The notes under the pieces were generated by a model that saw nothing but the letters and a program-made list of their open reading frames with translations, was not told where the DNA came from and did no database searches. A program made the position numbers and the translations under genes. From Nanobdellota archaeon (GTDB taxonomy: Archaea > Nanobdellota > Nanobdellia > Pacearchaeales > GW2011-AR1): a DNA stretch of 52,734 bases. Location: positions 1-52,734 of the forward strand of contig JBBSYO010000020.1 of NCBI GenBank assembly GCA_038045185.1, in the 5' to 3' direction. Of the stretch, positions 1 to 52,734 are shown piece by piece (within the stretch, counting starts at the first letter, position 1; the number at the start of each line of letters is the position of its first letter).

Positions 1-67
1 TCATGGATAAATTGGCTAAAAAAGAAGAAAAGTGATTATACTTTATCTACTAATAATTAAGCATATT

Positions 68-138
68 TTACTGCCAAAATGGTAAAGTTTATAGCGTTTA
101 TATAGAATAAACTGCCTTATTCTTACTGCCAAAATGGT
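68..138. repeat. two direct copies of TTACTGCCAAAATGGT (68-83 and 123-138) flanking a TATA-like tract
   Basis: 16-nt identical copies read directly; the tract gtttatagcgtttatatag lies between them. A minus-strand ATG at 2-4 may start a gene leaving the window. Confidence 0.45.
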
Positions 139-162
139 CAAAATTTCTGCCCAATCAGATTA

Positions 163-504
163 TCACGTCCTGTACCCAAATCGTCTAGCATAATTCTTAT
201 GATCGAAGTATTCTAAAATAACTGCAAGAATTTCGGTATTGCTTGGAGTTATAACTGAATAAATTAATCTCCAAGCGTTTGGAAGCGGAAACCACCAGAT
301 ATTATCTACTGCGTATTTTTGCTTGTACTCCTTAGGCATTAAGTTCTTGGGAATTCTTTCGCCTGCAAAAACATTTTCTTTTAAATCAAAAATAGCTCTT
401 CGTAAGGCTTTCTTGAGCCAGTCATCTTCAGGAAGAGCATTGAAAGTGCGTTCTAAGTTATCATCTGCAAAAACAACACCATCTGCCCTCTTTTGCAACC
501 TCAC
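163..504 (-). CDS. RelE/ParE-superfamily-like toxin (type II TA)
   Basis: 113-aa ORF. The C-terminal pattern NAWRLIYSV...ILAVILEYFDHKNY resembles RelE/ParE-fold toxins. A small partner ORF lies 5 nt upstream on the same strand. Confidence 0.5.
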   Translation of the reverse strand: MRLQKRADGVVFADDNLERTFNALPEDDWLKKALRRAIFDLKENVFAGERIPKNLMPKEYKQKYAVDNIWWFPLPNAWRLIYSVITPSNTEILAVILEYFDHKNYARRFGYRT

Positions 505-509
505 TGAAA

Positions 510-803
510 TTAATATCTAGTGCGATTTATAAATTTCTTGGCTAGTTCTGGATTCCAGATATAAACAACATAATCGTTCTTGTCAATGCCTATTTTATTA
601 TTATCCCATAAATACTGCAATATTACGCTAAACGTGCCCCACATCATCTTTTTAGGCAATTGATTAAGCAATTCTGTTTTTCTGTATTCTCCGCTGTGTT
701 CTCTGATAAAATTTTCAACCATCGTAACCGTGTCTAACCGCGGGCTTCTCGTTATAATATTGGATATGTTAAAATGCATTTTCCTTGTCTCTTGTTCAGC
801 CAT
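510..803 (-). CDS. putative antitoxin / small DNA-binding partner of the RelE-like ORF
   Basis: ORF 510-827, internal ATG at 803 preferred. Position immediately upstream of the toxin-like ORF; no motif recognised. Confidence 0.35.
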   Translation of the reverse strand: MAEQETRKMHFNISNIITRSPRLDTVTMVENFIREHSGEYRKTELLNQLPKKMMWGTFSVILQYLWDNNKIGIDKNDYVVYIWNPELAKKFINRTRY

Positions 804-1013
804 AGTATCTATTGATACTAGTATCAATCGATTATATAAGCCTTTCGATTTTCAAGGTCGTACAAGAAAGATACTTAGGTGACCACACATTGAGGTTTTG
901 TAGTCGCCCAATAAGGCAAGGAAAAGGGTTTTATGCTTTCGTCAGTCTTATCTCGCCCTTCTTTGCCTCGACCTTGAGAGCGTCGCCTTCCTTGAAGCCC
1001 GCCTTACGGAAAA

Positions 1014-1205
1014 CTATTTTTCAGGAGAATCTTTCTTGTCAATTAATTTAAACACATTTGAAAAACACTCCCCGCAATAACGCTTTTGGGGATGAACCGG
1101 CCCATAGTCTTCTTGATAATAAGAATCTCCAGGAATTATGTGAATGTCAAGTTCGTCTAGTATCTTACCACAATTTTCGCATTTAAACTTTGGGGATTTA
1201 TACAT
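1014..1205 (-). CDS. small zinc-ribbon protein
   Basis: 63 aa with CENCG...CGEC (two CxxC pairs). TATA-like ctatttataa about 25-30 nt upstream of the ATG. Confidence 0.4.
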   Translation of the reverse strand: MYKSPKFKCENCGKILDELDIHIIPGDSYYQEDYGPVHPQKRYCGECFSNVFKLIDKKDSPEK

Positions 1206-1302
1206 ATAAACAAATGCCAGATAAACTATTTATAATTTGCTGGACGAGACTACCCGCCATAAAGAGAAAGAGTTTTATATACTAATTTGAGCCCTATTAT
1301 AC

Positions 1303-3642
1303 ATGGATAAGAAACAAATGTCTGAAGAGGACATAAAACTCAGGTTCGTAACGCCTGCCTTGCTTGAAAAAGGTAAGTGGAGCAAAGAACAAGTCAGAAT
1401 GAACGTGTACTTCACGGACGGCAAGATTATGATTGCGGGGAAGACTGTTAAACGTGGAAAAAGAAACTTTGCAGATTATATCTTGCAATATAAATCTAAT
1501 AAACCCCTTGCAGTTATAGAAGCCAAAGATAACAATCACTCTGTAGGAGAGGGCATGCAACAAGCCCTAGAATATGCTGAAAAACTCGATTTACCCTTTG
1601 TCTTTACTTCAAATGGCGATGGCTTCGTATTTCACGATAGGGAATCAGGAAAAGAAATCAACCTTTCCTTGAGCCAATTTCCTTCCCCTCAAGAATTATG
1701 GGAAAAATACAAAAAATACAGAGGAATAACCGAAAAAATTGAAGAGATTATAACGACAGACTATTTTTACGAGCCCGGTTTCAAGCAGCCACGTTATTAT
1801 CAAAGAATTGCTATTGATCGAGCTGTTGATGCCGTAGCCAGAGGCCAAAAACGCGCCCTTCTAGTCTTAGCAACAGGAACAGGCAAAACTTATGTTGCGT
1901 TTCAAACTATATGGAGGCTTAGAAAAGCAGGACTCGCAAAACGTGTGCTCTATCTTGCAGATAGAAACATCCTTATAGACCAGCCAAAAAATAACGACCT
2001 GAAGCCACTTTCCAAAGTCATAACCAAAATTGAAAATCGTAAAGCAGACACATCTTATGAAGTTTACCTAGCACTATATCAAGCAGTTTCAGGCGAGGAA
2101 GATATAAAGAACATTTACAAACAATTTTCGCCGAGCTTCTTTGACTTGATAATTGTGGATGAGTGTCATAGAGGCAGCGCAAAAGCCGAATCACAATGGC
2201 GTGAGATTTTGGAGTATTTTGCGCCGGCTGTTCAATTAGGCATGACTGCTACACCTAAAGAAACAAACAAAATATCCAATATGGATTATTTTGGAAAGCC
2301 GCTGTATACTTATTCACTTAAACAAGGCATAGAAGACGGATTTTTAGCGCCGTACAAAGTTATAAAGGTCGCAATTGACAAAGACGTGCACGGATACAGA
2401 CCAAAGCAGGGAGAAACTGATAAATTCGGCTATGAAATCCCTGACTTTGTGTATACTAACCGCGAATTCGACAAGACGATTGTTATAGACGAACGAACAC
2501 AAGTAGTTGCTCAAAAAATAACAGAGTTTCTTAGAAATACCGATCGATTTGCCAAAACCATCGTGTTCTGTGCAGACATAGAACACGCTGAACGCATGCG
2601 AAAAGCCCTGATTAACGAAAATTCTGACCTCTATAAGCAAAACTCCAAGTACATTATGAGAATAACTGGAGATGACAATATTGGCAAGAGACAAATAAGC
2701 AATTTTATTGACCCTGCTGAGAAATATCCTGTAATTGTCACAACCTCTAAACTAATGAATACCGGAGTTGACGCACAAACCTGTAAATTAATAGTTCTTG
2801 ATGCCCCGATACAATCCATGACTGAATTCAAACAAATTATCGGTAGAGGAACGCGTATACGCGAAGATTATGGCAAGTATTATTTCACCATTATGGACTT
2901 CAGAAACGTTACTAATCAGTTTTCTGACCCTAACTTTGATGGCGAGCCTGTACAAATCTACACCATCAAACAAGACCAAGAACTAAAAGAACAACAGACT
3001 AAAGAACAATCCGTTCAGCAGGGAGAGCGCATCCTCGTAAGCCCAAGTATCGAGTATAGCGAAGAACCTGAAACAATCAAAAAGTATTACGTAAAGGAAG
3101 CTGAAGTTGAGATCATAAACGAACAGGTGCAGTATCTTGGTCCCGACGGTAAACTCATAACCGAATCGCTTAATGACTTCACCAAAAAGAACGTTAAAGA
3201 ACGGTTTAGAAGTTTAAACGACTTTATTCAGCAATGGAACATTGTTGATCAAAAACGAACACTTATAGAAGAGCTTGAACGTGAAGGTCTGCTTATTGAC
3301 GCTCTGAGAGAGGAAATTCCACAAGGAAAAGACTATGATGCCTTTGACTTAATCCTTCATATTGCCTACGGTCAAAAGCCCCTCACACGAAAAGAGCGAG
3401 CAAGAAAGGTCCAGAAAGATGCCTACTTCAGCAAATATGGCGACAAAGCGCGCAAGGTTATCGACGCCCTTCTTGAGAAATACGGCGATGAGGGCATAGA
3501 AAACCTAGAAAATCCCGAAGTCCTAAGAGTCAACCCCCTCAACAAACTCGGTCGCCCCCTTGAAATCATGAAACTCTTCGGTGGCAAAGAAGGTTATAGA
3601 AAGATGATTGAAGAGATTGAGAGCAGGTTGTATAAACAGTAA
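1303..3642 (+). CDS. hsdR: type I restriction enzyme R subunit (HsdR)
   Basis: 779 aa. N-terminal PD-(D/E)xK-like FADYIL...IEAKD, Walker A LATGTGKT, motif II DECHRG, helicase C-terminal motifs (TTSKLMNTGVD, QIIGRGTR), and an EcoEI-R-type C-terminal helical tail. Confidence 0.9.
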   Translation: MDKKQMSEEDIKLRFVTPALLEKGKWSKEQVRMNVYFTDGKIMIAGKTVKRGKRNFADYILQYKSNKPLAVIEAKDNNHSVGEGMQQALEYAEKLDLPFVFTSNGDGFVFHDRESGKEINLSLSQFPSPQELWEKYKKYRGITEKIEEIITTDYFYEPGFKQPRYYQRIAIDRAVDAVARGQKRALLVLATGTGKTYVAFQTIWRLRKAGLAKRVLYLADRNILIDQPKNNDLKPLSKVITKIENRKADTSYEVYLALYQAVSGEEDIKNIYKQFSPSFFDLIIVDECHRGSAKAESQWREILEYFAPAVQLGMTATPKETNKISNMDYFGKPLYTYSLKQGIEDGFLAPYKVIKVAIDKDVHGYRPKQGETDKFGYEIPDFVYTNREFDKTIVIDERTQVVAQKITEFLRNTDRFAKTIVFCADIEHAERMRKALINENSDLYKQNSKYIMRITGDDNIGKRQISNFIDPAEKYPVIVTTSKLMNTGVDAQTCKLIVLDAPIQSMTEFKQIIGRGTRIREDYGKYYFTIMDFRNVTNQFSDPNFDGEPVQIYTIKQDQELKEQQTKEQSVQQGERILVSPSIEYSEEPETIKKYYVKEAEVEIINEQVQYLGPDGKLITESLNDFTKKNVKERFRSLNDFIQQWNIVDQKRTLIEELEREGLLIDALREEIPQGKDYDAFDLILHIAYGQKPLTRKERARKVQKDAYFSKYGDKARKVIDALLEKYGDEGIENLENPEVLRVNPLNKLGRPLEIMKLFGGKEGYRKMIEEIESRLYKQ

Positions 3643-4287
3643 TCAAGGTTTATAGTTTTGTAGATATTCTATCTTAGGTAAAAAAGGATATTTTTTTAGC
3701 AAGGTAGAATCATTATGAACCTCTTTCAATAGATCATCTGTCCAGTGTTTTTTATCTGCAGTGATGATCGTTAATCTGTTATTATTATGTTCCTGAACTG
3801 CAGAAGCAAGAGTTTGGGCGTCAGAGTCATTAGGACTAAGCCAAGTAAACAAACAGCTTTTAAGATTAAAATCTATTTGACTAACCGGAATTACCACTGT
3901 ATCAATATAATTTTTAATAAAATAGTTTATTCTAGCTTGCAATAGATTAAAGATATTATTAACATCTTCTATAAATTTCTTTTTATCTTGGCTACTTTCA
4001 TACCCAAAAATTAACCTCGTAACAATTAACTTATCCTGCGGGAAAAGTATTTTAGACTGTTCACTAGAAAACAAATCGTAATTACTATCTTGAATTTTTT
4101 GGTTAAATTCAAAGAGTATTGCTTTTTGTCTTTTCAGCCATTTTGGAAGATTTACACTTACTATGTAGTCGCATAACAGAAAAGAATCTTTTTTGTTATC
4201 TACGAATAATTTTGCTCTTTCTTCTAAAGGATGTCCAAACGGCATACAAAAATAAATCGGAAGATTCATATCTAAAAAATATTTCAT
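3643..4287 (-). CDS. PIN-like domain protein (divergent, with insertion)
   Basis: N-terminal YFLDMN acidic strand. C-terminal NDSDAQTLASA...LTIITADKKHW matches the PIN C-terminal half pattern (D..A.A ... T.D..F/W). Overlaps the upstream wHTH gene by 1 nt. Confidence 0.4.
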   Translation of the reverse strand: MKYFLDMNLPIYFCMPFGHPLEERAKLFVDNKKDSFLLCDYIVSVNLPKWLKRQKAILFEFNQKIQDSNYDLFSSEQSKILFPQDKLIVTRLIFGYESSQDKKKFIEDVNNIFNLLQARINYFIKNYIDTVVIPVSQIDFNLKSCLFTWLSPNDSDAQTLASAVQEHNNNRLTIITADKKHWTDDLLKEVHNDSTLLKKYPFLPKIEYLQNYKP

Positions 4288-5348
4288 TACTCATTCTCCA
4301 ATCCTTCAAGAATTACCTTTTGGATATTCTCTGAAGAGTTATCTTTCGAAATCTTTATTTCGAATGGATTTGTTTCTTGCGCAACAGATTCTAATTCTTC
4401 GATATAGGACTTATAATTCATTTCCTTAAAATTGAGATTCAATTCTCTTATTTGTTGAAACAATTGTTTATTATCTTTATCAATAAATTCTTCCGAATCT
4501 TTAAATGAAGTAAAGGTTGTAAGAGTATCCCAAAGCTGATTCAATGTACCCTTAATTATCTCTAAATTCTGAATTTCATTTTTTTTGTTTAATAGAGCTA
4601 TTTGAGAATTGCTAATGAAATTTTCAAAATCGAAATAAAACTTTTCTAATTTTAATGGATAGTTCAATGATAAATCTAACAATGCTCTTTGAATGTCTGC
4701 GTTTATATCTTTATTTGTGTCCTTATTTATTTTGTGCAGTAAGAATAATCTTGCTAAATTTTCCTTAGCCGAATAAAACTTCATGTCATATTTTTGATAT
4801 TGATATTCTCTCTCTTGGTAAGCAATACCTGTATGTTTTTTATCTTTCAATATTTCTTTAATACACTTAATAATATCTAATTTTTCTTTAGGTTCTTCAA
4901 TCATACTCAAGATGTTTTGATTACTTGAATCAAAACTGGCACAGGTAGTCATGCCATAATGAAAGTTTAAAATAGGAAGATTAAGTTTGCAAGATTTTAT
5001 CACGTCTACGGCTATTTTTTGCAGAGCCGTTTTTGATAAGTCTGTCCCCTTTTCTTTTTTCCATTCTTTTTCAATTTCACTTAAAATATAAAGAGTTTTT
5101 GTCCTTATTTCTTTACTAAATGGAATACTATAATATACGGGATCATCAGTCCTTCTATAAACTTTCATTTTATCGGTACTTAAAATTTCATTCACCGCAC
5201 CGTCTTCTTTTAGTTTTTCTAAATAACTATTTGTTGTTGGCCAGTTAGAACCAACTTTATTTGCGATCTCGTTAATTCCCTTAGGTCCTTCAAATAGGAA
5301 ATCCAAAATTTCTTTTTTTATCTGGCTGGATGTTTTTCTAATTGTCAC
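4287..5348 (-). CDS. winged-helix (MarR/ArsR-like N-terminus) protein, 353 aa, otherwise unknown
   Basis: N-terminal ILDFLFEGPKGINEIANKVGSNWPTTNSYLEKLKEDGAV resembles a wHTH. Coupled to the downstream PIN-like ORF. Confidence 0.45.
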   Translation of the reverse strand: MTIRKTSSQIKKEILDFLFEGPKGINEIANKVGSNWPTTNSYLEKLKEDGAVNEILSTDKMKVYRRTDDPVYYSIPFSKEIRTKTLYILSEIEKEWKKEKGTDLSKTALQKIAVDVIKSCKLNLPILNFHYGMTTCASFDSSNQNILSMIEEPKEKLDIIKCIKEILKDKKHTGIAYQEREYQYQKYDMKFYSAKENLARLFLLHKINKDTNKDINADIQRALLDLSLNYPLKLEKFYFDFENFISNSQIALLNKKNEIQNLEIIKGTLNQLWDTLTTFTSFKDSEEFIDKDNKQLFQQIRELNLNFKEMNYKSYIEELESVAQETNPFEIKISKDNSSENIQKVILEGLENE

Positions 5349-5500
5349 AAGAAATCACCCCTTTTCATAGCTATTTAACCCTTTCTTTGTTTATAAAACT
5401 TACTAAGGTAGGCGATATACTTAACAATCCTTGAACAACAAAGTTTAAATACCCTTTATTGTTCAGAACCAAGGCTTTCAAAAAAGGCTAAAAAAATAAA

Positions 5501-5752
5501 ATGACAATATCTCGTAAAGTTAAGCGCGTCATCGATGGAGACACCTTTCAAACATACAGGAAAGTAAATGGAAGCAACTATGTTAGACTTCCGGGAGTAA
5601 ATGCTCCTGAGTTGCATCAGTTTGGAGGCAGACAAGCCAGAGATAGACTAAAGCGACAAATTCAAGGCAAGGTTGTAACGTTGCAACCTGTTGGCAGGTC
5701 ATATAATAGGGTAGTTGCGAGGGTCAGACAGAATCGGAGGCTTGTTAGATAA
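5501..5752 (+). CDS. miniature staphylococcal-nuclease (SNase/thermonuclease)-like protein
   Basis: VIDGDTF...VRLPGVNAPE...GR..NRVVARV follows the SNase core pattern (V.DGDT, RL.G.DAPE, YGR). Only 83 aa, so the usual C-terminal helices are absent. Confidence 0.6.
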   Translation: MTISRKVKRVIDGDTFQTYRKVNGSNYVRLPGVNAPELHQFGGRQARDRLKRQIQGKVVTLQPVGRSYNRVVARVRQNRRLVR

Positions 5753-5940
5753 TGGTTCAAAAATTATTTGGATTAGGTTTAGGAGCAACAGGAACAGCCG
5801 CAATATTGATAGTGGGCGGAATACTGGTCACCCAATTTGCTTCAGAGGGTTTAGGGGAATTTGCCATATTTGGGGGAATCATGTTAGCGTTAATCTTTGG
5901 AGGGTTAGGTGTTTTAGGCATTCTAAGGAGGTTGCTTTAA
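5752..5940 (+). CDS. small two-TM glycine-rich membrane peptide
   Basis: 62 aa with two hydrophobic G/A/L/I-rich segments. The start overlaps the stop of the SNase-like ORF (taATGg). Confidence 0.4.
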   Translation: MVQKLFGLGLGATGTAAILIVGGILVTQFASEGLGEFAIFGGIMLALIFGGLGVLGILRRLL

Positions 5941-6195
5941 ATGATAGAAGAGAGAAAAGCAGAGGAGCTTATAGATGACCGAAACAAGTGGAAAATTTAT
6001 TTTGATTTAGAAATTCCAAACGCTGGATTAAGCATAAATAATAGAGGTGATTCAAGTGTTTTGGTTAAATTTACAATTAATCGCAAAGAGAATAATCGTT
6101 TATCTAATGAAGATATTGAGAAACTAAAGAACGATTTGAAAGATTTGGGAAAATTCAGAATAGTTAAACAAGGAAAAGAGTTATTGGAGAAATGA
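5941..6195 (+). CDS. hypothetical soluble protein (84 aa)
   Basis: ORF starts the nucleotide after the preceding stop. Charged, no motif recognised. Confidence 0.35.
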   Translation: MIEERKAEELIDDRNKWKIYFDLEIPNAGLSINNRGDSSVLVKFTINRKENNRLSNEDIEKLKNDLKDLGKFRIVKQGKELLEK

Positions 6196-6196
6196 A

Positions 6197-6388
6197 ATGC
6201 CTGGGGATGTAAACAATAAGATAGTTATTGGATTAGAGTCAACAATATTTTTAGTCTCTTTAATAATAGTCATCTTGCATAAGGTAGGAAATTTGTTTAT
6301 TCCGTGGGTCACACCCATATCTTGGTTAATTTTCTTAGGGACAGTTGGTTATTTTATAATTAGGATGATACAGAATATTAACCGTTAA
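6197..6388 (+). CDS. small two-TM membrane peptide
   Basis: 63 aa with two hydrophobic helices. Starts 1 nt after the preceding stop. Confidence 0.4.
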   Translation: MPGDVNNKIVIGLESTIFLVSLIIVILHKVGNLFIPWVTPISWLIFLGTVGYFIIRMIQNINR

Positions 6389-7695
6389 TTACTAAAACTC
6401 TCTTGTAAAACTGACTCCACCAGCCTTTCCGAATTTTCTTGGTTTTCTTTAACTTGTTTTTCAAGTTCATCGCACAAAGCCATTAGCGTGTCGACTTTTT
6501 CAACGATACGTTTTTGCTCGGCAAGGGGCGGAAGCGGAACTTTTAGATTGCTTAGTGCAACTCCATTAACGTTTGGTTGTCCCGTGCCCATAGATTCTTC
6601 AAATAATTGTTGCCAATACAAACTAGAACCGAGAAATAACTTAACGTACGCGGGATTTATTGTCTTATTCGGAATTGCTCTAATCAAGTACGAAGCGAAA
6701 ACAGCTTTAACGTTGACATTCTTGACCATATAGGACTTTCCAATTGTTCCTCCGGTTCGGGCAATTAAAATATCGTTTTCGTTTAATAAGTATTTTTCAG
6801 ATTCTGAATTATCTATTTGACAACTTGGAACTTCTAACCAGTTAACTTTATCATTTTGAATATCTGTTATTCTCAACAGCCTTATGCCCTTTGTATTGTG
6901 GACTGCGGAAGCAGTATAGCCGTAATGAATTCTTTGGCAAACCTCCCCTAGTTTCGTCCATTCCCATCCCTTCGGCAACCCATAAGGCTTTTCCTCATCA
7001 GAGATTGGAGCAAGTGGCTTATCATTTCTGATCTTACCATCTTTGATGAGTCTGTCTTTTTCTGTCTTAATTTTCTTTAACAACTCTGACGCTGGCTCGT
7101 CTTGCGGGTCTTGCTGAACAAGCTTGCCTTGCACGGCGTCTTGGAGGATGCGCTGACGGAGTTTGGAGATATAAGATTCGTTTAAGTTATCAATCTCGTC
7201 TAATTTGGTTACTTTTTCAGAAATAGAATTTATTTTATTTCTGATTTTTACTTGCATCTCTAAATCAGGCAATTTTATCTCTAACGGAAGAAATTTATTA
7301 GGTTTTAGCTCTGTTTTAATTCCGCCTTTAATCTGGCTATTTATTGCCTCTTTGAAATTTTTACTTTTTAAGAAAGTCTTGAAGTATTCGATGTCTATTC
7401 TAGATTCATCAAACAAATAAGCTGAATAATGTATTGTGGCCAAAATGTCTTCTTTACCTTGATAAACTGAAACTGCCCCTTTCTCAACATTAATACCAGA
7501 AATTACCAAATCTCCTTTCTTTATCAATATCATATCAGTGTTTGTTGGCTTATCTGTTAAGTGTATTTCTCCTGAGAAATCAATTTTGTTTAACCTTCTC
7601 AAATTCATTCTATTTGCTTCTAAGGGTTTTATTCTACTTTCTCTTTCTTTTAAGAATGAGGAAATTTTAATTTTCTTCCAATTGAACATTGTCAA
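6385..7695 (-). CDS. hsdS: type I restriction-modification specificity subunit (HsdS)
   Basis: 436 aa with two variable halves separated by conserved helical spacers. The C-terminal PLPPLAEQKRIVEKVDTLMALCDELE and central LPDLEMQVKI match HsdS conserved regions. Confidence 0.85.
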   Translation of the reverse strand: MTMFNWKKIKISSFLKERESRIKPLEANRMNLRRLNKIDFSGEIHLTDKPTNTDMILIKKGDLVISGINVEKGAVSVYQGKEDILATIHYSAYLFDESRIDIEYFKTFLKSKNFKEAINSQIKGGIKTELKPNKFLPLEIKLPDLEMQVKIRNKINSISEKVTKLDEIDNLNESYISKLRQRILQDAVQGKLVQQDPQDEPASELLKKIKTEKDRLIKDGKIRNDKPLAPISDEEKPYGLPKGWEWTKLGEVCQRIHYGYTASAVHNTKGIRLLRITDIQNDKVNWLEVPSCQIDNSESEKYLLNENDILIARTGGTIGKSYMVKNVNVKAVFASYLIRAIPNKTINPAYVKLFLGSSLYWQQLFEESMGTGQPNVNGVALSNLKVPLPPLAEQKRIVEKVDTLMALCDELEKQVKENQENSERLVESVLQESFSN

Positions 7696-7735
7696 AAAAC
7701 TCCATTATTAAAAATATTAAATAATATTTTCATCT

Positions 7736-8095
7736 TCAGATTTCCTTCAAAGATAATCTTTGAGTTTTTTCCATTTTAATTAAGTCTGTGATTTCTTTAT
7801 CAACTATGCCTTTAATTATTGCAGAATTAAATCCCATGTAGTTTATCATTGAATACTTGTTGTAAATGTCTTTTTGTTTCATTAAATCAATTAGATCTGT
7901 TTTGTCTTCTGGATAAACTACTTTATCATATTCTTTAATTGAACATTTCATCTTTGAGCCAAACAAAAGACTTGTGTTCTTTTGTTTTGCGAGTTCAATA
8001 ATTTTAGTTTTTAGCTCTTCTTCTTTTGCTTCTATTTCTTTCTTTAAAGATTGGAGCTTTTCATATTCATCAACTAAACCATTGTCATTACTCAT
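7736..8095 (-). CDS. hypothetical protein (119 aa, N-terminal coiled coil)
   Basis: ORF in the hsdM...hsdS operon. 8-nt overlap with the upstream ORF and 40-nt gap to the hsdS start. Confidence 0.4.
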   Translation of the reverse strand: MSNDNGLVDEYEKLQSLKKEIEAKEEELKTKIIELAKQKNTSLLFGSKMKCSIKEYDKVVYPEDKTDLIDLMKQKDIYNKYSMINYMGFNSAIIKGIVDKEITDLIKMEKTQRLSLKEI

Positions 8096-8585
8096 TTTTA
8101 TCCTTATAAAATTTATCTAAAGCCATCTTTCCAAATTTAGGATTTTTTTTGATTTCTTCTTCAATTCCCTTAATATGTTCGTCCATTATTTTTTGGTGCA
8201 TTACAAATCCTAAGCCAAATAAGTAATCTGCAGTCTCTTTTTTACTTAAATTTTTAACTTCTTTCTTAACATCATTCCATATTTTGTTATCAAATATCTC
8301 TCTAGCTATGGAAAATAACTCATCGTCTAATTTTGAAATTTCTTCTTCTGTATCCTCGCCGTAGATTTCTTTATGCATCTCGGCAGGGGTCTTGTTTGTG
8401 TCTGTTTGCTTTCGTTCATTATTGTACCAATTCATGAAGTCGTTCATTTGCTTTTCTATTTCTACTGATGTTTGTGCTTCTTTATTATTTTTAAGATATT
8501 CTTCAAAAGCCATTTCAATTTCCCTTTTTGCTGGTTTGAATGCGTCTCTTTCTTTATTTTCTTTATTGTTCATGTTAGTAGTCAT
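8088..8585 (-). CDS. hypothetical charged protein (165 aa)
   Basis: ORF in the hsdM...hsdS operon; no motif recognised. Confidence 0.4.
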   Translation of the reverse strand: MTTNMNNKENKERDAFKPAKREIEMAFEEYLKNNKEAQTSVEIEKQMNDFMNWYNNERKQTDTNKTPAEMHKEIYGEDTEEEISKLDDELFSIAREIFDNKIWNDVKKEVKNLSKKETADYLFGLGFVMHQKIMDEHIKGIEEEIKKNPKFGKMALDKFYKDKNE

Positions 8586-8614
8586 TTTTGTTGAAATTTG
8601 AAGGTATTTTATAA

Positions 8615-9496
8615 TTATCCGTGGTCAATTTTCCCCTCATATTTGAAGATATGGGCAAACTTGGCATTTTCACCAATTAATAATTTCAATTGTTCTCTAA
8701 CCCTTGACTCTGTTTCTCCAGAAGTAATAATTATATCATTAAAAACTGCAAAATAACCTGTGTTTACTTTTAATTCTAAAAGCCTTTTTCTTATTTTTCT
8801 TGCATTTGACTTGCTTAACTCTTGATGATAAACGCCCGTTAGATTAGGTTCTTTTTTTAATAGTCTATGTATTTCATCCCAATTTCTCATGCGATTATTC
8901 TCATTCTTTAAATAAAATCTTAGCAGTTCTTCGCTAGATTCTTCTTTCTCATTTAGTGGTTCATCTAAAGATTCAATTAATCCAAACTTGCTTTTTGCTT
9001 TAATATAATCTCTAGATAAAGCATCTACCATTCCCCTTCCAAATGTCATGTTATACCCGTTTAAAATACTTGAATAAACGATTTTTCCACAGAATGGAAA
9101 AAGAATTGTTTTTGCCATATACGGTTCAAATGGCAAAATATCCCTTATTTCGTCTTGCAACCCATAAACATGATATGCTTTTGATTCGTCGCCTAAGAAA
9201 ACAGATTTCTCTTTTTCATGCAAGATGTAAAAATCTCCTTTAACCAGTTTTTTCCATTGACTCACTATGTTTAACTCGGTTTGATTAAATCTTAACGGAT
9301 TTTCTTTAACAAATTCATCAACCATGTGCGGGTAACTAGATAATTTATCATCAAGTCTGGCTACCTCTTCAGCATATTGCCCATTAAAATCTGGAGTTGT
9401 AAGATTCTTTATTATATGGAACTTTTTATTTATGAAATGATATAATCCGTCACGTAACTTATAAAATAACTTAACTTCTTCATTGGATAGTTTCAT
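8615..9496 (-). CDS. hypothetical protein (293 aa)
   Basis: Largest embedded ORF in the hsdM...hsdS operon. 4-nt ATGA-type overlap with the upstream ORF; no motif recognised. Confidence 0.45.
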   Translation of the reverse strand: MKLSNEEVKLFYKLRDGLYHFINKKFHIIKNLTTPDFNGQYAEEVARLDDKLSSYPHMVDEFVKENPLRFNQTELNIVSQWKKLVKGDFYILHEKEKSVFLGDESKAYHVYGLQDEIRDILPFEPYMAKTILFPFCGKIVYSSILNGYNMTFGRGMVDALSRDYIKAKSKFGLIESLDEPLNEKEESSEELLRFYLKNENNRMRNWDEIHRLLKKEPNLTGVYHQELSKSNARKIRKRLLELKVNTGYFAVFNDIIITSGETESRVREQLKLLIGENAKFAHIFKYEGKIDHG

Positions 9497-9876
9497 TTAA
9501 TCACCTTATCCAATTTTAGTAGCCTTCTATATTCTTCATTTATTAAATCCCACCAGTTTTCTGCAGTGTCTACTTGTTCATCTTCCCTTGTAGAAAGCCA
9601 ATAGGTTTCAAAATTATAGGCTCTGATTTCTCCAATATAAATTATTTTATTACTATTTAATACGGCATAAATAGTAGCGATTGCCGGTGCGGGCCAGTCA
9701 ATACAGTCATCAAGTTCGCTTTTATCAATGCTATAACAGACATATAATCTTTGTTTTATCTTTTTTGTATTGGGTAGTTTAGGCACATTTTTTAATAATT
9801 CTTCTGCCCTACTCTCTTTTAATGCCCATCTTTGTAAACTTCTTGCTCTCTGAAGACTAATTTTATATCGGCTCAT
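9493..9876 (-). CDS. hypothetical protein (127 aa)
   Basis: ORF in the hsdM...hsdS operon; no motif recognised. Confidence 0.4.
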   Translation of the reverse strand: MSRYKISLQRARSLQRWALKESRAEELLKNVPKLPNTKKIKQRLYVCYSIDKSELDDCIDWPAPAIATIYAVLNSNKIIYIGEIRAYNFETYWLSTREDEQVDTAENWWDLINEEYRRLLKLDKVIK

Positions 9877-9885
9877 TTTTACCTC

Positions 9886-10347
9886 CTAAATAATTTCCCA
9901 TTCCCAATAATCCTCCATATATCTAGTATATCTAAATAGGTCAAGTTCTTTTGCGTAATTTAAATATTTTTTATAGTCTCTTTGCTGTAAAAAATATGAG
10001 ATCTGTGCTGCAGAAATAGTATTATCAAATGTTTTCTTAATAGTAATAGAGTTGTTAAAGTTTTGCATTGCCATCTTTTCATTAGTATTAAATAAAAGTA
10101 GACCCATTAGATAATAGGCTTCCCAATGGTTTGACCATTTTTTGATAATCTTCTCCGTTAACTGAAAATCTTCTTTTTCTTTATTAACATGTGAAAGTGC
10201 TCCTGCTTTAATCAGAAGAGCATCTATGTTTTCAACGTCTTTTTTAAGAATTTCATTGCATAATTCTATGGCTTTATTCTCATTTTCTGAATAATTATGA
10301 TAATATCCTGCTTTATTTAGTAGCTTAGAAATATTTTTGTCATCCAT
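9886..10347 (-). CDS. TPR-like helical repeat protein (153 aa)
   Basis: Repeated A/Y/L-spaced helical pairs (KAIELCNEILKKD...ALLIKAGAL..., WEAYYLMGLLLF) suggest TPR. 8-nt overlap with the upstream ORF. Confidence 0.4.
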   Translation of the reverse strand: MDDKNISKLLNKAGYYHNYSENENKAIELCNEILKKDVENIDALLIKAGALSHVNKEKEDFQLTEKIIKKWSNHWEAYYLMGLLLFNTNEKMAMQNFNNSITIKKTFDNTISAAQISYFLQQRDYKKYLNYAKELDLFRYTRYMEDYWEWEII

Positions 10348-10597
10348 GTTTTATTTCTCCTAACATCTTCCAGAGATTATCATCTATTGTTTTGTCTTTT
10401 TTATTTTCTTTTATCGACTTTATTATTTTATCATAGAAACTAGGATAATTCACTTTTATCCTGTTTAGTTTATCTTTAATGTGTTCTAGTTTACATTGAT
10501 TTGAACAAAATAACAATGCTTTTTCATCCGAGAATTGAGGCGATAGCCAGATGCCTTCGTTTGCTTGCTTTTTGCAGGTTTTACATGTTTCACCCAT
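10340..10597 (-). CDS. TRASH/YHS-like zinc-ribbon protein (85 aa)
   Basis: C5-x2-C8-x22-C31-x3-C35 fits the TRASH spacing C-x2-C-x19-22-C-x3-C. Starts 2 nt after the hsdM stop. Confidence 0.45.
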   Translation of the reverse strand: MGETCKTCKKQANEGIWLSPQFSDEKALLFCSNQCKLEHIKDKLNRIKVNYPSFYDKIIKSIKENKKDKTIDDNLWKMLGEIKHG

Positions 10598-10599
10598 TC

Positions 10600-12036
10600 T
10601 TATTTTTCTCCTTGAATTTGACTAATAATTTCTTGAGTTCTTTTGATATTTGCTTGTATTCTTTCAATAATCTCTTCTTTAGAAAGCTCCCTTTCTGCTT
10701 CTGGTTTTGTGGGGTTGTTTATGTCCAAATTATAATTTCTTTTGATGATTTCATCTTTTGAAACCTTCCAGCATAAATGTTTAAATTTTTCATTTTCGCG
10801 GTTTGTCCACCATTCTTTCTCTAATTGAAACTCTTCATGACGAATTGGTTTTGTTTTATTATAAGTTACGGCGTCTTGGGGCAATGGATGCTCAAAGTAC
10901 CACACGTCTTTTGTTCCTCGTGAGTCTTTTTCGAAGAACAAGAGGTTGGTACGAATACCGGTGTAGGGGCTGAATACTCCATTGGGCAGACGTACTATAG
11001 TATGAAGATTAAATTCACTTAGCAACTTTTCCTTTATTCGCGTCTTTACACCCTCCCCAAACAAGAAGCCGTCAGGCAAAACTAGACCGCACTTCCCTCC
11101 ATCACGCAAGAGCTTCATAATAAGAACGAGAAACAAATCGGCTGTCTCTCTTGTTTTAAACTCGGCAGGGAAGTTGTTTTCGATACCGGTTTCTTCAGCT
11201 CCACCAAACGGAGGATTAGTGACCACAATATCGACCATATCTTTTGAGGTGTAATCTATTATAGGTCTTGATAACGAGTTATCATGGCGAATGTTAGGTA
11301 CTTCAATATCATGTAAAATCATGTTAGTCATACCCAACAAATGAGGCAAGGGTTTCTTCTCTATTCCCCTTATAGTCTTCTCTAGAATTTTTTGTTCTTC
11401 TACACTCTTTACATCTTTCTTAAGATGGTTAATAACCGATATAAGAAAGCCACCCGTTCCACAGGCAGGGTCCAGTACGATGTCTCCTAATTGAGGGTTA
11501 ACCATGTCAACGATGAATTGGGTAACAGGTCTTGGAGTGTAAAATTCTCCTGCGCTTCCCGCACTTTGCAACTCTTTTAAGATTGTTTCATAAATATCGT
11601 TGAATAAGTGTCTATCTTCAGCGCTTGTAAAATCAATTTCATTTATTTTGTTAATGACTTGGCGAATAAGGATGCCTTTTTTCATATAATTGTAGGCGTC
11701 TTCAAAGACTTGTTTTACAATATATCCCCTTTGGTCTGTCTTTTCATCAAGCTTCAGATTTTTTAGGGTTTTGAATAGATCATCATTGATAAAATCAAGC
11801 AGTTCGTCTCCTGTTATTCCTTCGGGATTCTCCGCCCACTTTCTCCACCTAATTTTTTCTGGTAAAGGACTTTTGTAGTTTTCATCTTCTGCTTCCCTCT
11901 CTTTTTCCATAGAGTCAAAAACTTTCAAGAAGATCATCCAAACCATTTGAGAGATACGTTGAGCATCTCCATCTACTCCTGCATCTTTACGCATGATGTC
12001 TCTTACTGATTTTACTATGTTGCCTAGATGAGCCAT
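10600..12036 (-). CDS. hsdM: type I restriction-modification N6-adenine DNA methyltransferase (HsdM)
   Basis: 478 aa. Motif I DPACGTGGFL, motif IV VVTNPPFGG, and an HsdM N-terminal helical domain. Confidence 0.92.
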   Translation of the reverse strand: MAHLGNIVKSVRDIMRKDAGVDGDAQRISQMVWMIFLKVFDSMEKEREAEDENYKSPLPEKIRWRKWAENPEGITGDELLDFINDDLFKTLKNLKLDEKTDQRGYIVKQVFEDAYNYMKKGILIRQVINKINEIDFTSAEDRHLFNDIYETILKELQSAGSAGEFYTPRPVTQFIVDMVNPQLGDIVLDPACGTGGFLISVINHLKKDVKSVEEQKILEKTIRGIEKKPLPHLLGMTNMILHDIEVPNIRHDNSLSRPIIDYTSKDMVDIVVTNPPFGGAEETGIENNFPAEFKTRETADLFLVLIMKLLRDGGKCGLVLPDGFLFGEGVKTRIKEKLLSEFNLHTIVRLPNGVFSPYTGIRTNLLFFEKDSRGTKDVWYFEHPLPQDAVTYNKTKPIRHEEFQLEKEWWTNRENEKFKHLCWKVSKDEIIKRNYNLDINNPTKPEAERELSKEEIIERIQANIKRTQEIISQIQGEK

Positions 12037-12058
12037 AGATAAAACAGAAAACTCTAAC

Positions 12059-12074
12059 TTAATAACCTTTTTAT
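12059..12074. promoter_or_regulatory. promoter-like motif TTAATAACCTTTTTAT (copy 1 of 3)
   Basis: Same 16-17 nt recur at 18299-18315 and 21686-21702, where they sit about 25 nt upstream of a CDS start and of tRNA-His. Here it lies in the radC/hsdM intergenic region. Confidence 0.45.
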
Positions 12075-12080
12075 CAGAAG

Positions 12081-12752
12081 TTAAAGTCTCTTCTGCTTAT
12101 CCCGCCAACTCCAATACTCTTCTTTCCCTATAACCACATGATCGACAACATTTATGTCAAGAGAGTTGCCTGCATTGATTATTCTTTTTGTAATATCTAA
12201 GTCTTCCCTTGAAGGAGTTGGGTCTCCGGAAGGATGATTATGAATCAAGACTATTTTAGAAGCTGAATTCTTCAGCACGGGCTTGAATATCGTCTTGGCA
12301 TCAAAAATAGTTGAATCCATAGTTCCCTTAGAAATCAACTGCTCGCCGATAATGTGATTCTTTGTATTAAGCATTAAAACAATAAAATGCTCTTGCTTCT
12401 CATCCTTCAATCTATCATGAAACAAATCAAAGACATCCTTGGCACAAGTTATCTTTTTAACTGGGTGTTTGGCTTGTGAGCGCCTCTTGCCTAATTCGGC
12501 CATGGCAAGCAATTGCATAGCTTTGCTGGGACCGATACCTTTGATGCTTTGAAGTTCAACTAAAGAACATTCGAATAACTTATCTATGCCATGTTCTGCA
12601 ATAAGTCGATTTGACATATCAATAACGTTCTCGCCTTTACTTCCTGTCCTCAAGATTATAGCGAAAAGCTCGGCATCGCTTAGCGCTTGCGGACCATGTT
12701 TTAGGAAACGCTCTCTCGGCCTGTTCTGCTTCGGCATGTCATGGATTCTCAT
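12081..12752 (-). CDS. radC: RadC-like JAB/MPN domain protein
   Basis: 223 aa. N-terminal MPKQNRPRERF, an HhH-like IKGIGPSKA, and the JAMM motif HNHPSGDPTPS. Confidence 0.9.
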   Translation of the reverse strand: MRIHDMPKQNRPRERFLKHGPQALSDAELFAIILRTGSKGENVIDMSNRLIAEHGIDKLFECSLVELQSIKGIGPSKAMQLLAMAELGKRRSQAKHPVKKITCAKDVFDLFHDRLKDEKQEHFIVLMLNTKNHIIGEQLISKGTMDSTIFDAKTIFKPVLKNSASKIVLIHNHPSGDPTPSREDLDITKRIINAGNSLDINVVDHVVIGKEEYWSWRDKQKRL

Positions 12753-12782
12753 GGCTATGAATAGAAAAAATAGTTAATAATT

Positions 12783-14045
12783 TTAACTCAATCCCTCATT
12801 TATTTTCTTTAAATTCCAAAGAATAACTTTTTGCAATGTTTGCAGGAGTTTTTCATCTTCTCTTTTTTTTGATCCTTTTGTATACCCCATATATTCATCC
12901 AATAATCCAAACGGGATGTCGAAAATTGGAATGCCTCTTGATTGCAATAAATGAAATGTTATTAATCTCGTTGTTCTGCTGTTTCCATCTGCAAACGGAT
13001 GAATGTGCTGGAATTCATTGTGGAAATAAACGGCAAAATTTAAAATTTCCCTAATAGATGATTTTTCTTTTCTGACAAACTCATCATACTTCTCAAATAA
13101 AGCATCTAATTCTCTTTTGATATTCTCTGCTTTAGTGATTTTAAAATCAGGATTCCCTTTAATATAGACTTCATCTGTTCTTATTTTGCCTGCAATTTTC
13201 GGAACATTTCTCATAGCTATTCCATGATAATTAAGAACAGACGCGATATTCAAAACCTTCTTTTCCGCGCTATCTTTCAGCATTTGCAGGATTGCTTCCT
13301 GATAATTCTTTACTTCATCAACATCCAGGCTCTTTAGATTGCCCGGGATAACCTTGTCCTGCAGTATTTTGAAAGTCTCTGATAATGTTATAGGATTTCC
13401 CTCTAATGAAAGGCTATGATAAACAAAAGAAATTTCAAAATCCCTTACAACTTTTCTGTATCCAGCCTCATCTTTTTTTCTTAATCTCTTAAAAATATTT
13501 AATTCCCTTTCTATCTCTTTGCTGTAAACATGGGTGCTTTCTGTTATAACTTCATGCTTATAACCAAAGTAAATAAGAAGATTGTTCAAAAGGATATTAT
13601 AGAATATCTTTGCCCTCAAGGGTTTTCTTGAAATAATAAGGACCAATCCAAATCTGTTTAATATTTCCAGGTACTTTTTAAAAGTTCTTGGGTGAGTATC
13701 CGCGTCTTTGGGGGTAATCTCCTCTTTTTGCAAAGCTTTGCTCAAAAATGCCGCAAAATTCTTGTCAAGTAAATAATTGTAACTAACATTGTTTTTAAGA
13801 CAATGCTGAATTATTCCATATAAGATTTCTGCCTTTTTGTTCATGTCTGCTTCAAAGCCATATTCAGTTTTTCTAAGGAGACCAAGTGCAACCAACTCTC
13901 TAAGCTGTTTATGTATTGCGTGATAATCTCCCTCAGATTTATTAAACCCCCTAACAACATCCACAGGCTTCATTGGGGCTCTGTTCTTATAGATTAATTC
14001 AAAAATGTCATATTTGGTGACCATAACAATACAGACTCTTTTCAA
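12783..14045 (-). CDS. Fic/DOC family protein with N-terminal wHTH-like region
   Basis: Fic motif HPFADGNSRTTR (HxFx[D/E]GNxRxxR). 420-aa ORF; the true start may be the internal MVTKYD. Confidence 0.85.
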   Translation of the reverse strand: MKRVCIVMVTKYDIFELIYKNRAPMKPVDVVRGFNKSEGDYHAIHKQLRELVALGLLRKTEYGFEADMNKKAEILYGIIQHCLKNNVSYNYLLDKNFAAFLSKALQKEEITPKDADTHPRTFKKYLEILNRFGLVLIISRKPLRAKIFYNILLNNLLIYFGYKHEVITESTHVYSKEIERELNIFKRLRKKDEAGYRKVVRDFEISFVYHSLSLEGNPITLSETFKILQDKVIPGNLKSLDVDEVKNYQEAILQMLKDSAEKKVLNIASVLNYHGIAMRNVPKIAGKIRTDEVYIKGNPDFKITKAENIKRELDALFEKYDEFVRKEKSSIREILNFAVYFHNEFQHIHPFADGNSRTTRLITFHLLQSRGIPIFDIPFGLLDEYMGYTKGSKKREDEKLLQTLQKVILWNLKKINEGLS

Positions 14046-14117
14046 CTTTAAAAAGCTTTCTATTCGGCATAAAAAGTAACATATTTTGTAACAAATAGTG
14101 CTAAATGTATCTATTGT

Positions 14118-14192
14118 CGTGCTTCAAAAAACGCTCTCTCGGCCTGTTTTGCTTCGGCATGTCATGGATTCTCATGGCTATGAATAGAAAAA
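14118..14192 (-). repeat. displaced radC 5' end (promoter-proximal region plus 19 codons), remnant B
   Basis: Minus strand reads MRIHDMPKQNRPRERFLKH and then diverges to a stop. It differs from intact radC at 6 nt in 5 codons, all synonymous. The upstream ggctatgaatagaaaaa is identical. Confidence 0.85.
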
Positions 14193-14633
14193 CTAATTAT
14201 TTGAATTCCTTTTAAGAGTAACCCTTTCTTCTTTTTGGTCAAAGATAATGACAAACTTATCAAAAAAGCCTGCTCTCCCAAGCAAAACAGGGATTTCCTG
14301 GCCGTCAAGGACAATTCCTTTGTTCAAGATAACTTTTACAGGCAGGTCAAATTTATATGTTTCATGAGGCTTTCCAATTTCTAAGAACAGTTTAGACTGC
14401 ACTGCTGGAACTTTTCCTCCGATACCAGCCGCATCTTCCTTTTTGCCGCTTAAATCAACCCCTAATAATTCTGCTACTTCTTCGGGTATTGCTGAGACAT
14501 CTGCTCCAGAATCGAGCAGAGCTACAAAAGTATATTTCCCGCCTGCCCCAGATAAGGTAACGGGAATTGAAGGAGACTTTACTTCTATATTATTTGGTCT
14601 TTTTACACGTTTGTAACGAAAGGCAAGGCTCAT
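14193..14633 (-). CDS. retropepsin-like (clan AA) aspartic protease
   Basis: 146 aa with ALLDSGADVSAIP (D-S/T-G-A active-site signature). Confidence 0.7.
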   Translation of the reverse strand: MSLAFRYKRVKRPNNIEVKSPSIPVTLSGAGGKYTFVALLDSGADVSAIPEEVAELLGVDLSGKKEDAAGIGGKVPAVQSKLFLEIGKPHETYKFDLPVKVILNKGIVLDGQEIPVLLGRAGFFDKFVIIFDQKEERVTLKRNSNN

Positions 14634-14843
14634 TTAGAAGATCATTGTTTCTTCACTTGGTACGCGGGCAATAATAAATTTCTTCCCGCCCGATAGAGTC
14701 TTTGCTCTCTCGACAACTTCCTTTAAGTTTCTGCCGTGTGCAAGTATTCTGTTTTCAGCTACAGCTATCCACTCCCCGGCATATTTACTAATATCGGTTT
14801 CCATAAAATAATTATAGGCAAGTTCCTGGGATGATTTTGTCAT
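14634..14843 (-). CDS. small partner protein (DUF5678-like by recollection)
   Basis: 69 aa with GEWIAVAENRILAHG...IIARVP. Its stop abuts the start of the aspartic protease ORF. Confidence 0.4.
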   Translation of the reverse strand: MTKSSQELAYNYFMETDISKYAGEWIAVAENRILAHGRNLKEVVERAKTLSGGKKFIIARVPSEETMIF

Positions 14844-14994
14844 ATTATTCTTTCTTAATGTCCTTATTTAAAGGTTCTCAAGCCTTCCAAGAAGTAGCAA
14901 CAAAGACAACTTTAGAAGAATACCTCCTTTTATTCATAGTATCAAATATACTCATTAATATATAAAGATTGTTCTTAACTATTGCTCGAGAATA

Positions 14995-15020
14995 TCATGG
15001 ATTCTCATGTGATTGATTAG
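14995..15020 (-). repeat. displaced radC 5' end, remnant C (MRIHD plus upstream-like bases)
   Basis: tcatggattctcatg is identical to the radC start region. The minus strand reads MRIHD and then ILEQ-stop. Confidence 0.5.
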
Positions 15021-15328
15021 AGGTTCATCTCCTCAAGCTCCTGGCTGACTAGGGATTCAGCTTCTTCTAACTGGAAAGCAACATCGGGATATTTTTTAAT
15101 GCTCTTATTTTTGAAGAATTCAATCGCAACCCTCTTTATATCCTGCTTATCTTCCTCATTCCAGTTGAATTCCTTCGCGCTTTTAATCGCAGAAGCCCGA
15201 TACTCGCTTTCCTCATAGAGCAAATGGCTCATTGACTCAGGCTTGTTTGTGTAACGAGCAAGCATCTTATGCAATACAACGTTGCCTATGATTTTCCCAA
15301 GCGTCTTTAAAGCACTATTTTTTCCCAT
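15017..15328 (-). CDS. hypothetical protein (103 aa)
   Basis: ORF overlapping the 3' end of the upstream nucleotidyltransferase ORF by 22 nt; no motif recognised. Confidence 0.35.
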   Translation of the reverse strand: MGKNSALKTLGKIIGNVVLHKMLARYTNKPESMSHLLYEESEYRASAIKSAKEFNWNEEDKQDIKRVAIEFFKNKSIKKYPDVAFQLEEAESLVSQELEEMNL

Positions 15329-16128
15329 TTTGACTCGAGAATCTCCTTATCTGTTTTTTCAGACAAGTTTCTTATATACATTAGTGCCCGCTTTTTTTCC
15401 AATTTAGACGCGCTGTTGCTTTTCAGCTGTTTCATAAGCCTCTCGCCCAGTTCGTTCCTGACGCTCTCATTTAACATTTTGTTATCCACAATTTTCCTTA
15501 ATAAAAGCCTAACAAGCATTACATTTCTGAGCGATTGGTAAATTTCCCTGCCTGCTGAATCTTCGTCATCAATGTCGCTCCAGTCCAGCTTCATCCGAAG
15601 GTCTAATTTTGACAGATCTGCCTTTGGGAGAAGATTGAACGTGCCGTGAATTGCCTTAAAATCCTTTAACTGGTAAATTAAAGAAGGGCTATGGGAGTAT
15701 TGGGACAAAATTGAATCTTTCGAGTAAAGTTGCATATCAAGGTTAAGGGCTGCTTTTTTCCCTTTTTTCTCAATCGTTTCTATCAACTCTCTCTTTTTGC
15801 TCTTTGGCAGTTCTTTCTTTGTCACTACAATCACATCTATATCATTATATTCCTTATAATTGCTCTGCACCGCAGAACCGCAGATAATTATCGAATCTAA
15901 GTTAGGCACGTTATCTAATACAATCTTTTTTATTTTATTCTCAATTGCCCTTGCTTTTTGGTTGTATTCTATCCTATTCAGGATTTCGCCTGTATTTATT
16001 TTTCCTATCTCCAGCAGCTTGGGTCTTATGCTCTTGCTGAGAATATTTGCTTCATTCTGAGTAAGACTAACCCCACTAAGTTTCTTGGCGATTATTTCAT
16101 TCTCCCTTTCTGTCATTATCTTAACCAT
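15307..16128 (-). CDS. nucleotidyltransferase-fold (MNT-like) protein with helical C-terminal region
   Basis: IICGSAVQSNYKEYNDIDVIVV matches the minimal NTase signature GS-x(9-11)-D-x-D. Confidence 0.6.
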   Translation of the reverse strand: MVKIMTERENEIIAKKLSGVSLTQNEANILSKSIRPKLLEIGKINTGEILNRIEYNQKARAIENKIKKIVLDNVPNLDSIIICGSAVQSNYKEYNDIDVIVVTKKELPKSKKRELIETIEKKGKKAALNLDMQLYSKDSILSQYSHSPSLIYQLKDFKAIHGTFNLLPKADLSKLDLRMKLDWSDIDDEDSAGREIYQSLRNVMLVRLLLRKIVDNKMLNESVRNELGERLMKQLKSNSASKLEKKRALMYIRNLSEKTDKEILESKWEKIVL

Positions 16129-16170
16129 ATAATATCTTATAGTATTAAGTGCTATTTAAAGGCCTCTATC

Positions 16171-16371
16171 TTAGGATTCTGCTTCGGCATGTCCTTGATT
16201 CTCATTTTTCTTCTTTTTCTTAAGAATTATCTTGCCATCTTTAGCATGTATATCAAGATAATCCCCTTCTTCAATGCCTGCTTCTCTTATTATTAAGGGC
16301 GGAATATTAACCATATATTTGTAATAATCCTTATTTTTGTGCTTGCGCAGGAATCTTTTTTGCACTTTCAC
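16171..16371 (-). CDS. AbrB/SpoVT-type (MazE-like) small DNA-binding protein
   Basis: GTG start. YMVNIPPLIIREAGIEEGDYLDIHAKDGKIIL resembles a swapped-hairpin AbrB domain. The 3' end runs into radC remnant D. Confidence 0.5.
   Translation of the reverse strand: MKVQKRFLRKHKNKDYYKYMVNIPPLIIREAGIEEGDYLDIHAKDGKIILKKKKKNENQGHAEAES
16177..16205 (-). repeat. displaced radC 5' end, remnant D (MRIKDMPKQN)
   Basis: 29 nt with 2 mismatches to the radC start region (ttctgcttcggcatgtccttgattctcat). Confidence 0.6.
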
Positions 16372-16404
16372 TTTTAGACATAGTGATTTTATTATATAAA
16401 GCTT

Positions 16405-16437
16405 GAGGCGCCGAAAGGTTTTTATATTTGAGGCGCC
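16405..16437 (+). promoter_or_regulatory. BRE/TATA promoter bracketed by direct GAGGCGCC repeats
   Basis: GAGGCGCC at 16405-16412 and 16430-16437 flank ccgaaaggtttttatattt. The GTG start of the AbrB-like ORF is at 16448. Confidence 0.5.
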
Positions 16438-16447
16438 TAATTAAATA

Positions 16448-16651
16448 GTGAAAAAGAAGTTTCTTGGATTCGGATGGAAAAGCAAAGTTGCATTAAAAAG
16501 AGTAACTTATAGTATTTCAATTAACAAACTTGTTGCAGAAGGAAATTGCCTCGAGAAAGGCCAGGAGCTATATTGCTATCTTGCAGAAGATGAAAAAAAC
16601 AGGCAGATAATTGTCATTTACTTAGACGGAAAAAAGAGGGACAAGAATTAG
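16448..16651 (+). CDS. AbrB/SpoVT-like small protein
   Basis: 67 aa, GTG start. SISINKLVAEGNCLEKGQELYCYLAEDEKNRQIIV resembles an AbrB-type fold. Divergent from the 16171-16371 AbrB-like ORF. Confidence 0.4.
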   Translation: MKKKFLGFGWKSKVALKRVTYSISINKLVAEGNCLEKGQELYCYLAEDEKNRQIIVIYLDGKKRDKN

Positions 16652-16676
16652 CATGAGAAAGAAAGTTCATAATTTA

Positions 16677-16747
16677 GGAATGCGGATTTGCCAGCCGGAC
16701 TCTTATCAAGTATCGGCTGTCGGGTTCAACTCCCGAGTGTTCCACCA
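16677..16747 (+). other. tRNA-like element: acceptor stem, perfect T-arm, discriminator and encoded CCA; D and anticodon arms non-canonical
   Basis: GGAATGC pairs with GTGTTCC (two G-U). T-arm TCGGG-TTCAACT-CCCGA, then A-CCA. The middle 36 nt could not be folded into standard D and anticodon arms. Confidence 0.35.
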
Positions 16748-16756
16748 GCGAAACTT

Positions 16757-16777
16757 AGGCCGAAAGACCTTTGTTTT
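16757..16777 (+). terminator. GNRA-type hairpin followed by a T-tract
   Basis: aggccgaaagacct followed by ttgtttt, 10 nt after the CCA of the tRNA-like element. Confidence 0.4.
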
Positions 16778-16894
16778 ACTGGATATTAAATCCTAAATAG
16801 TATTTATATCTTTCTTCACGAAAAAAGACGATGTTTCTGCGGGTGCATAAACATACGTTATACGAATATAAATGACTTATATTTCAAAGTTGTA

Positions 16895-17248
16895 GTGATT
16901 AAAATGAGTGAAAGCCAATCAAGATATAGTATTGTTGAAAGATTAACCCAGATGAAACTGGATATTATCTCAGAAAAACTAGATTTAGAGGCAGACGTAA
17001 AGCAAAAACAGCAAAAAGTCGAGCAGCTTAAAAAAGAGCTTGCCGATTGGGAGAGCGATATACAGCAAGATACAGAAAGAAACAGAAGATTAAAGAAAAG
17101 AGAAATTGAAAAAACAGATATGGAGAGCGAAAATGCAAAAGAAAGAAAAAATGCTAAAGAAGAAGCCTTAAATGAAAAGCTAGAGGCTATTGACAGAGCC
17201 TTAGAAAGAATTGAAGAAATAAGCAAAACCTCTCCAACAAATCAATAA
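16895..17248 (+). CDS. coiled-coil protein (117 aa)
   Basis: Heptad-rich E/K/L sequence. The antisense ORF 16858-17226 is judged a shadow. Confidence 0.4.
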   Translation: MIKMSESQSRYSIVERLTQMKLDIISEKLDLEADVKQKQQKVEQLKKELADWESDIQQDTERNRRLKKREIEKTDMESENAKERKNAKEEALNEKLEAIDRALERIEEISKTSPTNQ

Positions 17249-17278
17249 TTATGCGCTCGAACAAACAAAAAAGGCCAT

Positions 17279-17524
17279 GTGCCTGAGCTCCAAAATGGAA
17301 AAAATATGCAATGCCAAGTGCAGCATCCTGTAAAGGTTACATCTGATAATTTGGGGGCGCCGAAAGGCGCTCCCGGTATTCAATTAGCAATGGGAAGACC
17401 ACATAAAAAAGGCTCAAGCAGCGAGCCAAAGAAATTTAGGTGCTCTGTCTGCGGAAGACTTTATAGAATGGATTGGGCTATTCAGAATCACGAAAAAGTA
17501 TGCCCTTGGAAATTATTGGCATAG
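17279..17524 (+). CDS. small C2HC/C2H2-like zinc-finger protein
   Basis: FRCSVCGRLYRMDWAIQNHEKVC. The real start may be ATG 17390 (MGRPHKK). Confidence 0.35.
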   Translation: MPELQNGKNMQCQVQHPVKVTSDNLGAPKGAPGIQLAMGRPHKKGSSSEPKKFRCSVCGRLYRMDWAIQNHEKVCPWKLLA

Positions 17525-17571
17525 CCGAAAGCCTTAAATACATGAAAGATTAAGTCTTACTAAGTAATACT

Positions 17572-17829
17572 ATGGAATCAGTAACTATCAAGCTTGAAAG
17601 CGATTTTCTCAAAGCTTTAGAGAGAACTATGAAAAAACACCGCTATATGACCAAAACAGAGTTCATACGTCAGGCAATGCGCGACAAAATGAACGAATTG
17701 GAAAAAGAAGAAACATTAAAAAATGTAGAAAAGCTGTTCGGCTCTTCAAAACACAAGACTACTGATGAGCAACTGCATGAAGCAGGAGAGAGGGCAGTCA
17801 GGATTTTAGAAAAGAAATTCAGGACCTAA
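17572..17829 (+). CDS. ribbon-helix-helix (CopG-like) protein
   Basis: N-terminal VTIKLESDFLKALERTMKKHRYMTKTEFIRQAMRD fits an RHH strand plus two helices. ccgaaagccttaaata promoter about 30 nt upstream. Confidence 0.6.
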   Translation: MESVTIKLESDFLKALERTMKKHRYMTKTEFIRQAMRDKMNELEKEETLKNVEKLFGSSKHKTTDEQLHEAGERAVRILEKKFRT

Positions 17830-18241
17830 GCAGTTCATTAGTTCTATAAGACACAATTATATCAGTTATCTGCTTAAAATGATGATCCAGAGTCACAAGA
17901 ACTGCTCTGCTGTCGCGCGCAATAAGCGCATGCAAAGCATCTTTTCGCGGAATTTTTCTCTTTAATGAAAGATCTTTTGATATTCCTATCTGTTTATCTG
18001 TTGCTTCTAGAAAAATAAGAATCTTACGCAAAGGCATAATCAGCGATTCTAATTCGTAACGAGAATATCCTGCTTCCTCAAGCTCTATTATCGTTAAATC
18101 AGAATAAAGAATTCTATCATTTTTGCTAATTATTTTACTTATAAGTTTCCGAGCCCATGCGCCTTTCGGAAGATTAGGCTCATCCCTGTTTTCAAAGAAA
18201 TCAAGCCAAACAGAAGTATCAAAATAGAACCTCTTTTCCAT
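17819..18241 (-). CDS. PIN-domain nuclease (VapC-like)
   Basis: FYFDTSVWLDFF N-terminal acidic strand and C-terminal LVTLDHHF. Confidence 0.7.
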   Translation of the reverse strand: MEKRFYFDTSVWLDFFENRDEPNLPKGAWARKLISKIISKNDRILYSDLTIIELEEAGYSRYELESLIMPLRKILIFLEATDKQIGISKDLSLKRKIPRKDALHALIARDSRAVLVTLDHHFKQITDIIVSYRTNELLRS

Positions 18242-18298
18242 CAGAAAATCAAGAACAATTGCTAATTAAACTTTCTTCTCGGGCAGCCTTGCTCGGGC

Positions 18299-18315
18299 TT
18301 AATAACCTTTTTATA
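18299..18315 (+). promoter_or_regulatory. promoter motif TTAATAACCTTTTTATA (copy 2 of 3)
   Basis: Its TATA part lies about 25 nt upstream of an in-frame GTG at 18337. Confidence 0.5.
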
Positions 18316-18336
18316 ACTCGGTTCTTTATACATATC

Positions 18337-18990
18337 GTGCCGTTCAAACTCTCCCCCTCAACATTAAGCTTAATGCATGAATGCCCGCGATGCTTCTGGC
18401 TCACTAGCCACAAGATTTGGGCGAGACCTGCAGGCATATTCCCCTCGCTTCCAAGTGGAATGGACGGGATACTCAAAGCGCATTTTGACAAGTTTATGGA
18501 AAAGGGCACGTTACCACCTGAACTATGCAATAATTCAGAATGCAAGAACTTAAAGCTATTTGATGACGCAGAACTCTTGAAAGAGTGGAGAAACTCAAGA
18601 AGGGGATTATGGTTCGAAGATAAAGAGGAGAACGTGCTGCACGGAGGAATTGATAACCTGCTTGTAAACAAGGCAAATGGCAAGCTTATTGTTCTTGATT
18701 ATAAGACACGAGGATTTCCATTAAAAGACGACACTCATGAGCACTATCAGGACCAGCTTAATATTTATGCTTGGCTTCTTAAGACGTTAGGACGCAAAGT
18801 GGAAGATTTTGCTTATTTGCTGTTCTATCATCCAAAGGAAGTCCTTGAAACAGGGGAAGTGGTGTTTAATACTGACTTGAAGAAGATGAAGGTTGTGCCT
18901 GAAGATGCTGAAAAGCTGTTCAACAAGGCGATTAAGATGCTAAATGGCGAGTGCCCGAAGAAGATGTGCGAGTGGTGCGAGGGACGATAA
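18337..18990 (+). CDS. Cas4-like PD-(D/E)xK nuclease with Cys cluster
   Basis: N-terminal CPRCFW, VLDYKT (D-x-K), QLNIYAWLL (QxxxY), and C-terminal CPKKMCEWC. ORF opens at 18259, but GTG 18337 fits the promoter spacing. Confidence 0.7.
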   Translation: MPFKLSPSTLSLMHECPRCFWLTSHKIWARPAGIFPSLPSGMDGILKAHFDKFMEKGTLPPELCNNSECKNLKLFDDAELLKEWRNSRRGLWFEDKEENVLHGGIDNLLVNKANGKLIVLDYKTRGFPLKDDTHEHYQDQLNIYAWLLKTLGRKVEDFAYLLFYHPKEVLETGEVVFNTDLKKMKVVPEDAEKLFNKAIKMLNGECPKKMCEWCEGR

Positions 18991-19038
18991 CTTAAGATAG
19001 CTAAGAATTAACAAGTTAATGCCCTTCGGGCAACTCCG

Positions 19039-20031
19039 CTAAGACAATCTCTTCATTTCCAGCCAACTAATAAGTTTAGTCTTATCGGGAGGCACATCTT
19101 TCCTTGAATAATATACAAAATCCATTCTTTCATAGCATTTAGGACAATAACAAACTCGTCCTTCAGAAGCTTTTATGGAAATTGATTTTGCTATACTTGA
19201 CTTTAGAAATTTCTTTTTTCTCCTTGAATAAGCGCCGTAATATCTTGCAAGCTTCTGATTCTTTTCTGGAACATGCTGAATAATAGCAGAAATAAAATCA
19301 TGCACAAGCATGATTTTATAGTGTATCTTTTCATCATGATCTTTGTAATAGAATTTAACAGCCTCTTTATTGTAGGCAATTATCCTTGAGTTTGCTATTG
19401 CTGGATGCCGAACATATCTGCCCAAATATCTGGCTAAGCCCTTGCGAGAGGATATTCTATCCTCTCTGACATAAACACAAAAGCCATTAGGATATTTTCT
19501 ATATGCTTCCTCAATAATTCCTTTAGGAAGATATTTCTTCAGTTTTTTGAGGATATTATATTCCCATTTTTTATGCAGAGCATTATATGGAATATAATTT
19601 CCCAACGGAACAAATTTTCCCTGTTCATCAAATCCCCCTTCAGTAACAATAGTATGAACATGGGGTTGATTCTTCAAATCTTTTCCGAATGGATGAAACA
19701 CTTCAATAACTCCAGGAATTAAATCTCTTCTTTTCATATTAGAAAATACTTCTCGAATTGTTTTATATGCAACATCCATCAAAATCTTGTACAGCTTTCT
19801 ATCTTCTTGAAAATATTTCCAGAGCATATCTGGAATTCCAAAGACAAGATGCCTATGGAAGATATTTTTCTCTAATTTTTCAGCTAACATTGATGCCCAT
19901 TGGTCAGCATACCTCTTGCCACAGCAAGAGCATAGCCTTGAATTGCAGCCAAATGGGAGAAATCTATATTCGTTGCAATTCTTGCAATAATACCAAAATC
20001 CTCCTCTGCTTTCATCTTTGCAAGAAAGCAT
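19039..20031 (-). CDS. IS91-family (HUH Y2, rolling-circle) transposase
   Basis: Zn-binding CKNC...CNSRLCSCCG, HUH-type QPHVHTIVTEGG, and Y2-region RYLGRYVRHPAIANSRI and ARYYGAYSRR. Confidence 0.8.
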   Translation of the reverse strand: MLSCKDESRGGFWYYCKNCNEYRFLPFGCNSRLCSCCGKRYADQWASMLAEKLEKNIFHRHLVFGIPDMLWKYFQEDRKLYKILMDVAYKTIREVFSNMKRRDLIPGVIEVFHPFGKDLKNQPHVHTIVTEGGFDEQGKFVPLGNYIPYNALHKKWEYNILKKLKKYLPKGIIEEAYRKYPNGFCVYVREDRISSRKGLARYLGRYVRHPAIANSRIIAYNKEAVKFYYKDHDEKIHYKIMLVHDFISAIIQHVPEKNQKLARYYGAYSRRKKKFLKSSIAKSISIKASEGRVCYCPKCYERMDFVYYSRKDVPPDKTKLISWLEMKRLS

Positions 20032-20184
20032 TTTCTCTACTTCAATTCTTTCTATCTCTCTAACCTTATTTGCCCCTAGGTAATCTTCCCAGCTCTCCTG
20101 GAAGATTTGTTTTACTGAATAGAAAGGTTTTTCTTTGTTCTCTCTTTTATTGTTATATGTTGTTTCGTGAATAAAAACAACATA

Positions 20185-20210
20185 GGGTTAGCACCTAAAA
20201 AGGCTAACCC
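20185..20210. other. perfect 8-bp stem hairpin upstream of the transposase gene (candidate IS end structure)
   Basis: GGGTTAGC-acctaaaaag-GCTAACCC. Confidence 0.4.
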
Positions 20211-20409
20211 TTTATACTTTATATACTAATAATTATTTGCGACGAAAATAATAATGCGATAAAGAAACTAACTTAAATTATTTCTTATAAAATTATTATT
20301 TCTAAAAAATGTTTCTTTAGTATAAAATCTTAGCTGGGCTGTGCTGTTTATAGTGCGTCATACAATACAGCACCGAAAGATATAAATAAAAGCAAATTCC
20401 TAAAACAAT

Positions 20410-20592
20410 ATGGATTTAGAACAAAAGATACCGTCAAATTTGCCCAGCACAGGAATCTTGCCTGTTAATAAAAATGTAGTCAGAGATTTTATGAGAATCA
20501 CCAGAGGTTTGCAAAGCAGAGATATAGGCAGACCAATTTATGAAGAAAGAAAACCTGTTTACCTTCAATCTCAAGAAGAGAAAAAGTATTAG
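20410..20592 (+). CDS. hypothetical small protein (60 aa)
   Basis: ORF preceded by ccgaaagatataaata BRE/TATA about 30 nt upstream. Confidence 0.3.
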   Translation: MDLEQKIPSNLPSTGILPVNKNVVRDFMRITRGLQSRDIGRPIYEERKPVYLQSQEEKKY

Positions 20593-20593
20593 C

Positions 20594-21208
20594 TCATCTT
20601 CTTAAATTCGCGTCTTCCCACTGCCGCATAAAACCCTCATCCAAACTCGTACGCTCTAACAGTATTCTCCGCTGTTTCCAGTCCCGATAAAATGCGCCAA
20701 GCAAAAGTCCAATAGCAAGCCCAGAAAGATGCGCGATGTTCCCGACATTGCTCGGCACAAACAAGCCAATCACATCTCCAACAGCCCATAAAATTCCAGC
20801 GATAAACATAGGCATCGGCAGCCCAAACGCAAATACAACAAGCGTCGGTCTCACGACAATTAAAGTGCCGATAATTCCAAATATTGCCCCGCTAGCACCC
20901 AAAGATGAAGGATAAAAGAAAACAGATGCAAAATTAGCAACTATCCCTGCGGCAAAAAATACGAGCAAAAACCTCCTCGAGCCGATAAGCCTTTCAAGCA
21001 TGCTTCCAAATAAAACTAAAGCAAACATATTATAAATCAAATGCCCAAAATCTCCGTGCAAAAATATTGCTGTCAAAAATCTCCATGGCTGGCTGAAAGA
21101 TAATTCATTAAGCAAGAATAATTCTGTAAATCCTGAAAAAACAGTTTGCAAAATAAATACCAAGACGCAGATTACCGCAAGCCACGCCGCATAAAACTTA
21201 AAGCCCAT
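20594..21208 (-). CDS. rhomboid-family intramembrane serine protease
   Basis: FLHGDFGHLIYNM (HxxxN), GASGAIFG (GxSG), and multiple TM helices. Confidence 0.85.
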   Translation of the reverse strand: MGFKFYAAWLAVICVLVFILQTVFSGFTELFLLNELSFSQPWRFLTAIFLHGDFGHLIYNMFALVLFGSMLERLIGSRRFLLVFFAAGIVANFASVFFYPSSLGASGAIFGIIGTLIVVRPTLVVFAFGLPMPMFIAGILWAVGDVIGLFVPSNVGNIAHLSGLAIGLLLGAFYRDWKQRRILLERTSLDEGFMRQWEDANLRR

Positions 21209-21238
21209 AAAACGATAAATAAAAACAGATTAATAACC

Positions 21239-21254
21239 TTATGGATAATTCTGT
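21239..21254 (-). promoter_or_regulatory. 16-nt upstream motif shared with the 633-aa surface-protein gene
   Basis: ttatggataattctgt begins 31 nt from the rhomboid start codon. An identical 16-mer sits 31 nt from the start at 34865. Confidence 0.5.
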
Positions 21255-21282
21255 AATTGTATCGCCTGTTTTCAAAAGTTAA

Positions 21283-21660
21283 TTAAAGACGCTCGCACGT
21301 GCGCCCATTCCAGCACATATTTTTTCCGCACGAACAGCCCTCAACAAACATTGCATTACAGCCAGTTTCTTCACCCCGTAAAACTGCTCTCTTATAATCA
21401 CAACTATTAGAGCAAAAGTCAACTCCCCACATTCCCCCTTGAAATGTACAGATAACGCTAAGCTCATCAGCAGAAGGCTCAGGGCACGCATCAAACCTGC
21501 AATCATTGCTCGCATTTCTCGCAACAGAATTTCCATCATCGCATAACTTCGCCTCTTCAGTGCAAGCGAGCATCGCGCCCTGATTATACCAATAATACAT
21601 CCCAAAAGCAACTACGATTACCAGCACAATAATAGTCAGTGAAATCAGCGCAGGCTTTCC
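21283..21660 (-). CDS. secreted/anchored cysteine-rich small protein
   Basis: Start taken at MGKPALISLTIIVLVIVVAF (signal anchor), followed by about 14 Cys. The longer ORF (to 21789) merely reads through tRNA-His. Confidence 0.5.
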   Translation of the reverse strand, partial: GKPALISLTIIVLVIVVAFGMYYWYNQGAMLACTEEAKLCDDGNSVARNASNDCRFDACPEPSADELSVICTFQGGMWGVDFCSNSCDYKRAVLRGEETGCNAMFVEGCSCGKNMCWNGRTCERL

Positions 21661-21685
21661 CATTTTCTCCAAACGCAGCAGACAT

Positions 21686-21702
21686 TTAATAACCTTTTTA
21701 TA
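21686..21702 (+). promoter_or_regulatory. promoter motif TTAATAACCTTTTTATA (copy 3 of 3), tRNA-His promoter
   Basis: TATA part lies about 25 nt upstream of tRNA position -1 at 21726. Confidence 0.55.
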
Positions 21703-21725
21703 CCTTAATAGCTCGTTTAAAATAT

Positions 21726-21797
21726 GGCGGTTGTAGTGTACCGGTAGCACACCAGCTTGTGGCGCTGTTAGAGTGGGTTCAACTCCCACCTTCCGCT
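21726..21797 (+). tRNA. tRNA-His (GTG) with encoded G-1; two U-U mismatches in the acceptor stem
   Basis: D-arm GTGT/GCAC, anticodon loop TTGTGGC, T-arm GTGGG-TTCAACT-CCCAC. Acceptor GCGGTTG versus CTTCCGC mismatches at 5:68 and 6:67. Confidence 0.6.
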
Positions 21798-21826
21798 TTC
21801 ATTGAGAAAAGGAGTTGAACAAGAGA

Positions 21827-21898
21827 GGGTTCAACTACGTGAACTCGAAGAGTTAACGTTCCCGCGGAACAGAGTTCTGCGAGGACCCACCTTCCGCT
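21827..21898 (+). other. second copy of the last 23 nt of tRNA-His, split by a 49-nt hairpin-rich insert
   Basis: gggttcaact (21827-21836), then a 49-nt insert (GAACTC...GTTCC-cgc-GGAAC...GAGTTC nested stems), then cccaccttccgct (21886-21898). Confidence 0.6.
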
Positions 21899-22088
21899 TC
21901 CCCCTACAAATTAAAATAATAATGTAAGGGGAAAGAATTAAAGATTCTTGACAATTTGAATAGCTTGTAACATAGTCAAGTAAATTCTTTATAACTATCA
22001 ACAAATAGTTTACAACAACAAACCAAACGATTGATAGTGGCTGCCGCGCCGAACGGTTTCGTTCGGAGTGCTCCTTCCGCTTTTATCT

Positions 22089-22420
22089 ATCAAAAAGTCC
22101 TTGAGTTTACCACACCTTAAAACGTCAGGAATCATGGATTCCTGAGCGCCTCGAAATTCAAAGAATTTCTCAGCCTCAAGAACTATTGTTCTTGATGGCC
22201 ATCAAAGATTTGCATCTTTGAGGGGTGTGGTTTGTGTGGGACTCACCAAGAACTTGGTTCTTGGGTGCACGAAGAACCGAAGGTTGCTTCGTGTTTGGAT
22301 GCAAGAAAATCATTGCTAAAGATGATTTTCTGCACAGAGAATTACGAGAGCAAGCAATTCTCTTGTGCTCAAGAAGCGACCACACCATGAATGGTGTGGT
22401 TTTCGTCAAGCTTCTTGACA
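22089..22420 (+). repeat. structured hairpin-modular element E1 (long form)
   Basis: Starts ATCAAAAAGTCCTTGAGT. Homologous along its length to 35119-35350, with indels that are whole hairpins. At least 9 stem-loops are readable. Confidence 0.8.
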
Positions 22421-22468
22421 TCAAAAACAAAAAAGCCCTTGGGTGCGCGCACCAAGGGCAGGGATTTA

Positions 22469-22783
22469 TCAATATCTCGGACGGAAGAACGGAAGCACAA
22501 GACTCTTTTCAAGTGGATGCAAGCCGCGGTATTCGTGCGTATTGTCAAAACTGACAAAGCGCAGCAGAGAGCCGTAACGCTTTTGCAGTGCACGCTTAAC
22601 TTTCTCGCGCGCATACTCATAATTCCAGCCACGAACAACAAGTTTTTCTTCGAATCTTAATGGTTGCGAATCAGTCTGAGAAGAAATTGATTCCCCTTCC
22701 AAAGGATGCTCGCAAGAATCTCTCTCGTATCTTACTGCAACTTCCCAATTTCCATCTTTTTTCACAAGGCGTTTTTTCGTCAT
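22469..22783 (-). CDS. hypothetical protein (104 aa), uncertain
   Basis: ORF only. A near-perfect palindrome CCCTTGGGTGCGCGCACCAAGGG lies just 3' of its stop. Confidence 0.3.
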   Translation of the reverse strand: MTKKRLVKKDGNWEVAVRYERDSCEHPLEGESISSQTDSQPLRFEEKLVVRGWNYEYAREKVKRALQKRYGSLLRFVSFDNTHEYRGLHPLEKSLVLPFFRPRY

Positions 22784-23014
22784 GATTGCTTGCCCCCTTA
22801 CAATTCATAAAGACCAAAGGAAAGCAGAAGGAATAAGACTTGTCAATATTCAATAAGTGCAATATAGAAACGCATATTCTCACATGAGCTGCCCAATTGC
22901 GCACAGTTTGCTATAGTGAAAAATCCCGATAGAAACATATGAGATATAATGTTCACTAAATTCAATAGTGAATATATTCAAAAGATACTTAAATATATCT
23001 TTGCTAATAATTAA

Positions 23015-24013
23015 ATGAAACGCAAGATAATCGGGCAGGGCCATAATACGCTGACAATCACCCTGCCAAGCAAATGGGCGCGAAAGCTAAACCTCAAAGC
23101 GGGCGAAGAAGTTGACATAGAAGAAAGCGGCAGCAGGCTAATCCTGAACACGTCGCAGCATCCTAAAGAAAAATCATGCGTTATTGACATTCGCAACTTT
23201 ACTGTTCCGCTTTTATGGCGCTATTTTCAGTCAGTATATCGCGCCGGCTGCGACGAAATAAAAGTGCTGTTTGACCCTGAAAAAAAGAAATATGAAGATG
23301 CGTTCCATTATTACACAACCCAATTTGAATACAGGCACCTCGGAGAGAAGGTTCCGCCCAAGCCCGCTATTGCCGTAATTCAGGAAATTGTAGGAAGATT
23401 CGTGGGCATTGAGATAATTGAGAACGGAAAGGATTATTGTATCATTCGGGAGATGGGCGAAGTGTCTCCAAAAGAGTTCGAAAACTCGCTGCGAAGAATT
23501 TTTCTTATAATATTGGAGCTATTTGACAGAACAATAAAAGCAATAGAAAACAATGAAATTAAAGATTCCAGCTTGTGCAAGGAAATTCACGCGATTGACC
23601 TTAGCATTGACAAATTTGTGGACTATTGCGCCCGCATTTTAAACAAAATAGTCGGAGTATGCCCTGAAGAAAAAAAGCAGCTCATGTTTTCAAGCTTATT
23701 TATACTTGAGCTTGTCGGAGATGAATTTAAGTATATAGCTAAGCACCTTGCACTTTCAAAAAAGCCTGTGAAAGAATGCCTTGCCATCGCAAACCTTGTT
23801 AAAGAGCATTTTGAGCTTTATTACAGGATTTACTACAAGTTTGACAGAGAACTCACGATAAAGTGGGGCCAGAAAGATATTGAGGTTTACAAAACGCATT
23901 TTAGCACAAAAGACGGCATGCATGGCGAATGCCGCAGCATTATGAGACATTTCATGATGGTGAGCAAGCTTACACTCGCCCTCGTTGAACTGCGCATTCA
24001 AATGGAATTTTAG
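23015..24013 (+). CDS. AbrB-domain plus PhoU-like regulator (archaeal phosphate-uptake-regulator type)
   Basis: N-terminal HNTLTITLPSKWARKLNLKAGEEVDIEESG (AbrB/SpoVT) followed by a long helical PhoU-like region. Confidence 0.7.
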   Translation: MKRKIIGQGHNTLTITLPSKWARKLNLKAGEEVDIEESGSRLILNTSQHPKEKSCVIDIRNFTVPLLWRYFQSVYRAGCDEIKVLFDPEKKKYEDAFHYYTTQFEYRHLGEKVPPKPAIAVIQEIVGRFVGIEIIENGKDYCIIREMGEVSPKEFENSLRRIFLIILELFDRTIKAIENNEIKDSSLCKEIHAIDLSIDKFVDYCARILNKIVGVCPEEKKQLMFSSLFILELVGDEFKYIAKHLALSKKPVKECLAIANLVKEHFELYYRIYYKFDRELTIKWGQKDIEVYKTHFSTKDGMHGECRSIMRHFMMVSKLTLALVELRIQMEF

Positions 24014-24075
24014 TTGAACCAATAAATTTTAGCCAGAATCCAAACACTTTTATAACCTCATTCCATCTTTCTTAC

Positions 24076-25302
24076 ATGACAACATACGAACCAGACACAG
24101 TCAAAGGCTTTCCTGAATTCCTGCCCCCACAATCGCAAAAATACGCCGCAGTTCAGCACGCAGTAGAGCAACAATTCAAACTTCACGGATTTCTGCCTAT
24201 TAAAACTCCCACTGTAGAATTTGACGAGCTCATGCGACCCGACACACAAGGTCCAGAAGACGAAGCAGTTTCAAGCAGATTCAAATTGCAAGACCGTGGA
24301 GGCCGCAACCTCGGCCTGCGCTATGAGTTTACTTTTCAGCTCGCGCGCATATTCAAGCAGCACCCCAATATAAAGCTCCCCTTCAGGAGATACCAGATAG
24401 GCTCGGTCTTCCGCGACGAACCAACGAGTTCAGGCCGCTACAGAGAATTCGTCCAATGCGACGCAGACATCATCGGCGATGCCTCGCTTGAAGCAGACGC
24501 AGAATGTTTGGCTCTCTGGAGCGACATCATGAAATCACTCGGAATCAAAGCAGAAATACATGTCAATCATCGCAAACTGGCTAATGCCATCTTAGACAGC
24601 GTGCAAATAAGCCAGAAAGCTGAAGTCATGCACGAAATAGACAAGTTAGACAAGCTCGATGAAGATACAGTTAAAGCAAATCTAAAAAAATACGCAGACA
24701 CCAATCAGGTTCTGACGCTCTTCAAACTCCTTGAAAAAGATTTGGCATTTTTCGTGAGCAATATGTTTGACGGAGCAGATGACATAATAAAATTGCGCGA
24801 GCTGGGAAAAAAACATGGTTTTACGCTTGTATTTGACCCTCTGCTCGTGCGCGGTCTTTCTTACTACACAGGCATGGTTGTCGAGCTCAAGCACGCAGAA
24901 GGCAAACATTCATTAGCAGGCGGGGGACGTTACGACAAAAGCGTAGGGAAATTCCTCAATCGTGAAATTCCAGCAGTTGGCATTTCAGCAAGTGTCGAAC
25001 GTCTCGTTGAACACGCAACCATATCCCAACAAGGTCCGCGCGCGCTCGTCATTTCGATTGACCGCCACGCCGAAGCGCTTAAACTATCACGCACCCTAAG
25101 ACAGGCGCATATCTCTTGTCTCGTCTCAACGGATAAACCTGGCAAGTCACTCGAATATGCAAACAGCTATCAAATTCCCTACGCTATTTTTATCGGCTCA
25201 GAAGAAGCGAAGAAAAAGAAATTCAAACTCAAGAACATGCTTTCCGGCGATGAGCACGAATATACTGAGAAATCATTAATTAGAGCACTGCAAAAAGGTT
25301 AA
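24076..25302 (+). CDS. hisS: histidyl-tRNA synthetase
   Basis: GFPEFLP, motif 2 RYREFVQCDADIIG, motif 3 GGGRYD, and a C-terminal anticodon-binding domain. Confidence 0.9.
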   Translation: MTTYEPDTVKGFPEFLPPQSQKYAAVQHAVEQQFKLHGFLPIKTPTVEFDELMRPDTQGPEDEAVSSRFKLQDRGGRNLGLRYEFTFQLARIFKQHPNIKLPFRRYQIGSVFRDEPTSSGRYREFVQCDADIIGDASLEADAECLALWSDIMKSLGIKAEIHVNHRKLANAILDSVQISQKAEVMHEIDKLDKLDEDTVKANLKKYADTNQVLTLFKLLEKDLAFFVSNMFDGADDIIKLRELGKKHGFTLVFDPLLVRGLSYYTGMVVELKHAEGKHSLAGGGRYDKSVGKFLNREIPAVGISASVERLVEHATISQQGPRALVISIDRHAEALKLSRTLRQAHISCLVSTDKPGKSLEYANSYQIPYAIFIGSEEAKKKKFKLKNMLSGDEHEYTEKSLIRALQKG

Positions 25303-26321
25303 AACTCTTCGTCCTCGTTCACGCCTTCTTTCCTAACCGAAACGCTAAATCCTGCAGGCGCATCATCATCTAGCGATTCGCCAACAGCAGGTTCATTCAT
25401 GACCTTATCGGATTCATCCTGTGACTGCTCAGCATCGCGCATAAACTCCTCAACCTCCAAACGACGCCGTTCCAGATCGTCCACGTTCTTGCGTTCATAC
25501 AAATGTTTAAGCCAAACCCAAATTTCCTCAAAATGCCCTTCCTGCTCAAGCAAAACACGTTGCTGCATATCAAGATGCAGAAGTGCAGCAAAATCAAGGA
25601 TGCGTTCATGCCGCGTTCCTTCAGTCACAAAAGAAGAAAACGGCAAACGCTCATCGCGACCTTCAAACAAAACTAAAAGCTTCGCATGAATCTGTTTAAT
25701 GCGCTCATGCACATTCATCTTATGTTTAGGCAACGCAACCTCAATTTCCCACTCGTGCTGCTTCACCAGAATTTCTCGCTTGATGCGGCGATTTTCCGTC
25801 TTAATCGCCTTCCCCAAAGCAGACATAAGTTCTTCCAAAGTCACACGCCTAAAACGTGGCAGTGGCGTGCGGGGCACGAGCGCAGGCGGCTCGCCATCCA
25901 GCTCAATACGCTCTTGTACATACGGTTTGGCTTCTTCCTTAGTGCCAAATAAAATCTCATCAAGCGTCGGAATATCCTCATTCAATACAATCTCAGATTT
26001 AATTCGCAGCAACAAAGAAGCCGCCAACAGCACCTTAGAAGAAACAAAAAAGTTCGCCTCATCAAGTGCGCGCGCACGTTCCATAAACTTTGCGCTCAAC
26101 AAACACAAATCAATATTCCACGGATCAAGCTGCTCTGTATTAATAAGGTCGTAAATAATGCTCTGCCAGCTCAGTTTATCCTCAAATAACAGCTTGTGTA
26201 TCTGCTCCTGACCAACTTGTTCAATCGCACTAGTCTCAGTCATGCCAGCATTCAGAATGCTAAGTTTATATCCCTTGCCGCCTCTTCCCACCAGAGAGAA
26301 AAATCCTGTTCCCATTTGCAA
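25299..26321 (-). CDS. scpA: segregation and condensation protein A (kleisin ScpA-like) with acidic C-terminal tail
   Basis: QLDPWNIDLCLLSAKFMERARALDEANFFVSSKVLLAASLLLRIKS matches the ScpA N-terminal pattern. Confidence 0.7.
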   Translation of the reverse strand: MQMGTGFFSLVGRGGKGYKLSILNAGMTETSAIEQVGQEQIHKLLFEDKLSWQSIIYDLINTEQLDPWNIDLCLLSAKFMERARALDEANFFVSSKVLLAASLLLRIKSEIVLNEDIPTLDEILFGTKEEAKPYVQERIELDGEPPALVPRTPLPRFRRVTLEELMSALGKAIKTENRRIKREILVKQHEWEIEVALPKHKMNVHERIKQIHAKLLVLFEGRDERLPFSSFVTEGTRHERILDFAALLHLDMQQRVLLEQEGHFEEIWVWLKHLYERKNVDDLERRRLEVEEFMRDAEQSQDESDKVMNEPAVGESLDDDAPAGFSVSVRKEGVNEDEEF

Positions 26322-26370
26322 GTTACGACAGAAACGAAAGATTTATATACTTCAATAAGTTCGTATTATT

Positions 26371-26539
26371 AATCACCTCTTTTTCCCAGGAGAGGACGTT
26401 TCATCCATCTTCTTGAAGGGTGAAGCCTCCTCTCTTCGGGTTTGAACAACTATAGAGTTTAAGGAAATCGTTCTTCAAGACCTTCCAAGAAAGTCCTCGC
26501 AGAGGCAGGAAGGCATATCCGAACGAAGGAAGAGGTGAT
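26371..26539. ncRNA. candidate structured small RNA (family and strand unresolved)
   Basis: 10-bp terminal helix ATCACCTCTT/AAGAGGTGAT. Nested hairpin CGTTC..CCTTCC..CCTC-gca-GAGG..GGAAGG..GAACG. TATA boxes lie at the appropriate distance on both sides. No ORF. Confidence 0.4.
26470..26539. repeat. 70-bp direct repeat, left copy (part of the candidate RNA)
   Basis: Identical 70/70 to 27380-27449 by direct comparison. Confidence 0.9.
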
Positions 26540-26545
26540 AAACCA

Positions 26546-26926
26546 CTAATCTTTTTTCAAATCAATAACTTTGAACCCAAACTTTTCATAGACCTTATCA
26601 GAGCTTATTATTTCATTTTCCTTAGCAAACGCCATGAGCAATGCGTCAAAAATACTAGCCCCTTGCTCAATATATTCAGTAGCTTTAAAGAACAATTCCC
26701 ACTTGATAAAATCTAACGCCGCAATCCTAGATATTTGAAATAGGGTCTCTTTCAATGGGATGCCTTCCCTAGTACAAACAATCATTAATTCAATAAGGGT
26801 AAATGGAGTTATGTAGATTTCCCCTTTATTTTTTTCATAGATTTTTTTAGCTTTTTCTTTTAGCCAGTCAGAATTCTTTAACAAAGCCAAGAAAAAGTCG
26901 GAATCAGCGTATTTTTTTGAATGCAT
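26546..26926 (-). CDS. vapC: PIN-domain toxin VapC
   Basis: 126 aa with an ADSDFFLALL N-terminal strand. Overlaps the upstream AbrB-type antitoxin gene. Confidence 0.75.
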   Translation of the reverse strand: MHSKKYADSDFFLALLKNSDWLKEKAKKIYEKNKGEIYITPFTLIELMIVCTREGIPLKETLFQISRIAALDFIKWELFFKATEYIEQGASIFDALLMAFAKENEIISSDKVYEKFGFKVIDLKKD

Positions 26927-27161
26927 TCTTCTCTATCTCCTCCCTAACTTCTTCCTTTAGCCTTCTAATAGTTTTCTTCTTTAGCCTATCTCCTCCAAGT
27001 TTTCCTAGGGCTTCAATAGGGTCATCTTCAATAGGTTCAATAGAGAGACCTCTATCGGAAGTCTTTAATATTAATGTTTTGAACTGCAAAAGTTCCCTTA
27101 TCTCTTCAGGAATATACAGCCTCCCTTGTTTATCAAAATAAACTATTTTCTCCATAAACAC
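26904..27161 (-). CDS. vapB: AbrB/SpoVT-type antitoxin VapB
   Basis: KIVYFDKQGRLYIPEEIRELL is typical of the AbrB swapped-hairpin fold. Confidence 0.7.
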   Translation of the reverse strand: MFMEKIVYFDKQGRLYIPEEIRELLQFKTLILKTSDRGLSIEPIEDDPIEALGKLGGDRLKKKTIRRLKEEVREEIEKNAFKKIR

Positions 27162-27215
27162 TAAATATTACCATTATTTATAAACTTTTCCATTTATCGT
27201 GATAAATACCATTTT

Positions 27216-27345
27216 ATTAGAATTTTTGGGTTGAATACCCCACAGCTTGCTGTGGAGTGAAAATTCTAATTAGAAAATCGTGAATCAGAAATTTCCGAAT
27301 ACCGCGGAGCTTGCTCCGGTTCGGTAGGAAATTTCAACGATTTTC
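27216..27345 (+). repeat. 130-bp double-hairpin element, copy 1
   Basis: Two long imperfect hairpins, each with an AGCTTGCT apex. Matches the reverse complement of 39561-39690 with 4 mismatches. Confidence 0.9.
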
Positions 27346-27379
27346 TTTATCTTCTCGGGTTTAAAATCAGGAGTTGGGG

Positions 27380-27449
27380 GTTCTTCAAGACCTTCCAAGA
27401 AAGTCCTCGCAGAGGCAGGAAGGCATATCCGAACGAAGGAAGAGGTGAT
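27380..27449. repeat. 70-bp direct repeat, right copy
   Basis: Identical to 26470-26539. Confidence 0.9.
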
Positions 27450-27501
27450 GATTATTTTACTAACCAACAATTTATAAAGAAAACGCTTTTAACAACTGCA
27501 A

Positions 27502-27864
27502 ATGAAAGCACGAATCTGGGGCGCCCTCATAGGGTTGATATTCTCGCTCATAATAACGAGTTTTAGCCTGATTCGCATAATCCCCGGAAAACTCTCCCTT
27601 CTCATCACGCCCCTAGCAACCATCTTTACTTTCCCAGCCACAATCCTATCAAGATTTATCTTCGGTACACTATTAAGGCAACAAACTTACTCAAATATAT
27701 TATGGATGCGCTGGCCCTGGGGACTAATACTTATAGCCATAGTGTGGATTTTGATTGGATGGGTCGCAGGAGCAGTAATAGATTTCATAAGGAAGAAACC
27801 CGTAACATTATATCCTACAGCTCAAGCAAAGGAATTTGATAGGTTCATAGAAACAGAACAGTAA
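27502..27864 (+). CDS. integral membrane protein (about 3-4 TM)
   Basis: Hydrophobic segments throughout; no motif recognised. Confidence 0.5.
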   Translation: MKARIWGALIGLIFSLIITSFSLIRIIPGKLSLLITPLATIFTFPATILSRFIFGTLLRQQTYSNILWMRWPWGLILIAIVWILIGWVAGAVIDFIRKKPVTLYPTAQAKEFDRFIETEQ

Positions 27865-27886
27865 TTAAGCGAAAAACGAACAATCA

Positions 27887-28096
27887 CTACTTCTTCTCAA
27901 ATTCAGTATAATTGCATTTCCCGCAATGCAACCGACCTTTGTGCTGTGCCAAGAAAACACCAGCCCCACAACGCGGGCAACTGGCTCCTCGCGTAACTTT
28001 AGTCCCATCAACTTTGTAATGCTTATACTTCTTGCTTGTTGGCTTATTCTTATGCGGCTTCTTGCCCTTCTTTACTACTTTCTTTTCGTCTGCCAT
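27887..28096 (-). CDS. rps27ae: ribosomal protein eS31 (S27ae)
   Basis: Zinc ribbon [22 protein letters not shown] with a lysine-rich N-terminus. Confidence 0.9.
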
Positions 28097-28362
28097 TATG
28101 ATATTGCCTTCTTCGCCTTAACGCGGGGTTCAATCTGCTGCTTTAATTCAGGAGAGTCGTACACAAACGTCTCAATAGTAAAATGATGCGAACCGTAATG
28201 ACTGCCAATCTTTTTTACTGCTACTTGCTCAGGAGCTACCTTGAAATGTGAAGCAACCAGCTCAAGCACGTGCGCGTGTGCCGGAGATGATGTCTGCTCA
28301 AGATTTAGAACAATTTCACGCCTCTTCAGCAACTTATTCATATGTTCATTTAAGATGTTCAT
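28096..28362 (-). CDS. rps24e: ribosomal protein eS24
   Basis: NKLLKRREI...[18 protein letters not shown]...FVYDS pattern. Conserved S24e-S27ae gene order. Confidence 0.85.
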
Positions 28363-28544
28363 CGCAACCTCACTGCAAAAAGTCCTTTCTTAGGCAAGGA
28401 TAACTTCTTTGAAATCTCAGACTGTTCAGGATTCAAAACAATAATTTTCCCCTTAAAACTATCCAGATGCTCAGTCGAACCACACTCAAGACACTTCGAA
28501 CCTTCAAACAACGCCCGGCACTGCCGGCATGCTTTCATTGCCAT
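28359..28544 (-). CDS. spt4: transcription elongation factor Spt4 (RpoE'')
   Basis: CRQC...CLEC zinc ribbon in 61 aa. Located between rpoE' and rps24e, as in many archaea. Confidence 0.85.
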   Translation of the reverse strand: MAMKACRQCRALFEGSKCLECGSTEHLDSFKGKIIVLNPEQSEISKKLSLPKKGLFAVRLR

Positions 28545-29146
28545 TATTTCTTGCCCCCTTTCTTTGATTTCTTCCCAGCATCTTTCGAACCTTCTTTCTT
28601 AACACGTTCACTCTTCTTGCGCTGTTCATCTAACCATTCAATTTTACCCAGCCCCGGCTGTCTCATAGTCAACCCGATTTTAGGATCTCCCATCTTGTAA
28701 CTAATTGCTACAACTCGGGCTAAACATTTATCTCCCACAGAAATTACGCGTTTCGAATTCTTGCCCGCAAGAGTGCCGGTCTTGCTCAAAGAAACGTAAT
28801 CATCCATAGTTTGTGAAATATGAATCATACCGCGCGCAGGCCCAACACGGATAAATGCGCCAAAATTTGTAATCTCTTCAATAGTGCCATATGTTAATTC
28901 ATGCAAATCCGGTCTCCAGACCAATACAGTAAAGCGCGACTTATAATACGTTGCGCCGTCTCCAGGAATAATAACTCCGTCTCCAACAAAATCAACGCCC
29001 ACGACGCTCATCACAAACCCAATTTCCTTGCTTACCTTATCAACGTAAGTTTCATTGAGCTGCTTTTCTACAGCTTCGCGCGTTTCCAAACCAAAGAGGC
29101 GCGGCTCGACCCGCACGTAATCTTCAATGTGAGCCAAATAGAACAT
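28544..29146 (-). CDS. rpoE: DNA-directed RNA polymerase subunit E' (Rpo7) with S1 domain and lysine-rich tail
   Basis: MFYLAHIEDYVRVEPRLFG N-terminus plus an S1 fold (GTIEEITNFGAFIRVGP). Confidence 0.9.
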   Translation of the reverse strand: MFYLAHIEDYVRVEPRLFGLETREAVEKQLNETYVDKVSKEIGFVMSVVGVDFVGDGVIIPGDGATYYKSRFTVLVWRPDLHELTYGTIEEITNFGAFIRVGPARGMIHISQTMDDYVSLSKTGTLAGKNSKRVISVGDKCLARVVAISYKMGDPKIGLTMRQPGLGKIEWLDEQRKKSERVKKEGSKDAGKKSKKGGKK

Positions 29147-29170
29147 ATCTTCTAGTGAAAAAGATGGTTT

Positions 29171-29557
29171 TTAAAGCTTTTCAAACCCACCAGACTCTGG
29201 TCCAACGCGTTTTTGGGCATCAAAAATTACCACTCGGTTCGGCACTCGTCTTTTAATCTCGCGGTCAAGACTTGCGATGTACGCTCCCTGCTTGCCTTTT
29301 TTAATAAGAAAATCATCCACCTTACCGGCACCAAATGAGATGTGCTTCAATTTAGTCCGCGCAAAGAACGCAAGAGCTAAATCAATAGCCACCCTATCAT
29401 CATGTGATGACTTATCACCTCTGCGCAAATCCTTCAATTCCTGCACAACCTCGCGTGGAATAAGCACCTTAAAGCCCTGCTCTTCAAGCTGCCCCGTAAA
29501 ATCAATATTCTTCTTAAAACAAGATACAATAAAATTAGAATCTACAATCACTTCCAT
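29171..29557 (-). CDS. PIN-domain protein of the Fcf1-like type found upstream of rpoE'
   Basis: MEVIVDSNFIV... start chosen at 29557; VLIPREVVQELKDL. Position is conserved in the archaeal rpoE' cluster. Confidence 0.55.
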   Translation of the reverse strand: MEVIVDSNFIVSCFKKNIDFTGQLEEQGFKVLIPREVVQELKDLRRGDKSSHDDRVAIDLALAFFARTKLKHISFGAGKVDDFLIKKGKQGAYIASLDREIKRRVPNRVVIFDAQKRVGPESGGFEKL

Positions 29558-29631
29558 GTCAACTCGAAACACGCTTACTATATAAGACTTACGAAAATAA
29601 CGTTTATATAGCAAACAACCTTATAGAAAAA

Positions 29632-30210
29632 ATGGTGATTGCTGAAGATAAAAAAGAAATGCAGCACATTGCCTCTGTCCTGCGGCAGACAAAGCGTGCG
29701 CTAAAAGAAGCTGATGCACTAAGCCTGCAACAACTTTCAGACCAGACAATACACTCCGCAACTATACAACAGCACACTGATTTCATTACCCTCGCTGTCC
29801 TAATTTACGCGCTGAACAAAATGGTCGCGCGTCATGATAAAATAAAGATAAAACGCTGGGACTCGCTTGTTAACAAAATCTCGAACGAGATAGACAAGTC
29901 GCTCGCAGAACTCGAAAGGCGTGACGTAGAAGAATTCGCACGGCATTTGGAGCACATCAAAGACCTGCTCATAGATTTCTCTCCAAGCGCAAAACAGGAC
30001 ATACAAGAAGTCTTAAGAAAAGCAGCAGTTAACAAAGCAACGCGCATTTACGAGCATGGAATTTCACTGCATCAAACCGCACATCTGCTCGGCATCACCC
30101 AATGGGAACTCGCGGATTACATCGGACAGCGTAGCATCTTCGACAACCCTTTTAACGCAACCATTGATGTCAAAAAAAGAGCCAAGATGGCAGAGGATTT
30201 CTTAAGATGA
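29632..30210 (+). CDS. UPF0175-like HTH protein (enlarged)
   Basis: C-terminal ISLHQTAHLLGITQWELADYIG resembles the UPF0175 antitoxin-like HTH. 4-nt overlap with the downstream PIN-like gene. Confidence 0.45.
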   Translation: MVIAEDKKEMQHIASVLRQTKRALKEADALSLQQLSDQTIHSATIQQHTDFITLAVLIYALNKMVARHDKIKIKRWDSLVNKISNEIDKSLAELERRDVEEFARHLEHIKDLLIDFSPSAKQDIQEVLRKAAVNKATRIYEHGISLHQTAHLLGITQWELADYIGQRSIFDNPFNATIDVKKRAKMAEDFLR

Positions 30211-30878
30211 AAGCATTGATTTTTGACTCAGGTCCGCTCATCAACTTCACACTCAATGGTCTGCTGCCTGTGCTGGAACAAATGAAAAAGCGCAACCAGA
30301 TAAAATTCCTAATCACGACAGAAGTCAAGCGCGAGATTTACGACCATCCTGTCACTATAAAACAATTCGAACTTGGCGCGTTGCGCATGCGAGACCTGCT
30401 CGATCGCAGCGTGCTGGAAACCCCTGAAAGTCTCGGCATCAGCTCAGAATTAGTCACGCAACAAACCAGAGAACTTACTGACAAAGCAAACCACTCACTT
30501 CAAGCAGATGGGCAATGGATACCATTAGTGAGCGAAGCTGAAATGTCCTGTTTCGCTTTAGCCAACATCCTAAAAGAAAAGAGAATAGAAAGCATGATGG
30601 CTGTCGATGAGCGCACCGCGCGCATGCTCGCAGAAAAACCCGAAAGTCTCGCCAAACTCATGGCGCAAAAACTTCACAGAAATGTCAAACTAATCATCAG
30701 ACTAAAAGAACTTAAGGACATGAAATGTGTCCGTTCATCAGAACTTCTCTATGTTGCTTACAAACAGGGTCTCTTCATTCTCAAAGACCCTCGCACGCTC
30801 GAATCCTTGCTCTACGCCTCAAAATTCAAAGGCTCGTCAATCTCCTGGGACGAGATTGAACAATTAAAGAAACTTTAG
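30207..30878 (+). CDS. PIN-like (DUF3368/COG2405-type) nucleic-acid-binding protein
   Basis: IFDSGPLINF..., SEAEMSCFALA...MMAVDERTAR, and the C-terminal VRSSELLYVAYKQG pattern. Confidence 0.5.
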   Translation: MKALIFDSGPLINFTLNGLLPVLEQMKKRNQIKFLITTEVKREIYDHPVTIKQFELGALRMRDLLDRSVLETPESLGISSELVTQQTRELTDKANHSLQADGQWIPLVSEAEMSCFALANILKEKRIESMMAVDERTARMLAEKPESLAKLMAQKLHRNVKLIIRLKELKDMKCVRSSELLYVAYKQGLFILKDPRTLESLLYASKFKGSSISWDEIEQLKKL

Positions 30879-31348
30879 CGTTGGCAAAGTCTTATCTTTA
30901 CGCGCCCAAGTGCGTCAATATACGCTCTCGGGCGATGATTCGCCGCCGCCCAGTTTACTCGCGTATGAGTGCCTTGGCTGTCATCAATTCTGGCTATTCG
31001 CGAGCCGTATTCAATGGCGAGAGAAGTATCTTGAGCAGGATTTAAACTAAGCTCCTTAAACGCATCCCCTAACCTTGGATAAAAATTAGCAGGCACAGTA
31101 TATGGCGAAACTATATCAAAAATATGCTCATAAATCTGACCAGAACGCCTTCGGTTTCTGCTCTTCTCAATAGTTAAACCAATTGACCCACTAACCTTGC
31201 TTGAGAGGTCTAAACTTGCAAGTTCCTCAAGGAGGGCTGCTAACTTTCTGCGGGCAGGCTTAGCGAGAGGCGGTTCTGCAACAGTTCCTTTAGAGATTCC
31301 TCTAAGAAAAACATTCACAAGAGTCTCTCGTCCAGACATAACTATCAT
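30875..31348 (-). CDS. hypothetical protein (157 aa)
   Basis: ORF only. Confidence 0.35.
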   Translation of the reverse strand: MIVMSGRETLVNVFLRGISKGTVAEPPLAKPARRKLAALLEELASLDLSSKVSGSIGLTIEKSRNRRRSGQIYEHIFDIVSPYTVPANFYPRLGDAFKELSLNPAQDTSLAIEYGSRIARIDDSQGTHTRVNWAAANHRPRAYIDALGRVKIRLCQR

Positions 31349-31467
31349 ATTTTTGCATCAAAACAGAGATATTTAAATCTTCCCGTTTGCAACTATTAAA
31401 AAGAAACAACATACCGAAGAATTTTGAAACGCGTAAGTATTAAAAACCATCAAAAACACAAAACAAC

Positions 31468-31758
31468 ATGAGAAATTTAAGCGATATTTTATCGGACGAA
31501 CAGGATATTAGAACAAAATATGAAGAGCGGTTAAGAAACGTATTTCCTTCCGTTAGAAAAGTAGTTTCTGGAGCGACAGGAATTATTGCTTCCGTTATAG
31601 CCGCATATCCCCAAGATGCAGGAAGAACATTGATTATAGGAATAGCAGGACTTGCAGGCGCATATACTTCTGTCAGAATTGCCGCAGGCTATGTGTACGA
31701 CCTACTCGCTTCAAGAGAGATTAGAAAATTCCGCGTGCGCGAGGGCTTCGAAGAATAA
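31468..31758 (+). CDS. hypothetical membrane protein (96 aa)
   Basis: Two hydrophobic G/A/I-rich segments. Confidence 0.4.
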   Translation: MRNLSDILSDEQDIRTKYEERLRNVFPSVRKVVSGATGIIASVIAAYPQDAGRTLIIGIAGLAGAYTSVRIAAGYVYDLLASREIRKFRVREGFEE

Positions 31759-31759
31759 A

Positions 31760-31831
31760 TGGACCTGGAGGGAATCGAACCCCCATCTTCTGGGCTGGAG
31801 CCAGAAATCCTAGCCATTGAACGACAGATCC
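31760..31831 (-). tRNA. tRNA-Trp (CCA)
   Basis: Minus strand GGATCTG...TCTGG-CTCCAGC-CCAGA...GGGGG-TTCGATT-CCCTC-CAGGTCC-A. All four arms fold. Confidence 0.85.
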
Positions 31832-31995
31832 GTTATTTCTGGAATCTTCTGCAACTCGAAGTCCGATAACACAACTATCTTATTTTCACCCATTAAAAAA
31901 GTATCCTTTCTTGTTCTTGAAGCACGCCGTTTAGCCCAGTAAAACAAATGAGCGATTGAAGCAACCTTTATAAGTCACAACCTCCTATTTAAAAC

Positions 31996-32406
31996 ATGCA
32001 TAAAAAAGAGGATAAGCACGAGCATCACGCCGCTCACACGCAACATACTCCGCAGACAAGTCATCAGCTAGAGGAAAGACTTATCGATAATCTCGTCCAG
32101 CTACAAAGAGTCCATACCGACCTTGCAGACAAATTCGACAAACTCTCAAAACAAATAGCAGATCTTGTAGGCTTGTTCGAGCTCTCCGCCCGCGCATTCG
32201 CCAAACAGGTCAATATTCCTGGCGCAGAAAAAGACCGTGAATTCCTCGACAAGATAGACAAGCTCTTGGAACAAAATAAGACCATTGCAAAAGGCTTAAC
32301 GCTTGTAGAAGAAAAGATGCGTGAACGTCTCTATGGCACGCCAACACATGCACTCGGCTCACGACCGCAATACGCTCCAGACGCGCGCCCTCTGCCGCGC
32401 ATATAA
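31996..32406 (+). CDS. hypothetical coiled-coil protein (136 aa)
   Basis: ORF with aacctttataag TATA about 25 nt upstream. Confidence 0.4.
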   Translation: MHKKEDKHEHHAAHTQHTPQTSHQLEERLIDNLVQLQRVHTDLADKFDKLSKQIADLVGLFELSARAFAKQVNIPGAEKDREFLDKIDKLLEQNKTIAKGLTLVEEKMRERLYGTPTHALGSRPQYAPDARPLPRI

Positions 32407-32408
32407 GC

Positions 32409-32957
32409 ATGGATGCGCCATATTCTGAAATCAGACAGCAATTTCTCCTTCAATTCACGCGTACGCTCATAGAAACGCTTGCAGCCCAGCAACAAGAAAA
32501 AACAATCATCGCGCCAGAAGAAATCCTTCAGCCAGTACAGATTACAAATAAAACATTTCTGCCCTCACAAACACATCCACAACTTTATTCCACTATCCAA
32601 CCTTCAATGTCACAAACATCACATAGCCCGCCAAAAAGTCCATCCGCCCCATTAGCAAGCGCGACACCACTCAAGATGCTCCTCGAAGACAGCAGTATAA
32701 ATGCTATCGAGTGTCAGGGACCAGCTAAACAGCTCGTGCTAAGAAAACAAGGGGCAACAATGCTTAGTTCAGTCACGCTATCCGAATCAGATATCCAGAA
32801 ACAAATAGAACAATGGTCGAACACCACAGACACGCCAATCTCCAACGGAGTGCTCAGAGCGGACAATGAAAACCTAACAATAACTGCAGTAATCTCCGAA
32901 TTAATCGGCAGCAGATTTATTGTGATACGAAAGCCGCACTCCGCACACGTAAGATAA
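32409..32957 (+). CDS. stand-alone N-terminal domain of a FlaI/PilB/VirB11-type secretion ATPase (no ATPase domain)
   Basis: LLEDSSINAIECQGPAKQLVLRKQG...LSESDIQKQIEQ...ITAVISELIGSRFIVIRK parallels the T2SSE N-domain up to the IRK motif. The ORF stops 9 codons later. Confidence 0.35.
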   Translation: MDAPYSEIRQQFLLQFTRTLIETLAAQQQEKTIIAPEEILQPVQITNKTFLPSQTHPQLYSTIQPSMSQTSHSPPKSPSAPLASATPLKMLLEDSSINAIECQGPAKQLVLRKQGATMLSSVTLSESDIQKQIEQWSNTTDTPISNGVLRADNENLTITAVISELIGSRFIVIRKPHSAHVR

Positions 32958-32962
32958 GTGCA

Positions 32963-33055
32963 ATCAAAAAGTTCTTGAGTTCATTGTGTGAACTTTTGGA
33001 TGCTCAGGAATGCTGCGCCCTAAAGGGCGTGGTTTGAACCACATTCCTGACATCA
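32963..33055 (+). repeat. structured element E3 (short form)
   Basis: ATCAAAAAGTTCTTGAGT... Hairpin AAAAGTTC/GAACTTTT, then TCAGGAATG...CATTCCTGA. Collinear with 52522-52680. Confidence 0.75.
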
Positions 33056-34865
33056 TCAGCCCAGAAACAAGAAAAGCAATCCACCATATCAAAGCACCGC
33101 GATCTTTCTCTTCTTCGCGGCAATCGTGGCAATCAGGTCCTCCACAATCCGCCCCAGCCTCATTAATATCCTTGACCATGTTATAGCAATGAAGAGGATA
33201 ACGCTTGGCAGACTGCATCAGCAAAACGCGCAACGTCGGGATATTCTCATTCAAAATAACCTGCGCGACTGGTGCAGACAATTGCGCATTGACGAGAGAG
33301 ACGCCCTTTTCTCCAGGAGCAAGCGGATTATCCGAAGTGCCGTCATAAGGAGTCACACTCACCACTGCAGACGAACTCTCTATACGTATCACACTAACTG
33401 AAATATCATAAGCCCTATCGCCGTCCAAATCAAACACTCTCGTCTCCCCAGCAATCATGTCAGATTCTTGCGGACTGCTCGCAACACGCACACGCACGCT
33501 ATTCTTAGACACGCGAAGCACACTAACAGCATGCTCCTCTCCCTGCACACGAACAAGAATCTCTGCGTTCTCCTTCAATTCACGCGTCACGCTGCCATAA
33601 AGAGATAAATCCTGTTCCAGATAATCGTATGTCGCGCGTGTGCGTGTATCTCTCCGTGCAGAAATGCGCGCAGAATCATCGCTTGGAGGGGTCTCCTGAA
33701 CAAGAGTCTCATCAGGCGTAATATCAGAATCGTCATCATTAAAAGCAACCACATCAAGCGGTGGACTTGGCATTACACATATTTTTGTATCCGTGAATGT
33801 ACGCTCGCAAACTTCGTCATAACATGTACGCGACTGCACGACTTGAGGTATTTCGTCCTCAAGCGCCACTAGTCCATCAAAAGAAAGACTTGTACAAGAA
33901 CTATATGGTCCGCACACTATCTTTACTCCACACTCAAGTTCACTATCAGCAGAAGGCAGTCCGTCTGCGTCTTCAAGAACTGTCCCATCAGGACCTAACG
34001 GCTCTTTATCAGGACCTGTCTCGGTCACAGACTCAACAGCAATATATCTCTCGGATGTAGCAAAAGATTCAGTCAGATAAATAAAAGAAATATACAAATC
34101 CGCCCATTTACGCGGAGTAGTGAAAGAGAACTTGCTCAAGTCTATAGCCACTGAATTATCCTTATCAGAAAATCCTTTAACTTTTTCAGTATAGAGAGAG
34201 CTAATACGTACAGTTACGCCAGACTGCGTTAAAGAAACAAAAGATTTATCAGTCTTCTCGCCCCGAAGCAAAACAGATTCTATACGTCCAAACTTTTCCG
34301 CAGGCAGTGTGGCTTCAATATCTTTCCCAGCACGAACGCGAAACACACGCTCGCCCGTGATAACTTCTGAAATGACTGCTGAATCAATACTGGGAGCAGG
34401 AGCGTTAGGAGGAGGGTCATCCGGTAGAGTTATACCACCCGCAGGAGCCACACCTGAAACAGTTGCGCTGATCCTAGAAGATCCGCCAGAAGAAACAGGA
34501 GGAGTATCTGACAGCGCAAGAGTAACTTCAAGATAAGGAGAAAATTCAACTTCTTCCAGCGTTTCAGCAATAGAAGGTTCAAGCAGCACATCACGCAGAG
34601 GCATTCTTTTGGTAAGCGTGTTGACACTTAAAACAACATCGCTGTCAATAGGCAGTACTCCAGCTTCGTTAGGACGATAAAGGAAAGTGCCCTTGATAGT
34701 ATCTCCTGCAGTAATCTTATCAATAACAAAATCTCCTGCCGCGCGACCAGTCAATGTAAATTCAAAAAAGGCCAGGCTCGTCACCAAAATCAAAACAGCA
34801 AGCGCGAGAGAAACAACCAGCAACGTGCGTGAAAAATCAGAGCTGGGTGAGAGCATACGGACCAT
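32964..34865 (-). CDS. large surface protein with N-terminal signal anchor, Cys-rich region and C-terminal TM
   Basis: 633 aa. N-terminal LLVVSLALAVLILVTSLAFF and C-terminal ALIWWIAFLVSGLMMSGMWF. The last ~30 codons read through element E3. Confidence 0.6.
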   Translation of the reverse strand: MVRMLSPSSDFSRTLLVVSLALAVLILVTSLAFFEFTLTGRAAGDFVIDKITAGDTIKGTFLYRPNEAGVLPIDSDVVLSVNTLTKRMPLRDVLLEPSIAETLEEVEFSPYLEVTLALSDTPPVSSGGSSRISATVSGVAPAGGITLPDDPPPNAPAPSIDSAVISEVITGERVFRVRAGKDIEATLPAEKFGRIESVLLRGEKTDKSFVSLTQSGVTVRISSLYTEKVKGFSDKDNSVAIDLSKFSFTTPRKWADLYISFIYLTESFATSERYIAVESVTETGPDKEPLGPDGTVLEDADGLPSADSELECGVKIVCGPYSSCTSLSFDGLVALEDEIPQVVQSRTCYDEVCERTFTDTKICVMPSPPLDVVAFNDDDSDITPDETLVQETPPSDDSARISARRDTRTRATYDYLEQDLSLYGSVTRELKENAEILVRVQGEEHAVSVLRVSKNSVRVRVASSPQESDMIAGETRVFDLDGDRAYDISVSVIRIESSSAVVSVTPYDGTSDNPLAPGEKGVSLVNAQLSAPVAQVILNENIPTLRVLLMQSAKRYPLHCYNMVKDINEAGADCGGPDCHDCREEEKDRGALIWWIAFLVSGLMMSGMWFKPRPLGRSIPEHPKVHTMNSRTF

Positions 34866-34895
34866 TATCCAAAAAGCTAATTAAACTATATAAGA

Positions 34896-34911
34896 TTATG
34901 GATAATTCTGT
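34896..34911 (-). promoter_or_regulatory. 16-nt upstream motif shared with the rhomboid gene
   Basis: ttatggataattctgt begins 31 nt from the start codon at 34865, followed on the minus strand by a ttatatag TATA. Confidence 0.5.
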
Positions 34912-35118
34912 CGATTAGGGCAAGGGACGCTGATATTTAGCTGTTTACGCCTTTGCTACATGGAAAAAATTTTCCAATATTCGAAAGTTTTCAATCCAAA
35001 AAGTGCCTAATCACCATAAGATATTTCTGGGAAAAAGATATCTGTAACACCCGAAGATACAACAATACATTAAGGCAGAGAACTTTATATAGAACAAAAG
35101 AGAAAGGAAAGTATGAAA

Positions 35119-35350
35119 ATCAAAAAGTCCTTGAGTCTACCACAGCTTAAAACCTCAAGAACTGCAGTTCTTGATGGCCGTCAAAAATCTGAACTTAAGA
35201 AGATTTTTGAGGGGCGTGGTTTGTGTGGGACTTTGGGATGCAAGAGAAATCAGAAGATTTCTCGGCACAGAGAATTGCACGAGGAAAAAGCAATTCTCTT
35301 GTGCTCACGAACGCCACACTCTAAAGAGTGTGGTTTTAACGTTCGTGACA
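35119..35350 (+). repeat. structured element E2 (long form), directly upstream of pyrH
   Basis: Homologous to E1. tttatata at 35084-35091 lies about 27-30 nt upstream of its first base. Confidence 0.8.
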
Positions 35351-35364
35351 GAAGAACTTTGGTT

Positions 35365-36036
35365 ATGAGCTTGGGCGGCAGTGTCATCATACCAGAGCAA
35401 AAAAATGACAATTTTTTGCTGAAACTGCGCGCCACACTGAAGAAATATTATCGCACGCACAAGTTCGTGCTCGTCTGCGGAGGCGGTTCAATTGCCCGCG
35501 CGTACATAACCCTTCTTGAAAAAGAGCACAAAAACCATCGCGAGCAATCAGAGGCAGGCATTCGCGCAACGCGCATGAATGCAGAGCTTATCATGCAAGT
35601 ATTCGGAAAAGAGGCGAATTCAGCACTCCCGAAAAACATGAAATCAGTCAGGTCAGAGCTTCACAAAAATAACGTTGTCGTCTCTGGAGCACTCCGCTAT
35701 GCCCCGCATCAGACTTCAGACACCACTGCCGCTAAACTAGCAGCCTATCTGAAATCAGAATTCGTCAACCTAACCAACGTTCCTGGTCTATACACCAGCG
35801 ACCCGCGCAAAAACAAAGCAGCAAAACTAATCCCACACATCTCATGGAAAGAATTTGAAGCAAAGGCGCATGCAATAAGATTCAGTCCAGGAGAACATTT
35901 TGTCCTTGACCAGAAAGCTTCGACACTCATCAGGAAACACAAGATAAAAACATTCATTATGGGGAAAGATGCAAACAACCTCAAAAAATTCCTTAATAAT
36001 GAAAAGTGGCTCGGAACGCAAATCGACTCCCAATGA
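35365..36036 (+). CDS. pyrH: archaeal-type UMP kinase
   Basis: MSLGGSVI..., VLVCGGGSIARAYI, GIRATRMNAELI. The ORF-track extension back to 35113 only reads through element E2. Confidence 0.8.
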   Translation: MSLGGSVIIPEQKNDNFLLKLRATLKKYYRTHKFVLVCGGGSIARAYITLLEKEHKNHREQSEAGIRATRMNAELIMQVFGKEANSALPKNMKSVRSELHKNNVVVSGALRYAPHQTSDTTAAKLAAYLKSEFVNLTNVPGLYTSDPRKNKAAKLIPHISWKEFEAKAHAIRFSPGEHFVLDQKASTLIRKHKIKTFIMGKDANNLKKFLNNEKWLGTQIDSQ

Positions 36037-36404
36037 AAACCATTGTAGCATCAAACTCAGAAAAGGCGCGCAAGATTATTGAATCAAAAAGCTGCGACGT
36101 TCTCGTCTTAGATTTAGCAGGTCACGACAATGTAAAGAAGCTCTTCACAATAATCACTCCAGTAATCGCACGTATAGCGCAAACCAATAACATCGCGATA
36201 GGAATCAATGCACAGGCGCTCAAAAAGTTATCTTCGGTTGAAAAAGCAAGCACGCTCGCAAGATTAAGAGAAGTCATAAAATACTGCAGGAAAGCGCGCA
36301 CCAAACTAGCCGTCAACCTGTCTAAGCACGAAGCACGCGCCCTGCTTATTTCTCTCGGGGCATCAACCGAACAACTCACGAAAACGATAACACAACCTTT
36401 TTAA
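36033..36404 (+). CDS. short Rpp30 (RNase P protein component 3)-like protein, tentative
   Basis: ATGA overlap with the pyrH stop. IAIGINAQALKK...REVIKYCRKARTKLAVNLSKHEARALLISLGAS resembles the C-terminal half of Rpp30. Only 123 aa. Confidence 0.3.
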   Translation: MKTIVASNSEKARKIIESKSCDVLVLDLAGHDNVKKLFTIITPVIARIAQTNNIAIGINAQALKKLSSVEKASTLARLREVIKYCRKARTKLAVNLSKHEARALLISLGASTEQLTKTITQPF

Positions 36405-36426
36405 TAACACCAAGCCATAGCTTCGC

Positions 36427-37929
36427 ATGGAGAATATCAAGGCCTCGCTTTCGCCTTTAGAAAGGAAAATACTGCCATTTATCACGCTTCCGTTGCATGA
36501 AATACAGAAAAAGACAGGACTCGATGACACTTCAGTCACGCGCGGTCTGCGCTTTCTCGCGAATAAAAACATAATTGAGCTCACTCAAAAACAAAATCAG
36601 GTAATAGATTTGGGGATTAATGGTGTTTATTACAAAAAGAACAATCTGCCAGAACGTGTTTTAATCCAGTTACTTGAAAAAAGAATGCGCATGACTCTGG
36701 AAGAAGCAGAAAAAGCGTCAGGTCTATCGCCTAACGAATTTAAAGCCGCACTTGGGGCGCTCAAGCGCAAAGCACTGCTTGATATCACGAACAACAAACT
36801 TGTCCTCAAGGCAAAACACGAAGAAATTGTGCATAAATTCCCAGAGGAAAAACTTCTTGAAAAACTCCCAAAAAACAAAAACGATTTGTCAGATGAGGAA
36901 AAATATGCTTATGACTTGCTTAAAAGCCGCAAAAACATTATCGAAATAGTAGAAAAACAAGAGCTAAACTACAAAATAACACCTCTCGGAACAAAACTGC
37001 TCAGCGAAAAAATGGATTACGAAGAGTTACTAGAAGAGGTCACCCCAGAACTCATCAGGGAAGGAACATCAGACAAGCAGTTCAGGAGATACGATCTCCA
37101 AAGTGCTGCGCCAAAAATGCACGGCGGAAAAAAGCACTTCGTCAATGAAGCTCGTGCGTTCGCAAAACGAGTATGGCTAGACCTCGGATTTAAGGAAATG
37201 ACTGGTTCGATGACAGACAGCTCGTTCTGGATATTCGACGCTCTCTTCACCGCGCAAGATCATCCAGTGCGAGAAATGCAGGACACGTTTTACCTCAAAA
37301 ATAGCTTTATCGACCTTCCAACAGAAGACATCGTCACACGCGTACAACAAGCACACGAAAAAGGCATTGCAGGAAGCAGGGGCTGGAACTACGCCTGGGA
37401 TAAACAACAGGCTACACGCACCGCTTTGCGAACACACACAACATCCCTTTCAGCCCACACACTTGCATCACTTAAACCATCAGACCTGCCTGCAAAATTC
37501 TTTTCCATAGGAAAAGCATTTCGCAATGAAACAATTGACTGGTCGCATGGCATCGAATTTTATCAGACAGACGGCATCGTGGTCAGCAAAGACGTGAACT
37601 TCCGTCACTTGCTTGGATATCTTCAGATATTTTACCGCAAAATGGGATTTACAAATATACGCTTTAAACCAAGTTTTTTTCCCTACACCGAACCCTCGGT
37701 TGAAATAGACGTCTATCACAAAGAAAAAGGAATCTGGCTTGAATTGGGCGGAGCAGGCATATTCCGACCAGAAGTCACAGCCTCTCTTCTCGGCAATCAA
37801 ACTCCTGTACTCGCCTGGGGGCAGGGATTTGACCGCATCATAATGGATGCCTGCGCCATAAAAGACCTGCGTGAGATTTACAGCAACGATTTAAACACGC
37901 TCAGAACTAAAAAAATAGTGTTTATTTGA
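36427..37929 (+). CDS. pheS: phenylalanyl-tRNA synthetase alpha subunit (archaeal type)
   Basis: N-terminal wHTH repeats, FRNETIDWSH (motif 2 region), and GAGIFRPEV (motif 3). Confidence 0.9.
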   Translation: MENIKASLSPLERKILPFITLPLHEIQKKTGLDDTSVTRGLRFLANKNIIELTQKQNQVIDLGINGVYYKKNNLPERVLIQLLEKRMRMTLEEAEKASGLSPNEFKAALGALKRKALLDITNNKLVLKAKHEEIVHKFPEEKLLEKLPKNKNDLSDEEKYAYDLLKSRKNIIEIVEKQELNYKITPLGTKLLSEKMDYEELLEEVTPELIREGTSDKQFRRYDLQSAAPKMHGGKKHFVNEARAFAKRVWLDLGFKEMTGSMTDSSFWIFDALFTAQDHPVREMQDTFYLKNSFIDLPTEDIVTRVQQAHEKGIAGSRGWNYAWDKQQATRTALRTHTTSLSAHTLASLKPSDLPAKFFSIGKAFRNETIDWSHGIEFYQTDGIVVSKDVNFRHLLGYLQIFYRKMGFTNIRFKPSFFPYTEPSVEIDVYHKEKGIWLELGGAGIFRPEVTASLLGNQTPVLAWGQGFDRIIMDACAIKDLREIYSNDLNTLRTKKIVFI

Positions 37930-37930
37930 C

Positions 37931-39559
37931 ATGGCAAAGCTAAAATTTCCGCGCAAACTGATTGAACAGCACCTTAAGTTAGACAACTCAACAATAACCG
38001 ACCTTAGTTTATTTGGCACCCCGCTCGAATCACTAACTAATGAAGAAGTGGAACTCGAAATATCTGCCAACCGCCCCGACCTTCTTTCGGCGCGCGGATT
38101 TCTTCGCGCCTTTCAGGCTTACAAAGGCAAAAAAACAGGGCTCAGAACATACGCCGTAGCGCACGACCGTAAACCGAACTACACAGTCGTTATAGACAAG
38201 GGCGTTAAATCATGTCCCCGACCGCACATAGCCTGTGCCGTAGTTAAAAACCTTTCGCTAACAGATGCGACTCTTAAAGAGATTATACGATTACAAGAAA
38301 AGTTAGCACTCACGCTTGGCCGTCAACGCAAGAAATGCGGCATAGGTATCTATCCAATGGAAAAAATAAATTTCCCAATCAGATACGAATCTCGTAAGCC
38401 ATTAGATATCGAGTTCACGCCTCTCGGTTTTACAAAATCAGCAAACGCTCACCAGATTCTGCAAAAACACCCGATAGGAAAAGAATATGCACACCTGCTA
38501 GATGGCGCGGATAGATTTCCCATATTCATCGACGCAAAAAAACAGATTCTTTCCATGCCTCCGATAATTAACAGCCAGAACACTGGTCACGTCACCGCGC
38601 AAACAAAAGATGTCTTCATCGAATGCTCAGGTCAGGACATTACAATACTCAATGCCGCGCTATCCGTCTTCGTCACGTTTTGTGCAGAAATAGGTGGCAC
38701 GATTGAAGCAGTTGAAATGCGCGGCGATAATAAACATATCTCGCCAGACCTTAAAGCAAAAACAATAAAGCTGAATAAAGAATCAATTGAACGCACACTC
38801 GGCATCACTCTAACTGAAAAAGAAATCGCACAGCTTCTCTCGCGGATGGGGCACGATTACAATAAAGGAGTCGTCACCTACGGTTGCTGGCGCATAGATA
38901 TCTTACACGAAGCAGATATCATTGAAGATATTGCTATTGCCTACGGCTATGATAAATTCACACCCATCATTCCAGGCATTTCCACAGTAGGAGAAGAAGC
39001 GTTCGAAAGCAAAGCCGAAACCAAAATAATCGAATCTTTGGTTGGCTTGGGCTTTCTCGAAACTACATCATTACACTTTATTACAGCAGAAGAAAAAGAA
39101 AGGGAAAAAGTAGAGCACCCCATAGAAGTCGAAGACCCGCGCACCGAGTATGCTTATCTAAGACCCAACCTGCTAATACCGACGCTAAGAACACTGGCGC
39201 ACAACCTCCACGCAGAATATCCTCAAAAAATATGCGAGACAGGAGCAGTATTCACCAGAAAACTTAATCAAATCAGAGAAGAACAGCACCTCATAATTGC
39301 GCACACGCCAGCCAACTTTACCATCATAAAGCAAGAACTTGATTATCTATTCCGTATGCTCAATCTCACTTACGAACTAAAAGAAACACAGGTCAACGGA
39401 CTAATAGAGGGCCGCACAGCATCAGTCATCTTTGAAGGCAAAGAAATCGGCTTCATTGGAGAATTTCATCCCTCAACATTGCGGGAATGGCATCTCAAAA
39501 TGCCTCTTGCCGTAGCAGAGATTAATCTAATACATATCTATGAGATATTGAAGAAATAA
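37931..39559 (+). CDS. pheT: phenylalanyl-tRNA synthetase beta subunit (archaeal type)
   Basis: 542 aa immediately after pheS. B3/4- and B5-like regions (ISANRPDLLS, IGIYPM). Confidence 0.9.
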   Translation: MAKLKFPRKLIEQHLKLDNSTITDLSLFGTPLESLTNEEVELEISANRPDLLSARGFLRAFQAYKGKKTGLRTYAVAHDRKPNYTVVIDKGVKSCPRPHIACAVVKNLSLTDATLKEIIRLQEKLALTLGRQRKKCGIGIYPMEKINFPIRYESRKPLDIEFTPLGFTKSANAHQILQKHPIGKEYAHLLDGADRFPIFIDAKKQILSMPPIINSQNTGHVTAQTKDVFIECSGQDITILNAALSVFVTFCAEIGGTIEAVEMRGDNKHISPDLKAKTIKLNKESIERTLGITLTEKEIAQLLSRMGHDYNKGVVTYGCWRIDILHEADIIEDIAIAYGYDKFTPIIPGISTVGEEAFESKAETKIIESLVGLGFLETTSLHFITAEEKEREKVEHPIEVEDPRTEYAYLRPNLLIPTLRTLAHNLHAEYPQKICETGAVFTRKLNQIREEQHLIIAHTPANFTIIKQELDYLFRMLNLTYELKETQVNGLIEGRTASVIFEGKEIGFIGEFHPSTLREWHLKMPLAVAEINLIHIYEILKK

Positions 39560-39560
39560 A

Positions 39561-39690
39561 GAAAATCGTTGAAATTTCCTACCGAACCGGAGCAAGCTCC
39601 GCGGTATTCGGAAATTTCTACTCCACGATTTTCTAATTAGAATTTTTACTCCACAGCAAGCTGTGGGGTATTCAACCCAAAAATTCTAAT
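39561..39690 (-). repeat. 130-bp double-hairpin element, copy 2 (inverted relative to copy 1)
   Basis: Starts 2 nt after the pheT stop and ends overlapping the ATG at 39689. 126/130 identity to copy 1 after reverse-complementing. Confidence 0.9.
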
Positions 39691-40897
39691 GAAAATGAAT
39701 AGCGACTTACAACTCATGCGTAAAAAACATAAAATAACAATTATCGTCGCCTCCATTATTCTTCTGCTGGGCTTGACCTTCTTCGGCGGCTTCTATGTCT
39801 CATCTAAAAAGCAGGAAGCGAGCATACAGCATCCAGAGCAAAATGCAGGCATAATAACAGAAGAACCGATAATTGAGTCTCAAATAATAAACTTGAGTAT
39901 TGCACAGTTGACTCTTGATTCTGAGGATATAGAAGGTGGCTACATTCTAAAGAGGCACTCTTCTGGACTTATAAAAGAAGATAACAACGAATACTTTATT
40001 AAAAAATTTGATAAAGAGACTCTAGAGGTTAAAGAATTTAGAACTCTCTACATAGAGACGTATAAGTTTAGCACAATAGAAGAAGCCGACAAAGAGTTTG
40101 CTAAACTGGATGAAAATATCAGGAACCCTAATTTGAGATTTGAACCGATTGAATTAGAGCAGATTGGTGATGCCAGCAGATATTACAAAACAGATTATCT
40201 TTATAATTTCTATTCATTTGAAGGTTATCTGGGATTAGTAAAATTAAACAATATCATATTTAAAATAGGTATTTCTGGCATTTCAAACTCGATTAACAAA
40301 GAAGAATTAACATATTACTCAAAGAAGCTTATAGAGAAAACCGAGAAAGATTCGGCAGACAATTTTGAGATCTCAGCAACACAGAAGGCGCCCCCCAAAG
40401 AGAATCTGAAAATATCCTTACAGATTCGTAATCAAAGCTCTGGTACAAGCAACAGATGGAAAGAACAAGATAAAATAATTTTAGCTTGGGACTATAACTT
40501 TATCGATAACGAATTCAAGATAAGACAGAACACAGATGATAGCGGTAATACACTCTGGGTTCACTATTTTTATATGTCCCAGAATAAAGAGTTCTTGATA
40601 TTAGACACATGTCTAAACAATTCTCAAAACGAGAGCATTTCTCTCGTCTCCAAATACTTGCTGTTGCGAGATAGTCTAGGAAATATCTATACCGCCTTTG
40701 CAAGAGAAGATGAAATAAACATTCTCAGAAATAACAGAAAGGTCTGCGTGAAATATATCTTTCCTGTATTAAAAAAAGATAGATTTCCGAAGATTAAAGA
40801 GTTTAATCTTGAAATAAAAGACGAGAGAGGAACTACCTTGGGAAAAATCGGTGTCGCGGCTAGCGATTTGAGTAGATACAGACAAGAGAACAACTAG
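39689..40897 (+). CDS. membrane-anchored hypothetical protein (402 aa), AT-rich
   Basis: N-terminal TM ITIIVASIILLLGLTFFGGFYV; no motif recognised. Confidence 0.5.
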   Translation: MKMNSDLQLMRKKHKITIIVASIILLLGLTFFGGFYVSSKKQEASIQHPEQNAGIITEEPIIESQIINLSIAQLTLDSEDIEGGYILKRHSSGLIKEDNNEYFIKKFDKETLEVKEFRTLYIETYKFSTIEEADKEFAKLDENIRNPNLRFEPIELEQIGDASRYYKTDYLYNFYSFEGYLGLVKLNNIIFKIGISGISNSINKEELTYYSKKLIEKTEKDSADNFEISATQKAPPKENLKISLQIRNQSSGTSNRWKEQDKIILAWDYNFIDNEFKIRQNTDDSGNTLWVHYFYMSQNKEFLILDTCLNNSQNESISLVSKYLLLRDSLGNIYTAFAREDEINILRNNRKVCVKYIFPVLKKDRFPKIKEFNLEIKDERGTTLGKIGVAASDLSRYRQENN

Positions 40898-40941
40898 AGC
40901 CTGACAATCGTATAAGTATTAACTAGACCTGTGATTCTATA

Positions 40942-41013
40942 AGCCTCAGGGGGGAATTGAACCCCCGACTTCAACATTACCAATGTTGCGTTCTACCGCT
41001 GAACTACTGAGGC
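40942..41013 (-). tRNA. tRNA-Thr (GGT)
   Basis: GCCTCAG-TA-GTTC-AGCGGTA-GAAC-G-CAACA-TTGGTAA-TGTTG-AAGTC-GGGGG-TTCAATT-CCCCC-CTGAGGC-T. Confidence 0.9.
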
Positions 41014-42006
41014 AAGTCTGTCAAGATGTCGCTCGTTAGAAAAACCTATAAGATCCATCCAACGCTTCACCTGATTAATACCGTAAATCTCTATTATATA
41101 AATTTGTCTTTTTTCATTAAAAGTATTATATAGGCTAAAATGTCGAGATAAATAAGAAACTAATTGATTATACAAATCTTTACTCACAGTCTGTAAAGCT
41201 ATTCTAGGATAATATAATTTGTAACTTTTTCTTTTATCTATAAAAACACAACCATCAGTATCAAATATGCCTCGGATAGTTGCTCTAACGAGTTCATCCT
41301 TAGATTGCATAATTCTATCGGGAATGGCAATAGTATGAGCTTTCTTGCCTGGAACGAATCCAAAACCATGTTTAAAAAAATTAAAAAGGTCTTTAGAATA
41401 AAAAACAATCCTCACACCATTAACCTTTCCATAAGAAGAATAAATATGAGGTTTTAAATCGGGAACAACAGATTTGAAAGTGGGAATTATTAATTCATTA
41501 TAATATTGCACATCATATCTTCTATCGCCTGCAAATTCTATATGATACAATTTATTATTATAAAGGTTAAAACATCCATCCCCGATAAAAGCACCTACAC
41601 ATTGACATATTGAATGAGATAATTGTAAAGAAGCTAAAGAATCTTTAAAGGAAGAATCTTCTATTTTATGATACCTCTTAATATTTTTTAATCCCGTTTT
41701 CCTGCCCTCATCAAATTTCTTAAAGTTAATAAGATAAGCCTTTTTTCCCCCCATAACTTGCCCAAAATTATCAGGTAGTTTTTCAATGTTAGAAGAAACT
41801 TTTATTTTATCAGCTTCAGATAAAAATTCAATCAATCTTACAAATAAACTTTCAGGTATAAAGCAAGATCCATTTCTATAATGTTCCAAGGTGGATTTTG
41901 GTATTCCAAATTTGCCTCTTAGACCTTTCCAAGAGAGATTAAAAGATATCTTAACAGAATCAAATAAGTAATTTCTAGTTAAATTGTCCCTAATTTCTAT
42001 TCTCAT
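40993..42006 (-). CDS. double-motif LAGLIDADG homing-endonuclease-like protein
   Basis: Motifs CVGAFIGDGCF and IRGIFDTDGCV. Start taken at MRIEIRDN (TATA aaatatataaa about 27 nt upstream). The last 7 codons and stop lie inside tRNA-Thr. Confidence 0.8.
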   Translation of the reverse strand: MRIEIRDNLTRNYLFDSVKISFNLSWKGLRGKFGIPKSTLEHYRNGSCFIPESLFVRLIEFLSEADKIKVSSNIEKLPDNFGQVMGGKKAYLINFKKFDEGRKTGLKNIKRYHKIEDSSFKDSLASLQLSHSICQCVGAFIGDGCFNLYNNKLYHIEFAGDRRYDVQYYNELIIPTFKSVVPDLKPHIYSSYGKVNGVRIVFYSKDLFNFFKHGFGFVPGKKAHTIAIPDRIMQSKDELVRATIRGIFDTDGCVFIDKRKSYKLYYPRIALQTVSKDLYNQLVSYLSRHFSLYNTFNEKRQIYIIEIYGINQVKRWMDLIGFSNERHLDRLASVVQR

Positions 42007-42038
42007 ATTTGATAACACGACTCGGGTTTATATATTTT

Positions 42039-42060
42039 GTGCTTCCTGAGCTACAGAGGC
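42039..42060 (-). pseudogene. displaced tRNA 5' fragment (acceptor 5' strand plus D-arm start) resembling tRNA-Thr
   Basis: GCCTCTGTAGCTCAGGAAGCAC versus tRNA-Thr GCCTCAGTAGTTCAGCGGTAGAAC. Its own TATA (tttttatagg) lies about 25-30 nt upstream. Confidence 0.65.
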
Positions 42061-42092
42061 ACACACACCTACCATAAAGTTCCTATAAAAAT

Positions 42093-42329
42093 CTATCTCA
42101 ACACATCAGAAGTTTTGTTAATTCCGAAATCTTGACCGGGTAGCCACTCCGCCCGCACTGCATATCCAGTAACATAAACTGCTTTGTCATAAAAACCAGA
42201 AAGCCAGCCAAAGTACAAATCAAAGAACTTATCGCGCTCCGCAGAATCATGCAAAGCCAAATTATTATTACTTATAATCAACAATGCTGAAAGCACCAGA
42301 ATCTTAACAAGAATGATAAAGGACTTCAT
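42093..42329 (-). CDS. small secreted/membrane protein (78 aa)
   Basis: N-terminal hydrophobic signal-like segment. 4-nt overlap with the upstream ORF. Confidence 0.4.
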   Translation of the reverse strand: MKSFIILVKILVLSALLIISNNNLALHDSAERDKFFDLYFGWLSGFYDKAVYVTGYAVRAEWLPGQDFGINKTSDVLR

Positions 42330-42634
42330 TTGACTGTAGTTACGTTATTTAAGCCCCAATCGAGGTTCACGACATTCCCGGTTATCTGCGCGAAATTACC
42401 AAAGAAAGCCCCCAACCAAGTCGCATACACCCTGCCAAAAGAAACAAACCCGTCAAATGACGCGAAATTCGGATCACTTACTGCTCCAACATAAATCACA
42501 GTAAACACAAAAAAGAGTGCGGCGCCGACAAGAATGTACGACCAGATATTCTGTCCAATGTTAGTTGCTTTTACAAAGACAACCAACGCAGCCATCACCA
42601 TAATAACCAATATCCAGCCCACAGCCATACACAT
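42326..42634 (-). CDS. membrane protein (102 aa, about 3 TM)
   Basis: Hydrophobic segments. Confidence 0.45.
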   Translation of the reverse strand: MCMAVGWILVIMVMAALVVFVKATNIGQNIWSYILVGAALFFVFTVIYVGAVSDPNFASFDGFVSFGRVYATWLGAFFGNFAQITGNVVNLDWGLNNVTTVK

Positions 42635-42702
42635 TTAGGAACAAGTTTGTATAAATATCTTTCGAGCAAGATTTTTAAGCCCTGAAAACACCCTATAACC
42701 CT

Positions 42703-42775
42703 AGCCCCGTCGTATAGTGGTCAAGTATTCGGGCCTCTGGCGCCCGAGACCCAGGTTCGAATCCTGGCGGGGCTA
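42703..42775 (+). tRNA. tRNA-Pro (TGG)
   Basis: AGCCCCG...CGGGC-CTCTGGC-GCCCG...CCAGG-TTCGAAT-CCTGG-CGGGGCT-A. TATA gatttttaag about 28 nt upstream. Confidence 0.9.
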
Positions 42776-42838
42776 TAACCAATTGAGCGAAGCGAAATGG
42801 TTTAGAACCGACAGCACTAAGAACCACAGTTCTTTCAG

Positions 42839-42850
42839 CTGGCGGGGCTA
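42839..42850 (+). repeat. 12-nt duplicate of the tRNA-Pro 3' end
   Basis: ctggcggggcta is identical to 42764-42775, separated from it by a 63-nt hairpin-containing spacer. Confidence 0.7.
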
Positions 42851-42909
42851 TCCATTTTCCAAAAGGCTTAACACAACTCTTTTAAACCGTCTTCCGCTCT
42901 CCCCTTCAT

Positions 42910-42934
42910 GCCCTTGTAGTCTAGTGGTCAAGGA
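42910..42934 (+). pseudogene. displaced tRNA 5' fragment (acceptor 5' strand plus D-arm) resembling tRNA-Glu
   Basis: GCCCTTGTAGTCTAGTGGTCAAGGA versus tRNA-Glu GCTCTTATCGTCTAGATGGTCAAGGA. TATA-like ctcttttaaacc about 27 nt upstream. Confidence 0.65.
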
Positions 42935-42966
42935 AACTATTTATAGTAGCGACGCATTTAGAATAA

Positions 42967-43863
42967 GTGAGAATTCGCTTAGAAAAAGGAAAACAGCGAG
43001 AGTTAATTGAACAGGCTAAAATGAATTTAACCTGGAATCAATTAGGCAAAAGAGTGAATCTAAATTCTCATTATCTTCAAAATGAATTAAGAAATGAACA
43101 AAAACTCATTTCAGAAGAGCTATTTAATCATTTATTATCATTGACAAAGAAAGATTATTCATGCTTTATCGCGGAAAAGCTCGCAGATAACTGGGGAAGA
43201 TCAAAGGGCGGGAAAAATTCTAAGGGCAATACTAAAGTTATTTCTCCTTCGAAGAAGAATATTTATTTAGCCGAATTAATCGGAATCATACTGGGAGACG
43301 GACATGTTGAGAAACGCGTAAATGACACAACCAGGTGTTATACTCTTAAAATTGCAGGTCATATAAAAAATGACTGCGCGTATTTATCTTATTACGTGAG
43401 CAACCTCATTAAGCAGATATATGGAGAATTTCCTTCTATCCGTAAAGATGCCAATTATGGTGTAATGTGGGCTGTCCTGCACGGCAGAGGTGTAGTGGAA
43501 GATCTAACAAATAAGGGCTTGGGAACAGGCAACAAGAAAAAGAATAATCAAGGAATTCCCGATTGGATTAAAGAAAACAAATCCTTTCTTAAAGTTTGCC
43601 TTCGTGGTCTTATTGACACAGACGGATCAATCCATCGGATTTCAAAGAAAAATAAAAATCTCAGAATTTGTTTTACCAGTTACATTCCTCAATTACTAAG
43701 TGATGCCAGAGAAGCATTTATTTGCGCAGAATATTTTCCTTCAAAAATAATTAAAGATAATCAGTTCTTCATTACGCGTAAAGAAAACATTGCTCGTTAT
43801 GTGAAAGAAATAGGATTTGCCAACGAAAAACATTTAAAAAGACTTGAAAGATTAGGTAGCTAA
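42967..43863 (+). CDS. double-motif LAGLIDADG homing-endonuclease-like protein
   Basis: Motifs LAELIGIILGDGHV and LRGLIDTDGSI. GTG start about 25 nt after TATA ctatttatag. The stop abuts the first base of tRNA-Glu. Paralogous to 40993-42006. Confidence 0.8.
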   Translation: MRIRLEKGKQRELIEQAKMNLTWNQLGKRVNLNSHYLQNELRNEQKLISEELFNHLLSLTKKDYSCFIAEKLADNWGRSKGGKNSKGNTKVISPSKKNIYLAELIGIILGDGHVEKRVNDTTRCYTLKIAGHIKNDCAYLSYYVSNLIKQIYGEFPSIRKDANYGVMWAVLHGRGVVEDLTNKGLGTGNKKKNNQGIPDWIKENKSFLKVCLRGLIDTDGSIHRISKKNKNLRICFTSYIPQLLSDAREAFICAEYFPSKIIKDNQFFITRKENIARYVKEIGFANEKHLKRLERLGS

Positions 43864-44033
43864 GCTCTTATCGTCTAGATGGTCAAGGACGACGCCCTCT
43901 CGAACGCCGAGTGTTACATCGTCGAGATTATACACTCAGTCCCTCTGCGGACAGGCATTCCTATTATCGGGCTTGCATTCTTGCAAGCCCTTGGAGAACG
44001 GCGTAAACCCGGGTTCGAATCCCGGTGGGAGCA
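43864..44033 (+). tRNA. tRNA-Glu (CTC) with an intron of about 95 nt in the anticodon loop
   Basis: GCTCTTA-TC-GTCT...GGAC-G-ACGCC-CTCTCG / intron / GGCGT-AAAC-CCGGG-TTCGAAT-CCCGG-TGGGAGC-A. The intron contains the 9-bp hairpin GGGCTTGCA/TGCAAGCCC. Confidence 0.8.
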
Positions 44034-44143
44034 TCAGGCTGTTGAATGAGATGAAACAGCAAGCCACTGACGGTATGAGAACTTCAGTTCGAATGAACCG
44101 GCAGGGGCGTGATGTTAGTATGACATAATCATCGGATATTGAA

Positions 44144-44872
44144 TTATTTTTTAGCTATTTTCCAAAGGAGCTCAAAATGTTTCCTGTAGCTTTCAGCAAC
44201 AGCCTTATCCTTTATTAAGAAAGCGTAAGGATTTTCTGTAAATACAGCAATGGCCACGCAATCTCCAACTATGACGGTTTCCTGGAATTGAGCAAATTCC
44301 TTATCCACGTATCTTACTGAAGTGAGTTTATTCTTTTCTATCTCGGCGCCCCCTATATTTTTTACAGAAGCGTCAAACACCTGACGTGAAGGCAATTTAT
44401 TTTCAATCCTCCGTTTATGTAGATTTAACCACCAGGTAAGACCCATTATCTCGGCTGTTATCGGACCGCCGCCAAACGTATTGTATTCTCCTTTTGCATT
44501 AATCATAATCTCGTAAACCTCTTTTATCCCCCTAATTCCCTTGTAGACGCTCGCCATCTCTTCCTTAACTGCATTATTTTGTCTTGCTCGTAACTCGGGC
44601 AGGATTTCTTCAAACTTCTTCTTTTTATCTTCAATATAGGTAAAGAATTGTTCTGGATCAGTAGCTTGGTATACCTTTCTCTTGCCCTCTAATATAAAAT
44701 TGATAAGACTCTTCTCTATAAGTGAATTCAAATCACGGTGAACGGTAGAGTTGGGCAAACTCGATTTTTCTAAAATCGCTCCTGCAGTTGAAGAACCCAA
44801 TCCCAAGAGAGTCAAATATACTTTTATTTCTGTATGCGTCAATCCCAAATCTTCTAGTATCCTAGTATCCAT
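44144..44872 (-). CDS. TrmB-family transcriptional regulator
   Basis: N-terminal LEDLGLTHTEIKVYLTLLGLGSSTAGAILEKSSLPNSTVHRDLNSLIEKSLI (TrmB wHTH). Confidence 0.8.
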   Translation of the reverse strand: MDTRILEDLGLTHTEIKVYLTLLGLGSSTAGAILEKSSLPNSTVHRDLNSLIEKSLINFILEGKRKVYQATDPEQFFTYIEDKKKKFEEILPELRARQNNAVKEEMASVYKGIRGIKEVYEIMINAKGEYNTFGGGPITAEIMGLTWWLNLHKRRIENKLPSRQVFDASVKNIGGAEIEKNKLTSVRYVDKEFAQFQETVIVGDCVAIAVFTENPYAFLIKDKAVAESYRKHFELLWKIAKK

Positions 44873-44928
44873 TATCCTACTATTTGGGAGGATATATATT
44901 TAAATACTGTCATTTCAGTGTAACCACT

Positions 44929-45456
44929 ATGAAAGAACTAATAAAACCATTAGAGAATGGTAATGTGAAAGGGGGTAGTGAGAACAGAATGACGCGAAGA
45001 GAATTACCAGAACCTGTAGACAGAACCTTCTTGGGAGTACCGCAAAGTGTGACTGCAGCCTATGAAAATAAATGGGCTGGAAACTTAGTAGCCTATCCAG
45101 TAGATTACGATCCGATAGCTTCTGATCATGTTTATAAAAAGTTAGATGATATTGATGAAAATCCTCTTTATTGGAATGATAAACATAGTTCATTTATTCG
45201 TAGAAGTGCCGGAAAGGTTGCTTTTGGTTTAATGAAATCTATGAAAGCTAGACAAATGGGAGAAAGACAATACAGGCACATATCAAGCACACCCATTTGG
45301 CGATTGAGATTGGAATTTGCTCTAGCTTGCGCTCTAAATAAATATGTGGGAAGACAAGACACAGAAGATGTTCAGTTCAGAAGAGAAATGGATTTAAGCG
45401 AGGCTTGCTTTCAACGACAGAAAGCCATAGGAGCATATCTTAAACCAAAATTTTAA
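44929..45456 (+). CDS. hypothetical protein
   Basis: ORF (track start 44884; ATG 44929 preferred); no motif recognised. Confidence 0.4.
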   Translation: MKELIKPLENGNVKGGSENRMTRRELPEPVDRTFLGVPQSVTAAYENKWAGNLVAYPVDYDPIASDHVYKKLDDIDENPLYWNDKHSSFIRRSAGKVAFGLMKSMKARQMGERQYRHISSTPIWRLRLEFALACALNKYVGRQDTEDVQFRREMDLSEACFQRQKAIGAYLKPKF

Positions 45457-45475
45457 TTTTTATTATAATAGTATC

Positions 45476-45653
45476 GTGGTGTGCAGAAGGGGGCGCTGGC
45501 AGACAGAGAGATATAGAGTAAGCCTTTTCTGCAAAAATACCCGATTTAGCGTCGATTGTCGAGTTCTCCACCAGTTGAAATCGGGTGGCTTATTCTAGCC
45601 ACTTTGTGAGCACTTTTTCGACTTCGGTTCTTTGGGTAGAAGGTGTACACAAC
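45476..45653 (+). ncRNA. candidate structured RNA in a 226-nt GC-richer intergenic gap
   Basis: Terminal pairing GTGGTGTGCA/TGTACACAAC (9 of 10). Helices CCCGATTT/AAATCGGG and GTGGCT/AGCCAC plus a CTTCGG loop. An AT-rich TATA-like tract lies immediately upstream. No ORF. Confidence 0.3.
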
Positions 45654-45683
45654 CATTAAAAACACGTAGAACTTAGAGAAAAT

Positions 45684-45980
45684 ATGAAAAAGAAAAGCGA
45701 AATAGAAAATATCAAGGAAAAGATAATGCCCCTCCTAAAGAAGCATAAAGTAACAAGGGCAGGGATATTTGGTAGCTATGCCCGCGGAGAACAGACCAAG
45801 AAAAGCGATGTAGACATATTGGTTGAATTAGACAACGACACAGGACTACTAGAGTTTGCACACATTAAAGGTTTATTAGAAAAAGAACTTAAAAGAAAAG
45901 TTGATTTAGTAGAATATGAAGGAATAAGAAAAGAGTTAAGGAAAAATATACTAAGCGAAGAAATACCTATAATAAGATGA
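45684..45980 (+). CDS. mntA: minimal nucleotidyltransferase antitoxin (MNT)
   Basis: GIFGSYARGEQTKKSDVDILV (GS-x-D-x-D). Confidence 0.85.
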   Translation: MKKKSEIENIKEKIMPLLKKHKVTRAGIFGSYARGEQTKKSDVDILVELDNDTGLLEFAHIKGLLEKELKRKVDLVEYEGIRKELRKNILSEEIPIIR

Positions 45981-46312
45981 AAAGAGACTATAAACTGTAC
46001 CTAAATGATATAAGGGATAGCATAACGCAAATCGAAGAATATATGCTAAGTGTTTCCGAAGAAAACTTCAAGAAAAATAAGCTTTTACAGGATGGTGTAA
46101 TAAGAAGATTTGAAATAATTGGAGAGGCAAGCAGAAACATTCCAAGAGCATTAAAAGAAAAGAACAAGCAAGTCCCTTGGTTTGATATGGCCCAATTTAG
46201 AGATTTAGTTAGCCATAACTATTTTGAAATTGGTCTGGATAGAGTCTGGAAAGCTGTAAAAAAGAATATTCCGATTATAAAAGAAGCTCTTAACAAGGTT
46301 TCTTTAATATAA
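45977..46312 (+). CDS. hepT: HEPN-domain toxin (HepT/DUF86)
   Basis: RDLVSHNYFEI (R-x4-H-x-Y). 4-nt overlap with the MNT gene. Confidence 0.85.
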   Translation: MKRDYKLYLNDIRDSITQIEEYMLSVSEENFKKNKLLQDGVIRRFEIIGEASRNIPRALKEKNKQVPWFDMAQFRDLVSHNYFEIGLDRVWKAVKKNIPIIKEALNKVSLI

Positions 46313-46450
46313 AGCAATATTCAATCATCAGACCATCAGAGCCAATATTACGGCAGAAGCATAAAGCAGAAAGTTCGACGCACCCTAACCCTAAAGATAA
46401 GATTTTTGTCAGCCTTGCCCGACATAAAACTATTTAAGTAAAAGCATCTT

Positions 46451-47575
46451 GTGACGAACATGGACGCAACAACTCCAGAAATCGCAAACAATATAGATGA
46501 CGATAAAAAGGACGTGCAACAAACAATTATTCAGTTGCCTGATTACAATCAAAAGCTCACCGACGAAGAAGTCGTCGACATTCTGCGCATGGTAGCTCCA
46601 GGCACAAACCTTCGCACCGCACTAGAAGGTATAGTCAAAATAGGGAAAGGTGCGCTCATAGTAGTCGAAAATGAATTCACTCCAGCGATTATCGACGGGG
46701 GATTCAAAATCAACTGCCGTTTTACGCCACAAAGGCTGATGGAGCTGGCGAAAATGGACGGAGCAATTATTCTTTCCAACGACATGAAGAAAATAATGCA
46801 TGCCAATGTGCTGCTCACGCCGGACAGCCACATTCTATCCAACGAAACAGGCACGCGTCATAAGTCAGCCGAACGCAGCGCTCGCATGACAGGCACATTA
46901 GTTATCGCTGTCTCAGAAAGAAAACATGAAATAACACTTTATCACAAAAACCTCAGACGCGTCTTGCTTAACAGCAATGAACTGCTCAGAAAAACAAACG
47001 AGCACATCCAATTGCTGGAAAAACAACGCGAGTTATTTGACACAAGCATAACCAATCTTACGAAGATGGAAATGCGCAATTACCCAAGTCTCGACGTAGC
47101 AATACAAACTGTCCAAAAAGGATACGCAATACAAAAGATTGCAGAAGGCATCCAGAGGAGTCTGGTCGAGTTAGGCAAAGAAGGCTCGCTCCTGAAAACG
47201 CGCCTCAAGGAGCTGCTCACCAATGTCCACGAAGAAACTGAGTTAGTCATAAAGGATTATACCAAACTGGACGTCAAGAAATCTCGCACATTGCTCCAGT
47301 CGCTTTCTTATGATGAGTTGCTCGAGAAAGAAAATATCACAAAATCACTTGCATACGAAACGCCAATCAAGCACAAGCAGATAAAAGGATGGCGCGTGCT
47401 CAATAAGACCTCTTTAGAAGAGCAGGAAATTGCTCTCCTAGTAAAAGAAGCAGGTACGCTCGGCAGAGCACTTAACTCACAACTAGGATTTTACAAGACC
47501 TTGCTCGGTGAAGAACGGGGCACGCATACCAAGGAAGAAATCGAACTCATAAAGCTCAATCACGATTCGTTCTAA
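46451..47575 (+). CDS. disA: DisA-like diadenylate cyclase (DAC domain plus helical linker; C-terminal HhH degenerate)
   Basis: LRTALEGIVKIGKGALIVV, KMDGAIILS, and ETGTRHKSAERSARMTG, the DisA_N/DAC signature. Length about 370 aa, as in DisA. Confidence 0.75.
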   Translation: MTNMDATTPEIANNIDDDKKDVQQTIIQLPDYNQKLTDEEVVDILRMVAPGTNLRTALEGIVKIGKGALIVVENEFTPAIIDGGFKINCRFTPQRLMELAKMDGAIILSNDMKKIMHANVLLTPDSHILSNETGTRHKSAERSARMTGTLVIAVSERKHEITLYHKNLRRVLLNSNELLRKTNEHIQLLEKQRELFDTSITNLTKMEMRNYPSLDVAIQTVQKGYAIQKIAEGIQRSLVELGKEGSLLKTRLKELLTNVHEETELVIKDYTKLDVKKSRTLLQSLSYDELLEKENITKSLAYETPIKHKQIKGWRVLNKTSLEEQEIALLVKEAGTLGRALNSQLGFYKTLLGEERGTHTKEEIELIKLNHDSF

Positions 47576-47579
47576 CCTC

Positions 47580-47984
47580 ATGAAAAAAATGTCCTATTGG
47601 AAATTTGGAGATACTAAAAAAGAGGCAGACTTACTTGCTAATTTGGTTATTTCTGGAAAGAAAAGAGCAACTTCTTCACTTTATGACTCTTATAAATATA
47701 GAAAAAAGCCCTTGCCCAGAAAAGGAATCAAGAACATCGTAACAGACTCCACAAATACCCCGCGATGTTTAATTATAATCACTAAAGTTGAGGTCAAGCC
47801 ATTTGGAAAAGTAGACCCTACATTTGCTGCAAAAGAAGGAGAAAGTAATCGCGCACTATCCTATTGGAGAAAAACACACAAGAAATTCTTTACGAAGAGG
47901 CTTAGGAAGATGAAAAAGAAATTTAGCGAGGATATATTGGTGGTTTGTGAAGAATTCAGGGTTGTAAAAATATTCAAGCAATGA
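47580..47984 (+). CDS. ASCH (PUA-like) domain protein
   Basis: YWKFGDTKKEADLLANLVISGKKRATSS is a typical ASCH N-terminus. Confidence 0.65.
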   Translation: MKKMSYWKFGDTKKEADLLANLVISGKKRATSSLYDSYKYRKKPLPRKGIKNIVTDSTNTPRCLIIITKVEVKPFGKVDPTFAAKEGESNRALSYWRKTHKKFFTKRLRKMKKKFSEDILVVCEEFRVVKIFKQ

Positions 47985-48735
47985 GTGAAATCTTGCCGTG
48001 CTGCCAATCGCGCAAAATCTGTATCGCCGTGCGCCGATAATCGAGCTCGCCACCCTTCTTCAGGAATCGTTTCTTAGTACCGACAGCAATAAACAAATCG
48101 TTCTCATCACCTTCCACAGCAATCCCATAAAACCGCGCAAAAGCAGCAAGGTGATTCTCTCTAACATATTTAAGCAACACAACTGCCGCGCGTTCAGGAA
48201 GTTTTAATTTTTCAGGGTCTCGTGCGCTCATAAGAGCAATGCGTGCCTCATCATGAACCTCGACTGGAATAACCCCGGGACTATCCATAATACGCAAGCC
48301 TCCAGCAGAAATCCATTGAATGCCTTTCGTCGTGCCTGCATGAGGAGAAACCTTCGCTTTTGCGCGCTTGGCAAGAGCATTAATCACAGAAGACTTCCCA
48401 ACATTCGGATATCCAACAAAACACACGCGCGGATCCGAATACCCTAGTTTTTTACCAATCATAAAAAGCCTTTCCTTAAGCACGCGCATGCCAAGATTTT
48501 TTACCCCAGAAACAAACACGCACCGCCCTACTCCAAGTTCCCGTTGTAAGCGTTCGACTGACTCGCGTGAAACCAAATCAGACTTATTAACTACAAATAA
48601 AAGCTGTTTCCTGTTCCTTTCAACCATCTGTTCAATATCTGCGCTACGCGACAACTCAGGCAGGCGCGCGTCCAGCACTTCCACTACAATATCTGCTTCA
48701 CGAATTGCGGTCTGCACACTATACCAAAATTGCAT
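47974..48735 (-). CDS. circularly permuted GTPase (YlqF/RbgA / Nug-like ribosome-biogenesis type)
   Basis: Motif order G4 VVNKSDL, then G1 GYPNVGKSS, then G3 DSPGV. Start taken at MQFWYSVQTAIREADIV. Confidence 0.7.
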   Translation of the reverse strand: MQFWYSVQTAIREADIVVEVLDARLPELSRSADIEQMVERNRKQLLFVVNKSDLVSRESVERLQRELGVGRCVFVSGVKNLGMRVLKERLFMIGKKLGYSDPRVCFVGYPNVGKSSVINALAKRAKAKVSPHAGTTKGIQWISAGGLRIMDSPGVIPVEVHDEARIALMSARDPEKLKLPERAAVVLLKYVRENHLAAFARFYGIAVEGDENDLFIAVGTKKRFLKKGGELDYRRTAIQILRDWQHGKISLIA

Positions 48736-48851
48736 GACCTCCAGAGCAAAAGCATCCTTATAAGGATTCGCTAGGACAAAGAGTTTAAAAACCACTTTTT
48801 CCCCATACAAACATGAAAAGATCCTCACGGCGCTGGAAAAAAAAAGGTCAA

Positions 48852-48929
48852 ATGCGGTGGAAGTGGCAGCGCAAGCGCCTTCGCAAAGAAAAGCGCAGAC
48901 GACGCCTCCACAGAGAACGCGCCGCATAA
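48852..48929 (+). CDS. rpl41e: ribosomal protein eL41 (25 aa)
   Basis: ATG...TAA encodes MRWKWQRKRLRKEKRRRRLHRERAA, the R/K-only composition and length typical of eL41. Not in the ORF track (too short). Confidence 0.55.
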   Translation: MRWKWQRKRLRKEKRRRRLHRERAA

Positions 48930-48975
48930 ACGTGCTAATGACCAAGTTTATTAATTCTCTCTCTGATAGTGGCTC

Positions 48976-49722
48976 ATGAAAACCGAAGAAAAAATAAAAG
49001 AAACGTATAATCTTCTGGCGCAGGAATACTCTGATCTGAGGAAAAACAAGGAAAAGGGCGGCTGGTTCTACAATGAGTATCTTGAAATGCCTACAACACT
49101 AAAAATGCTCGGAAATGTGAAGAAAAAGAAAATATTAGACATGGGGTGTGGACCGGGCTTCTATGCCAAGATACTTTCAGAAAGAGGGGCGATTGTTAAA
49201 GGCATCGATTTCTCCAGTAGCTTAATTGAAATTGCCAGAAAAGAAGTTCCAGAAGCAGAGTTTACTTTGGGCAATGCGGAGAAGCTGCCATATAAGTCAG
49301 AAGAATTTGAGATAGTTTTATCTGCTTTAATGATGGACCATTTGAAGTCATGGGATAAAGCATTAAAAGAAGTGAAGCGCGTTTTGAAGAAGAGAGGTTT
49401 ATTTGTTTTTTCTATTAAGAACCCTGTTACAATTTGCTTACAAAAGAAAAAGTGGTTTTTTAAAACCTTCCGCGAAATTGACAGGTATTTTGATGAAGAT
49501 TGGAGAATTGCAAAGTGGAAGGGCAAAAGAGTCAGCGGAGAGGGCGCACATCATCATAAAACGTATGGCACAATAATAAAATATTTAGTCAAATACGGAT
49601 TTGAGATTATTGATTGCGAAGATACTAAGCCCCTTTCTTCTGCTAAAAATATTTTTCCGAGGGAGTATCAAAAAACCGTGAACAGCCCTCATTTTTGCAC
49701 CTGGAAGACCGTGAAAAAGTAA
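48976..49722 (+). CDS. class I SAM-dependent methyltransferase
   Basis: Motif I ILDMGCGPGFYA. Acidic post-I VKGIDFS. Confidence 0.8.
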   Translation: MKTEEKIKETYNLLAQEYSDLRKNKEKGGWFYNEYLEMPTTLKMLGNVKKKKILDMGCGPGFYAKILSERGAIVKGIDFSSSLIEIARKEVPEAEFTLGNAEKLPYKSEEFEIVLSALMMDHLKSWDKALKEVKRVLKKRGLFVFSIKNPVTICLQKKKWFFKTFREIDRYFDEDWRIAKWKGKRVSGEGAHHHKTYGTIIKYLVKYGFEIIDCEDTKPLSSAKNIFPREYQKTVNSPHFCTWKTVKK

Positions 49723-49785
49723 GTCTGTCGGGCGCGTTTTCTGTAACACAACAATCTATAAAAACCCACTGCCCGAGAAACGTCC

Positions 49786-50754
49786 ATGACGCAGACCGAC
49801 ATATGGACCGAAAGGTATCGACCATCAACTTTTGAAGAAGTGGTTGGACAGCAGGAGATTGTAAAACGCGTGCGCTCACTCGTGCAGTCGATTAACATAC
49901 CCCATCTCTTATTCGCAGGTCCAGCCGGAACAGGAAAATCAACGCTTGCGCTTATCATCGTGCATGAATTATTCGGTGACACCTGGAAACAAAACTATCT
50001 GGAACTGAATGCGTCAGATGAACGAGGCATCGACGTCGTCAGACAAAAAGTCAAAGACTTCGCGCGCACCAAATCACTGGGCAACGTGCCATTCAAGGTA
50101 ATATTTCTCGATGAAGCAGATGCCCTCACAAGAGAAGCGCAGCAAGCACTAAGAAGAACAATGGAAAACTACACAAACACCTGTCGCTTTATTCTTTCAT
50201 GCAATTATTCAAGCCAGATTATCGACCCGATACAGTCACGATGCGTTGTGTTCAGATTCAAACTGCTCGAAAAAAAAGATATTGCCTCAGTCATAAAAAA
50301 AATCGGAGAAAAAGAGAAACTGAAGATAGCCGAGGATACGTATGAAGCTCTGTATGAATCCAGCGAAGGCGATTGCAGACGTGCCATTAATTTGATTCAG
50401 GCAACAGCTTCCATCTCCCCAGATGTCAACGCAGAAATGATAAACATCATTTCTTCACGCTCAAAACCAGCAAACATTCGCATTGTCCTAGACTATGCGC
50501 TCGCAGGTGACTTCATGAATGCACGCGAGAAACTCCTGGATGTTATGCTCAAGGAGAGCATTGCTGGAATAGATGTCATTAAAGCCATCCAGAAAGAGGT
50601 CTGGAACCTGCCGGTTGAGCCAGAACTAAAGCTAAAACTCACCGAAAAAACAGGCGAAATCGAATTCCGCATGGTTGAAGGCAGTGATGAATTCGTGCAG
50701 CTTCAGGCACTCCTCGCCTCATTCGTCATGGCAGGCCGCGGCAAGTCGCTCTAA
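49786..50754 (+). CDS. rfcS: replication factor C small subunit
   Basis: GPAGTGKST, IFLDEADALT, SRC motif (IQSRC). Confidence 0.9.
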   Translation: MTQTDIWTERYRPSTFEEVVGQQEIVKRVRSLVQSINIPHLLFAGPAGTGKSTLALIIVHELFGDTWKQNYLELNASDERGIDVVRQKVKDFARTKSLGNVPFKVIFLDEADALTREAQQALRRTMENYTNTCRFILSCNYSSQIIDPIQSRCVVFRFKLLEKKDIASVIKKIGEKEKLKIAEDTYEALYESSEGDCRRAINLIQATASISPDVNAEMINIISSRSKPANIRIVLDYALAGDFMNAREKLLDVMLKESIAGIDVIKAIQKEVWNLPVEPELKLKLTEKTGEIEFRMVEGSDEFVQLQALLASFVMAGRGKSL

Positions 50755-50755
50755 G

Positions 50756-51910
50756 ATGACCCTTGCAGAAAAACATCGTCCAAAGAAGTACGCAGATATG
50801 GTTGGCCACGAACAAGCTATCCAGGCAGTCAGGACATTTCTATCTGAATTTCCAAAGAAAAAAGCAATTCTCCTCTACGGTTCTCCAGGCACAGGGAAAA
50901 CATCTCTGGCACACGTAGCTGCACGCGAGAACAACGCAGAAATATTCGAATTAAACTCGTCAGACCTTCGCAATCGCATCAAGCTAGAGGAAATACTCAA
51001 ACCAGCTTCCAGACAAGAAAGCCTTTTCAAAAAAAATAAGATTCTCTTAGTGGATGAAGTCGACGGTGTTACTGGAACCGACATAGGAGGCATAGCCGAG
51101 CTCATACGCATAATAAACCAAACGTCCCATCCTATCATAATCACCGGCAACGACGTCTGGCAGACGAAACTCGCTCCTCTCCGACCGCTCTGCACGCTAG
51201 TTGAGATGAAATCACTAAAACTCGACACAATTCAAATATTTCTCGCAGGGATATGCGCAAAAGAAGGCATGCGAGAAAACCAGCATTTTCTTAGGCAGAT
51301 TGCCATAAAATCACAAGGAGACCTCAGAGCAGCGCTAAACGATCTTCAAGCATACACCATAGACAGTGATGCCCCCATAGACCCTGAAAAACGCAACAAG
51401 GAAGAAAGCATCTTCAACATTCTCAAGCTCCTCTTTCAGCAGAGGCAGGACTTTCTGCAGCTGTTTGATAACACCGAACTCTCACTCGATGAAATCCTGC
51501 TCTGGATAGAAGAAAACATTCCGCGCGAATACAAAGAAGAATCTCTCCTCAAGGCGTATTACGCTCTCAGCAACGCCGATATCCACCGCGGCCGCATCTA
51601 TCGCCAGCAACATTGGCGTTTCCTTCTTTACCAAAACATCTTCCAGAGTGCAGGCATCTCCTACGCCAAAAAAATACCCCGTTCCACATTCACCAAATAC
51701 GAACGTCCAAAGCGCGTGCTAAAAATCTGGATGAACAACCAGCGCACCGCCAAAAAGAAAACCATCGCCCAGAAATACGCCCGTGCTGTCCACTGCTCTG
51801 TCAAGCGAGTCATGCGCGACTTTGAGATTCTCAGACCTATTTTGCAAAGCACTCAAATCCAGCAAAAGCTCAAGCTCGAAGACGATGAAGTTGAGTTTTT
51901 GAAGAAATAG
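50756..51910 (+). CDS. rfcL: replication factor C large subunit
   Basis: Start at MTLAEKHRPKKYADMVGHEQ; GSPGTGKTS; LVDEVDG. The ORF-track start 50675 overlaps rfcS and is rejected. Confidence 0.85.
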   Translation: MTLAEKHRPKKYADMVGHEQAIQAVRTFLSEFPKKKAILLYGSPGTGKTSLAHVAARENNAEIFELNSSDLRNRIKLEEILKPASRQESLFKKNKILLVDEVDGVTGTDIGGIAELIRIINQTSHPIIITGNDVWQTKLAPLRPLCTLVEMKSLKLDTIQIFLAGICAKEGMRENQHFLRQIAIKSQGDLRAALNDLQAYTIDSDAPIDPEKRNKEESIFNILKLLFQQRQDFLQLFDNTELSLDEILLWIEENIPREYKEESLLKAYYALSNADIHRGRIYRQQHWRFLLYQNIFQSAGISYAKKIPRSTFTKYERPKRVLKIWMNNQRTAKKKTIAQKYARAVHCSVKRVMRDFEILRPILQSTQIQQKLKLEDDEVEFLKK

Positions 51911-51945
51911 CAATGTTTATATACTAATGATACTAAAGTATAACT

Positions 51946-52158
51946 GTGGCAATCGAAGTAAAACTAAAGCGATGGGGCAATTCAATGGCAGTTATAGTGC
52001 CAAATAGACTCATCGAAGATAGAAAGCTGAAAGAAAATGAAACTATCGTTATCGAAGTCGTTAAAAAAGCAGATATATCTCATACATTCGGCTCTATAAA
52101 AAGAAAATTATCTGGGCAGGAATTCAAAAATATGGTAAAAGAAGGATGGAACAAATAA
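51946..52158 (+). CDS. vapB: AbrB/SpoVT-type antitoxin (VapB/MazE-like)
   Basis: VKLKRWGNSMAVIVPNRLIED. Confidence 0.7.
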   Translation: MAIEVKLKRWGNSMAVIVPNRLIEDRKLKENETIVIEVVKKADISHTFGSIKRKLSGQEFKNMVKEGWNK

Positions 52159-52523
52159 AGACATTCTTCTTTGATAGTTACGCCTTTTATGAAATAATAG
52201 CCAAAAATCCAGATTACGAAAAGTACAAAAAAGACATTGCGATAATAACAACAAGATTAAACCTGATGGAATTACATTATGGATTGCTTAGAACAGAAGG
52301 CAAAGATAAAGCCGATAAAATATACGATGCATATCTGGAGTTCGCAATTGAGATTAACGATAGTGTTATAAAAAAGTCAAATCAATTTAGGCTTGAGAAC
52401 AAAGACAAAAAACTCTCATACGTAGACTGCATAGGATACACACTGGCAAAAGAAAACAACGCACGGTTCCTCACAGGAGACCAACAGTTTAAAGAAATGG
52501 AAAACGTAGAGTTTGTTAAGTAA
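52146..52523 (+). CDS. vapC: PIN-domain toxin VapC
   Basis: FFFDSYAFYEII N-terminal strand, YVDCIGYTLA, and C-terminal FLTGDQQF. Confidence 0.75.
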   Translation: MEQIKTFFFDSYAFYEIIAKNPDYEKYKKDIAIITTRLNLMELHYGLLRTEGKDKADKIYDAYLEFAIEINDSVIKKSNQFRLENKDKKLSYVDCIGYTLAKENNARFLTGDQQFKEMENVEFVK

Positions 52524-52680
52524 TCAAAAAGTCCTTGAGTTTTTTGTGTAGGACTTTTGGATGCTCAGAAATGCGGCGCCCTAAAGCTTCGGGAATTTCA
52601 TCTAATGAATTCCCGATAGTCGTCAAGAATACAACGTCAAGCATTCTTGAGAGGCGCGGTTTGAACCAGCATTTCTGACA
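52522..52680 (+). repeat. structured element E4 (short form with two extra hairpins)
   Basis: ATCAAAAAGTCCTTGAGT... AAAAGTCC/GGACTTTT hairpin. TCAGAAATGC...GCATTTCTGA enclosing the GGGAATT/GAATTCCC and CAAGAAT/ATTCTTG hairpins. Confidence 0.75.
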
Positions 52681-52734
52681 TCACTTCTTCGCCTTTTCAA
52701 ACAACTCATCAACACGCACCCAATTAACAACATT
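52681..52734 (-). CDS. 3' end of a gene continuing beyond the window
   Basis: Minus strand reads ...NVVNWVRVDELFEKAKK-stop. Confidence 0.3.
   Translation of the reverse strand, partial: NVVNWVRVDELFEKAKK

Follow-up and report, generated by a model that had tools for sequence, protein, structure and literature searches.

A six-gene mosaic separating hsdM from hsdS in an archaeal type I restriction-modification locus: a candidate embedded accessory array

Genes embedded in type I restriction-modification (R-M) loci are a documented source of defence systems, among them PrrC, TgvAB, Ronin and the PADLOC PDCs. The stretch of DNA analysed here, which we call the window, comprises positions 1 to 52,734 of contig JBBSYO010000020.1 of the Nanobdellota assembly GCA_038045185.1, and it carries six uncharacterised genes (A to F) between hsdM and hsdS. 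The original prediction, made from the letters alone, read them as a single operon and as a possible accessory module tied to the methyltransferase/specificity complex. We ask here whether the six genes belong together and whether any of them belongs with R-M. All six minus-strand open reading frames were recovered with the predicted coordinates, lengths and junctions, and the N6_Mtase/HsdM_N and Methylase_S matches of the flanking genes bear out their naming as hsdM and hsdS. The features of the locus are the following.

radC (JAB domain), 12081-12752, minus strand: Pfam RadC 4e-43; 44 nt upstream of hsdM
hsdM, 10600-12036, minus strand: type I R-M methyltransferase of 478 aa; Pfam N6_Mtase 4e-76, HsdM_N 5e-14; PADLOC MTase_I 7e-202
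A, 10340-10597, minus strand: 85 aa, zinc-finger protein of TRASH/zf-FCS type by motif
B, 9886-10347, minus strand: 153 aa, TPR-like
C, 9493-9876, minus strand: 127 aa, predicted alpha+beta fold
D, 8615-9496, minus strand: 293 aa, member of a large unannotated family
D-E intergenic gap, 8586-8614, minus strand: TATA-like TTATAAAA, candidate internal leaderless promoter
E, 8088-8585, minus strand: 165 aa, paralogue of F with an extra N-terminal domain
F, 7736-8095, minus strand: 119 aa, stand-alone form of the non-catalytic C-terminal domain of PD-(D/E)XK nucleases
hsdS, 6385-7695, minus strand: specificity subunit of 434-436 aa; Pfam Methylase_S 7e-22; PADLOC Specificity_I 1e-86
hsdR, 1303-3642, plus strand (opposite to hsdM and hsdS): restriction subunit of 779 aa, EcoAI/FtnUII family

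The type I R-M set in the window is complete, with HsdM, HsdS and HsdR each identified by family models; HsdR scores 1140 bits with NCBIfam restrict_EcoAI against a cut-off of 550 and also matches Pfam ResIII, EcoEI_R_C and HSDR_N. The cassette sits in a complete EcoAI-type type I R-M locus of an archaeon, which probably belongs to the DPANN group. From hsdM to hsdS the genes are packed tightly: A starts 2 nt past the hsdM stop, B overlaps A by 8 nt, 9 nt separate B from C, D overlaps C by 4 nt, 29 nt separate D from E, F overlaps E by 8 nt, and 40 nt lead to hsdS, or 46 nt if hsdS begins at its probable ATG at 7689, 10 nt upstream of which stands a GGAG. The six are genuine conserved genes, each with homologues elsewhere (identities of 57-92% for C, 62-83% for F, 45-70% for A, 59-68% for B, 36-50% for D and 34-45% for E), and the identical six-gene cassette was independently assembled from at least nine samples.

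The original prediction saw no obvious internal TATA element. An octamer of that kind, TTATAAAA, does lie at -29 to -22 of the E ATG, inside the D-E gap, and because of it the single-operon reading is not secure. Octamers of this type occur only twice on 7.6 kb of the minus strand, E is the sole cassette gene that lacks a Shine-Dalgarno sequence, and C is preceded by GAGGT. A candidate leaderless promoter before E would possibly serve F and hsdS as well, in which case hsdS may be expressed independently of hsdM. Scans for promoters and terminators of bacterial type are uninformative for an archaeon. Base composition sets the cassette apart: its GC3 is 0.24-0.29, whereas the hsd genes have 0.35-0.39 and core genes 0.43-0.53, and values below those of the hsd genes suggest that the cassette was acquired after them, from a lower-GC source. 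We found no insertion scars or flanking repeats around the cassette, only AT-rich chance matches, and no integron attC sites (about 60-140 nt); the junctions span -8 to +29 nt, hold no structured repeats and, being no longer than 29 nt, leave no room for such sites.

None of the six proteins has a significant match in Pfam, NCBIfam, PADLOC or PHROGs. In PADLOC-DB v2, with its PDC and HEC models included, the best matches are AbiEi at 0.019 for D and PDC-M67B at 0.07 for E, and the other four proteins give none. No catalytic, toxin or membrane domain is recognisable in A-F, and the sensor/effector chemistry once proposed for them could not be shown. All six are predicted to be soluble, with a maximal 19-residue Kyte-Doolittle window of at most 1.25 and no hydrophobic segment in any. 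Profiles of C, D and F match no PDB sequence. Of the approaches recommended by the original prediction, profile searches returned no significant family match for the six, and structure searches returned no fold match for the models of C (PDB) and D (PDB and BFVD). It had also been considered that homologues might lie in a viral backbone; relatives of C, D and F were absent from the 2.9 million viral contigs of IMG/VR in three scans.

Assignment to the TRASH/zf-FCS type would call for C-x2-C-x19-22-C-x3-C spacing plus a family-model match. The TRASH-type motif first noticed in A is exact in the sequence (C5-x2-C8-x22-C31-x3-C35, with an FCS triplet), and the matches to Pfam zf-FCS and zf-FLZ (E values 0.4-0.6) are below the gathering score. 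Homologues of A occur in 25 related loci, with two copies in one array (L083). B may have the TPR-like fold proposed for it: weak matches to NCBIfam TPR-protein models (5e-6 and 8e-5, far below the curated cut-offs) and to Pfam TPR_17 (0.11) point to it, and none lies above a cut-off. A homologue of B with 67% identity is found inside an A-B-C block at L088/L118.

E and F align over 94 columns in hhalign (probability 97%, E value 1e-10) and are paralogues whose common domain also forms the C-terminus of PD-(D/E)XK nucleases. The F domain is fused behind PDDEXK_1 at two loci (L048 and L088), and in the L048 protein F aligns only to ~280-396, C-terminal of PDDEXK_1 (15-257). No catalytic PD-(D/E)XK core was found in E or F, neither of which has a PDDEXK match. 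The N-terminal domain of E recurs in a 416-aa protein of L175. The F family comprises more than 273 clusters at the identities given above, with named matches in Pacearchaeota and Nanoarchaeota, and at L175/L176 F stands between hsdS and hsdM without C.

C is tied to R-M. Its family comprises 27 clusters and 50 distinct loci. In this set of metagenomic contigs, many of them short and with gene calls made in this analysis, same-strand type I genes are present at 15 of the 50 loci, and C lies between two subunit genes at 7 of them. Type I genes occur at 5 of 12 well-flanked C loci, compared with 6 of the 77 loci that served as controls (Fisher p=0.006), an enrichment in type I operons that was computed for C alone among C, F and A. 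R-M-embedded C loci span at least three hsdM families with mutual identity of 32% or less, while C itself stays at 55-67%. Loci L099, L103, L131/132, L133, L152, L161 and L101/134 show the association of C with R-M; several R-M-linked loci have the same hsdM family and a neighbouring radC, and part of them may therefore be orthologues and not separate events. R-M is absent from about half or more of the C loci whose context is visible, and type I genes from more than half of those with good flanks, which means that R-M is not required for C. Where genes are embedded, the distance from the upstream embedded gene is no more than 10 nt for hsdM in 12 of 15 cases and for hsdS in 10 of 12, with median gaps of -4 to +3 nt. 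The AF2 model of C (pLDDT 88.6, pTM 0.81) has an alpha+beta fold without a Foldseek match in the PDB at E<0.05, and this predicted fold appears to have no known relative. A local phmmer match and the fusion of C to a WYL protein at two loci (L127, L133) raised the idea that C is a divergent WYL domain; it was rejected after hhalign against co-occurring WYL proteins gave a probability of 0.1%, and C has no match to Pfam WYL.

D differs. Its family has 2407 cluster representatives at E<1e-3 and 74 genome loci in both archaea and bacteria, and 71 of 77 D-family loci have no type I gene nearby: elsewhere the family is not R-M-linked. The proposed co-occurrence with hsdM/hsdS is therefore borne out for the 127-aa protein C and not for the 293-aa protein D, which follows C only at the present locus. 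An AF2 model of D (pLDDT 85) shows a helical N-terminus, an OB-like barrel and an alpha/beta C-terminus, with no Foldseek match at E<0.05 in PDB or BFVD; the central barrel is weakly similar to the IF1/OB fold, and P0135 and L069 carry fusions of the N-terminal domain to PRiA4_ORF3. We also considered D as a relative of the usual partners of C and rejected this, as hhalign gave less than 1% for the SEC-C protein H225 and nothing above 50% for G226. The D loci, together with the first three C contexts, which lacked hsd genes, had pointed to a cassette unrelated to R-M; for C, F and A that reading was overturned by further C contexts and a metagenome scan.

The cassette is mosaic and combines at least three modules, namely A-B-C, D and the E/F pair, each of them independently mobile. 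The A-B-C block recurs at L088/L118 with an F/E chimera ahead of it, blocks in the different order E-D-A occur at L007 and L011, and the L083 array reads HRDC, A, AlbA2, F, TPR/SEC-C, C, UvrD, A. All six families are together at no locus beyond this population, and the idea of six genes forming one conserved unit gives way to order and content that are reshuffled from locus to locus. Like C, F and less often A are found between type I subunit genes of related archaea. These three share a pool of modules with a ~226-aa family, SEC-C and SWIM zinc-finger proteins, WYL proteins and AlbA_2-HATPase_c_4-wHTH regulators (the last in 21 related loci), and in related archaea members of this pool repeatedly occupy the spaces between type I subunit genes, in every case on the same strand and with junctions that overlap or nearly abut. 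Arrays drawn from this pool also stand beside other defence genes, in neighbourhoods that resemble defence islands (GajB-like UvrD helicase at 4.5e-89, AbiEii, Fic/SoFic, NERD-SLFN helicase, WYL, CARF). WYL-domain proteins of the BrxR/CapW type are regulators of defence operons. In related loci WYL genes stand directly upstream of E/F-family genes (L011, L173, L175/L176) or are fused to C, whereas no WYL gene is present in the window and C does not belong to that domain family. We note that the low-GC island carries an IS91 transposase and that Bro-N genes are present in related arrays.

We give roughly even chances to the cassette being an R-M-embedded accessory array of candidate sensor or adaptor proteins. 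Of the accessory module originally proposed, the embedding, the shared strand and the enrichment of C stand; the unity of the six genes and the link of D to R-M do not. Under such an arrangement expression of the cassette would rely on the hsdM transcript, through read-through and translational coupling, and a leaderless promoter before E may add to it. By a logic of guilt by embedding, A-F would be the non-catalytic sensor, adaptor or regulator parts of a defence layer, contributing a zinc finger, a TPR, an OB-like barrel and a nuclease-tail domain. C would be the conserved anchor, coupled through the 4-nt overlap to an interchangeable partner that is D at this locus, and the E/F domain would offer a contact surface of the sort that PD-(D/E)XK nucleases carry C-terminally. 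The output would then come either from the type I enzyme or from D, acting as an effector of a kind that neither its sequence nor its fold reveals. A broader version, which we think unlikely, would make C-anchored arrays a DPANN immune layer with HsdM/HsdS as its platform, in which sensors guard R-M against anti-restriction by viruses or recruit interchangeable effectors to it, and modules change places through recombination where starts and stops overlap. Its sensors would comprise C with its new fold, the zinc fingers, the TPR protein and the E/F nuclease-tail domain, and the effectors D, SEC-C/SWIM proteins, GajB-like helicases and NYN or PD-(D/E)XK nucleases.

Co-location in a variable island could also reflect recombination dynamics rather than function. 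The cassette may be hitch-hiking cargo, that is, accessory or conflict genes independent of one another (two-gene pairs of C and a partner would be one case) that gather in constitutively transcribed, recombination-prone R-M operons of variable islands and have nothing to do with the type I enzyme; we hold this to be possible, though doubtful. Module arrays without R-M (L083, L088, L115, L125, L137, L139, L142, L162, L173), the near absence of D from the vicinity of R-M, the reshuffling at every locus with chimeric ORFs, the difference in GC3 between cassette and hsd genes and the precedent of TgvAB, whose embedded genes work independently of the surrounding R-M, all fit such cargo. It accords less well with the enrichment of C in type I operons over controls across at least three unrelated hsdM families, or with same-strand embedding and start/stop overlaps with hsd genes that tie expression to R-M. 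The occurrence of the modules without R-M also weighs against a control module whose small proteins would govern how the type I enzyme is expressed, assembled or active (as in restriction alleviation or control of establishment) and add no defence function, as do the lack of a DNA-binding HTH in A-F and of homology between C and WYL. Such control would suit six non-catalytic proteins and the regulator-type domains abundant in related arrays (WYL upstream of E/F, C-WYL fusions, AlbA_2-HATPase_c_4-wHTH), and we rate it as very unlikely.

A single dedicated six-component system, co-evolved to act on the M/S complex, would account for the tight junctions and for a block that is stable in at least nine independent assemblies of the population. 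With all six genes together nowhere outside that population, D joining C here only, and sub-blocks recurring apart and in other orders, it seems extremely improbable. We give as little credence to the block being what is left of a virus, a plasmid or some other mobile element, such as captured anti-restriction genes or integron-type cassettes. The transposase of the low-GC island, the Bro-N genes and a weak likeness of E to the C-terminal tail of DDE integrases (E values 0.004-0.02) speak for that origin; against it are the empty viral scans for C, D and F, the lack of flanking repeats, junctions too short for attC, and the only mildly acidic character of E (pI 5.2), unlike DNA mimics.

Read as an embedded accessory array, the cassette can be set beside known systems. 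The PADLOC PDC/HEC embedded candidates (Payne et al. bioRxiv 10.1101/2024.01.29.577857) are likewise extra same-strand genes between type I subunit genes, with an association that recurs across R-M families, and a Fic gene matching SoFic and PDC-S04 lies just upstream at the present locus. However, A-F match no PADLOC v2 model, the candidates there are one- or two-gene enzyme systems whereas this is a six-gene mosaic of non-enzymatic proteins, and the cassette comes from DPANN-type archaea known from metagenomes only. PrrC/RloC is also embedded in a type I locus and shares the proposed logic of an accessory layer tied to the R-M complex, but A-F have no ABC-ATPase, P-loop or anticodon-nuclease match (Pfam, NCBIfam, PADLOC), and the single gene PrrC is almost confined to type I loci, while for C the embedded share of loci is only about 30-40%. 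Ronin (RonA with an HsdMS decoy; bioRxiv 10.1101/2023.04.06.535777) likewise links a small protein to hsdM/hsdS and is the model behind the idea of anti-anti-restriction; RonA, however, is a 61-aa membrane toxin and hsdR is usually missing, whereas here hsdR is intact and A-F have no hydrophobic segment. TgvAB is similarly a multi-gene block that interrupts a functional type I operon, but it has DUF262/GmrSD nuclease domains, which A-F lack, and acts independently of R-M.

Known defence systems are reported to be scarce in DPANN archaea (PMC12988326). The majority of accessory genes in these archaea are unannotated. The locus points to a reservoir of conserved unannotated families, of which C, F and A occur inside type I operons and C is significantly enriched there. 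Should the genes be functional add-ons, the principle of embedded defence would extend to archaea and to non-enzymatic sensor/adaptor proteins, there would be new proteins to probe for HsdM/HsdS interaction, and it would help to explain how small-genome symbionts diversify immunity by shuffling modules in one operon. Should they be hitch-hikers only, the locus is still an unusual case of gene shuffling within an operon, chimeric ORFs included. We note lastly that radC, the neighbour of hsdM in the window, adjoins type I/C or F loci elsewhere (59-68% identity; L099, L114, L132, L136, L152, L175) as well as the L115 array.

The six open reading frames between hsdM and hsdS, termed A to F, were recovered as originally predicted, the ORF list reproducing every coordinate, length and junction exactly. 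From hsdM through A-F to hsdS, the junctions are +2, -8, +9, -4, +29, -8 and +40 nt; the ATG at 7689, with a GGAG 10 nt to its 5' side, is the more likely hsdS start. The features of the locus are as follows.

1303-3642, opposite strand to hsdM and hsdS: complete hsdR, EcoAI/FtnUII family
6385-7695, minus: hsdS (Pfam and PADLOC)
7736-8095, minus: F, 119 aa
8088-8585, minus: E, 165 aa
8615-9496, minus: D, 293 aa
9493-9876, minus: C, 127 aa
9886-10347, minus: B, 153 aa
10340-10597, minus: A, 85 aa
10600-12036, minus: hsdM (Pfam and PADLOC)
12081-12752, same strand as hsdM and directly upstream of it: radC
12783-14045, hsdM strand, on the upstream side with radC: Fic gene (PADLOC PDC-S04 5e-28, SoFic 4e-21)
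19039-20031, minus: IS91-family transposase, near the GC boundary
21726-21798: tRNA-His, near the GC boundary

Searches of A-F against Pfam, NCBIfam, PADLOC (including its 'embedded' PDC candidates) and PHROGs returned no significant match. All six proteins are soluble and rich in lysine and glutamate, with hydrophobic segments absent; in A the cysteine spacing is exactly C-x2-C-x22-C-x3-C and an FCS triplet is present, and for B the TPR signals are no more than weak. C shows strong conservation (27 clusters, 57-92% identity), and its confident AlphaFold model (pLDDT 88.6, pTM 0.81) predicts a helix, a four-stranded sheet and a long helix, in that order, for which the PDB offered neither a fold match (best E 0.66) nor a sequence match. 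The family of D is large and without annotation: at E<1e-3 it counts 2407 50%-identity cluster representatives, and its members come from many phyla of both archaea and bacteria. The D model (pLDDT 85) starts with a helical N-terminal part, continues through an OB-like barrel and closes with an alpha/beta region at the C-terminus; it has no significant match in PDB or BFVD. The N-terminal ~170-residue domain of D forms the C-terminal part of Firmicutes proteins of ~520 aa that have no recognised domain, and it is joined to PRiA4_ORF3 in other proteins (P0135 and L069). By hhalign, E and F are paralogous (probability 97%, E 1e-10, 94 columns), and the domain they have in common recurs as a non-catalytic tail at the C-terminus of ~400-aa PD-(D/E)XK nucleases (L048 and L088, two of the related loci carrying relatives of A-F); F-like 119-aa proteins make up >273 clusters at 62-83% identity. 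Judged by these searches and models, the cassette rests on protein families that lack annotation and, in the case of C, match no known fold. L048 (1723-7124, a Nanoarchaeota contig) holds, besides the nuclease with the F-like tail, two Bro-N genes with a fragment of an HsdM_N+Methylase_S fusion between them, and a homologue of D that carries a frameshift.

All six genes are found together at no locus outside this population, which is carried by groundwater samples such as those of the Hainich wells. Sub-blocks recur. E-D-A is present in L007 and also in L011, a metagenome-assembled Pacearchaeota genome, where a NERD/SLFN helicase, WYL and Fic flank it; A-B-C is present in L088/L118, after PRiA4_ORF3 and a 114-aa chimera. 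In this last ORF (L088 8889-9233), residues 1-16 of F are joined to a C-terminal portion of E, which shows recombination within genes of these arrays. At L083 the order is HRDC, A, AlbA2-wHTH (AlbA2 being the AlbA_2-HATPase_c_4-wHTH regulators), F, TPR/SEC-C, C, a GajB-like UvrD and A. The gene directly after C is interchangeable, the usual junction being a 4-nt overlap.

Partners directly after C, by number of distinct loci
~226-aa family: 11
Zinc-ribbon + SEC-C protein: 8
SWIM/DUF6880 protein: 5
F: 5
UvrD helicase: 1
A: 1
D: 1, only in this population

The ~225-aa zinc-ribbon + SEC-C protein often found after C has its CxxC zinc ribbons at the N-terminus and its SEC-C motif at the C-terminus (L105 4869-5546 and 7 other loci); zinc modules of the SWIM and SEC-C kinds are strikingly frequent in these arrays. 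C-WYL fusions occur as 299-aa ORFs (L127 766-1665 and L133 9971-10870); despite these, the assignment of C itself as a WYL domain was rejected. In L011, L173 and L175, E/F-family genes have a stand-alone WYL gene as their immediate upstream neighbour.

Co-occurrence of the 293-aa and 127-aa families with hsdM and hsdS was borne out in part for C and not for D. D is not tied to type I restriction-modification (R-M): of its 77 distinct loci, only 6 include an hsdM- or hsdS-like gene, and hsdR is present at 0. C is partly tied to it. Our own gene calls and iterative profiles on 90 loci gave, after grouping at 95% identity, 50 distinct loci of C. In whatever flank is available, a type I gene on the same strand accompanies 15 of the 50; in seven (the window, L099, L103, L131/132, L133, L152 and L161), C demonstrably lies between two subunit genes. 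Where at least 4 kb is available on both sides, 5 of 12 C loci carry type I genes, versus 6 of 77 D controls with any hsdM- or hsdS-like gene (Fisher p=0.006). The architectures vary (S, M and R being hsdS, hsdM and hsdR): R ... A ... AlbA2 ... S-213-C-231-...-M, then radC, in L152; S-C-F-...-SEC-C/TPR-AlbA2-M, then radC, in L099; and S-231-C-SWIM-F-51-NYN-111-M in L103. The hsdM genes of C loci fall into at least three families, at most 32% identical mutually, while C is 55-67% identical, which argues that the association is not one inherited insertion. F also occupies the hsdS-hsdM interval in L175/L176, there preceded by a WYL gene and unaccompanied by C. Neighbouring genes in R-M-embedded arrays are a median of -4 to +3 nt apart, and the distance from the upstream embedded gene is at most 10 nt for hsdM in 12 of 15 cases and for hsdS in 10 of 12. 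On other contigs, radC at 59-68% identity flanks most type I loci with C or F arrays. For C, D and F, viral contigs yielded no relatives.

It is documented that defence functions can come from genes nested within type I, BREX and Hma systems, examples being PrrC, TgvAB, Ronin and the PADLOC candidates. These precedents, taken with the defence-type genes that neighbour the same modules where R-M is absent, make an R-M-embedded accessory array the most likely reading of the cassette. The main rival reading treats the modules as independent cargo that simply builds up in R-M operons; it fits the many arrays of the same modules without R-M and the distribution of D. The original prediction, that the genes may form an accessory module tied to the methyltransferase/specificity complex, is supported in part: the partial R-M link of C speaks in favour, and the lack of such a link for D and of a six-gene unit speaks against. 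Unlike the PrrC, TgvAB, Ronin and PADLOC cases, the proteins here are non-catalytic (zinc-finger, TPR, OB-like and nuclease-tail domains), and the array is modular and reshuffled between loci; on these grounds we propose that A-F may serve as sensors, adaptors or regulators, with C as a conserved anchor for an interchangeable partner.

Among A, C, E, F and hsdS, Shine-Dalgarno sequences of the GGAG/GAGGT type precede A, C and hsdS, a weaker AAGGA precedes F, and E has none. The octamer TTATAAAA lies at -29 to -22 of the E ATG, a geometry of the archaeal leaderless type, and is a candidate promoter from which E-F-hsdS may have its own transcription start. Only two octamers of this type occur on 7.6 kb of the cassette strand, and at other loci E/F genes rarely have such a motif upstream (2 of 6 with gaps of at least 20 nt).

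The first ~22 kb of the window has a GC content of 0.27-0.40, versus 0.40-0.48 beyond, which, together with the tRNA-His and the IS91-family transposase near the boundary, suggests that the whole R-M region lies within a genomic island. GC3 is 0.24-0.29 in the cassette, below hsdM and hsdS (0.35) and hsdR (0.39), with radC at 0.42 and core genes at 0.43-0.53, and suggests, as a matter of composition, that the cassette was acquired separately from the hsd genes; insertion scars are not visible at the cassette. The interval between hsdS and hsdR encodes, at 3643-5348, a 353-aa wHTH protein (DUF7342/HTH_5) and, abutting it, a protein of 214 aa; the pair is also found beside radC, twice in L115 and again in L136. 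Four small plus-strand ORFs (83, 62, 84 and 63 aa) at 5501-6388, convergent with hsdS, are conserved only in assemblies of the same population; the first is weakly SNase-like. Upstream of Fic, two abutting small-gene pairs at 14193-16128, DUF5678 (69 aa) with a retropepsin-like aspartyl protease (146 aa) and a nucleotidyltransferase (273 aa) overlapping a 103-aa ORF, may be toxin-antitoxin-like modules.

The contig is archaeal: it encodes the large subunit of RFC together with both the alpha and the beta subunit of an archaeal PheRS. The named relatives of F come from Pacearchaeota and Nanoarchaeota; the host is therefore likely a DPANN archaeon. On this otherwise clearly archaeal contig, a DisA-type diadenylate cyclase is encoded at 46451-47575 (NCBIfam 2e-88).

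Follow-up and report, generated by a model that had tools for sequence, protein, structure and literature searches.

Why does an intact radC gene carry upstream, on the same (−) strand, three further copies of its own start (B, C, and D), with small gene modules lying between them? We examined this array in the window, i.e., the whole 52,734-nt stretch of DNA that was analyzed, whose host is a tiny groundwater DPANN archaeon (Nanoarchaeota/Pacearchaeota).

Copies of the radC start

The anchor gene, intact radC (12081..12752, [−] strand; ATG at 12752), encodes 223 aa with the Pfam domains RadC (4e-43) and UPF0758_N (8e-28) and scored 242 bits against NCBIfam PRK00024 (cut-off, 180). Its start region, copy A (12695..12786, [−] strand; repeat search and nhmmer), comprises a TATA-like box (12774-12786), the 5′ leader, and the first 19 codons; the repeat search placed it at 12697-12776, and the radC homology of a related locus (L035) to copy A begins at −32. 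Remnant B (14119..14206, [−] strand; nhmmer E = 6e-13, match 14206-14118) is a displaced radC promoter with the first 19 codons, which is 91% identical to A over 80 nt (repeat at 14120-14199) and forms a mini-ORF reading MRIHDMPKQNRPRERFLKH followed by DNRYI and a stop at 14101. Remnant C (14979..15009, [−] strand; 14982-15021 in the repeat search) is a displaced start, MRIHDILEQ*, that contains the exact 15-mer CATGAGAATCCATGA at 14995-15009; it probably continues, in more diverged form, as far as about +27. Remnant D (16177..16205, [−] strand), reading MRIKDMPKQN, shares 27 of its 29 bases with A, and its bases now encode, in a different reading frame, the C-terminal tail of an AbrB protein. 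While ATGAGAATC is common to all four copies, a 15-nt exact core is common to A, B, and C. The first-pass annotation had claimed four copies of the radC start, and the repeat search confirmed them, all on the (−) strand; the extents given there needed correction, in that B carries DNRYI before its stop, C is probably longer, and the repeat spans approximately −33 to +57, including the radC TATA-like box. As a control for chance, a 29-mer search allowing ≤3 mismatches returned 3 matches versus 0.00 expected, and a 15-mer search allowing ≤1 mismatch returned 3 versus 0.02 expected.

Copies A and B differ at 6 nt (CAG/CAA, TTC/TTT, CTA/TTG, AAA/AAG, and CAT/CAC), exactly as previously listed, and 6/6 are synonymous. 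Nei-Gojobori counts (S = 9.7, N = 47.3, sd = 6, nd = 0) gave a synonymous bias with P values of ~2e-5 per site and 1.4e-4 per codon, and the bias for which a formal test had been proposed is thereby upheld (P ~1e-4). Since all six differences are synonymous, we regard remnant B as the fossil of a working radC allele. The two copies form a mosaic, in which no difference falls between −20 and +26 and 6/6 lie within +27..+57 (P = 0.003), and later short-patch gene conversion could be an alternative source of the synonymous differences.

Authenticity of the array

At least 21 contigs, drawn from several Hainich wells and from three further ENA assemblies, encode exactly the protease and orf103 proteins of the array (described below). 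Gene order was identical in 11/11 distinct contigs inspected, one array-bearing contig measures 131 kb, and seven array contigs compared as DNA were 97.8–99.8% identical, with identical remnants. The presence of the array on at least 21 independent contigs means that it is not an assembly artefact, an explanation ruled out by the recurrence of the structure in assemblies produced independently, from different wells and by different studies. Likewise, a generic leader common to unrelated genes is ruled out: the repeat is absent from the rest of the window and confined to the array, and across 112 related loci every match of the repeat profile is a radC start or a remnant except one, an inverted match at the start of another ORF (L041). 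Artefact and generic leader had both been named beforehand as readings that would overturn the array; we found no support for either, and this explanation is hardly credible.

Cassettes and conserved flank

Three cassettes, all in one orientation and 0.8–1.4 kb in size, occupy the intervals, and each has its own TATA-like box ~27 nt before the start codon. Cassette 1 (15017..16160, [−] strand; Pfam NTP_transf_2/Polbeta) encodes an MNT-like nucleotidyltransferase (NTase; 15307-16128), which weakly matches the MNT antitoxin 5yep, and a 103-aa partner (orf103; 15017-15328), to which Pfam annotation assigned no family; its TATA-like box lies at 16153-16160. Cassette 2 (14193..14872, [−] strand) pairs a DUF5678 gene (14634-14843; Pfam 9e-14) with a retropepsin-like aspartyl protease gene (14193-14633; Asp_protease_2, 2e-7) behind a TATA-like box at 14865-14872, and includes a match to PADLOC PDC-M52B (4e-6). 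Cassette 3 (12783..14118, [−] strand), the Fic module (Pfam Fic PF02661, 3.7e-14; PADLOC PDC-S04/SoFic), contains a 413-aa Fic gene (12783-14024, ATG start), a TATA-like box at 14047-14054, and the operator-like repeat TGTTACAAAATATGTTAC at 14076-14093. In the case of cassettes 1 and 3, only 1–16 nt of noncoding DNA separate a remnant from the promoter that follows it; a spacer of ~105 nt lies between cassette 2 and remnant C.

On the far side of the array lies an AbrB/MazE-like gene (16171..16371, [−] strand; Pfam MazE_antitoxin, 6e-9), followed on the (+) strand (16448..17248; tblastn) by orf67 (16448-16651), a tRNA-like element (16677-16747), and a gene for a coiled-coil protein, cc117 (16895-17248). 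Searches for AbrB homologues beside radC gave 29 matches, tblastn against the 112 loci gave matches at 27 places for orf67 and at 19 for cc117, and the cc117/orf67/AbrB trio occurs in ~25 loci. The module annotations made at first pass (Fic, small partner plus protease, NTase plus 103-aa ORF, AbrB-like) are upheld by Pfam; the AbrB gene had, however, been counted as a fourth cassette, and because it abuts radC in related genomes, it is instead the conserved left flank, leaving three cassettes. We take remnant D to be the radC start that first abutted AbrB; L035 and L014 likewise have an equivalent remnant after AbrB.

Related loci

Empty sites were found in four lineages (L017, L018, L040-42, and L089), with the AbrB stop at −53 to +2 of the radC ATG, and different cargo occupies the same gap in eight (L037, L034/35, L068, L098, L109, L006, L081, and L100). 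The alternative cargo includes SLFN/AlbA_2, DUF6036 NTase, AbiEii, PIN, Polbeta NTases, and SEC-C, and both orientations of cargo occur in other genomes. The related loci also hold relatives of the window's cassettes: the L006 module is homologous to cassette 1 from its TATA box onward, 13 nt past remnant D; homologues of the cassette 2 gene pair adjoin radC in L006/L064 (inverted) and in L081; and the Fic module is 83% identical in nucleotides to L100 over window positions 14115..12783, a homology whose left edge abuts remnant B and whose right edge is the Fic stop codon.

Displaced radC starts recur in seven to nine other lineages; independent cases break at +28 (L035), +15 and about +21 (L014), +18 and about +110 (L015), about +85 (L017), +19 without cargo (L062), and +83 beside hsdR (L077). 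With starts displaced at such differing positions, breakpoints vary from +15 to +110 and share no single crossover point. Per-site ratios of nonsynonymous to synonymous change in the remnants (~0.28 for L017 and ~0.33 for L015) indicate divergence under purifying selection. The first-pass annotation had envisaged serial insertion at the radC 5′ region, each event moving the older start further out, and had seen the site as a hotspot for toxin-antitoxin (TA)/defence-like cargo; aligning related loci, as it had proposed, supports both, in that the same gap is empty in some lineages and differently filled in others and displaced starts arose independently. Jointly with the mechanism proposed below, we give an even chance that the AbrB-radC interval is a lineage-wide insertion hotspot for such cargo in Nanoarchaeota/Pacearchaeota.

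These comparisons also bear on the idea that the radC promoter and start were merely duplicated locally, by slippage or unequal crossing-over, and kept as promoters or leaders while the cargo arrived separately. Remnant B, which reads into the Fic module, does retain a plausible TATA-like box, and the block without differences from −20 to +26 could stem from gene conversion between the copies. However, every cassette has a TATA-like box of its own, the promoter part is missing from C and D, and the remnants close with stop codons and form no fusions; in addition, the copies derive from diverged functional alleles, empty-site genomes place the cargo exactly between a radC start and radC, and L062 comes close to a remnant without any adjacent cargo. 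We therefore consider local duplication highly improbable.

Search for a recombinase

Among 40 ORFs of the window, no integrase or transposase domain was detected other than in an unrelated IS91 Y2 gene 2.7 kb away, and none was detected in 20 proteins scanned from AbrB-radC intervals or remnant-to-radC stretches. A Pfam census of 135 clusters of upstream ORFs gave no recombinase among the 25 commonest families, single-member families falling outside that set. No inverted repeats at cassette ends, terminal repeats, or attC-like sites were found in the array, in agreement with the earlier observation that integrase, transposase ends, and attC-like sites are absent there.

Could the cassettes be decayed larger integrative elements (proviruses, plasmids, or islands) that once carried an integrase and a radC-mimicking attP, inserted in tandem, and were trimmed to their cargo? 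Tandem accretion with target-gene fragments is known from dusA islands (PMC4482086) and tycheposons (bioRxiv 10.1101/2020.12.28.424599), and DPANN genomes are strongly streamlined. Yet the three cassette intervals hold no debris of integrase, structural, or replication genes, the spacers measure 1–16 nt (~105 nt next to cassette 2), none of the 112 loci was recognized as having an integrase-bearing element at the site and no recombinase was among the best 25 families listed, and viral contigs contain no relatives of RadC or Fic, all of which makes this origin very unlikely.

Alternatively, the first 15–30 nt of radC may serve as an attI/attB-like site at which small nonautonomous cassettes with radC-like att sites are inserted in trans by a recombinase whose gene lies at another genomic locus or on a helper element, the remnants being attL; such a system would resemble an integron, CIME, or IMEX. 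The ATGAGAATC and 15-nt cores shared among the copies fit this reading, as do the remnant ends of D, C, and L035, which fall within 2 nt (+27 to +29), the clean edges of the three co-oriented cassettes, and the existence of archaeal integrons, DPANN included (PMC9668308). Nevertheless, the first bases (M-K/R-I) are conserved in every radC, so the shared start carries little information, and other remnants break at +15, +19, +57, +83, +85, and +110. Furthermore, neither the 52-kb window nor any filled interval examined yielded a recombinase, attC-like inverted repeats were not found, cargo elsewhere lies either way, the Fic module is also present in unrelated contexts that lack radC fragments, and no excision or occupancy variants appeared among the array contigs inspected. 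Overall, we regard recombination in trans as rather unlikely. The Fic module's occurrence without radC fragments and the invariance of the array in the population also leave unsupported the earlier suggestion of discrete elements carrying a replacement radC start.

Recombination at radC and a proposed mechanism

Co-occurring strains differ almost solely in short foreign patches of radC. Strains 99.8% identical elsewhere differ by a foreign patch at +162..+309 in the window, strain L116 carries one at +18..+75, in which short-patch gene conversion is seen directly, and the radC 3′ end exists as 2–3 allele types. The patches directly document recombination between radC and divergent alleles, and such short-patch recombination is frequent. 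None of the inspected array contigs carried fewer or extra cassettes; the array is fixed in the population and is not being actively shuffled.

The array looks more like the product of homology-anchored displacement than of site-specific integration, and we hold it about evenly balanced whether sequential displacement by recombination anchored in radC homology, together with one illegitimate join and no dedicated recombinase, is the correct account. Three minimal transcription units, each with its own TATA-like promoter and one or two TA/defence-like genes, would have been added serially within the first 17–57 nt of radC, in the order NTase plus orf103, DUF5678 plus protease, and Fic. Each addition would have brought or regenerated a complete radC start; with the previous, truncated start left on the AbrB side each time, D, C, and B would run from oldest to youngest. 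The incoming DNA, presumably from related archaea, would consist of cargo followed by the donor promoter and the 5′ part of the donor radC, which would pair with resident radC by homologous recombination, while the other end would be joined illegitimately a few dozen bases into resident radC. An equivalent topology would arise if the fragment circularized and entered by a single crossover, and by either route cargo would be gained, radC kept intact, and a truncated old start retained. Events of addition may outlast events of replacement, given that the cassettes already in place are probably addictive or protective; this would explain the pile-up.

Several observations sit less easily with sequential displacement. 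The D, C, and L035 remnants break nearly together, and the first 9–15 nt are exact in all copies, as a site-specific core also predicts; the very clean edges, from TATA box to stop codon and with no partial donor genes, are unlike random illegitimate joins. Additionally, no donor configuration with precisely the window's Fic-radC junction was found, microhomology at the B|Fic joint is merely suggestive, and no event was caught in the act among the inspected contigs.

Relation to known systems

Tn554-family transposons insert at att554 inside staphylococcal radC, which makes radC a preferred target of mobile DNA there as here, but they are bacterial, carry site-specific transposase genes, and interrupt radC without regenerating its start. 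Phage 21 and e14 in Escherichia coli supply icd with a substitute gene end that differs mainly at synonymous sites and hence comes from a working allele, much as in the radC array, although there the 3′ end of a bacterial gene is duplicated by a single integrase-encoding prophage. CIMEs beside ICEs illustrate tandem accretion of nonautonomous att-flanked elements. Similarly, Prochlorococcus islands hold tycheposon remnants with partial tRNA repeats (bioRxiv 10.1101/2020.12.28.424599). As in both, cargo segments of the radC array are split by partial target-gene copies in a streamlined genome, many such segments lacking an integrase; theirs, however, trace to integrase-bearing parents using the same att, no such parent was found for the radC array, and the target here is a protein gene start rather than the tRNA of tycheposons.

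Islands and prophages at dusA (PMC4482086, PMC8409611) also target the 5′ end of a protein gene, keep it intact with a replacement start, and leave a direct repeat of the gene start at the far end, but they span 5–170 kb, with their own tyrosine integrase next to att and a fixed crossover, in contrast to the 0.8–1.4-kb radC cassettes with variable breakpoints and no integrase found. Integrons (PMC9668308) share the short, mostly single-function, TA/defence-enriched cassettes in one orientation at one site; in the radC array, by contrast, no intI, attI, or attC hairpin was found, cassettes have their own promoters, host-gene fragments separate them, and no cassette shuffling was seen in the population. 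[quoted passage not shown] Unlike those arrays, which displace downstream 3′ ends and whose cargo is linked in function with the anchor (toxin tip plus immunity), the radC array displaces upstream 5′ ends with their promoter, its cargo (Fic, NTase pair, and protease pair) has no evident functional link to RadC, and its host is a DPANN archaeon. The array shows how these genomes pile new genes at one spot without a visible integrase.

radC and its displaced starts

The intact radC gene (12081-12752, minus strand) carries the Pfam RadC (4e-43) and UPF0758_N (8e-28) domains and falls within the RadC family by score, with 146.6 bits for PF04002 (cut-off 22.1), 96.8 bits for PF20582 (the UPF0758 N-terminal HhH) and 242.5 bits for NF000642 (cut-off 180); in the window, a type I hsdM gene lies downstream of it. 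The first-pass annotation had reported four copies of the radC start, and sequence comparison together with a repeat search recovered all of them where it had placed them: the 5′ end of radC itself (A; ATG at 12752) and three remnants on the same strand, B (14119-14206), C (14979-15009) and D (16177-16205). A and B are 91% identical over 80 nt, and a profile built from 23 radC starts matched B at 14206-14118 (E=6e-13), while C shares an exact 15-mer (CATGAGAATCCATGA) with the radC start and D matches it at 27 of 29 bases. Shuffling controls predicted 0.00 and 0.02 matches, against the 3 observed. The repeat begins at the TATA-like box of radC, about −33 (positions with a sign are counted from the radC ATG), and its reading as a generic leader was excluded.

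The six differences between A and B are exactly those listed earlier, and all six are synonymous. The proposed bias towards synonymous sites held up formally (Nei-Gojobori S=9.7, N=47.3, sd=6, nd=0), the probability of all six falling at such sites being ~2e-5 to 1.4e-4. The two copies are identical from −20 to +26, with every difference lying within +27 to +57 (clustering P=0.003), and A and B are therefore mosaic. At these six sites, B agrees 5:1 with L035 (labels of this kind denote fetched radC loci or contigs of related archaea and strain-level contigs), which is suggestive only; sliding identity was too noisy to decide on a foreign origin of the first 157 nt of radC relative to an L035-like backbone. 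Like sequential-displacement arrays (formed by homology-facilitated illegitimate recombination, HFIR, as in T6SS effector-immunity and Rhs/CDI orphans), the locus has an intact anchor gene and same-strand truncated ends of earlier functional alleles beside kept cargo, and, as in dusA-type islands, a direct repeat of the target 5′ end lies at the distal end with radC restored.

Cassettes and their cargo

The intervals between the radC starts hold three cassettes, numbered 1 to 3 in the order given here and all in radC orientation: an MNT-like nucleotidyltransferase (NTase; 15307-16128) with a 103-aa ORF (orf103; 15017-15328), a DUF5678 gene (14634-14843) with a retropepsin-like protease (14193-14633), and a Fic gene (12783-14024). 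The cargo appears, by sequence, to be of the toxin-antitoxin (TA)/defence type, with domains typical of such systems predicted in Fic (PF02661; PADLOC PDC-S04/SoFic), the protease (which matches PADLOC PDC-M52B) and the NTase. Read by eye, a TATA-like box (TTTAAATA or TTTTTAAA) stands ~27 nt before the ATG of each cassette (16153-16160, 14865-14872 and 14047-14054) and marks a putative promoter, and each cassette ends in a stop codon 8-30 nt ahead of the next radC start; at the Fic junction, the Fic stop is followed by TTATTAAC, the promoter and radC.

The modules match other genomes only between these edges, starting and stopping there. Specifically, the Fic module and L100 are 83% identical from 14115 (3 nt past remnant B) to the Fic stop at 12783, and the match of the NTase module to L006 begins at the TATA box, 13 nt past remnant D. 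Comparison with L100 revealed a possible AAGC-C-A microhomology at the joint between B and Fic. As to a common motif 3′ of the remnants, only 'ATAG' is shared within the array, and at B it is part of the Fic module. The Fic family is very common and highly conserved in Nanoarchaeota/Pacearchaeota (794 homologues at E<=1e-30, many 80-90% identical), and in two contigs (L113 and L114) the Fic promoter-operator-gene unit occurs in unrelated contexts and without a radC fragment, which indicates that the modules are portable and not specifically tied to radC.

An operator-like repeat (TGTTACAAAATATGTTAC; 14076-14093) upstream of Fic is more conserved than the gene in all genomes. In L078 it is a perfect palindrome (GTTACA..TGTAAC), and in L034 a ~45-nt copy flanks the Fic gene on both sides (10020-10065 and 11343-11390).

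The same site in related genomes

The window is chromosomal DPANN DNA, as seen from its archaeal-type PheRS alpha and beta, HisRS, RFC, ScpA and DisA genes, and the closest radC loci all belong to Nanoarchaeota, Woesearchaeota or Pacearchaeota MAGs. Among the 112 radC loci compared, ~25 keep a trio of genes beside radC, namely cc117 (coiled-coil), orf67 and the AbrB-like gene that flank the array on the left in the window. The empty and differently filled sites that repeated insertion predicts were both found. In the empty ones (L018, L040/41/42, L089 and L017), the AbrB stop lies at −53 to +2 of the radC ATG, in what is by its sequence a predicted AbrB-radC operon. Elsewhere, the gap between AbrB and radC holds a 154-aa ORF (L037), three reverse-strand genes (L034/35), an HTH and DUF6036 NTase pair (L068), a Schlafen/AlbA_2 protein (L109), seven genes including one for a SEC-C protein (L098) or distant versions of cassettes 1 and 2 (L006/L064 and L081); in L100, a locus without the trio, Fic and a reversed AbrB-NTase lie directly upstream of radC. 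Since AbrB abuts radC at empty sites and other cargo fills the same gap, the AbrB/MazE-like gene (16171-16371, radC orientation), previously counted as a fourth cassette, is the fixed left border of the hotspot, leaving three cassettes. D would be the radC start that formerly abutted AbrB.

Displaced starts recur in these genomes. They lie right after AbrB in L035 (MRIKDLSEQTY*, to +28) and in L014 (to +15, with a second at position 6947 ending at ~+21), end at +18 and ~+110 in L015 (the latter directly followed by an NTase and 107-aa pair) and at ~+85 on the far side of the trio in L017, and reach +19 in L062, where a new radC start follows 65 nt further without cargo, and +83 in L077, where the remnant immediately precedes hsdR of a type I system that has its homologue in the window. 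The remnants of L017 and L015 show a purifying pattern against their own intact genes (per-site non-synonymous/synonymous ratio ~0.28 and ~0.33). Overall, remnants end at +15, +18, +19, +21, +27-29 (three cases), +57, +83, +85 and +110, so that their end points vary across independent events, as do the breakpoints of HFIR arrays. A site-specific recombinase acting in trans (CIME-, IMEX- or integron-like), which we consider rather unlikely, would account for three observations: D, C and the L035 remnant stop at almost the same point (+27 to +29), a core of 9-15 nt is shared exactly, and the cassettes have very clean edges. In dusA-type islands the crossover is fixed and the island encodes a tyrosine integrase next to the att site; here no integrase was found and end points range from +15 to +110.

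Vertical inheritance of the shared cassettes was rejected: L006 has cassettes 1 and 2 at 35-69% aa identity, and in closer relatives different cargo, or no cargo, is present; this distribution calls for exchange or loss. Local duplication, by which the repeated starts would have been copied in place, is the least probable of the origins that we weighed.

Several further arrangements were seen around radC. The position of the trio differs: some genomes have it downstream of radC, others upstream (L004, L011/L103, L047/L049, L083, L093 and L044, compared with the window), L006 has it inverted and L081 partly so, and in L017 it stands between the radC remnant and radC. The process that displaced the radC starts may also have inserted or rearranged the trio. 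In L077, a radC remnant with its upstream region (MKIKDMPRQNRPRERFVSAGVGALSDS; 4461-4543) precedes hsdR 3.5 kb downstream of intact radC, and radC fragments may therefore also border a restriction-modification (R-M) island. In L076 (439-560), radC is broken after codon 12 by a ~60-nt insert (GAGAGTTTAGG...CCTGGGCTCGAGTT) with partly repeated ends, which could be a pseudogene, a scar or a small element. Near the trio, a family of 221-aa ORFs (L041 331-379, minus strand; L006 7422-8087) starts M(EPL)KIKD[FM]PK[IL]E.PFVR, its RadC-like N-terminus giving a profile match of E=8.5e-5; this start may be a chance likeness or a captured radC start.

The array in a groundwater population

At least 21 contigs encode proteins identical to the protease and orf103; they come from the Hainich wells (H41, H51 and H52) and from three further ENA assemblies, and one contig with the array (ERZ1286166 contig_2419) is 131 kb long. 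The gene order AbrB-NTase-orf103-DUF5678-protease-Fic-radC-hsdM was present in all 11 distinct contigs returned, and seven contigs compared at the DNA level were 97.8-99.8% identical, with identical remnants D, C and B. Recurrence of order and remnants across several wells and assemblies excludes an assembly artefact. No variants with fewer or more cassettes were found among the strains compared; the array is fixed in the population, without shuffling. In some strains (L118/L119; 2458-3060 and 4343-5583), a shorter NTase (200 aa) and a Fic gene divided into two ORFs suggest that cassette genes are decaying within the population, or else that the assemblies contain frameshifts.

Seven strain-level contigs are near-identical to the window over the ~8-kb locus, and their differences are packed in short patches, mostly inside radC. 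A window-specific patch at radC +162 to +309 holds 27 differences, L116 has a 17-difference patch at +18 to +75 of intact radC (MRIHDIPKDGRPRERFLKHGPEALSD) with both flanks identical, and the radC 3′ end with the first bases of hsdM occurs in two or three allele types. The hotspot (window 11977-12591; L116 6332-6390) comprises tracts of 60-230 nt that are at least 17% diverged; such tracts lie inside radC and across the radC/hsdM junction in strains that are 99.8% identical elsewhere. These patches show that radC recombines in short patches with diverged alleles, which is also how the anchor gene of an HFIR array behaves, and this is the activity that homology-anchored gain of DNA requires. 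It offers a second route to the synonymous differences between A and B, as the working copy can have been patched after duplication, with B remaining as a fossil.

Recombinases and mobile carriers

The earlier statement that no integrase is visible in the array was borne out: the left flank consists of AbrB, orf67 and cc117, without an adjoining IntI-type recombinase. Pfam searches of 40 window ORFs found no integrase or transposase domain other than those of an IS91-family Y2 (HUH) transposase gene (19039-20031, minus strand; Y2_Tnp 1.7e-32 and Zn_Tnp_IS91), and none was found in 20 proteins scanned from filled intervals. From the regions upstream of radC, 135 representative ORFs (170 aa or longer) were scanned; NTases were the commonest family, and no recombinase was among the top 25 families listed. 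Inverted (attC-like) repeats were not found at the cassette boundaries, which are direct repeats of the radC start; Rfam at gathering threshold returned 4 tRNAs only, and a viral contig collection held no relatives of RadC or Fic. No autonomous integrase element using the same att site was recognised among the 112 radC loci (Pfam census of the top 25 families) or viral contigs. That the cassettes are decayed elements which once bore their own integrase is improbable.

Also improbable is a reading in which the radC start serves as attachment site for an unrecognised DPANN cassette-capture system with an integrase in trans (or dependent on RadC), an integron analogue in which a host-gene fragment instead of an attC hairpin would separate cassettes that each have their own promoter. 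Integrons have an IntI-type gene and attC sites, neither of which was found in the radC array, and their promoterless cassettes share a common Pc; each radC cassette has a TATA-like box (by eye) that may serve as its own promoter. If a dedicated recombinase did exist, this would be a new cassette-capture system.

Other candidates were set aside. The IS91 gene lies 2.7 kb from the array, which is on its 3′ side, with no sign of involvement; contigs L033/L120 diverge from the window beyond ~18320, and L116 and L125 match to at least 18400. Contigs do not break preferentially upstream of radC (19 contig ends within 300 nt upstream, 16 downstream). A tRNA-like element between orf67 and cc117 (16677-16747, plus strand) does not border cassettes and is called by neither ARAGORN nor Rfam, and it was rejected as an attachment site. 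A D-arm is missing from it, while the acceptor stem spans 7 bp, the T-arm (CGGGTTCAACTCCCG) is canonical and the 3′ end ACCA is encoded. Variants in L035 and L116 keep acceptor pairing via different 5′ strands, with an invariant 3′ trailer (CCACCAGCGAAACTT); the element is absent from L037 and coincides with a recombination patch between strains.

Elsewhere in the window, two LAGLIDADG_3 ORFs adjoin tRNA genes in a low-GC stretch (0.30 at 41-42 kb), one (40993-42018, minus strand) at tRNA-Thr (40942-41013) and one (42967-43863, plus strand) at tRNA-Gln (42702-42776). The type I R-M system is scattered over ~11 kb (1303-12036), with hsdR at 1303-3642 (plus strand), hsdS at 6385-7695 and hsdM at 10600-12036 (both minus strand), and seven ORFs without a significant Pfam match are interspersed among its subunits.

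Discussion

The facts fit sequential displacement through recombination anchored on radC homology plus one illegitimate join, a reading to which we give about an even chance. Incoming DNA would comprise cargo, the donor promoter and the 5′ part of a donor radC, which would pair with the resident radC, and an illegitimate join would attach its other end a few dozen bases inside that gene; alternatively, the fragment could circularise and enter by one crossover. Either way, cargo would be added and radC kept intact, and a truncated copy of the former start would remain towards AbrB. Were the resident cassettes addictive or protective, selection against their loss would favour additive events, which would explain the pile-up.

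Fragments of the target gene are already known to mark accreted islands, as at dusA 5′ ends (PMC4482086), in islands built by tycheposons, where tRNA fragments mark accretion (bioRxiv 10.1101/2020.12.28.424599), and in the orphan arrays of T6SS effector-immunity, Rhs and CDI systems, of which the radC array is the mirror image. What is new is the DPANN host group, the radC start and promoter as target, cassettes that are minimal transcription units, and the lack of a recombinase together with direct population evidence of short-patch recombination at the anchor radC. In a full-text literature search, radC was mentioned in none of the DPANN papers listed.

For DPANN archaea, whose genomes are tiny and hold few recognisable mobile elements, this locus bears on the way in which accessory and defence genes are gained. 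It preserves, as a fossil record that can still be read, three successive gains at a single site, which in related genomes is empty, differently filled or scarred. It flags radC as an unusually strong short-patch recombination hotspot in a natural groundwater population, and suggests that this conserved gene offers the homology by which foreign cassettes can be added with no integrase, and that TA/defence cargo favours additive over replacement events.

Follow-up and report, generated by a model that had tools for sequence, protein, structure and literature searches.

Selfish and defence genes at the front of four unbroken genes in a groundwater archaeon

Introduction

In a tiny groundwater archaeon of the Nanobdellota, selfish or defence DNA is located at the front of four genes, and all four targets are unbroken because every insert supplies a copy of the part that it displaces. 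How do such inserts reach the start of a gene, and is a single process sufficient for all of them? A first-pass annotation of the DNA analyzed here (contig JBBSYO010000020.1, 52,734 nt, referred to as the window) had proposed inserts at the 5' ends of radC, tRNA-Thr, tRNA-Glu, and possibly an RNA gene, and had suggested that one mechanism may be common to them. The four loci exist, with the details corrected below, and as claimed the cargo has the orientation of the target and the target is whole in all cases (4/4). The common order is old promoter and stub, same-strand cargo, intact target. Direct observations are the anatomy of the loci, the recurrence across the family, and the alleles with and without insert. 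With regard to their origin, we consider it fairly probable that one footprint was left by two unrelated processes, namely gene-replacement homing at the tRNA genes and cassette recombination at radC and the RNA gene.

Results

The intact radC gene (12081..12752), which is target and defence-island anchor, is full length (Pfam RadC 4e-43, UPF0758_N 8e-28) and has homologues in Pacearchaeota/'Nanoarchaeota'. The gene, the copies of its start, and the three cassettes are all located on the minus strand. Repeat search and self-BLAST defined a repeat that spans nt -24 to +56 of intact radC (copy 0, 12697..12776), and three displaced starts were found as previously annotated, at 14150-14175, 14982-15021, and 16180-16205. 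The 26-nt radC start ATGAGAATCCATGACATGCCGAAGCA recurs in the first of these with 0 mismatches and in the third with 2 mismatches, where zero recurrences were expected by chance (100 shuffles). Copy 1 (14120..14199), which reads MRIHDMPKQNRPRERFLKH followed by a stop codon, shares with copy 0 a core of 64 nt within the 80 nt that is 98% identical (63/64, E=3e-27 in self-BLAST). Its final four codons show only synonymous differences to intact radC and it is therefore derived from another radC allele. Copy 2 (14982..15021) is short and decayed, with 75% identity over 40 nt and ATGAGAATCCATGA retained exactly. Copy 3 (16150..16229, core 16180-16205) and an AbrB/MazE-like ORF (16171-16371; Pfam MazE_antitoxin 6e-9) overlap at the 3' end of the latter.

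The cargo between these copies matches defence-candidate families in PADLOC. Cassette A (12783..14045) encodes a wHTH-Fic protein (Pfam Fic 3.7e-14; PADLOC PDC-S04 5e-28, SoFic 4e-21), cassette B (14193..14843) a DUF5678 protein of 69 aa and an aspartyl protease of 146 aa (Pfam DUF5678 9e-14, Asp_protease_2 2e-7; PADLOC PDC-M52B 4e-6), and cassette C (15017..16128) a nucleotidyltransferase of 273 aa (Pfam NTP_transf_2 1.4e-7; PADLOC PDC-S09) together with a 103-aa partner, for which Pfam and NCBIfam-type profile scans gave no family match. The duplicated starts are absent in relatives whose radC is 72-77% identical. Within the species no empty radC site was found, and the same array is present in contigs L001 and L002.

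At the second locus, an intact structured RNA about 170 nt long, the ends of which pair with each other (26371..26539, minus strand; fold -61.4 kcal/mol, z = -3.6), gave no Rfam family at E<10. The 70-nt duplicate annotated next to it is a perfect direct repeat (26470-26539 and 27380-27449, E=3e-33), which brackets an 840-nt vapBC insert with its own TATA (26540..27379, minus strand). The insert encodes an AbrB-like VapB (26904-27161, NCBIfam AbrB) and a PIN-type VapC (26546-26926, Pfam PIN 5e-11). The displaced 5' segment of the RNA gene (27380..27449, minus strand, 100% identical to 26470-26539) is still located behind a TATA at 27470-27479. The insert also contains a 135-nt double-hairpin element (27216..27350, minus strand; fold z = -7.1), of which a second copy with 97% identity lies in inverted orientation at 39556-39690 on the plus strand.

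A comparison of filled and empty sites, as proposed in the first-pass annotation, revealed that vapBC is precisely absent in two strains of the same species, L104 and L107, which have a single repeat copy; the difference may be an insertion or a deletion. Their immediate flanks are 100% identical to the window, and the divergence elsewhere is about 0.1-0.3%. The two empty alleles come from independent assemblers and are known from assemblies only, which can collapse repeat-insert-repeat loops. No circular form of the cassette was seen; an 830-nt cassette-only contig (L207) merely breaks at the repeats.

The inserts at the two tRNA genes are of a different kind. At the first, a complete, element-borne tRNA-Thr(GGT) (40942..41013, minus strand; ARAGORN, Rfam 72.7 bits) is preceded by a LAGLIDADG endonuclease gene (40993..42006, minus strand; 337 aa from ATG, Pfam LAGLIDADG_3 2e-9), the final 7 codons of which lie inside the tRNA. 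Upstream of it follows a 15-nt 5' stub of the resident tRNA-Thr, GCCTCTGTAGCTCAG (42046..42060, minus strand), which is identical in 14 of 15 positions to the insert-free tRNA-Thr of the syntenic locus L093. The stub's original TATA is present 21 nt upstream (42082-42091), and the TATA of the endonuclease gene (42026-42037) comes after the stub. At the empty site of L093, tRNA-Thr has its own TATA and no insert. The acceptor stem of the element's tRNA (GCCTCAG/CTGAGGC) differs from the stub on both strands, and its anticodon arm matches the empty L093 allele at every position. No 3' stub was found at the tRNA-Thr locus of the window.

The second tRNA locus has the same layout on the plus strand. 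A complete, element-borne tRNA-Glu(CTC) with a 96-nt intron (43864..44033) was detected with ARAGORN -i and missed by default ARAGORN and Rfam; the intron sequence is conserved in L092, L093, and L114. The stop codon of a LAGLIDADG endonuclease gene (42967..43863, plus strand; 298 aa, GTG start, Pfam LAGLIDADG_3 4e-9) directly abuts this tRNA. The resident 5' stub of 25 nt (42910..42934, plus strand), identified by direct reading of the sequence, has equivalents in L092, L093, and L208, and its promoter CTTTTAAACC (42879-42888) matches that of the insert-free tRNA-Glu of L114, a syntenic empty site with an intron-containing tRNA-Glu behind its own promoter. Downstream, a decayed 3' stub (44087..44109, plus strand) comprises T loop and acceptor strand, and its CAGGGGC pairs in 7/7 positions (one G-U) with GCCCTTG of the 5' stub. 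This 3' stub had been missed in the first-pass annotation. Its clean counterpart in L208 covers nt ~27-73, and the resident tRNA-Glu is cleanly split there at nt 25/26 around the endonuclease gene and a complete tRNA-Glu. Thus, of the 22-25-nt tRNA fragments with original TATA boxes that had been annotated, the TATA boxes and the 25 nt of tRNA-Glu hold, and the tRNA-Thr stub has to be shortened from 22 to 15 nt. The description as a "replacement 5' end" is understated for these two loci, where the element brings a complete replacement tRNA gene.

The module recurs among 80 metagenome loci encoding relatives. A same-strand tRNA-Thr(GGT), with positions relative to the ORF end ranging from an overlap of 17 nt to a gap of 28 nt, was present at 34 distinct DPANN loci, most of which encode relatives with at least 43% identity; the combination of an endonuclease gene and a whole spare tRNA gene is thus a design found in dozens of related archaea. 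Among the 28 loci with enough upstream sequence, 18 showed the strict junction, in which a 15-nt tRNA start ending ...GCTCAG is joined to the element end (A)TAACACAAA-TATA; inspection by eye revealed a decayed junction in 8 more and nothing in 2. In five loci with both stubs clean, the acceptor strand of the 3' stub pairs with the 5' stub in 7, 7, 7, 7, and 6 of 7 positions and with the intact tRNA in only 4-6/7. The element therefore sits inside the resident tRNA gene. The stub pairs vary by locus (GCCTCCG/CGGAGGC, GCCTCTA/TAGAGGC, GCCACAA/TTGTGGC, GCCTGTG/CACAGGC), which points to independent invasions of resident genes that had already diverged.

The families of the two endonucleases comprise at least 125 proteins (tRNA-Thr; GDG and TDG motifs invariant) and at least 694 proteins (tRNA-Glu; GDG and DTDG motifs invariant). 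Both ORFs retain the two catalytic LAGLIDADG aspartates, which are invariant across the families, and their closest relatives of solved structure are archaeal homing endonucleases; the tRNA-Thr-linked protein matches PDB 2dch, a putative homing endonuclease (7e-5). Together with the recurrent junction, the mutually pairing stubs, and the syntenic empty sites, the aspartates bear out the earlier preference for break repair over site-specific recombination at the tRNA loci. On this sequence evidence, homing by double-strand breaks fits and site-specific integration does not, since one conservative att x att exchange cannot leave a complete gene flanked by 5' and 3' stubs that do not overlap. A point against homing is the close resemblance between the tRNA of the element and resident tRNAs, which provides no explanation of how the element escapes self-cleavage.

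Discussion

The tRNA-linked genes could alternatively be immobile, that is, domesticated and vertically inherited partners of the tRNA genes (e.g., a WhiA-like regulator), with the stubs as relics of one ancient event. The linkage of ORF and tRNA persists at protein identities as low as about 43-50%. The ORF ends adjoin or overlap the tRNA in a conserved manner, and the C-terminal codons could double as tRNA promoter. In addition, the tRNA-Glu family is so widespread that its spread may be largely vertical or the protein domesticated. Nevertheless, we regard immobility as unlikely: stub pairs that differ between lineages and are still complementary would not be expected if the stubs were functionless remnants of one event, syntenic relatives are without one of the two inserts, and both catalytic aspartates are invariant.

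Another possibility is one trans-acting, 5'-end-specific site-specific recombinase, encoded elsewhere in the genome, that inserted all four cargos as non-autonomous cassettes like those of integrons or dif modules. Simple direct repeats, as expected of attL and attR, border the radC and RNA-gene cassettes, the vapBC cassette is either there or precisely missing, and tRNA-His and tRNA-Gln 3'-end repeats in the same window, which also refute the supposed exclusivity for 5' ends, are classic integrase-type footprints. We nonetheless consider this reading quite improbable. The ORFs that were scanned across the 52.7 kb revealed neither a tyrosine nor a serine recombinase, and a single conservative exchange is insufficient for tRNA loci in which a complete gene lies between two stubs that differ and do not overlap. 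Moreover, the repeat segments of radC, RNA gene, and tRNAs have no core or arm motif in common, and neither do the cassette arms. The idea of one mechanism for the four loci is further weakened by the radC and RNA-gene cassettes, which contain no nuclease gene, have long, near-identical repeats, and are species-specific or polymorphic within the species.

The first-pass annotation had seen no recombinase, but the window does encode an IS91-family Y2 (HUH) transposase (19039..20031, minus strand; Pfam Y2_Tnp 2e-32, Zn_Tnp_IS91 3e-13), located outside every cassette. Rolling-circle activity of this IS91-family element might have made circular by-products with neighbouring genes that were integrated by homologous recombination, as proposed for ISCR elements. 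The transposase gene has the orientation of the radC array and is separated from it by 2.7 kb, the element is probably multicopy because contig L001 ends at its position, and the 70-nt repeat ends in GAAC, an IS91 target tetranucleotide. As there are no IS91 sequences or ends within any cassette, the radC junctions end in neither GAAC nor CAAG, and the tRNA loci are left unexplained, such an origin appears very unlikely. Unrelated tandem duplications with decay, or assembly artefacts, are suggested by the decayed radC copies 2 and 3 and by the tendency of metagenome assemblers to mis-join repeats, yet this reading, to which we give hardly any credence, is already contradicted by foreign cargo with its own promoters instead of duplicated target between the repeats, by reproduction of the architecture in independent samples and assemblers, and by an identical junction in dozens of lineages.

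A close published analogue of the tRNA loci is the tRNA-Thr(GGU) of Caldiarchaeum subterraneum, in which a 5' fragment is followed by a 1.87-kb insert with a same-strand ORF and, immediately behind this ORF, a complete tRNA-Thr(GGU) that differs from the fragmented one (Sugahara et al. 2012, PMC3293823). Filled and empty alleles occur in one population, and another copy adjoins tRNA-Thr(CGU). The published interpretation is a transposable element encoding a pNOB8-like recombinase; a homing endonuclease is nowhere proposed (PMC3293823). The likeness extends to 5' fragment, ORF, and complete tRNA, the ORF being compared by its published description only; in contrast, the Caldiarchaeum fragment has a length of 27 nt, the insert comes with an intron in addition, and neither a 3' stub nor a family-wide survey was reported. 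Free-standing endonucleases with intronless homing, such as SegB in the tRNA gene region of phage T4, are likewise encoded outside introns and inteins beside tRNA genes and spread by break repair together with flanking DNA (PMC2988022, PMC13096335). These are, however, GIY-YIG enzymes of phage genomes positioned between genes, whereas the archaeal case concerns a LAGLIDADG enzyme of a cellular genome inside a tRNA gene, with a complete substitute. In SSV-type and pNOB8-type integration, the element also carries a tRNA segment, and the tRNA is reconstituted with a partial direct repeat at the other border. The recombinase gene of pNOB8-type elements is directly adjacent to the tRNA and has the same orientation (PMC3293823). 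Unlike these, the window has no detected integrase, two different stubs around a complete tRNA gene, and inserts of only 0.8-1.3 kb.

The radC array resembles integron cassettes and XerCD-dependent dif modules in its one- or two-gene cassettes, often with toxin-antitoxin or defence functions, that are stacked at one site in a single orientation with no internal recombinase. It differs in having no attC or dif-like sites and no IntI, in a repeat that is a piece of the target gene, and in one promoter per cassette. With respect to replacement of the target, a mobile endonuclease ORF in mitochondrial atp6 of Allomyces, ascribed to Paquin et al. in 1994, reportedly brings a substitute gene terminus. 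There too, the ORF comes with a foreign copy of the displaced target part and the original is left as a pseudo-fragment; the replaced part is, however, the 3' end of a protein-coding gene, exchanged in-frame in an organelle, whereas the inserts at the archaeal tRNA loci replace the gene as a whole and leave the promoter with the 5' stub.

According to the two-process reading, the radC and RNA-gene inserts would be small toxin-antitoxin or defence cassettes that have individual promoters, lack a nuclease, and are gained and lost by recombination in the 64-70-nt target 5' segment which the cassette also carries. A circular cassette with the 5' segment of the gene might insert in a Campbell-type manner, through host homologous recombination or a trans-acting recombinase; this step would be reversed if the direct repeats recombined with each other, and serial insertion could have built the three-cassette array at radC.

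For the tRNA loci, the mobile unit would consist of BRE/TATA, the LAGLIDADG endonuclease gene, and a complete tRNA gene. We infer that the endonuclease cuts insert-free resident tRNA-Thr(GGT) or tRNA-Glu(CTC) genes and that break repair copies the unit into the cut gene, after nt 15 in tRNA-Thr and after nt 25 in tRNA-Glu. The resident gene would remain as 5' stub with promoter and, for a while, as 3' stub, and decoding would be taken over by the element's own tRNA. Because the ORF extends to the border of the new tRNA or beyond it, the cell may be unable to make this tRNA without transcribing the selfish gene.

Elements at the tRNA-Thr and tRNA-Glu genes

A LAGLIDADG ORF precedes both tRNA-Thr(GGT) (40942-41013) and tRNA-Glu(CTC) (43864-44033) and is located on the same strand as its tRNA. 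The first-pass annotation had described displaced 5' tRNA fragments of 22-25 nt that keep their original TATA boxes. Both 5' stubs, i.e., leftover pieces of an older resident tRNA gene, do lie behind a TATA box and the Glu stub is 25 nt long (42910-42934), but the Thr stub comprises 15 nt (42046-42060) rather than 22. Owing to their length of 15 nt or to an indel, the stubs escaped an ungapped scan with tRNA 20-mers, and comparative evidence was used instead.

Among 80 metagenome loci encoding relatives of the Thr-linked enzyme, 34 distinct loci (most relatives with at least 43% identity) possess a same-strand tRNA-Thr(GGT) located between 17 nt inside and 28 nt past the ORF end. The upstream junction was counted in the 28 loci with at least 100 nt of upstream sequence. 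In 18 of them, a tRNA start ending in ...GCTCAG is joined to the conserved element end (A)TAACACAAA, which is followed by a TATA box; inspection of the other ten by eye revealed decayed junctions in eight and nothing in two. A tRNA 3' stub consisting of variable loop, T arm and acceptor strand is found 5-40 nt past the complete tRNA in about 13 of 32 loci. Both stubs are clean in five loci, and there the acceptor strand of the 3' stub pairs with the 5' stub at 7, 7, 7, 7, and 6 of 7 positions, respectively, but with the complete tRNA at only 4-6 of 7, and the stub pairs vary by locus (GCCTCCG/CGGAGGC, GCCTCTA/TAGAGGC, GCCACAA/TTGTGGC, GCCTGTG/CACAGGC). Since dead fragments cannot co-vary, the stub pairs stem from resident genes whose divergence predates the invasion, which indicates repeated insertion at one position. 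The stubs thus define the element as a promoter, an endonuclease gene and a complete tRNA inside a resident tRNA gene. At these loci a whole replacement gene is carried, and not just the replacement 5' end proposed initially.

The tRNA-Thr locus of the window fits this anatomy: the intact tRNA has the acceptor GCCTCAG/CTGAGGC, whose 3' strand would not pair correctly with the stub GCCTCTG. The related metagenome contig L093 shows the same gene order as the window (tRNA-Thr, two small ORFs with 50-55% identity, tRNA-Gln, Glu-linked endonuclease, tRNA-Glu, DisA) and represents an empty Thr site, with the tRNA-Thr start GCCTCTATAGCTCAG directly after the TATA box and no insert. This start matches the stub of the window at 14 of 15 positions.

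At the Glu locus, a decayed 3' stub (44087-44109) follows the complete tRNA, and its sequence CAGGGGC pairs with GCCCTTG of the 5' stub at 7 of 7 positions. In three related contigs (L092, L093, and L208; 49-60% identity), the endonuclease ORF ends at or inside tRNA-Glu(CTC) and D-arm stubs are located just before the endonuclease TATA box. The cleanest case is L208, in which a 3' stub covering approximately nt 27 to 73 lies 10 nt past the complete tRNA-Glu; its stubs indicate that the resident gene was split at nt 25/26 and lost few nucleotides, if any. Contig L114 contains the Thr insert and an empty Glu site, where tRNA-Glu contains an intron and is served by its own promoter CTTTTTAAACC, and the endonuclease is absent. 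A promoter of the same kind and spacing is stranded upstream of the Glu stub in the window. We also considered that this stub might be a relic of a tRNA-Gln gene, as it resembles tRNA-Gln of L093, and rejected this origin because of the promoter match to the tRNA-Glu of L114, the complementary 3' stub and the clean case of L208.

The tRNA-Glu(CTC) gene harbors a 96-nt intron (43904-43999), so that it was missed by default tRNA finders and detected with ARAGORN -i. The intron sequence is conserved in L092, L093, and L114, with or without endonuclease; the tRNA-Glu of the marine contig L208 does not contain it.

Two families of LAGLIDADG proteins

The Thr-linked and the Glu-linked endonuclease share 26% identity. 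As lower bounds, their families comprise at least 125 and at least 694 proteins, respectively, both from DPANN archaea. G146-D147-G148 and T254-D255-G256 are invariant in 32/32 sequences of the Thr family, and G110-D111-G112 and D217/D219-G220 in 36/36 sequences of the Glu family; both families would accordingly be classified as two-motif LAGLIDADG enzymes with conserved acidic residues. The endonucleases of the window match Pfam LAGLIDADG_3 with E-values of 2e-9 and 4e-9, and weak profile matches to solved structures were obtained for 2dch, a putative homing endonuclease (7e-5), and for the VMA intein and an I-DmoI chimera (1e-3 to 3e-3). A search of viral contigs with the tRNA-Glu endonuclease family yielded only remote LAGLIDADG matches of 23-31% identity.

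Distant members of the Thr family (33-44% identity) show other geometries (L151, L152, L154, L172, L181, L182 and L148, L153, L155, L157, L162-L166): some follow immediately after tRNA-Thr(CGT), and others are in a convergent arrangement with a tRNA-Thr(GGT) encoded on the other strand. The family as a whole seems to be tied to tRNA-Thr genes.

Probable homing at the tRNA loci

The junction is constant across lineages, after nt 15 in tRNA-Thr and after nt 25 in tRNA-Glu. A conservative att x att exchange was considered as an origin of the inserts, and two non-overlapping stubs around a complete gene do not arise from one such exchange. Both stubs would be expected if the element was copied into a resident tRNA gene at a break. 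The stubs, the conserved catalytic residues, the fixed junction and the empty sites together support the earlier preference for double-strand-break repair over site-specific recombination at the tRNA genes. Sporadic distribution, with filled and empty sites at a fixed point, is the pattern that a homing endonuclease would produce, and we infer that the LAGLIDADG enzymes cleave the insert-free allele. The comparison of filled and empty sites proposed in the first-pass annotation could be made within the species for the vapBC insert described below, and with L093 (Thr) and L114 (Glu) for the tRNA genes.

The tRNA of the element is close to resident tRNAs, and the anticodon arm in the window equals that of L093; given this similarity, self-immunity of the element is a problem for the homing scheme. 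Within the conserved C-terminal codons of the ORF (GFSNKRH), a T/A-rich stretch is located about 17-31 nt ahead of the tRNA, which may be derived from the endonuclease transcript or from a promoter embedded in the ORF.

The radC array and the host

By its sequence, the window is archaeal, with TATA boxes 21-30 nt ahead of leaderless start codons and tRNA starts. The nearest relatives of radC and of both endonucleases are proteins labelled Pacearchaeota or 'Nanoarchaeota' (DPANN), many of which originate from Hainich groundwater metagenomes. An exact look-up of the radC of the window returned no record.

Full-length radC is encoded on the minus strand (12081-12752). Its first 26 nt recur exactly at 14150-14175, with two mismatches at 16180-16205, and in a shorter, decayed form at 14982-15021; 100 shuffles gave no match to this 26-nt start, and a search upstream of displaced copy 3 found no extra copies. 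All cargo between the copies has the orientation of radC, and every cassette is equipped with a TATA box of its own. The cassettes encode a Fic protein (PADLOC PDC-S04/SoFic), DUF5678 plus an aspartyl protease (PADLOC PDC-M52B), and a nucleotidyltransferase with a 103-aa partner. In a comparison with MNT-HEPN modules, the nucleotidyltransferase domain was detected at 1.4e-7, and the partner matched neither HEPN nor any other domain.

Displaced copy 1 and the live radC start are identical at 63 of 64 positions. Past the core, four codons differ only synonymously (TTT TTG AAG CAC vs. TTC CTA AAA CAT) before the sequences diverge, which suggests that copy 1 is a radC segment of another allele homogenised across a recombination core. 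The same three-cassette array was identified in two strains (98.9-99.6% identity). Duplicates of radC are absent from relatives with 72-77% identity in this gene, and in all of them radC lies beside restriction-modification and other defence genes. In a search of genome contigs with a radC alignment, the matches listed were filled by bacterial radC genes, with no DPANN locus among them.

In the window, radC forms the mid-point of a defence island (1303-12036 and 16171-18990), with type I restriction-modification genes (hsdR, hsdS, hsdM) and inserted ORFs on one side and PIN, RHH, AbrB, and PD-(D/E)XK genes on the other. Variable defence genes adjoin radC in distant relatives, too.

The vapBC insert in a structured-RNA gene

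An 840-nt insert between perfect 70-nt repeats (26470-26539 and 27380-27449) is located in front of a structured RNA of about 170 nt. Cargo at gene 5' ends with displaced starts was confirmed at radC, tRNA-Thr, and tRNA-Glu, as described in the first-pass annotation, and at the RNA gene, which had been listed there as a possible case. The insert contains a small AbrB-type antitoxin gene (4e-4) overlapping the downstream PIN toxin gene (5e-11) by 23 nt, and is predicted to encode a type II toxin-antitoxin system of the VapBC type. The site is filled in five contigs (L102, L103, L105, L106, and L108) and empty in L104, a SPAdes-style NODE contig, and L107 (Logan), which have a single 70-nt copy and nothing else. 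Their immediate flanks are 100% identical to the window, with about 0.1-0.3% difference elsewhere. Judged from these contigs, vapBC is a within-species presence/absence polymorphism, arisen by gain or loss. In other samples, contigs end at the repeat, which would be expected if these samples contain the filled form. An 830-nt cassette-only contig (L207) was considered as a circular form and rejected, as it breaks inside the repeats.

The RNA gene (26371-26539, minus strand) is the target of the insert and sits between ScpA and ribosomal-protein genes; the ends of the RNA pair with each other (z = -3.6), and a search against Rfam at permissive thresholds assigned it to no family. A 135-nt double hairpin with GCAAGC in both loops (fold z = -7.1) occurs in two copies of 97% identity, within the vapBC insert (27216-27350) and between pheT and a 402-aa ORF (39556-39690). 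Its appearance is that of a miniature mobile element or structured RNA.

A probably different process for the nuclease-free cassettes

A single mechanism for all loci, as suggested at first, is not supported. The cassettes at radC and the RNA gene contain no nuclease and are bordered by long, near-identical direct repeats; an integrase-type element would be bounded in this manner by repeats of one att core. At the tRNA loci such borders are absent, and the 5' stub represents another part of the gene than the 3' stub. The cassettes at radC and the RNA gene are probably the product of a different process.

Integron-type integration was not supported, as no IntI was found and the cassette ends showed no common structured site or motif; a motif search in the arms of the four nuclease-free cassettes, left or right, found only TATA boxes in common. 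The radC array resembles cassette systems served by a trans-acting recombinase but lacks their defining sites. The initial statement that no recombinase is in sight requires correction, since the scanned ORFs of the window include one transposase gene, of the IS91-family Y2 type, outside the cassettes; domains of tyrosine or serine recombinases were not detected in these ORFs. As an explanation of the radC and RNA-gene inserts, in which we have modest confidence, a circular cassette would insert, and be lost, via recombination within the 5' segment common to cassette and target, catalyzed by host homologous recombination or an unseen trans-acting recombinase. The content of these toxin-antitoxin and defence cassettes is ordinary; their turnover would be recombinase-free and anchored at gene starts.

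A direct-repeat search in 109 related loci (482 kb) found, outside this species, only three repeats of at least 25 nt (L151, L171, and L173) and two shorter ones, so the long-repeat type is not widespread in this sample. In L171, a perfect 126-nt direct repeat (2360-2485 and 2612-2737, spaced 252 nt) adjoins a short LAGLIDADG relative.

Other repeats in the window

The 5' ends described in the first-pass annotation are not the only targets, since 3'-end repeats are present at tRNA-His and tRNA-Gln. The tRNA-His 3' end (CCACCTTCCGCTT) is repeated twice downstream of the gene (21828-21898 and 22072-22084), the first repeat resembling a T arm whose loop carries a 49-nt insertion. In tRNA-Gln, the final 12 nt (CTGGCGGGGCTA; 42764-42775) recur 75 nt downstream (42839-42850) and bracket a short hairpin-containing insert that is absent in L093.

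The IS91-family Y2 (HUH, rolling-circle) transposase gene is located at 19039-20031 on the minus strand; the related contig L001 ends at this gene, so the element is probably multicopy. A 24-nt sequence upstream of it (20212-20235) recurs at the start of the window (36-59). A hairpin-rich repeat family (22089-22400, 32962-33040, 35113-35370, and 52522-52690) begins with ATCAAAAAGTCCTTGAG and contains GGCG(C/T)GGTTTG. One of the copies corresponds to the first ~80 codons of a called amino-acid-kinase ORF whose Pfam domain begins at residue 82, so the N-terminus of this ORF is probably not coding.

Discussion

The general principle of the tRNA-locus elements is the same as that of free-standing phage endonucleases in tRNA regions and of mitochondrial endonuclease ORFs with a substitute gene end. 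Among the papers searched, none was found that describes LAGLIDADG-tRNA modules for DPANN. The nearest published parallel is provided by the tRNA-Thr(GGU) locus of Caldiarchaeum subterraneum, where a 5' fragment is followed by a 1.87-kb insert with a same-strand ORF abutting the complete tRNA-Thr, and filled and empty alleles occur in one population; its authors interpreted the insert as a pNOB8-like transposable element, not a homing endonuclease (PMC3293823).

Taken together, we tentatively propose, at slightly less than an even chance for the reading as a whole, that these loci represent an unrecognised class of DPANN homing elements, in which a free-standing LAGLIDADG gene invades an essential tRNA gene with a complete substitute tRNA. 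Such elements would repeatedly re-invade diverged lineages, make tRNA expression dependent on transcription of the selfish gene, include the Caldiarchaeum 'transposable element' of 2012, and be a general source of tRNA fragments, perhaps of split tRNA genes, in Archaea. Alongside these elements, cassettes of toxin-antitoxin and defence genes in the same genomes, without a recombinase of their own, would use the 5' piece of a conserved gene as a portable attachment site.

Besides the self-splicing intron and the intein, a spare gene copy would be a third way for a homing endonuclease to occupy an essential gene harmlessly, and this strategy appears to be common across an entire archaeal radiation. 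It would provide a testable source for tRNA gene fragments, and possibly for the split tRNA genes long debated in Archaea, offer a new reading of the Caldiarchaeum puzzle, and make the endonucleases naturally occurring enzymes with recognition of tRNA-gene sequences. For small DPANN genomes, the radC and vapBC cassettes would represent a route by which defence and toxin-antitoxin genes are acquired and lost at fixed hot spots, with no integrase encoded nearby, and the filled/empty polymorphism would be directly trackable in the Hainich groundwater populations.

Follow-up and report, generated by a model that had tools for sequence, protein, structure and literature searches.

The window, the whole stretch of 52,734 nt that was analysed, encodes archaeal RFC, the alpha and beta subunits of PheRS, HisRS, a UMP-kinase-like protein and an Rpb7-like protein, with a GC content of about 0.40. 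The host is a DPANN archaeon, and contigs encoding proteins identical to those of the window come from Hainich groundwater metagenomes. The first part (1-21000) is a low-GC island (0.30-0.38) with a type I restriction-modification system (hsdR, 1303-3642; hsdS, 6385-7695; hsdM, 10600-12036) and genes for PIN, PD-(D/E)XK, nucleotidyltransferase, Fic and RadC proteins. This region resembles an integrated or defence island and contains no copy of the repeat described below. A direct repeat of 40-80 nt is present there in three to four copies near gene starts (12697-12776, 14120-14199, 14982-15021 and 16150-16229). An IS91-family insertion sequence lies on the minus strand at about 19.0-20.2 kb (19020-20230) and encodes a Y2 transposase with an N-terminal zinc domain (Y2_Tnp + Zn_Tnp_IS91), of which the first ~25 residues may be missing in this copy. 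Two free-standing LAGLIDADG-domain ORFs, at 40993-42018 (minus strand) and 42967-43863 (plus strand), adjoin the genes for tRNA-Thr (40942-41013) and tRNA-Gln (42702-42776). Scanning the window against Rfam 15 at gathering thresholds returned only four tRNAs.

An earlier note on this DNA had pointed to four elements with a common start, all on the plus strand, and this was borne out by an exact motif search of the window: the 18-mer ATCAAAAAGTYCTTGAGT occurs exactly four times, at 22089, 32963, 35119 and 52523, each time on the plus strand, where 0.32 occurrences are expected from shuffled sequence (four were reached in 0 of 100 shuffles). The boundaries proposed for these elements, which we call E1 to E4, stand overall, with small shifts of three 3' ends (E1 to 22423, E2 to 35353 and E4 to 52683). 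E1 (22089..22423, plus strand, 335 nt) and E2 (35119..35353, plus strand, 235 nt) are long forms, E3 (32963..33055, plus strand, 93 nt) is a short form, and E4 (52523..52683, plus strand, 161 nt) is the short core with two extra hairpins in the inner loop of its second stem. In the core part of the window this amounts to about one copy per 8 kb. The genes flanking E3 are convergent, and one of them, a 633-aa ORF on the minus strand, is made longer at its C-terminus by the element. E2 is placed between a TATA-like box (TTTATATA, 35084-35091) and the likely start codon of pyrH (35365), its first base being 27 nt past the box. E4 occupies the gap from the stop codon of a PIN gene to that of a convergent superoxide dismutase gene. 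With E1 taken out, the GC-rich segments that flank it (22036-22088 and 22424-22560) are able to pair with each other (z about −2.9). This could mean that E1 was inserted into an unassigned structured RNA, or the pairing may be meaningless; a permissive Rfam scan of the whole E1 intergenic region gave nothing above 20 bits.

The common core, which is bare in E3, consists of ATCA, a first stem (P1), a GGATGC junction, a second stem (P2) and CAT(C/A)A. P1 has the form AAAAGTYC ... GRACTTTT with a loop that opens with TTGAGT; P2 has the form TCAxGxxxx ... xxxxCxTGA and encloses an inner hairpin (commonly CCACnnn-YTAAAR-nnnGTGG) followed by TTT. The left end of the family can be written (AT)CAAAAAGTYC TTGAGT ... 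GRACTTTT GGATGC, including P1, and the right end TCAAG-NNNN ... NNNN-CTTGAC(AT), including P2. In E3, P1 is formed by 32967-32974 with 32990-32997 and P2 by 33004-33012 with 33042-33050; GGATGC separates them, the inner hairpin lies within P2, and the element ends in CATCA. The long forms had been described as the first hairpin of the short form with modules inserted into its loop. Such inserts do exist, and further hairpins are accommodated in the 3' strand of P1 (E1), in the junction and in the inner loop of P2 (E4), so that the order in E1 is ATCA, P1 (interrupted by an insert of several hairpins and with two more in its 3' strand), a junction with two hairpins, P2 and CATCA. The junction modules of the long forms are of two kinds, AGAAAATY...RATTTTCT and CACAGARAAT...ATTYTCTTGTG.

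It had also been claimed that E1 and E2 differ by compensatory changes in their stems and by insertion or deletion of whole hairpins, and each stem pair and hairpin quoted in support is present in the sequence. The E1 stems CAAGAAGC/GCTTCTTG, TCAAAGAT/ATCTTTGA and CCACACC/GGTGTGG correspond to CACGAACG/CGTTCGTG, TCAAAAATCT/AGATTTTTGA and CCACACTC/GAGTGTGG in E2, and two hairpins, TCAGGAAT-catgg-ATTCCTGA and GAAATTC-aaa-GAATTTC, are extra in E1. When compared with dinucleotide shuffles, the four elements folded as RNA give z-scores of −3.5, −5.2, −8.9 and −9.2; two values obtained for E copies folded as DNA are −5.8 and −9.0. Covariation was analysed in an alignment of 19 short copies made with MAFFT independently of structure. 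In this alignment 12 of 22 pairs are changed on both sides (49 cells) and 97.5% of the cells are paired, whereas controls with slid partners reach at most 51%. Among 500 shuffles the observed value was not reached on four of five measures; the remaining one, further pair types, was reached by 142. In 38 copies aligned to a covariance model, 20 of the 22 pairs covary (129 cells), an alignment that leans towards the model and in which a junction hairpin is sometimes aligned to P1. The changes are not evenly spread: across distant metagenome-assembled genomes (MAGs), sequence is near-invariant in P1, at the base of P2 and in the single-stranded ends, and the inner P2 stem and inner hairpin covary freely. 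Both alignments support the view, already put forward from E1 and E2, that the stems are conserved as structure and not as coding sequence. Perfect stems can alternatively be maintained by intrastrand templating instead of selection.

The distribution of the family was examined by a pattern search in one genome per species, with copies gathered by a pattern containing ATCA. At least 105 loci match, and roughly 45 true copies are found among the matches listed, all of them in MAGs of Woesearchaeota, Pacearchaeota or 'Nanoarchaeota'; the remaining listed matches are chance occurrences within coding sequence, from bacteria and a small number of other archaea. With a covariance model based on the 19 short copies, 54 matches in 46 archaeal loci were obtained. 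Many copies can be present in one genome, with at least 14 loci in MAG CAYIRC and at least six in MAG JAHIEH. Viral contigs yielded nine pattern matches and no real copy. A full-text literature search found no paper with the E motif, nor was a description of the family found in the literature on non-coding RNAs and repeats of DPANN archaea. E is therefore probably a previously undescribed family of small, non-coding mobile repeats of these archaea.

Metagenome contigs were scanned with the 633-aa protein encoded between E3 and E2, and three of them (L123-L125) proved to carry an orthologue with 78% amino-acid identity, most of the aligned flanking DNA being identical. These contigs have no match to E by the covariance model. 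At the E3 site they read ...AAGCGCA|ACCATCAACCC, where the window has ...AAGTGCA, the element (ATCAAAAAGT...CCTGAC) and then ATCATCAGCCC; the flanks align almost base for base and E3 is simply missing. In the empty lineage the orthologous gene codes for 616 aa and overlaps a convergent 182-aa gene; in the window its reading frame runs into E3, to give 633 aa. E2 is likewise missing from the orthologous intergenic region of L123 and L125, between the conserved TATA-like box and pyrH. Only the E3 empty site is base-exact, and a precise deletion in the other lineage could formally account for it. The earlier note had proposed to check whether copy positions vary between strains: E3 and E2 are absent from related contigs, but no strain-level empty sites were found among contigs encoding identical neighbouring proteins, every one of which carries the element where it spans the site (in two of them a run of N replaces E4).

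Copies elsewhere also behave as discrete units. Two 240-nt copies in MAG JBBSYY are nearly identical and their similarity starts exactly at ATCA, and six short copies in MAG CAYIRC share ATCA...CATAA in unrelated flanks. Tandem copies are joined as ...CTTGAC|ATCAAAAAGT. A variant copy is nested in a repeat of ~75 nt, 'H', which also occurs uninterrupted in the same MAG, as GGACAT|TAAT. The H repeat of MAG CAYIRC, TATAGTCAAGGACAT|TAATATTTCTGCAGTTTGTCGTTGACTAGATAGGGAAAGACTTATGTCTTTCACTATAG, often adjoins tRNA genes; its loci (L072, upstream of 1586; L001; L026; L075; L095; and L091, after 3088) are empty, carry an E-like insert or carry other hairpin modules. E copies often touch TAA stop codons. 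They are found near a stop codon, whichever its strand, or between a few and some tens of nucleotides ahead of a co-oriented start, and they keep a distance of ~100 nt from divergent starts; all four configurations relative to the neighbouring genes are seen. Metagenome contigs often end at E copies (the ends of L106, L109-L111, L117, L119 and L121), and two contigs (L114 and L116; 4382-4481) have exactly 100 N in place of E4, between its two ATCA.

The covariance model also led to a sister repeat, F2, with the same two-hairpin architecture as E and a different sequence (it starts with ATAAAGAAAATCGTTGA). Its two copies (27212..27350, minus strand, and 39556..39694, plus strand) are 96% identical over 139 nt in unrelated flanks and form an inverted pair separated by 12.2 kb. 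On the plus strand, F2 takes up exactly the space from the PheRS-beta stop codon to the next ATG; the other copy is preceded by TAA and followed by an ATG without a long ORF. A third repeat, F3 (70 nt, starting with ATCACC and ending with CTTGAAGAAC), is present in two copies with 100% identity, both on the minus strand: one (26470..26539) follows a PIN (VapC-like) gene and the other (27380..27449) is directly upstream of the minus-strand F2 copy. F2 and F3 begin with ATAA/ATCA, like E. The ATCA start and a CTTGA near the end of F3 only suggest that it may be mobilised by the same system.

The ends of E were then compared among copies. Nearly every copy has AT at its two ends, and E1, E3 and E4 have ATCA there. 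The 3' end has CAT in about 39 of 43 copies, with the next two bases varying (AA, CA, GA, TA, GT and others); the left boundary is ATCA or ACCA, which is compatible with insertion 3' of a fixed tetra- or pentanucleotide without duplication, as in IS200/IS605-derived elements, and the constancy of the 5' ATCA among the gathered copies has to be read with the collecting pattern, which itself contained ATCA. P1 and P2 lie 4 and 3-5 nt from the element ends. The flanks are A-rich (A at −2 in 30 of 43 copies and at +3 in 32 of 43). The empty E3 site has a single copy of the bracketing bases, AC(CA), which duplication of 2 nt, insertion into the A|T step or a shared recombination core would explain equally well. 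Taken together, end conservation and the two empty sites mean that the element is bracketed by AT, of which an empty site has one copy; the ATCA...ATCA of the window is this AT bracket extended by two host bases. No terminal inverted repeats (TIRs) are present, as the 5' end (CAAAAAGTCCTTGAG) does not match the reverse complement of the 3' end (GTCAAGATGC). An ordinary MITE, with TIRs and target-site duplications (TSDs), was the outcome that the earlier note had set against its own reading. The copies lack TIRs and have only a 2-4 nt AT(CA) direct repeat; E is therefore mobile and MITE-like but is not an ordinary MITE.

The earlier note had left the choice between a multi-copy structured RNA and a hairpin-based mobile or recombination element. 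Because of the empty sites, the discrete copies with unrelated flanks and the tandem and nested copies, we favour the second and are fairly confident that E elements are small, non-coding, non-autonomous mobile elements of DPANN archaea; discrete independent transcription, as the first would have it, found no support. It was directly observed that the units are discrete, that orthologous sites have or lack them, that they are spread in many copies, some of them tandem or nested, and that their pairing is conserved; from this we infer how the elements could move. E would insert into A-rich intergenic DNA at an AT dinucleotide, after which AT (ATCA in the window) brackets the copy. It would move through a folded single strand, either ssDNA, as in HUH-type transposition (IS200/IS605, IS91), or RNA, a choice that cannot be made from sequence. 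The conserved end hairpins would act as recognition sites and the interior would need only to fold, which would explain why conserved ends are found beside covarying interiors. IS200/IS605-derived elements of the PATE type (see below) and IS91 mini-elements work in this way.

The mobilising enzyme would be supplied in trans. Every ORF of the window of at least 120 aa that is not nested in a longer one, plus several shorter ones, was scanned with Pfam; the sole transposase among them is the IS91-type Y2 enzyme (19039-20031, minus strand). Neither a Y1 transposase nor TnpB was found in these ORFs or in ~370 kb of locus sequence, which also contained no convincing autonomous copy (5' end, ORF and 3' end) and no protein recurring beside E copies other than products of housekeeping or nucleotidyltransferase genes. 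Replication-strand bias, assessed through local GC skew, gave no signal (20 of 37 copies), in a test that is weak as skew mostly follows gene direction. Since orientation does not follow local GC skew, the occurrence of all four window copies on the plus strand may be due to chance.

A part of the evidence would also suit a different origin, in which the elements are first of all functional structured RNAs (trans-acting small RNAs, or the scaffold or guide of a nuclease or recombinase, like the omega-RNA of TnpB or the bridge RNA of IS110) whose genes were multiplied and whose mobility is secondary or RNA-linked. The strong covariation of the stems agrees with this, and so does the conservation across distant MAGs of single-stranded segments and of the unpaired loops UUGAGU, YUAAAR and GUGGUUUU, which exceeds the needs of a passive hairpin and hints at a function at the level of RNA or protein. 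A bulged U is conserved in the CACAGARAAU...CUUGUG module, and a conserved GUCAAG in the internal loop of P2 can pair with the CUUGAC of the 3' end. In 38 of 45 copies the complement folds less well than the element strand, which also has more G-U pairs (97 versus 58); one particular strand thus seems to matter, which is suggestive only, as the copies are not independent. Against an origin as RNA genes, no Rfam family matches E even at permissive thresholds, where the best sub-threshold matches of E1 and E3 are below 20 bits with E-values above 1; the earlier statement that no known RNA family could be assigned is upheld, the only matches of the window at gathering thresholds being the four tRNAs. 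Furthermore, E3 and E4 directly follow stop codons with no promoter-like sequence upstream, E lies in mixed orientation to its neighbouring genes, one of which has its end disrupted by E3, the window contains no TnpB, IscB or IS110 gene, and the target flanks are unconserved beyond their A-richness, unlike the specific targets of IS110. We consider an origin as RNA genes unlikely.

Narrower assignments were rejected one by one. E3 and E4 are not independent RNA genes with their own promoter; a TATA box is found upstream of E2 only, and in the empty lineage it belongs to pyrH. The elements are neither tRNA nor tmRNA. Several further readings were judged by inspection only and found no support: an integron attC site (the ends have no R''/R' cores, RYYYAAC...GTTRRRY, and the neighbours are housekeeping genes, HisRS, PheRS, pyrH and RFC), an H/ACA sRNA (ACA follows P2, but in place of a two-sided pseudouridylation pocket the internal loop is lopsided, with 2 nt against ~10 nt), a C/D box sRNA (no RUGAUGA or CUGA boxes in E), a BHB intron and a bridge RNA.

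A related idea combines structure and mobility: the folded strand could be an active partner in its own movement or in a host process, as an RNA scaffold or guide (omega-RNA-like or bridge-RNA-like) or as the substrate of a new archaeal single-strand transposition with an AT core. We regard this as speculative and unlikely. If it were true, E would be a self-specifying MITE family in DPANN archaea, and there would be a function for the unpaired loops that are conserved, for the asymmetry between strands and for the GUCAAG inside the element that can pair with its CUUGAC end.

The placement of the copies raises a further alternative, namely that they are cis-acting intergenic signals kept by the host, like the bacterial REP/BIME or BOX, which at gene ends would stabilise mRNA, mark sites for its processing or terminate transcription. 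Copies are indeed close to stop codons or co-oriented starts and ~100 nt from divergent gene starts, the plus-strand F2 copy fills precisely the space from a stop codon to the start that follows (the other F2 copy having TAA before it and, after it, an ATG without a long ORF), and E2 lies within the predicted leader of pyrH. Such positions are, however, also expected from tolerated insertions into ATAA/ATCA-rich DNA; the corresponding genes of close relatives have no E2 or E3, gene direction does not set the orientation of the copies, and the T run typical of archaeal terminators is absent after the copies. Signals maintained by the host are thus very unlikely, and the occurrence of all four gene configurations led us to reject a 5'-UTR or 3'-UTR element.

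Finally, E elements could be deletion derivatives (mini-elements) of the resident IS91-type rolling-circle transposon, moved by its Y2 transposase. The Y2_Tnp + Zn_Tnp_IS91 gene is 2 kb from E1. At E <= 1e-10 the transposase has 601 homologues; contigs of 1.2-1.7 kb carry most of them, and the few with a named source are from Nanoarchaeota. IS91 elements have no TIRs or TSDs, possess subterminal palindromes and use the tetranucleotides CTTG/GTTC/GTCC (PMC13181058), features that are comparable with those of E, whose left end has GTYC then CTTG and whose right end has CTTG. However, a five-copy alignment placed the transposon ends at GTATATAAAGTATAA plus a palindrome on the left and at GCCCGAAGGGC-ATTAA|CTTG on the right; the latter is a textbook IS91 right end, and these ends do not resemble those of E. 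The covariance model has no match in IS91-type loci, and E copies are flanked by A-rich DNA and not by CTTG or GTTC, the CTTG being inside the element, a few nucleotides from its 3' boundary. With unrelated ends, an IS91 derivative is rejected as extremely unlikely.

As mobile elements, E copies have consequences for their hosts and for the annotation of their genomes. DPANN archaea have very small, gene-dense genomes that are usually described as poor in mobile DNA. E is a real contributor to change in these genomes, through gene ends (E3), long structured leaders (E2) and exactly filled intergenic spacers. Since E2 begins 27 nt after the TATA-like box, it would be transcribed as a structured pyrH leader of 235 nt, and E3 appears to rewrite the C-terminus of the 633-aa protein. 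Gene callers are misled by the repeats: the pyrH ORF (35113-36036, plus strand) is extended upstream through E2 by a spurious N-terminal extension, the likely true start being the ATG at 35365, and the 633-aa ORF (32964-34865, minus strand) ends inside E3 with a C-terminal extension compared with the 616-aa orthologue. Copies also cause assembly breaks in metagenomes. With ends conserved across orders and covarying stems, E offers a clean system for finding an archaeal enzyme that recognises folded single strands.

Among known systems, classical MITEs share with E the small size, the lack of coding sequence, the many copies, a presence that is polymorphic (L123-L125 lack E3 and E2, and the H repeat is met with and without insert) and a tendency to break assemblies; E differs in having no terminal inverted repeats and in an interior made of independent hairpins instead of one long foldback. 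IS91/ISCR elements and Helitrons (HUH Y2) share with E the lack of TIRs and classical TSDs and the subterminal palindromes; CTTG and GTYC are found near the E ends, and the A|TC...|T register of E is compatible with a Helitron-type AT target. The ends of E nevertheless differ from the resident IS91-like ends, no CTTG/GTTC flanks it, and its 3' end is GACA, not CTRR.

Bacterial palindromic repeats offer a parallel in organization. BOX elements are built as boxA-boxB(n)-boxC, REPs are 20-40 nt long and linked to RAYT transposases, and Correia elements have TIRs and a TA duplication; together with Rickettsia palindromic elements, BOX, REP/BIME and Correia elements are modular hairpin units with stable folds that lie in intergenic regions of small genomes, encode no protein and occasionally overlap ORF ends. 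E is likewise modular, stably folded, intergenic, non-coding and overlapping with ORF ends, but these repeats belong to another domain of life and have no known sequence similarity to E. To our knowledge, none of them has ATCA...CTTGAC-AT ends.

In archaea, IS200/IS605 is the most widespread IS family (PMC13343696), and palindrome-associated transposable elements (PATEs) derived from it were described in Haloquadratum walsbyi (PMC3119063). Like PATEs, E elements are short, non-coding, multi-copy, archaeal and intergenic, lack TIRs, have hairpins near both ends and keep a constant short sequence at the left boundary. They differ in that no Y1 transposase or TnpB was found with E (window and ~370 kb of loci), the end hairpins P1 and P2 are dissimilar, an AT/ATCA repeat is present at both ends, many hairpin modules are optional and no replication-strand bias was detected in the weak GC-skew test. 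Because of the lack of a Y1 transposase or TnpB and the mismatch with IS91 ends, membership in PATEs or IS91 mini-elements is not established. In behaviour, PATEs and the modular bacterial BOX elements come closest to E, which is set apart from them by its ends, by the AT bracket, by its many optional modules and by a different host range.
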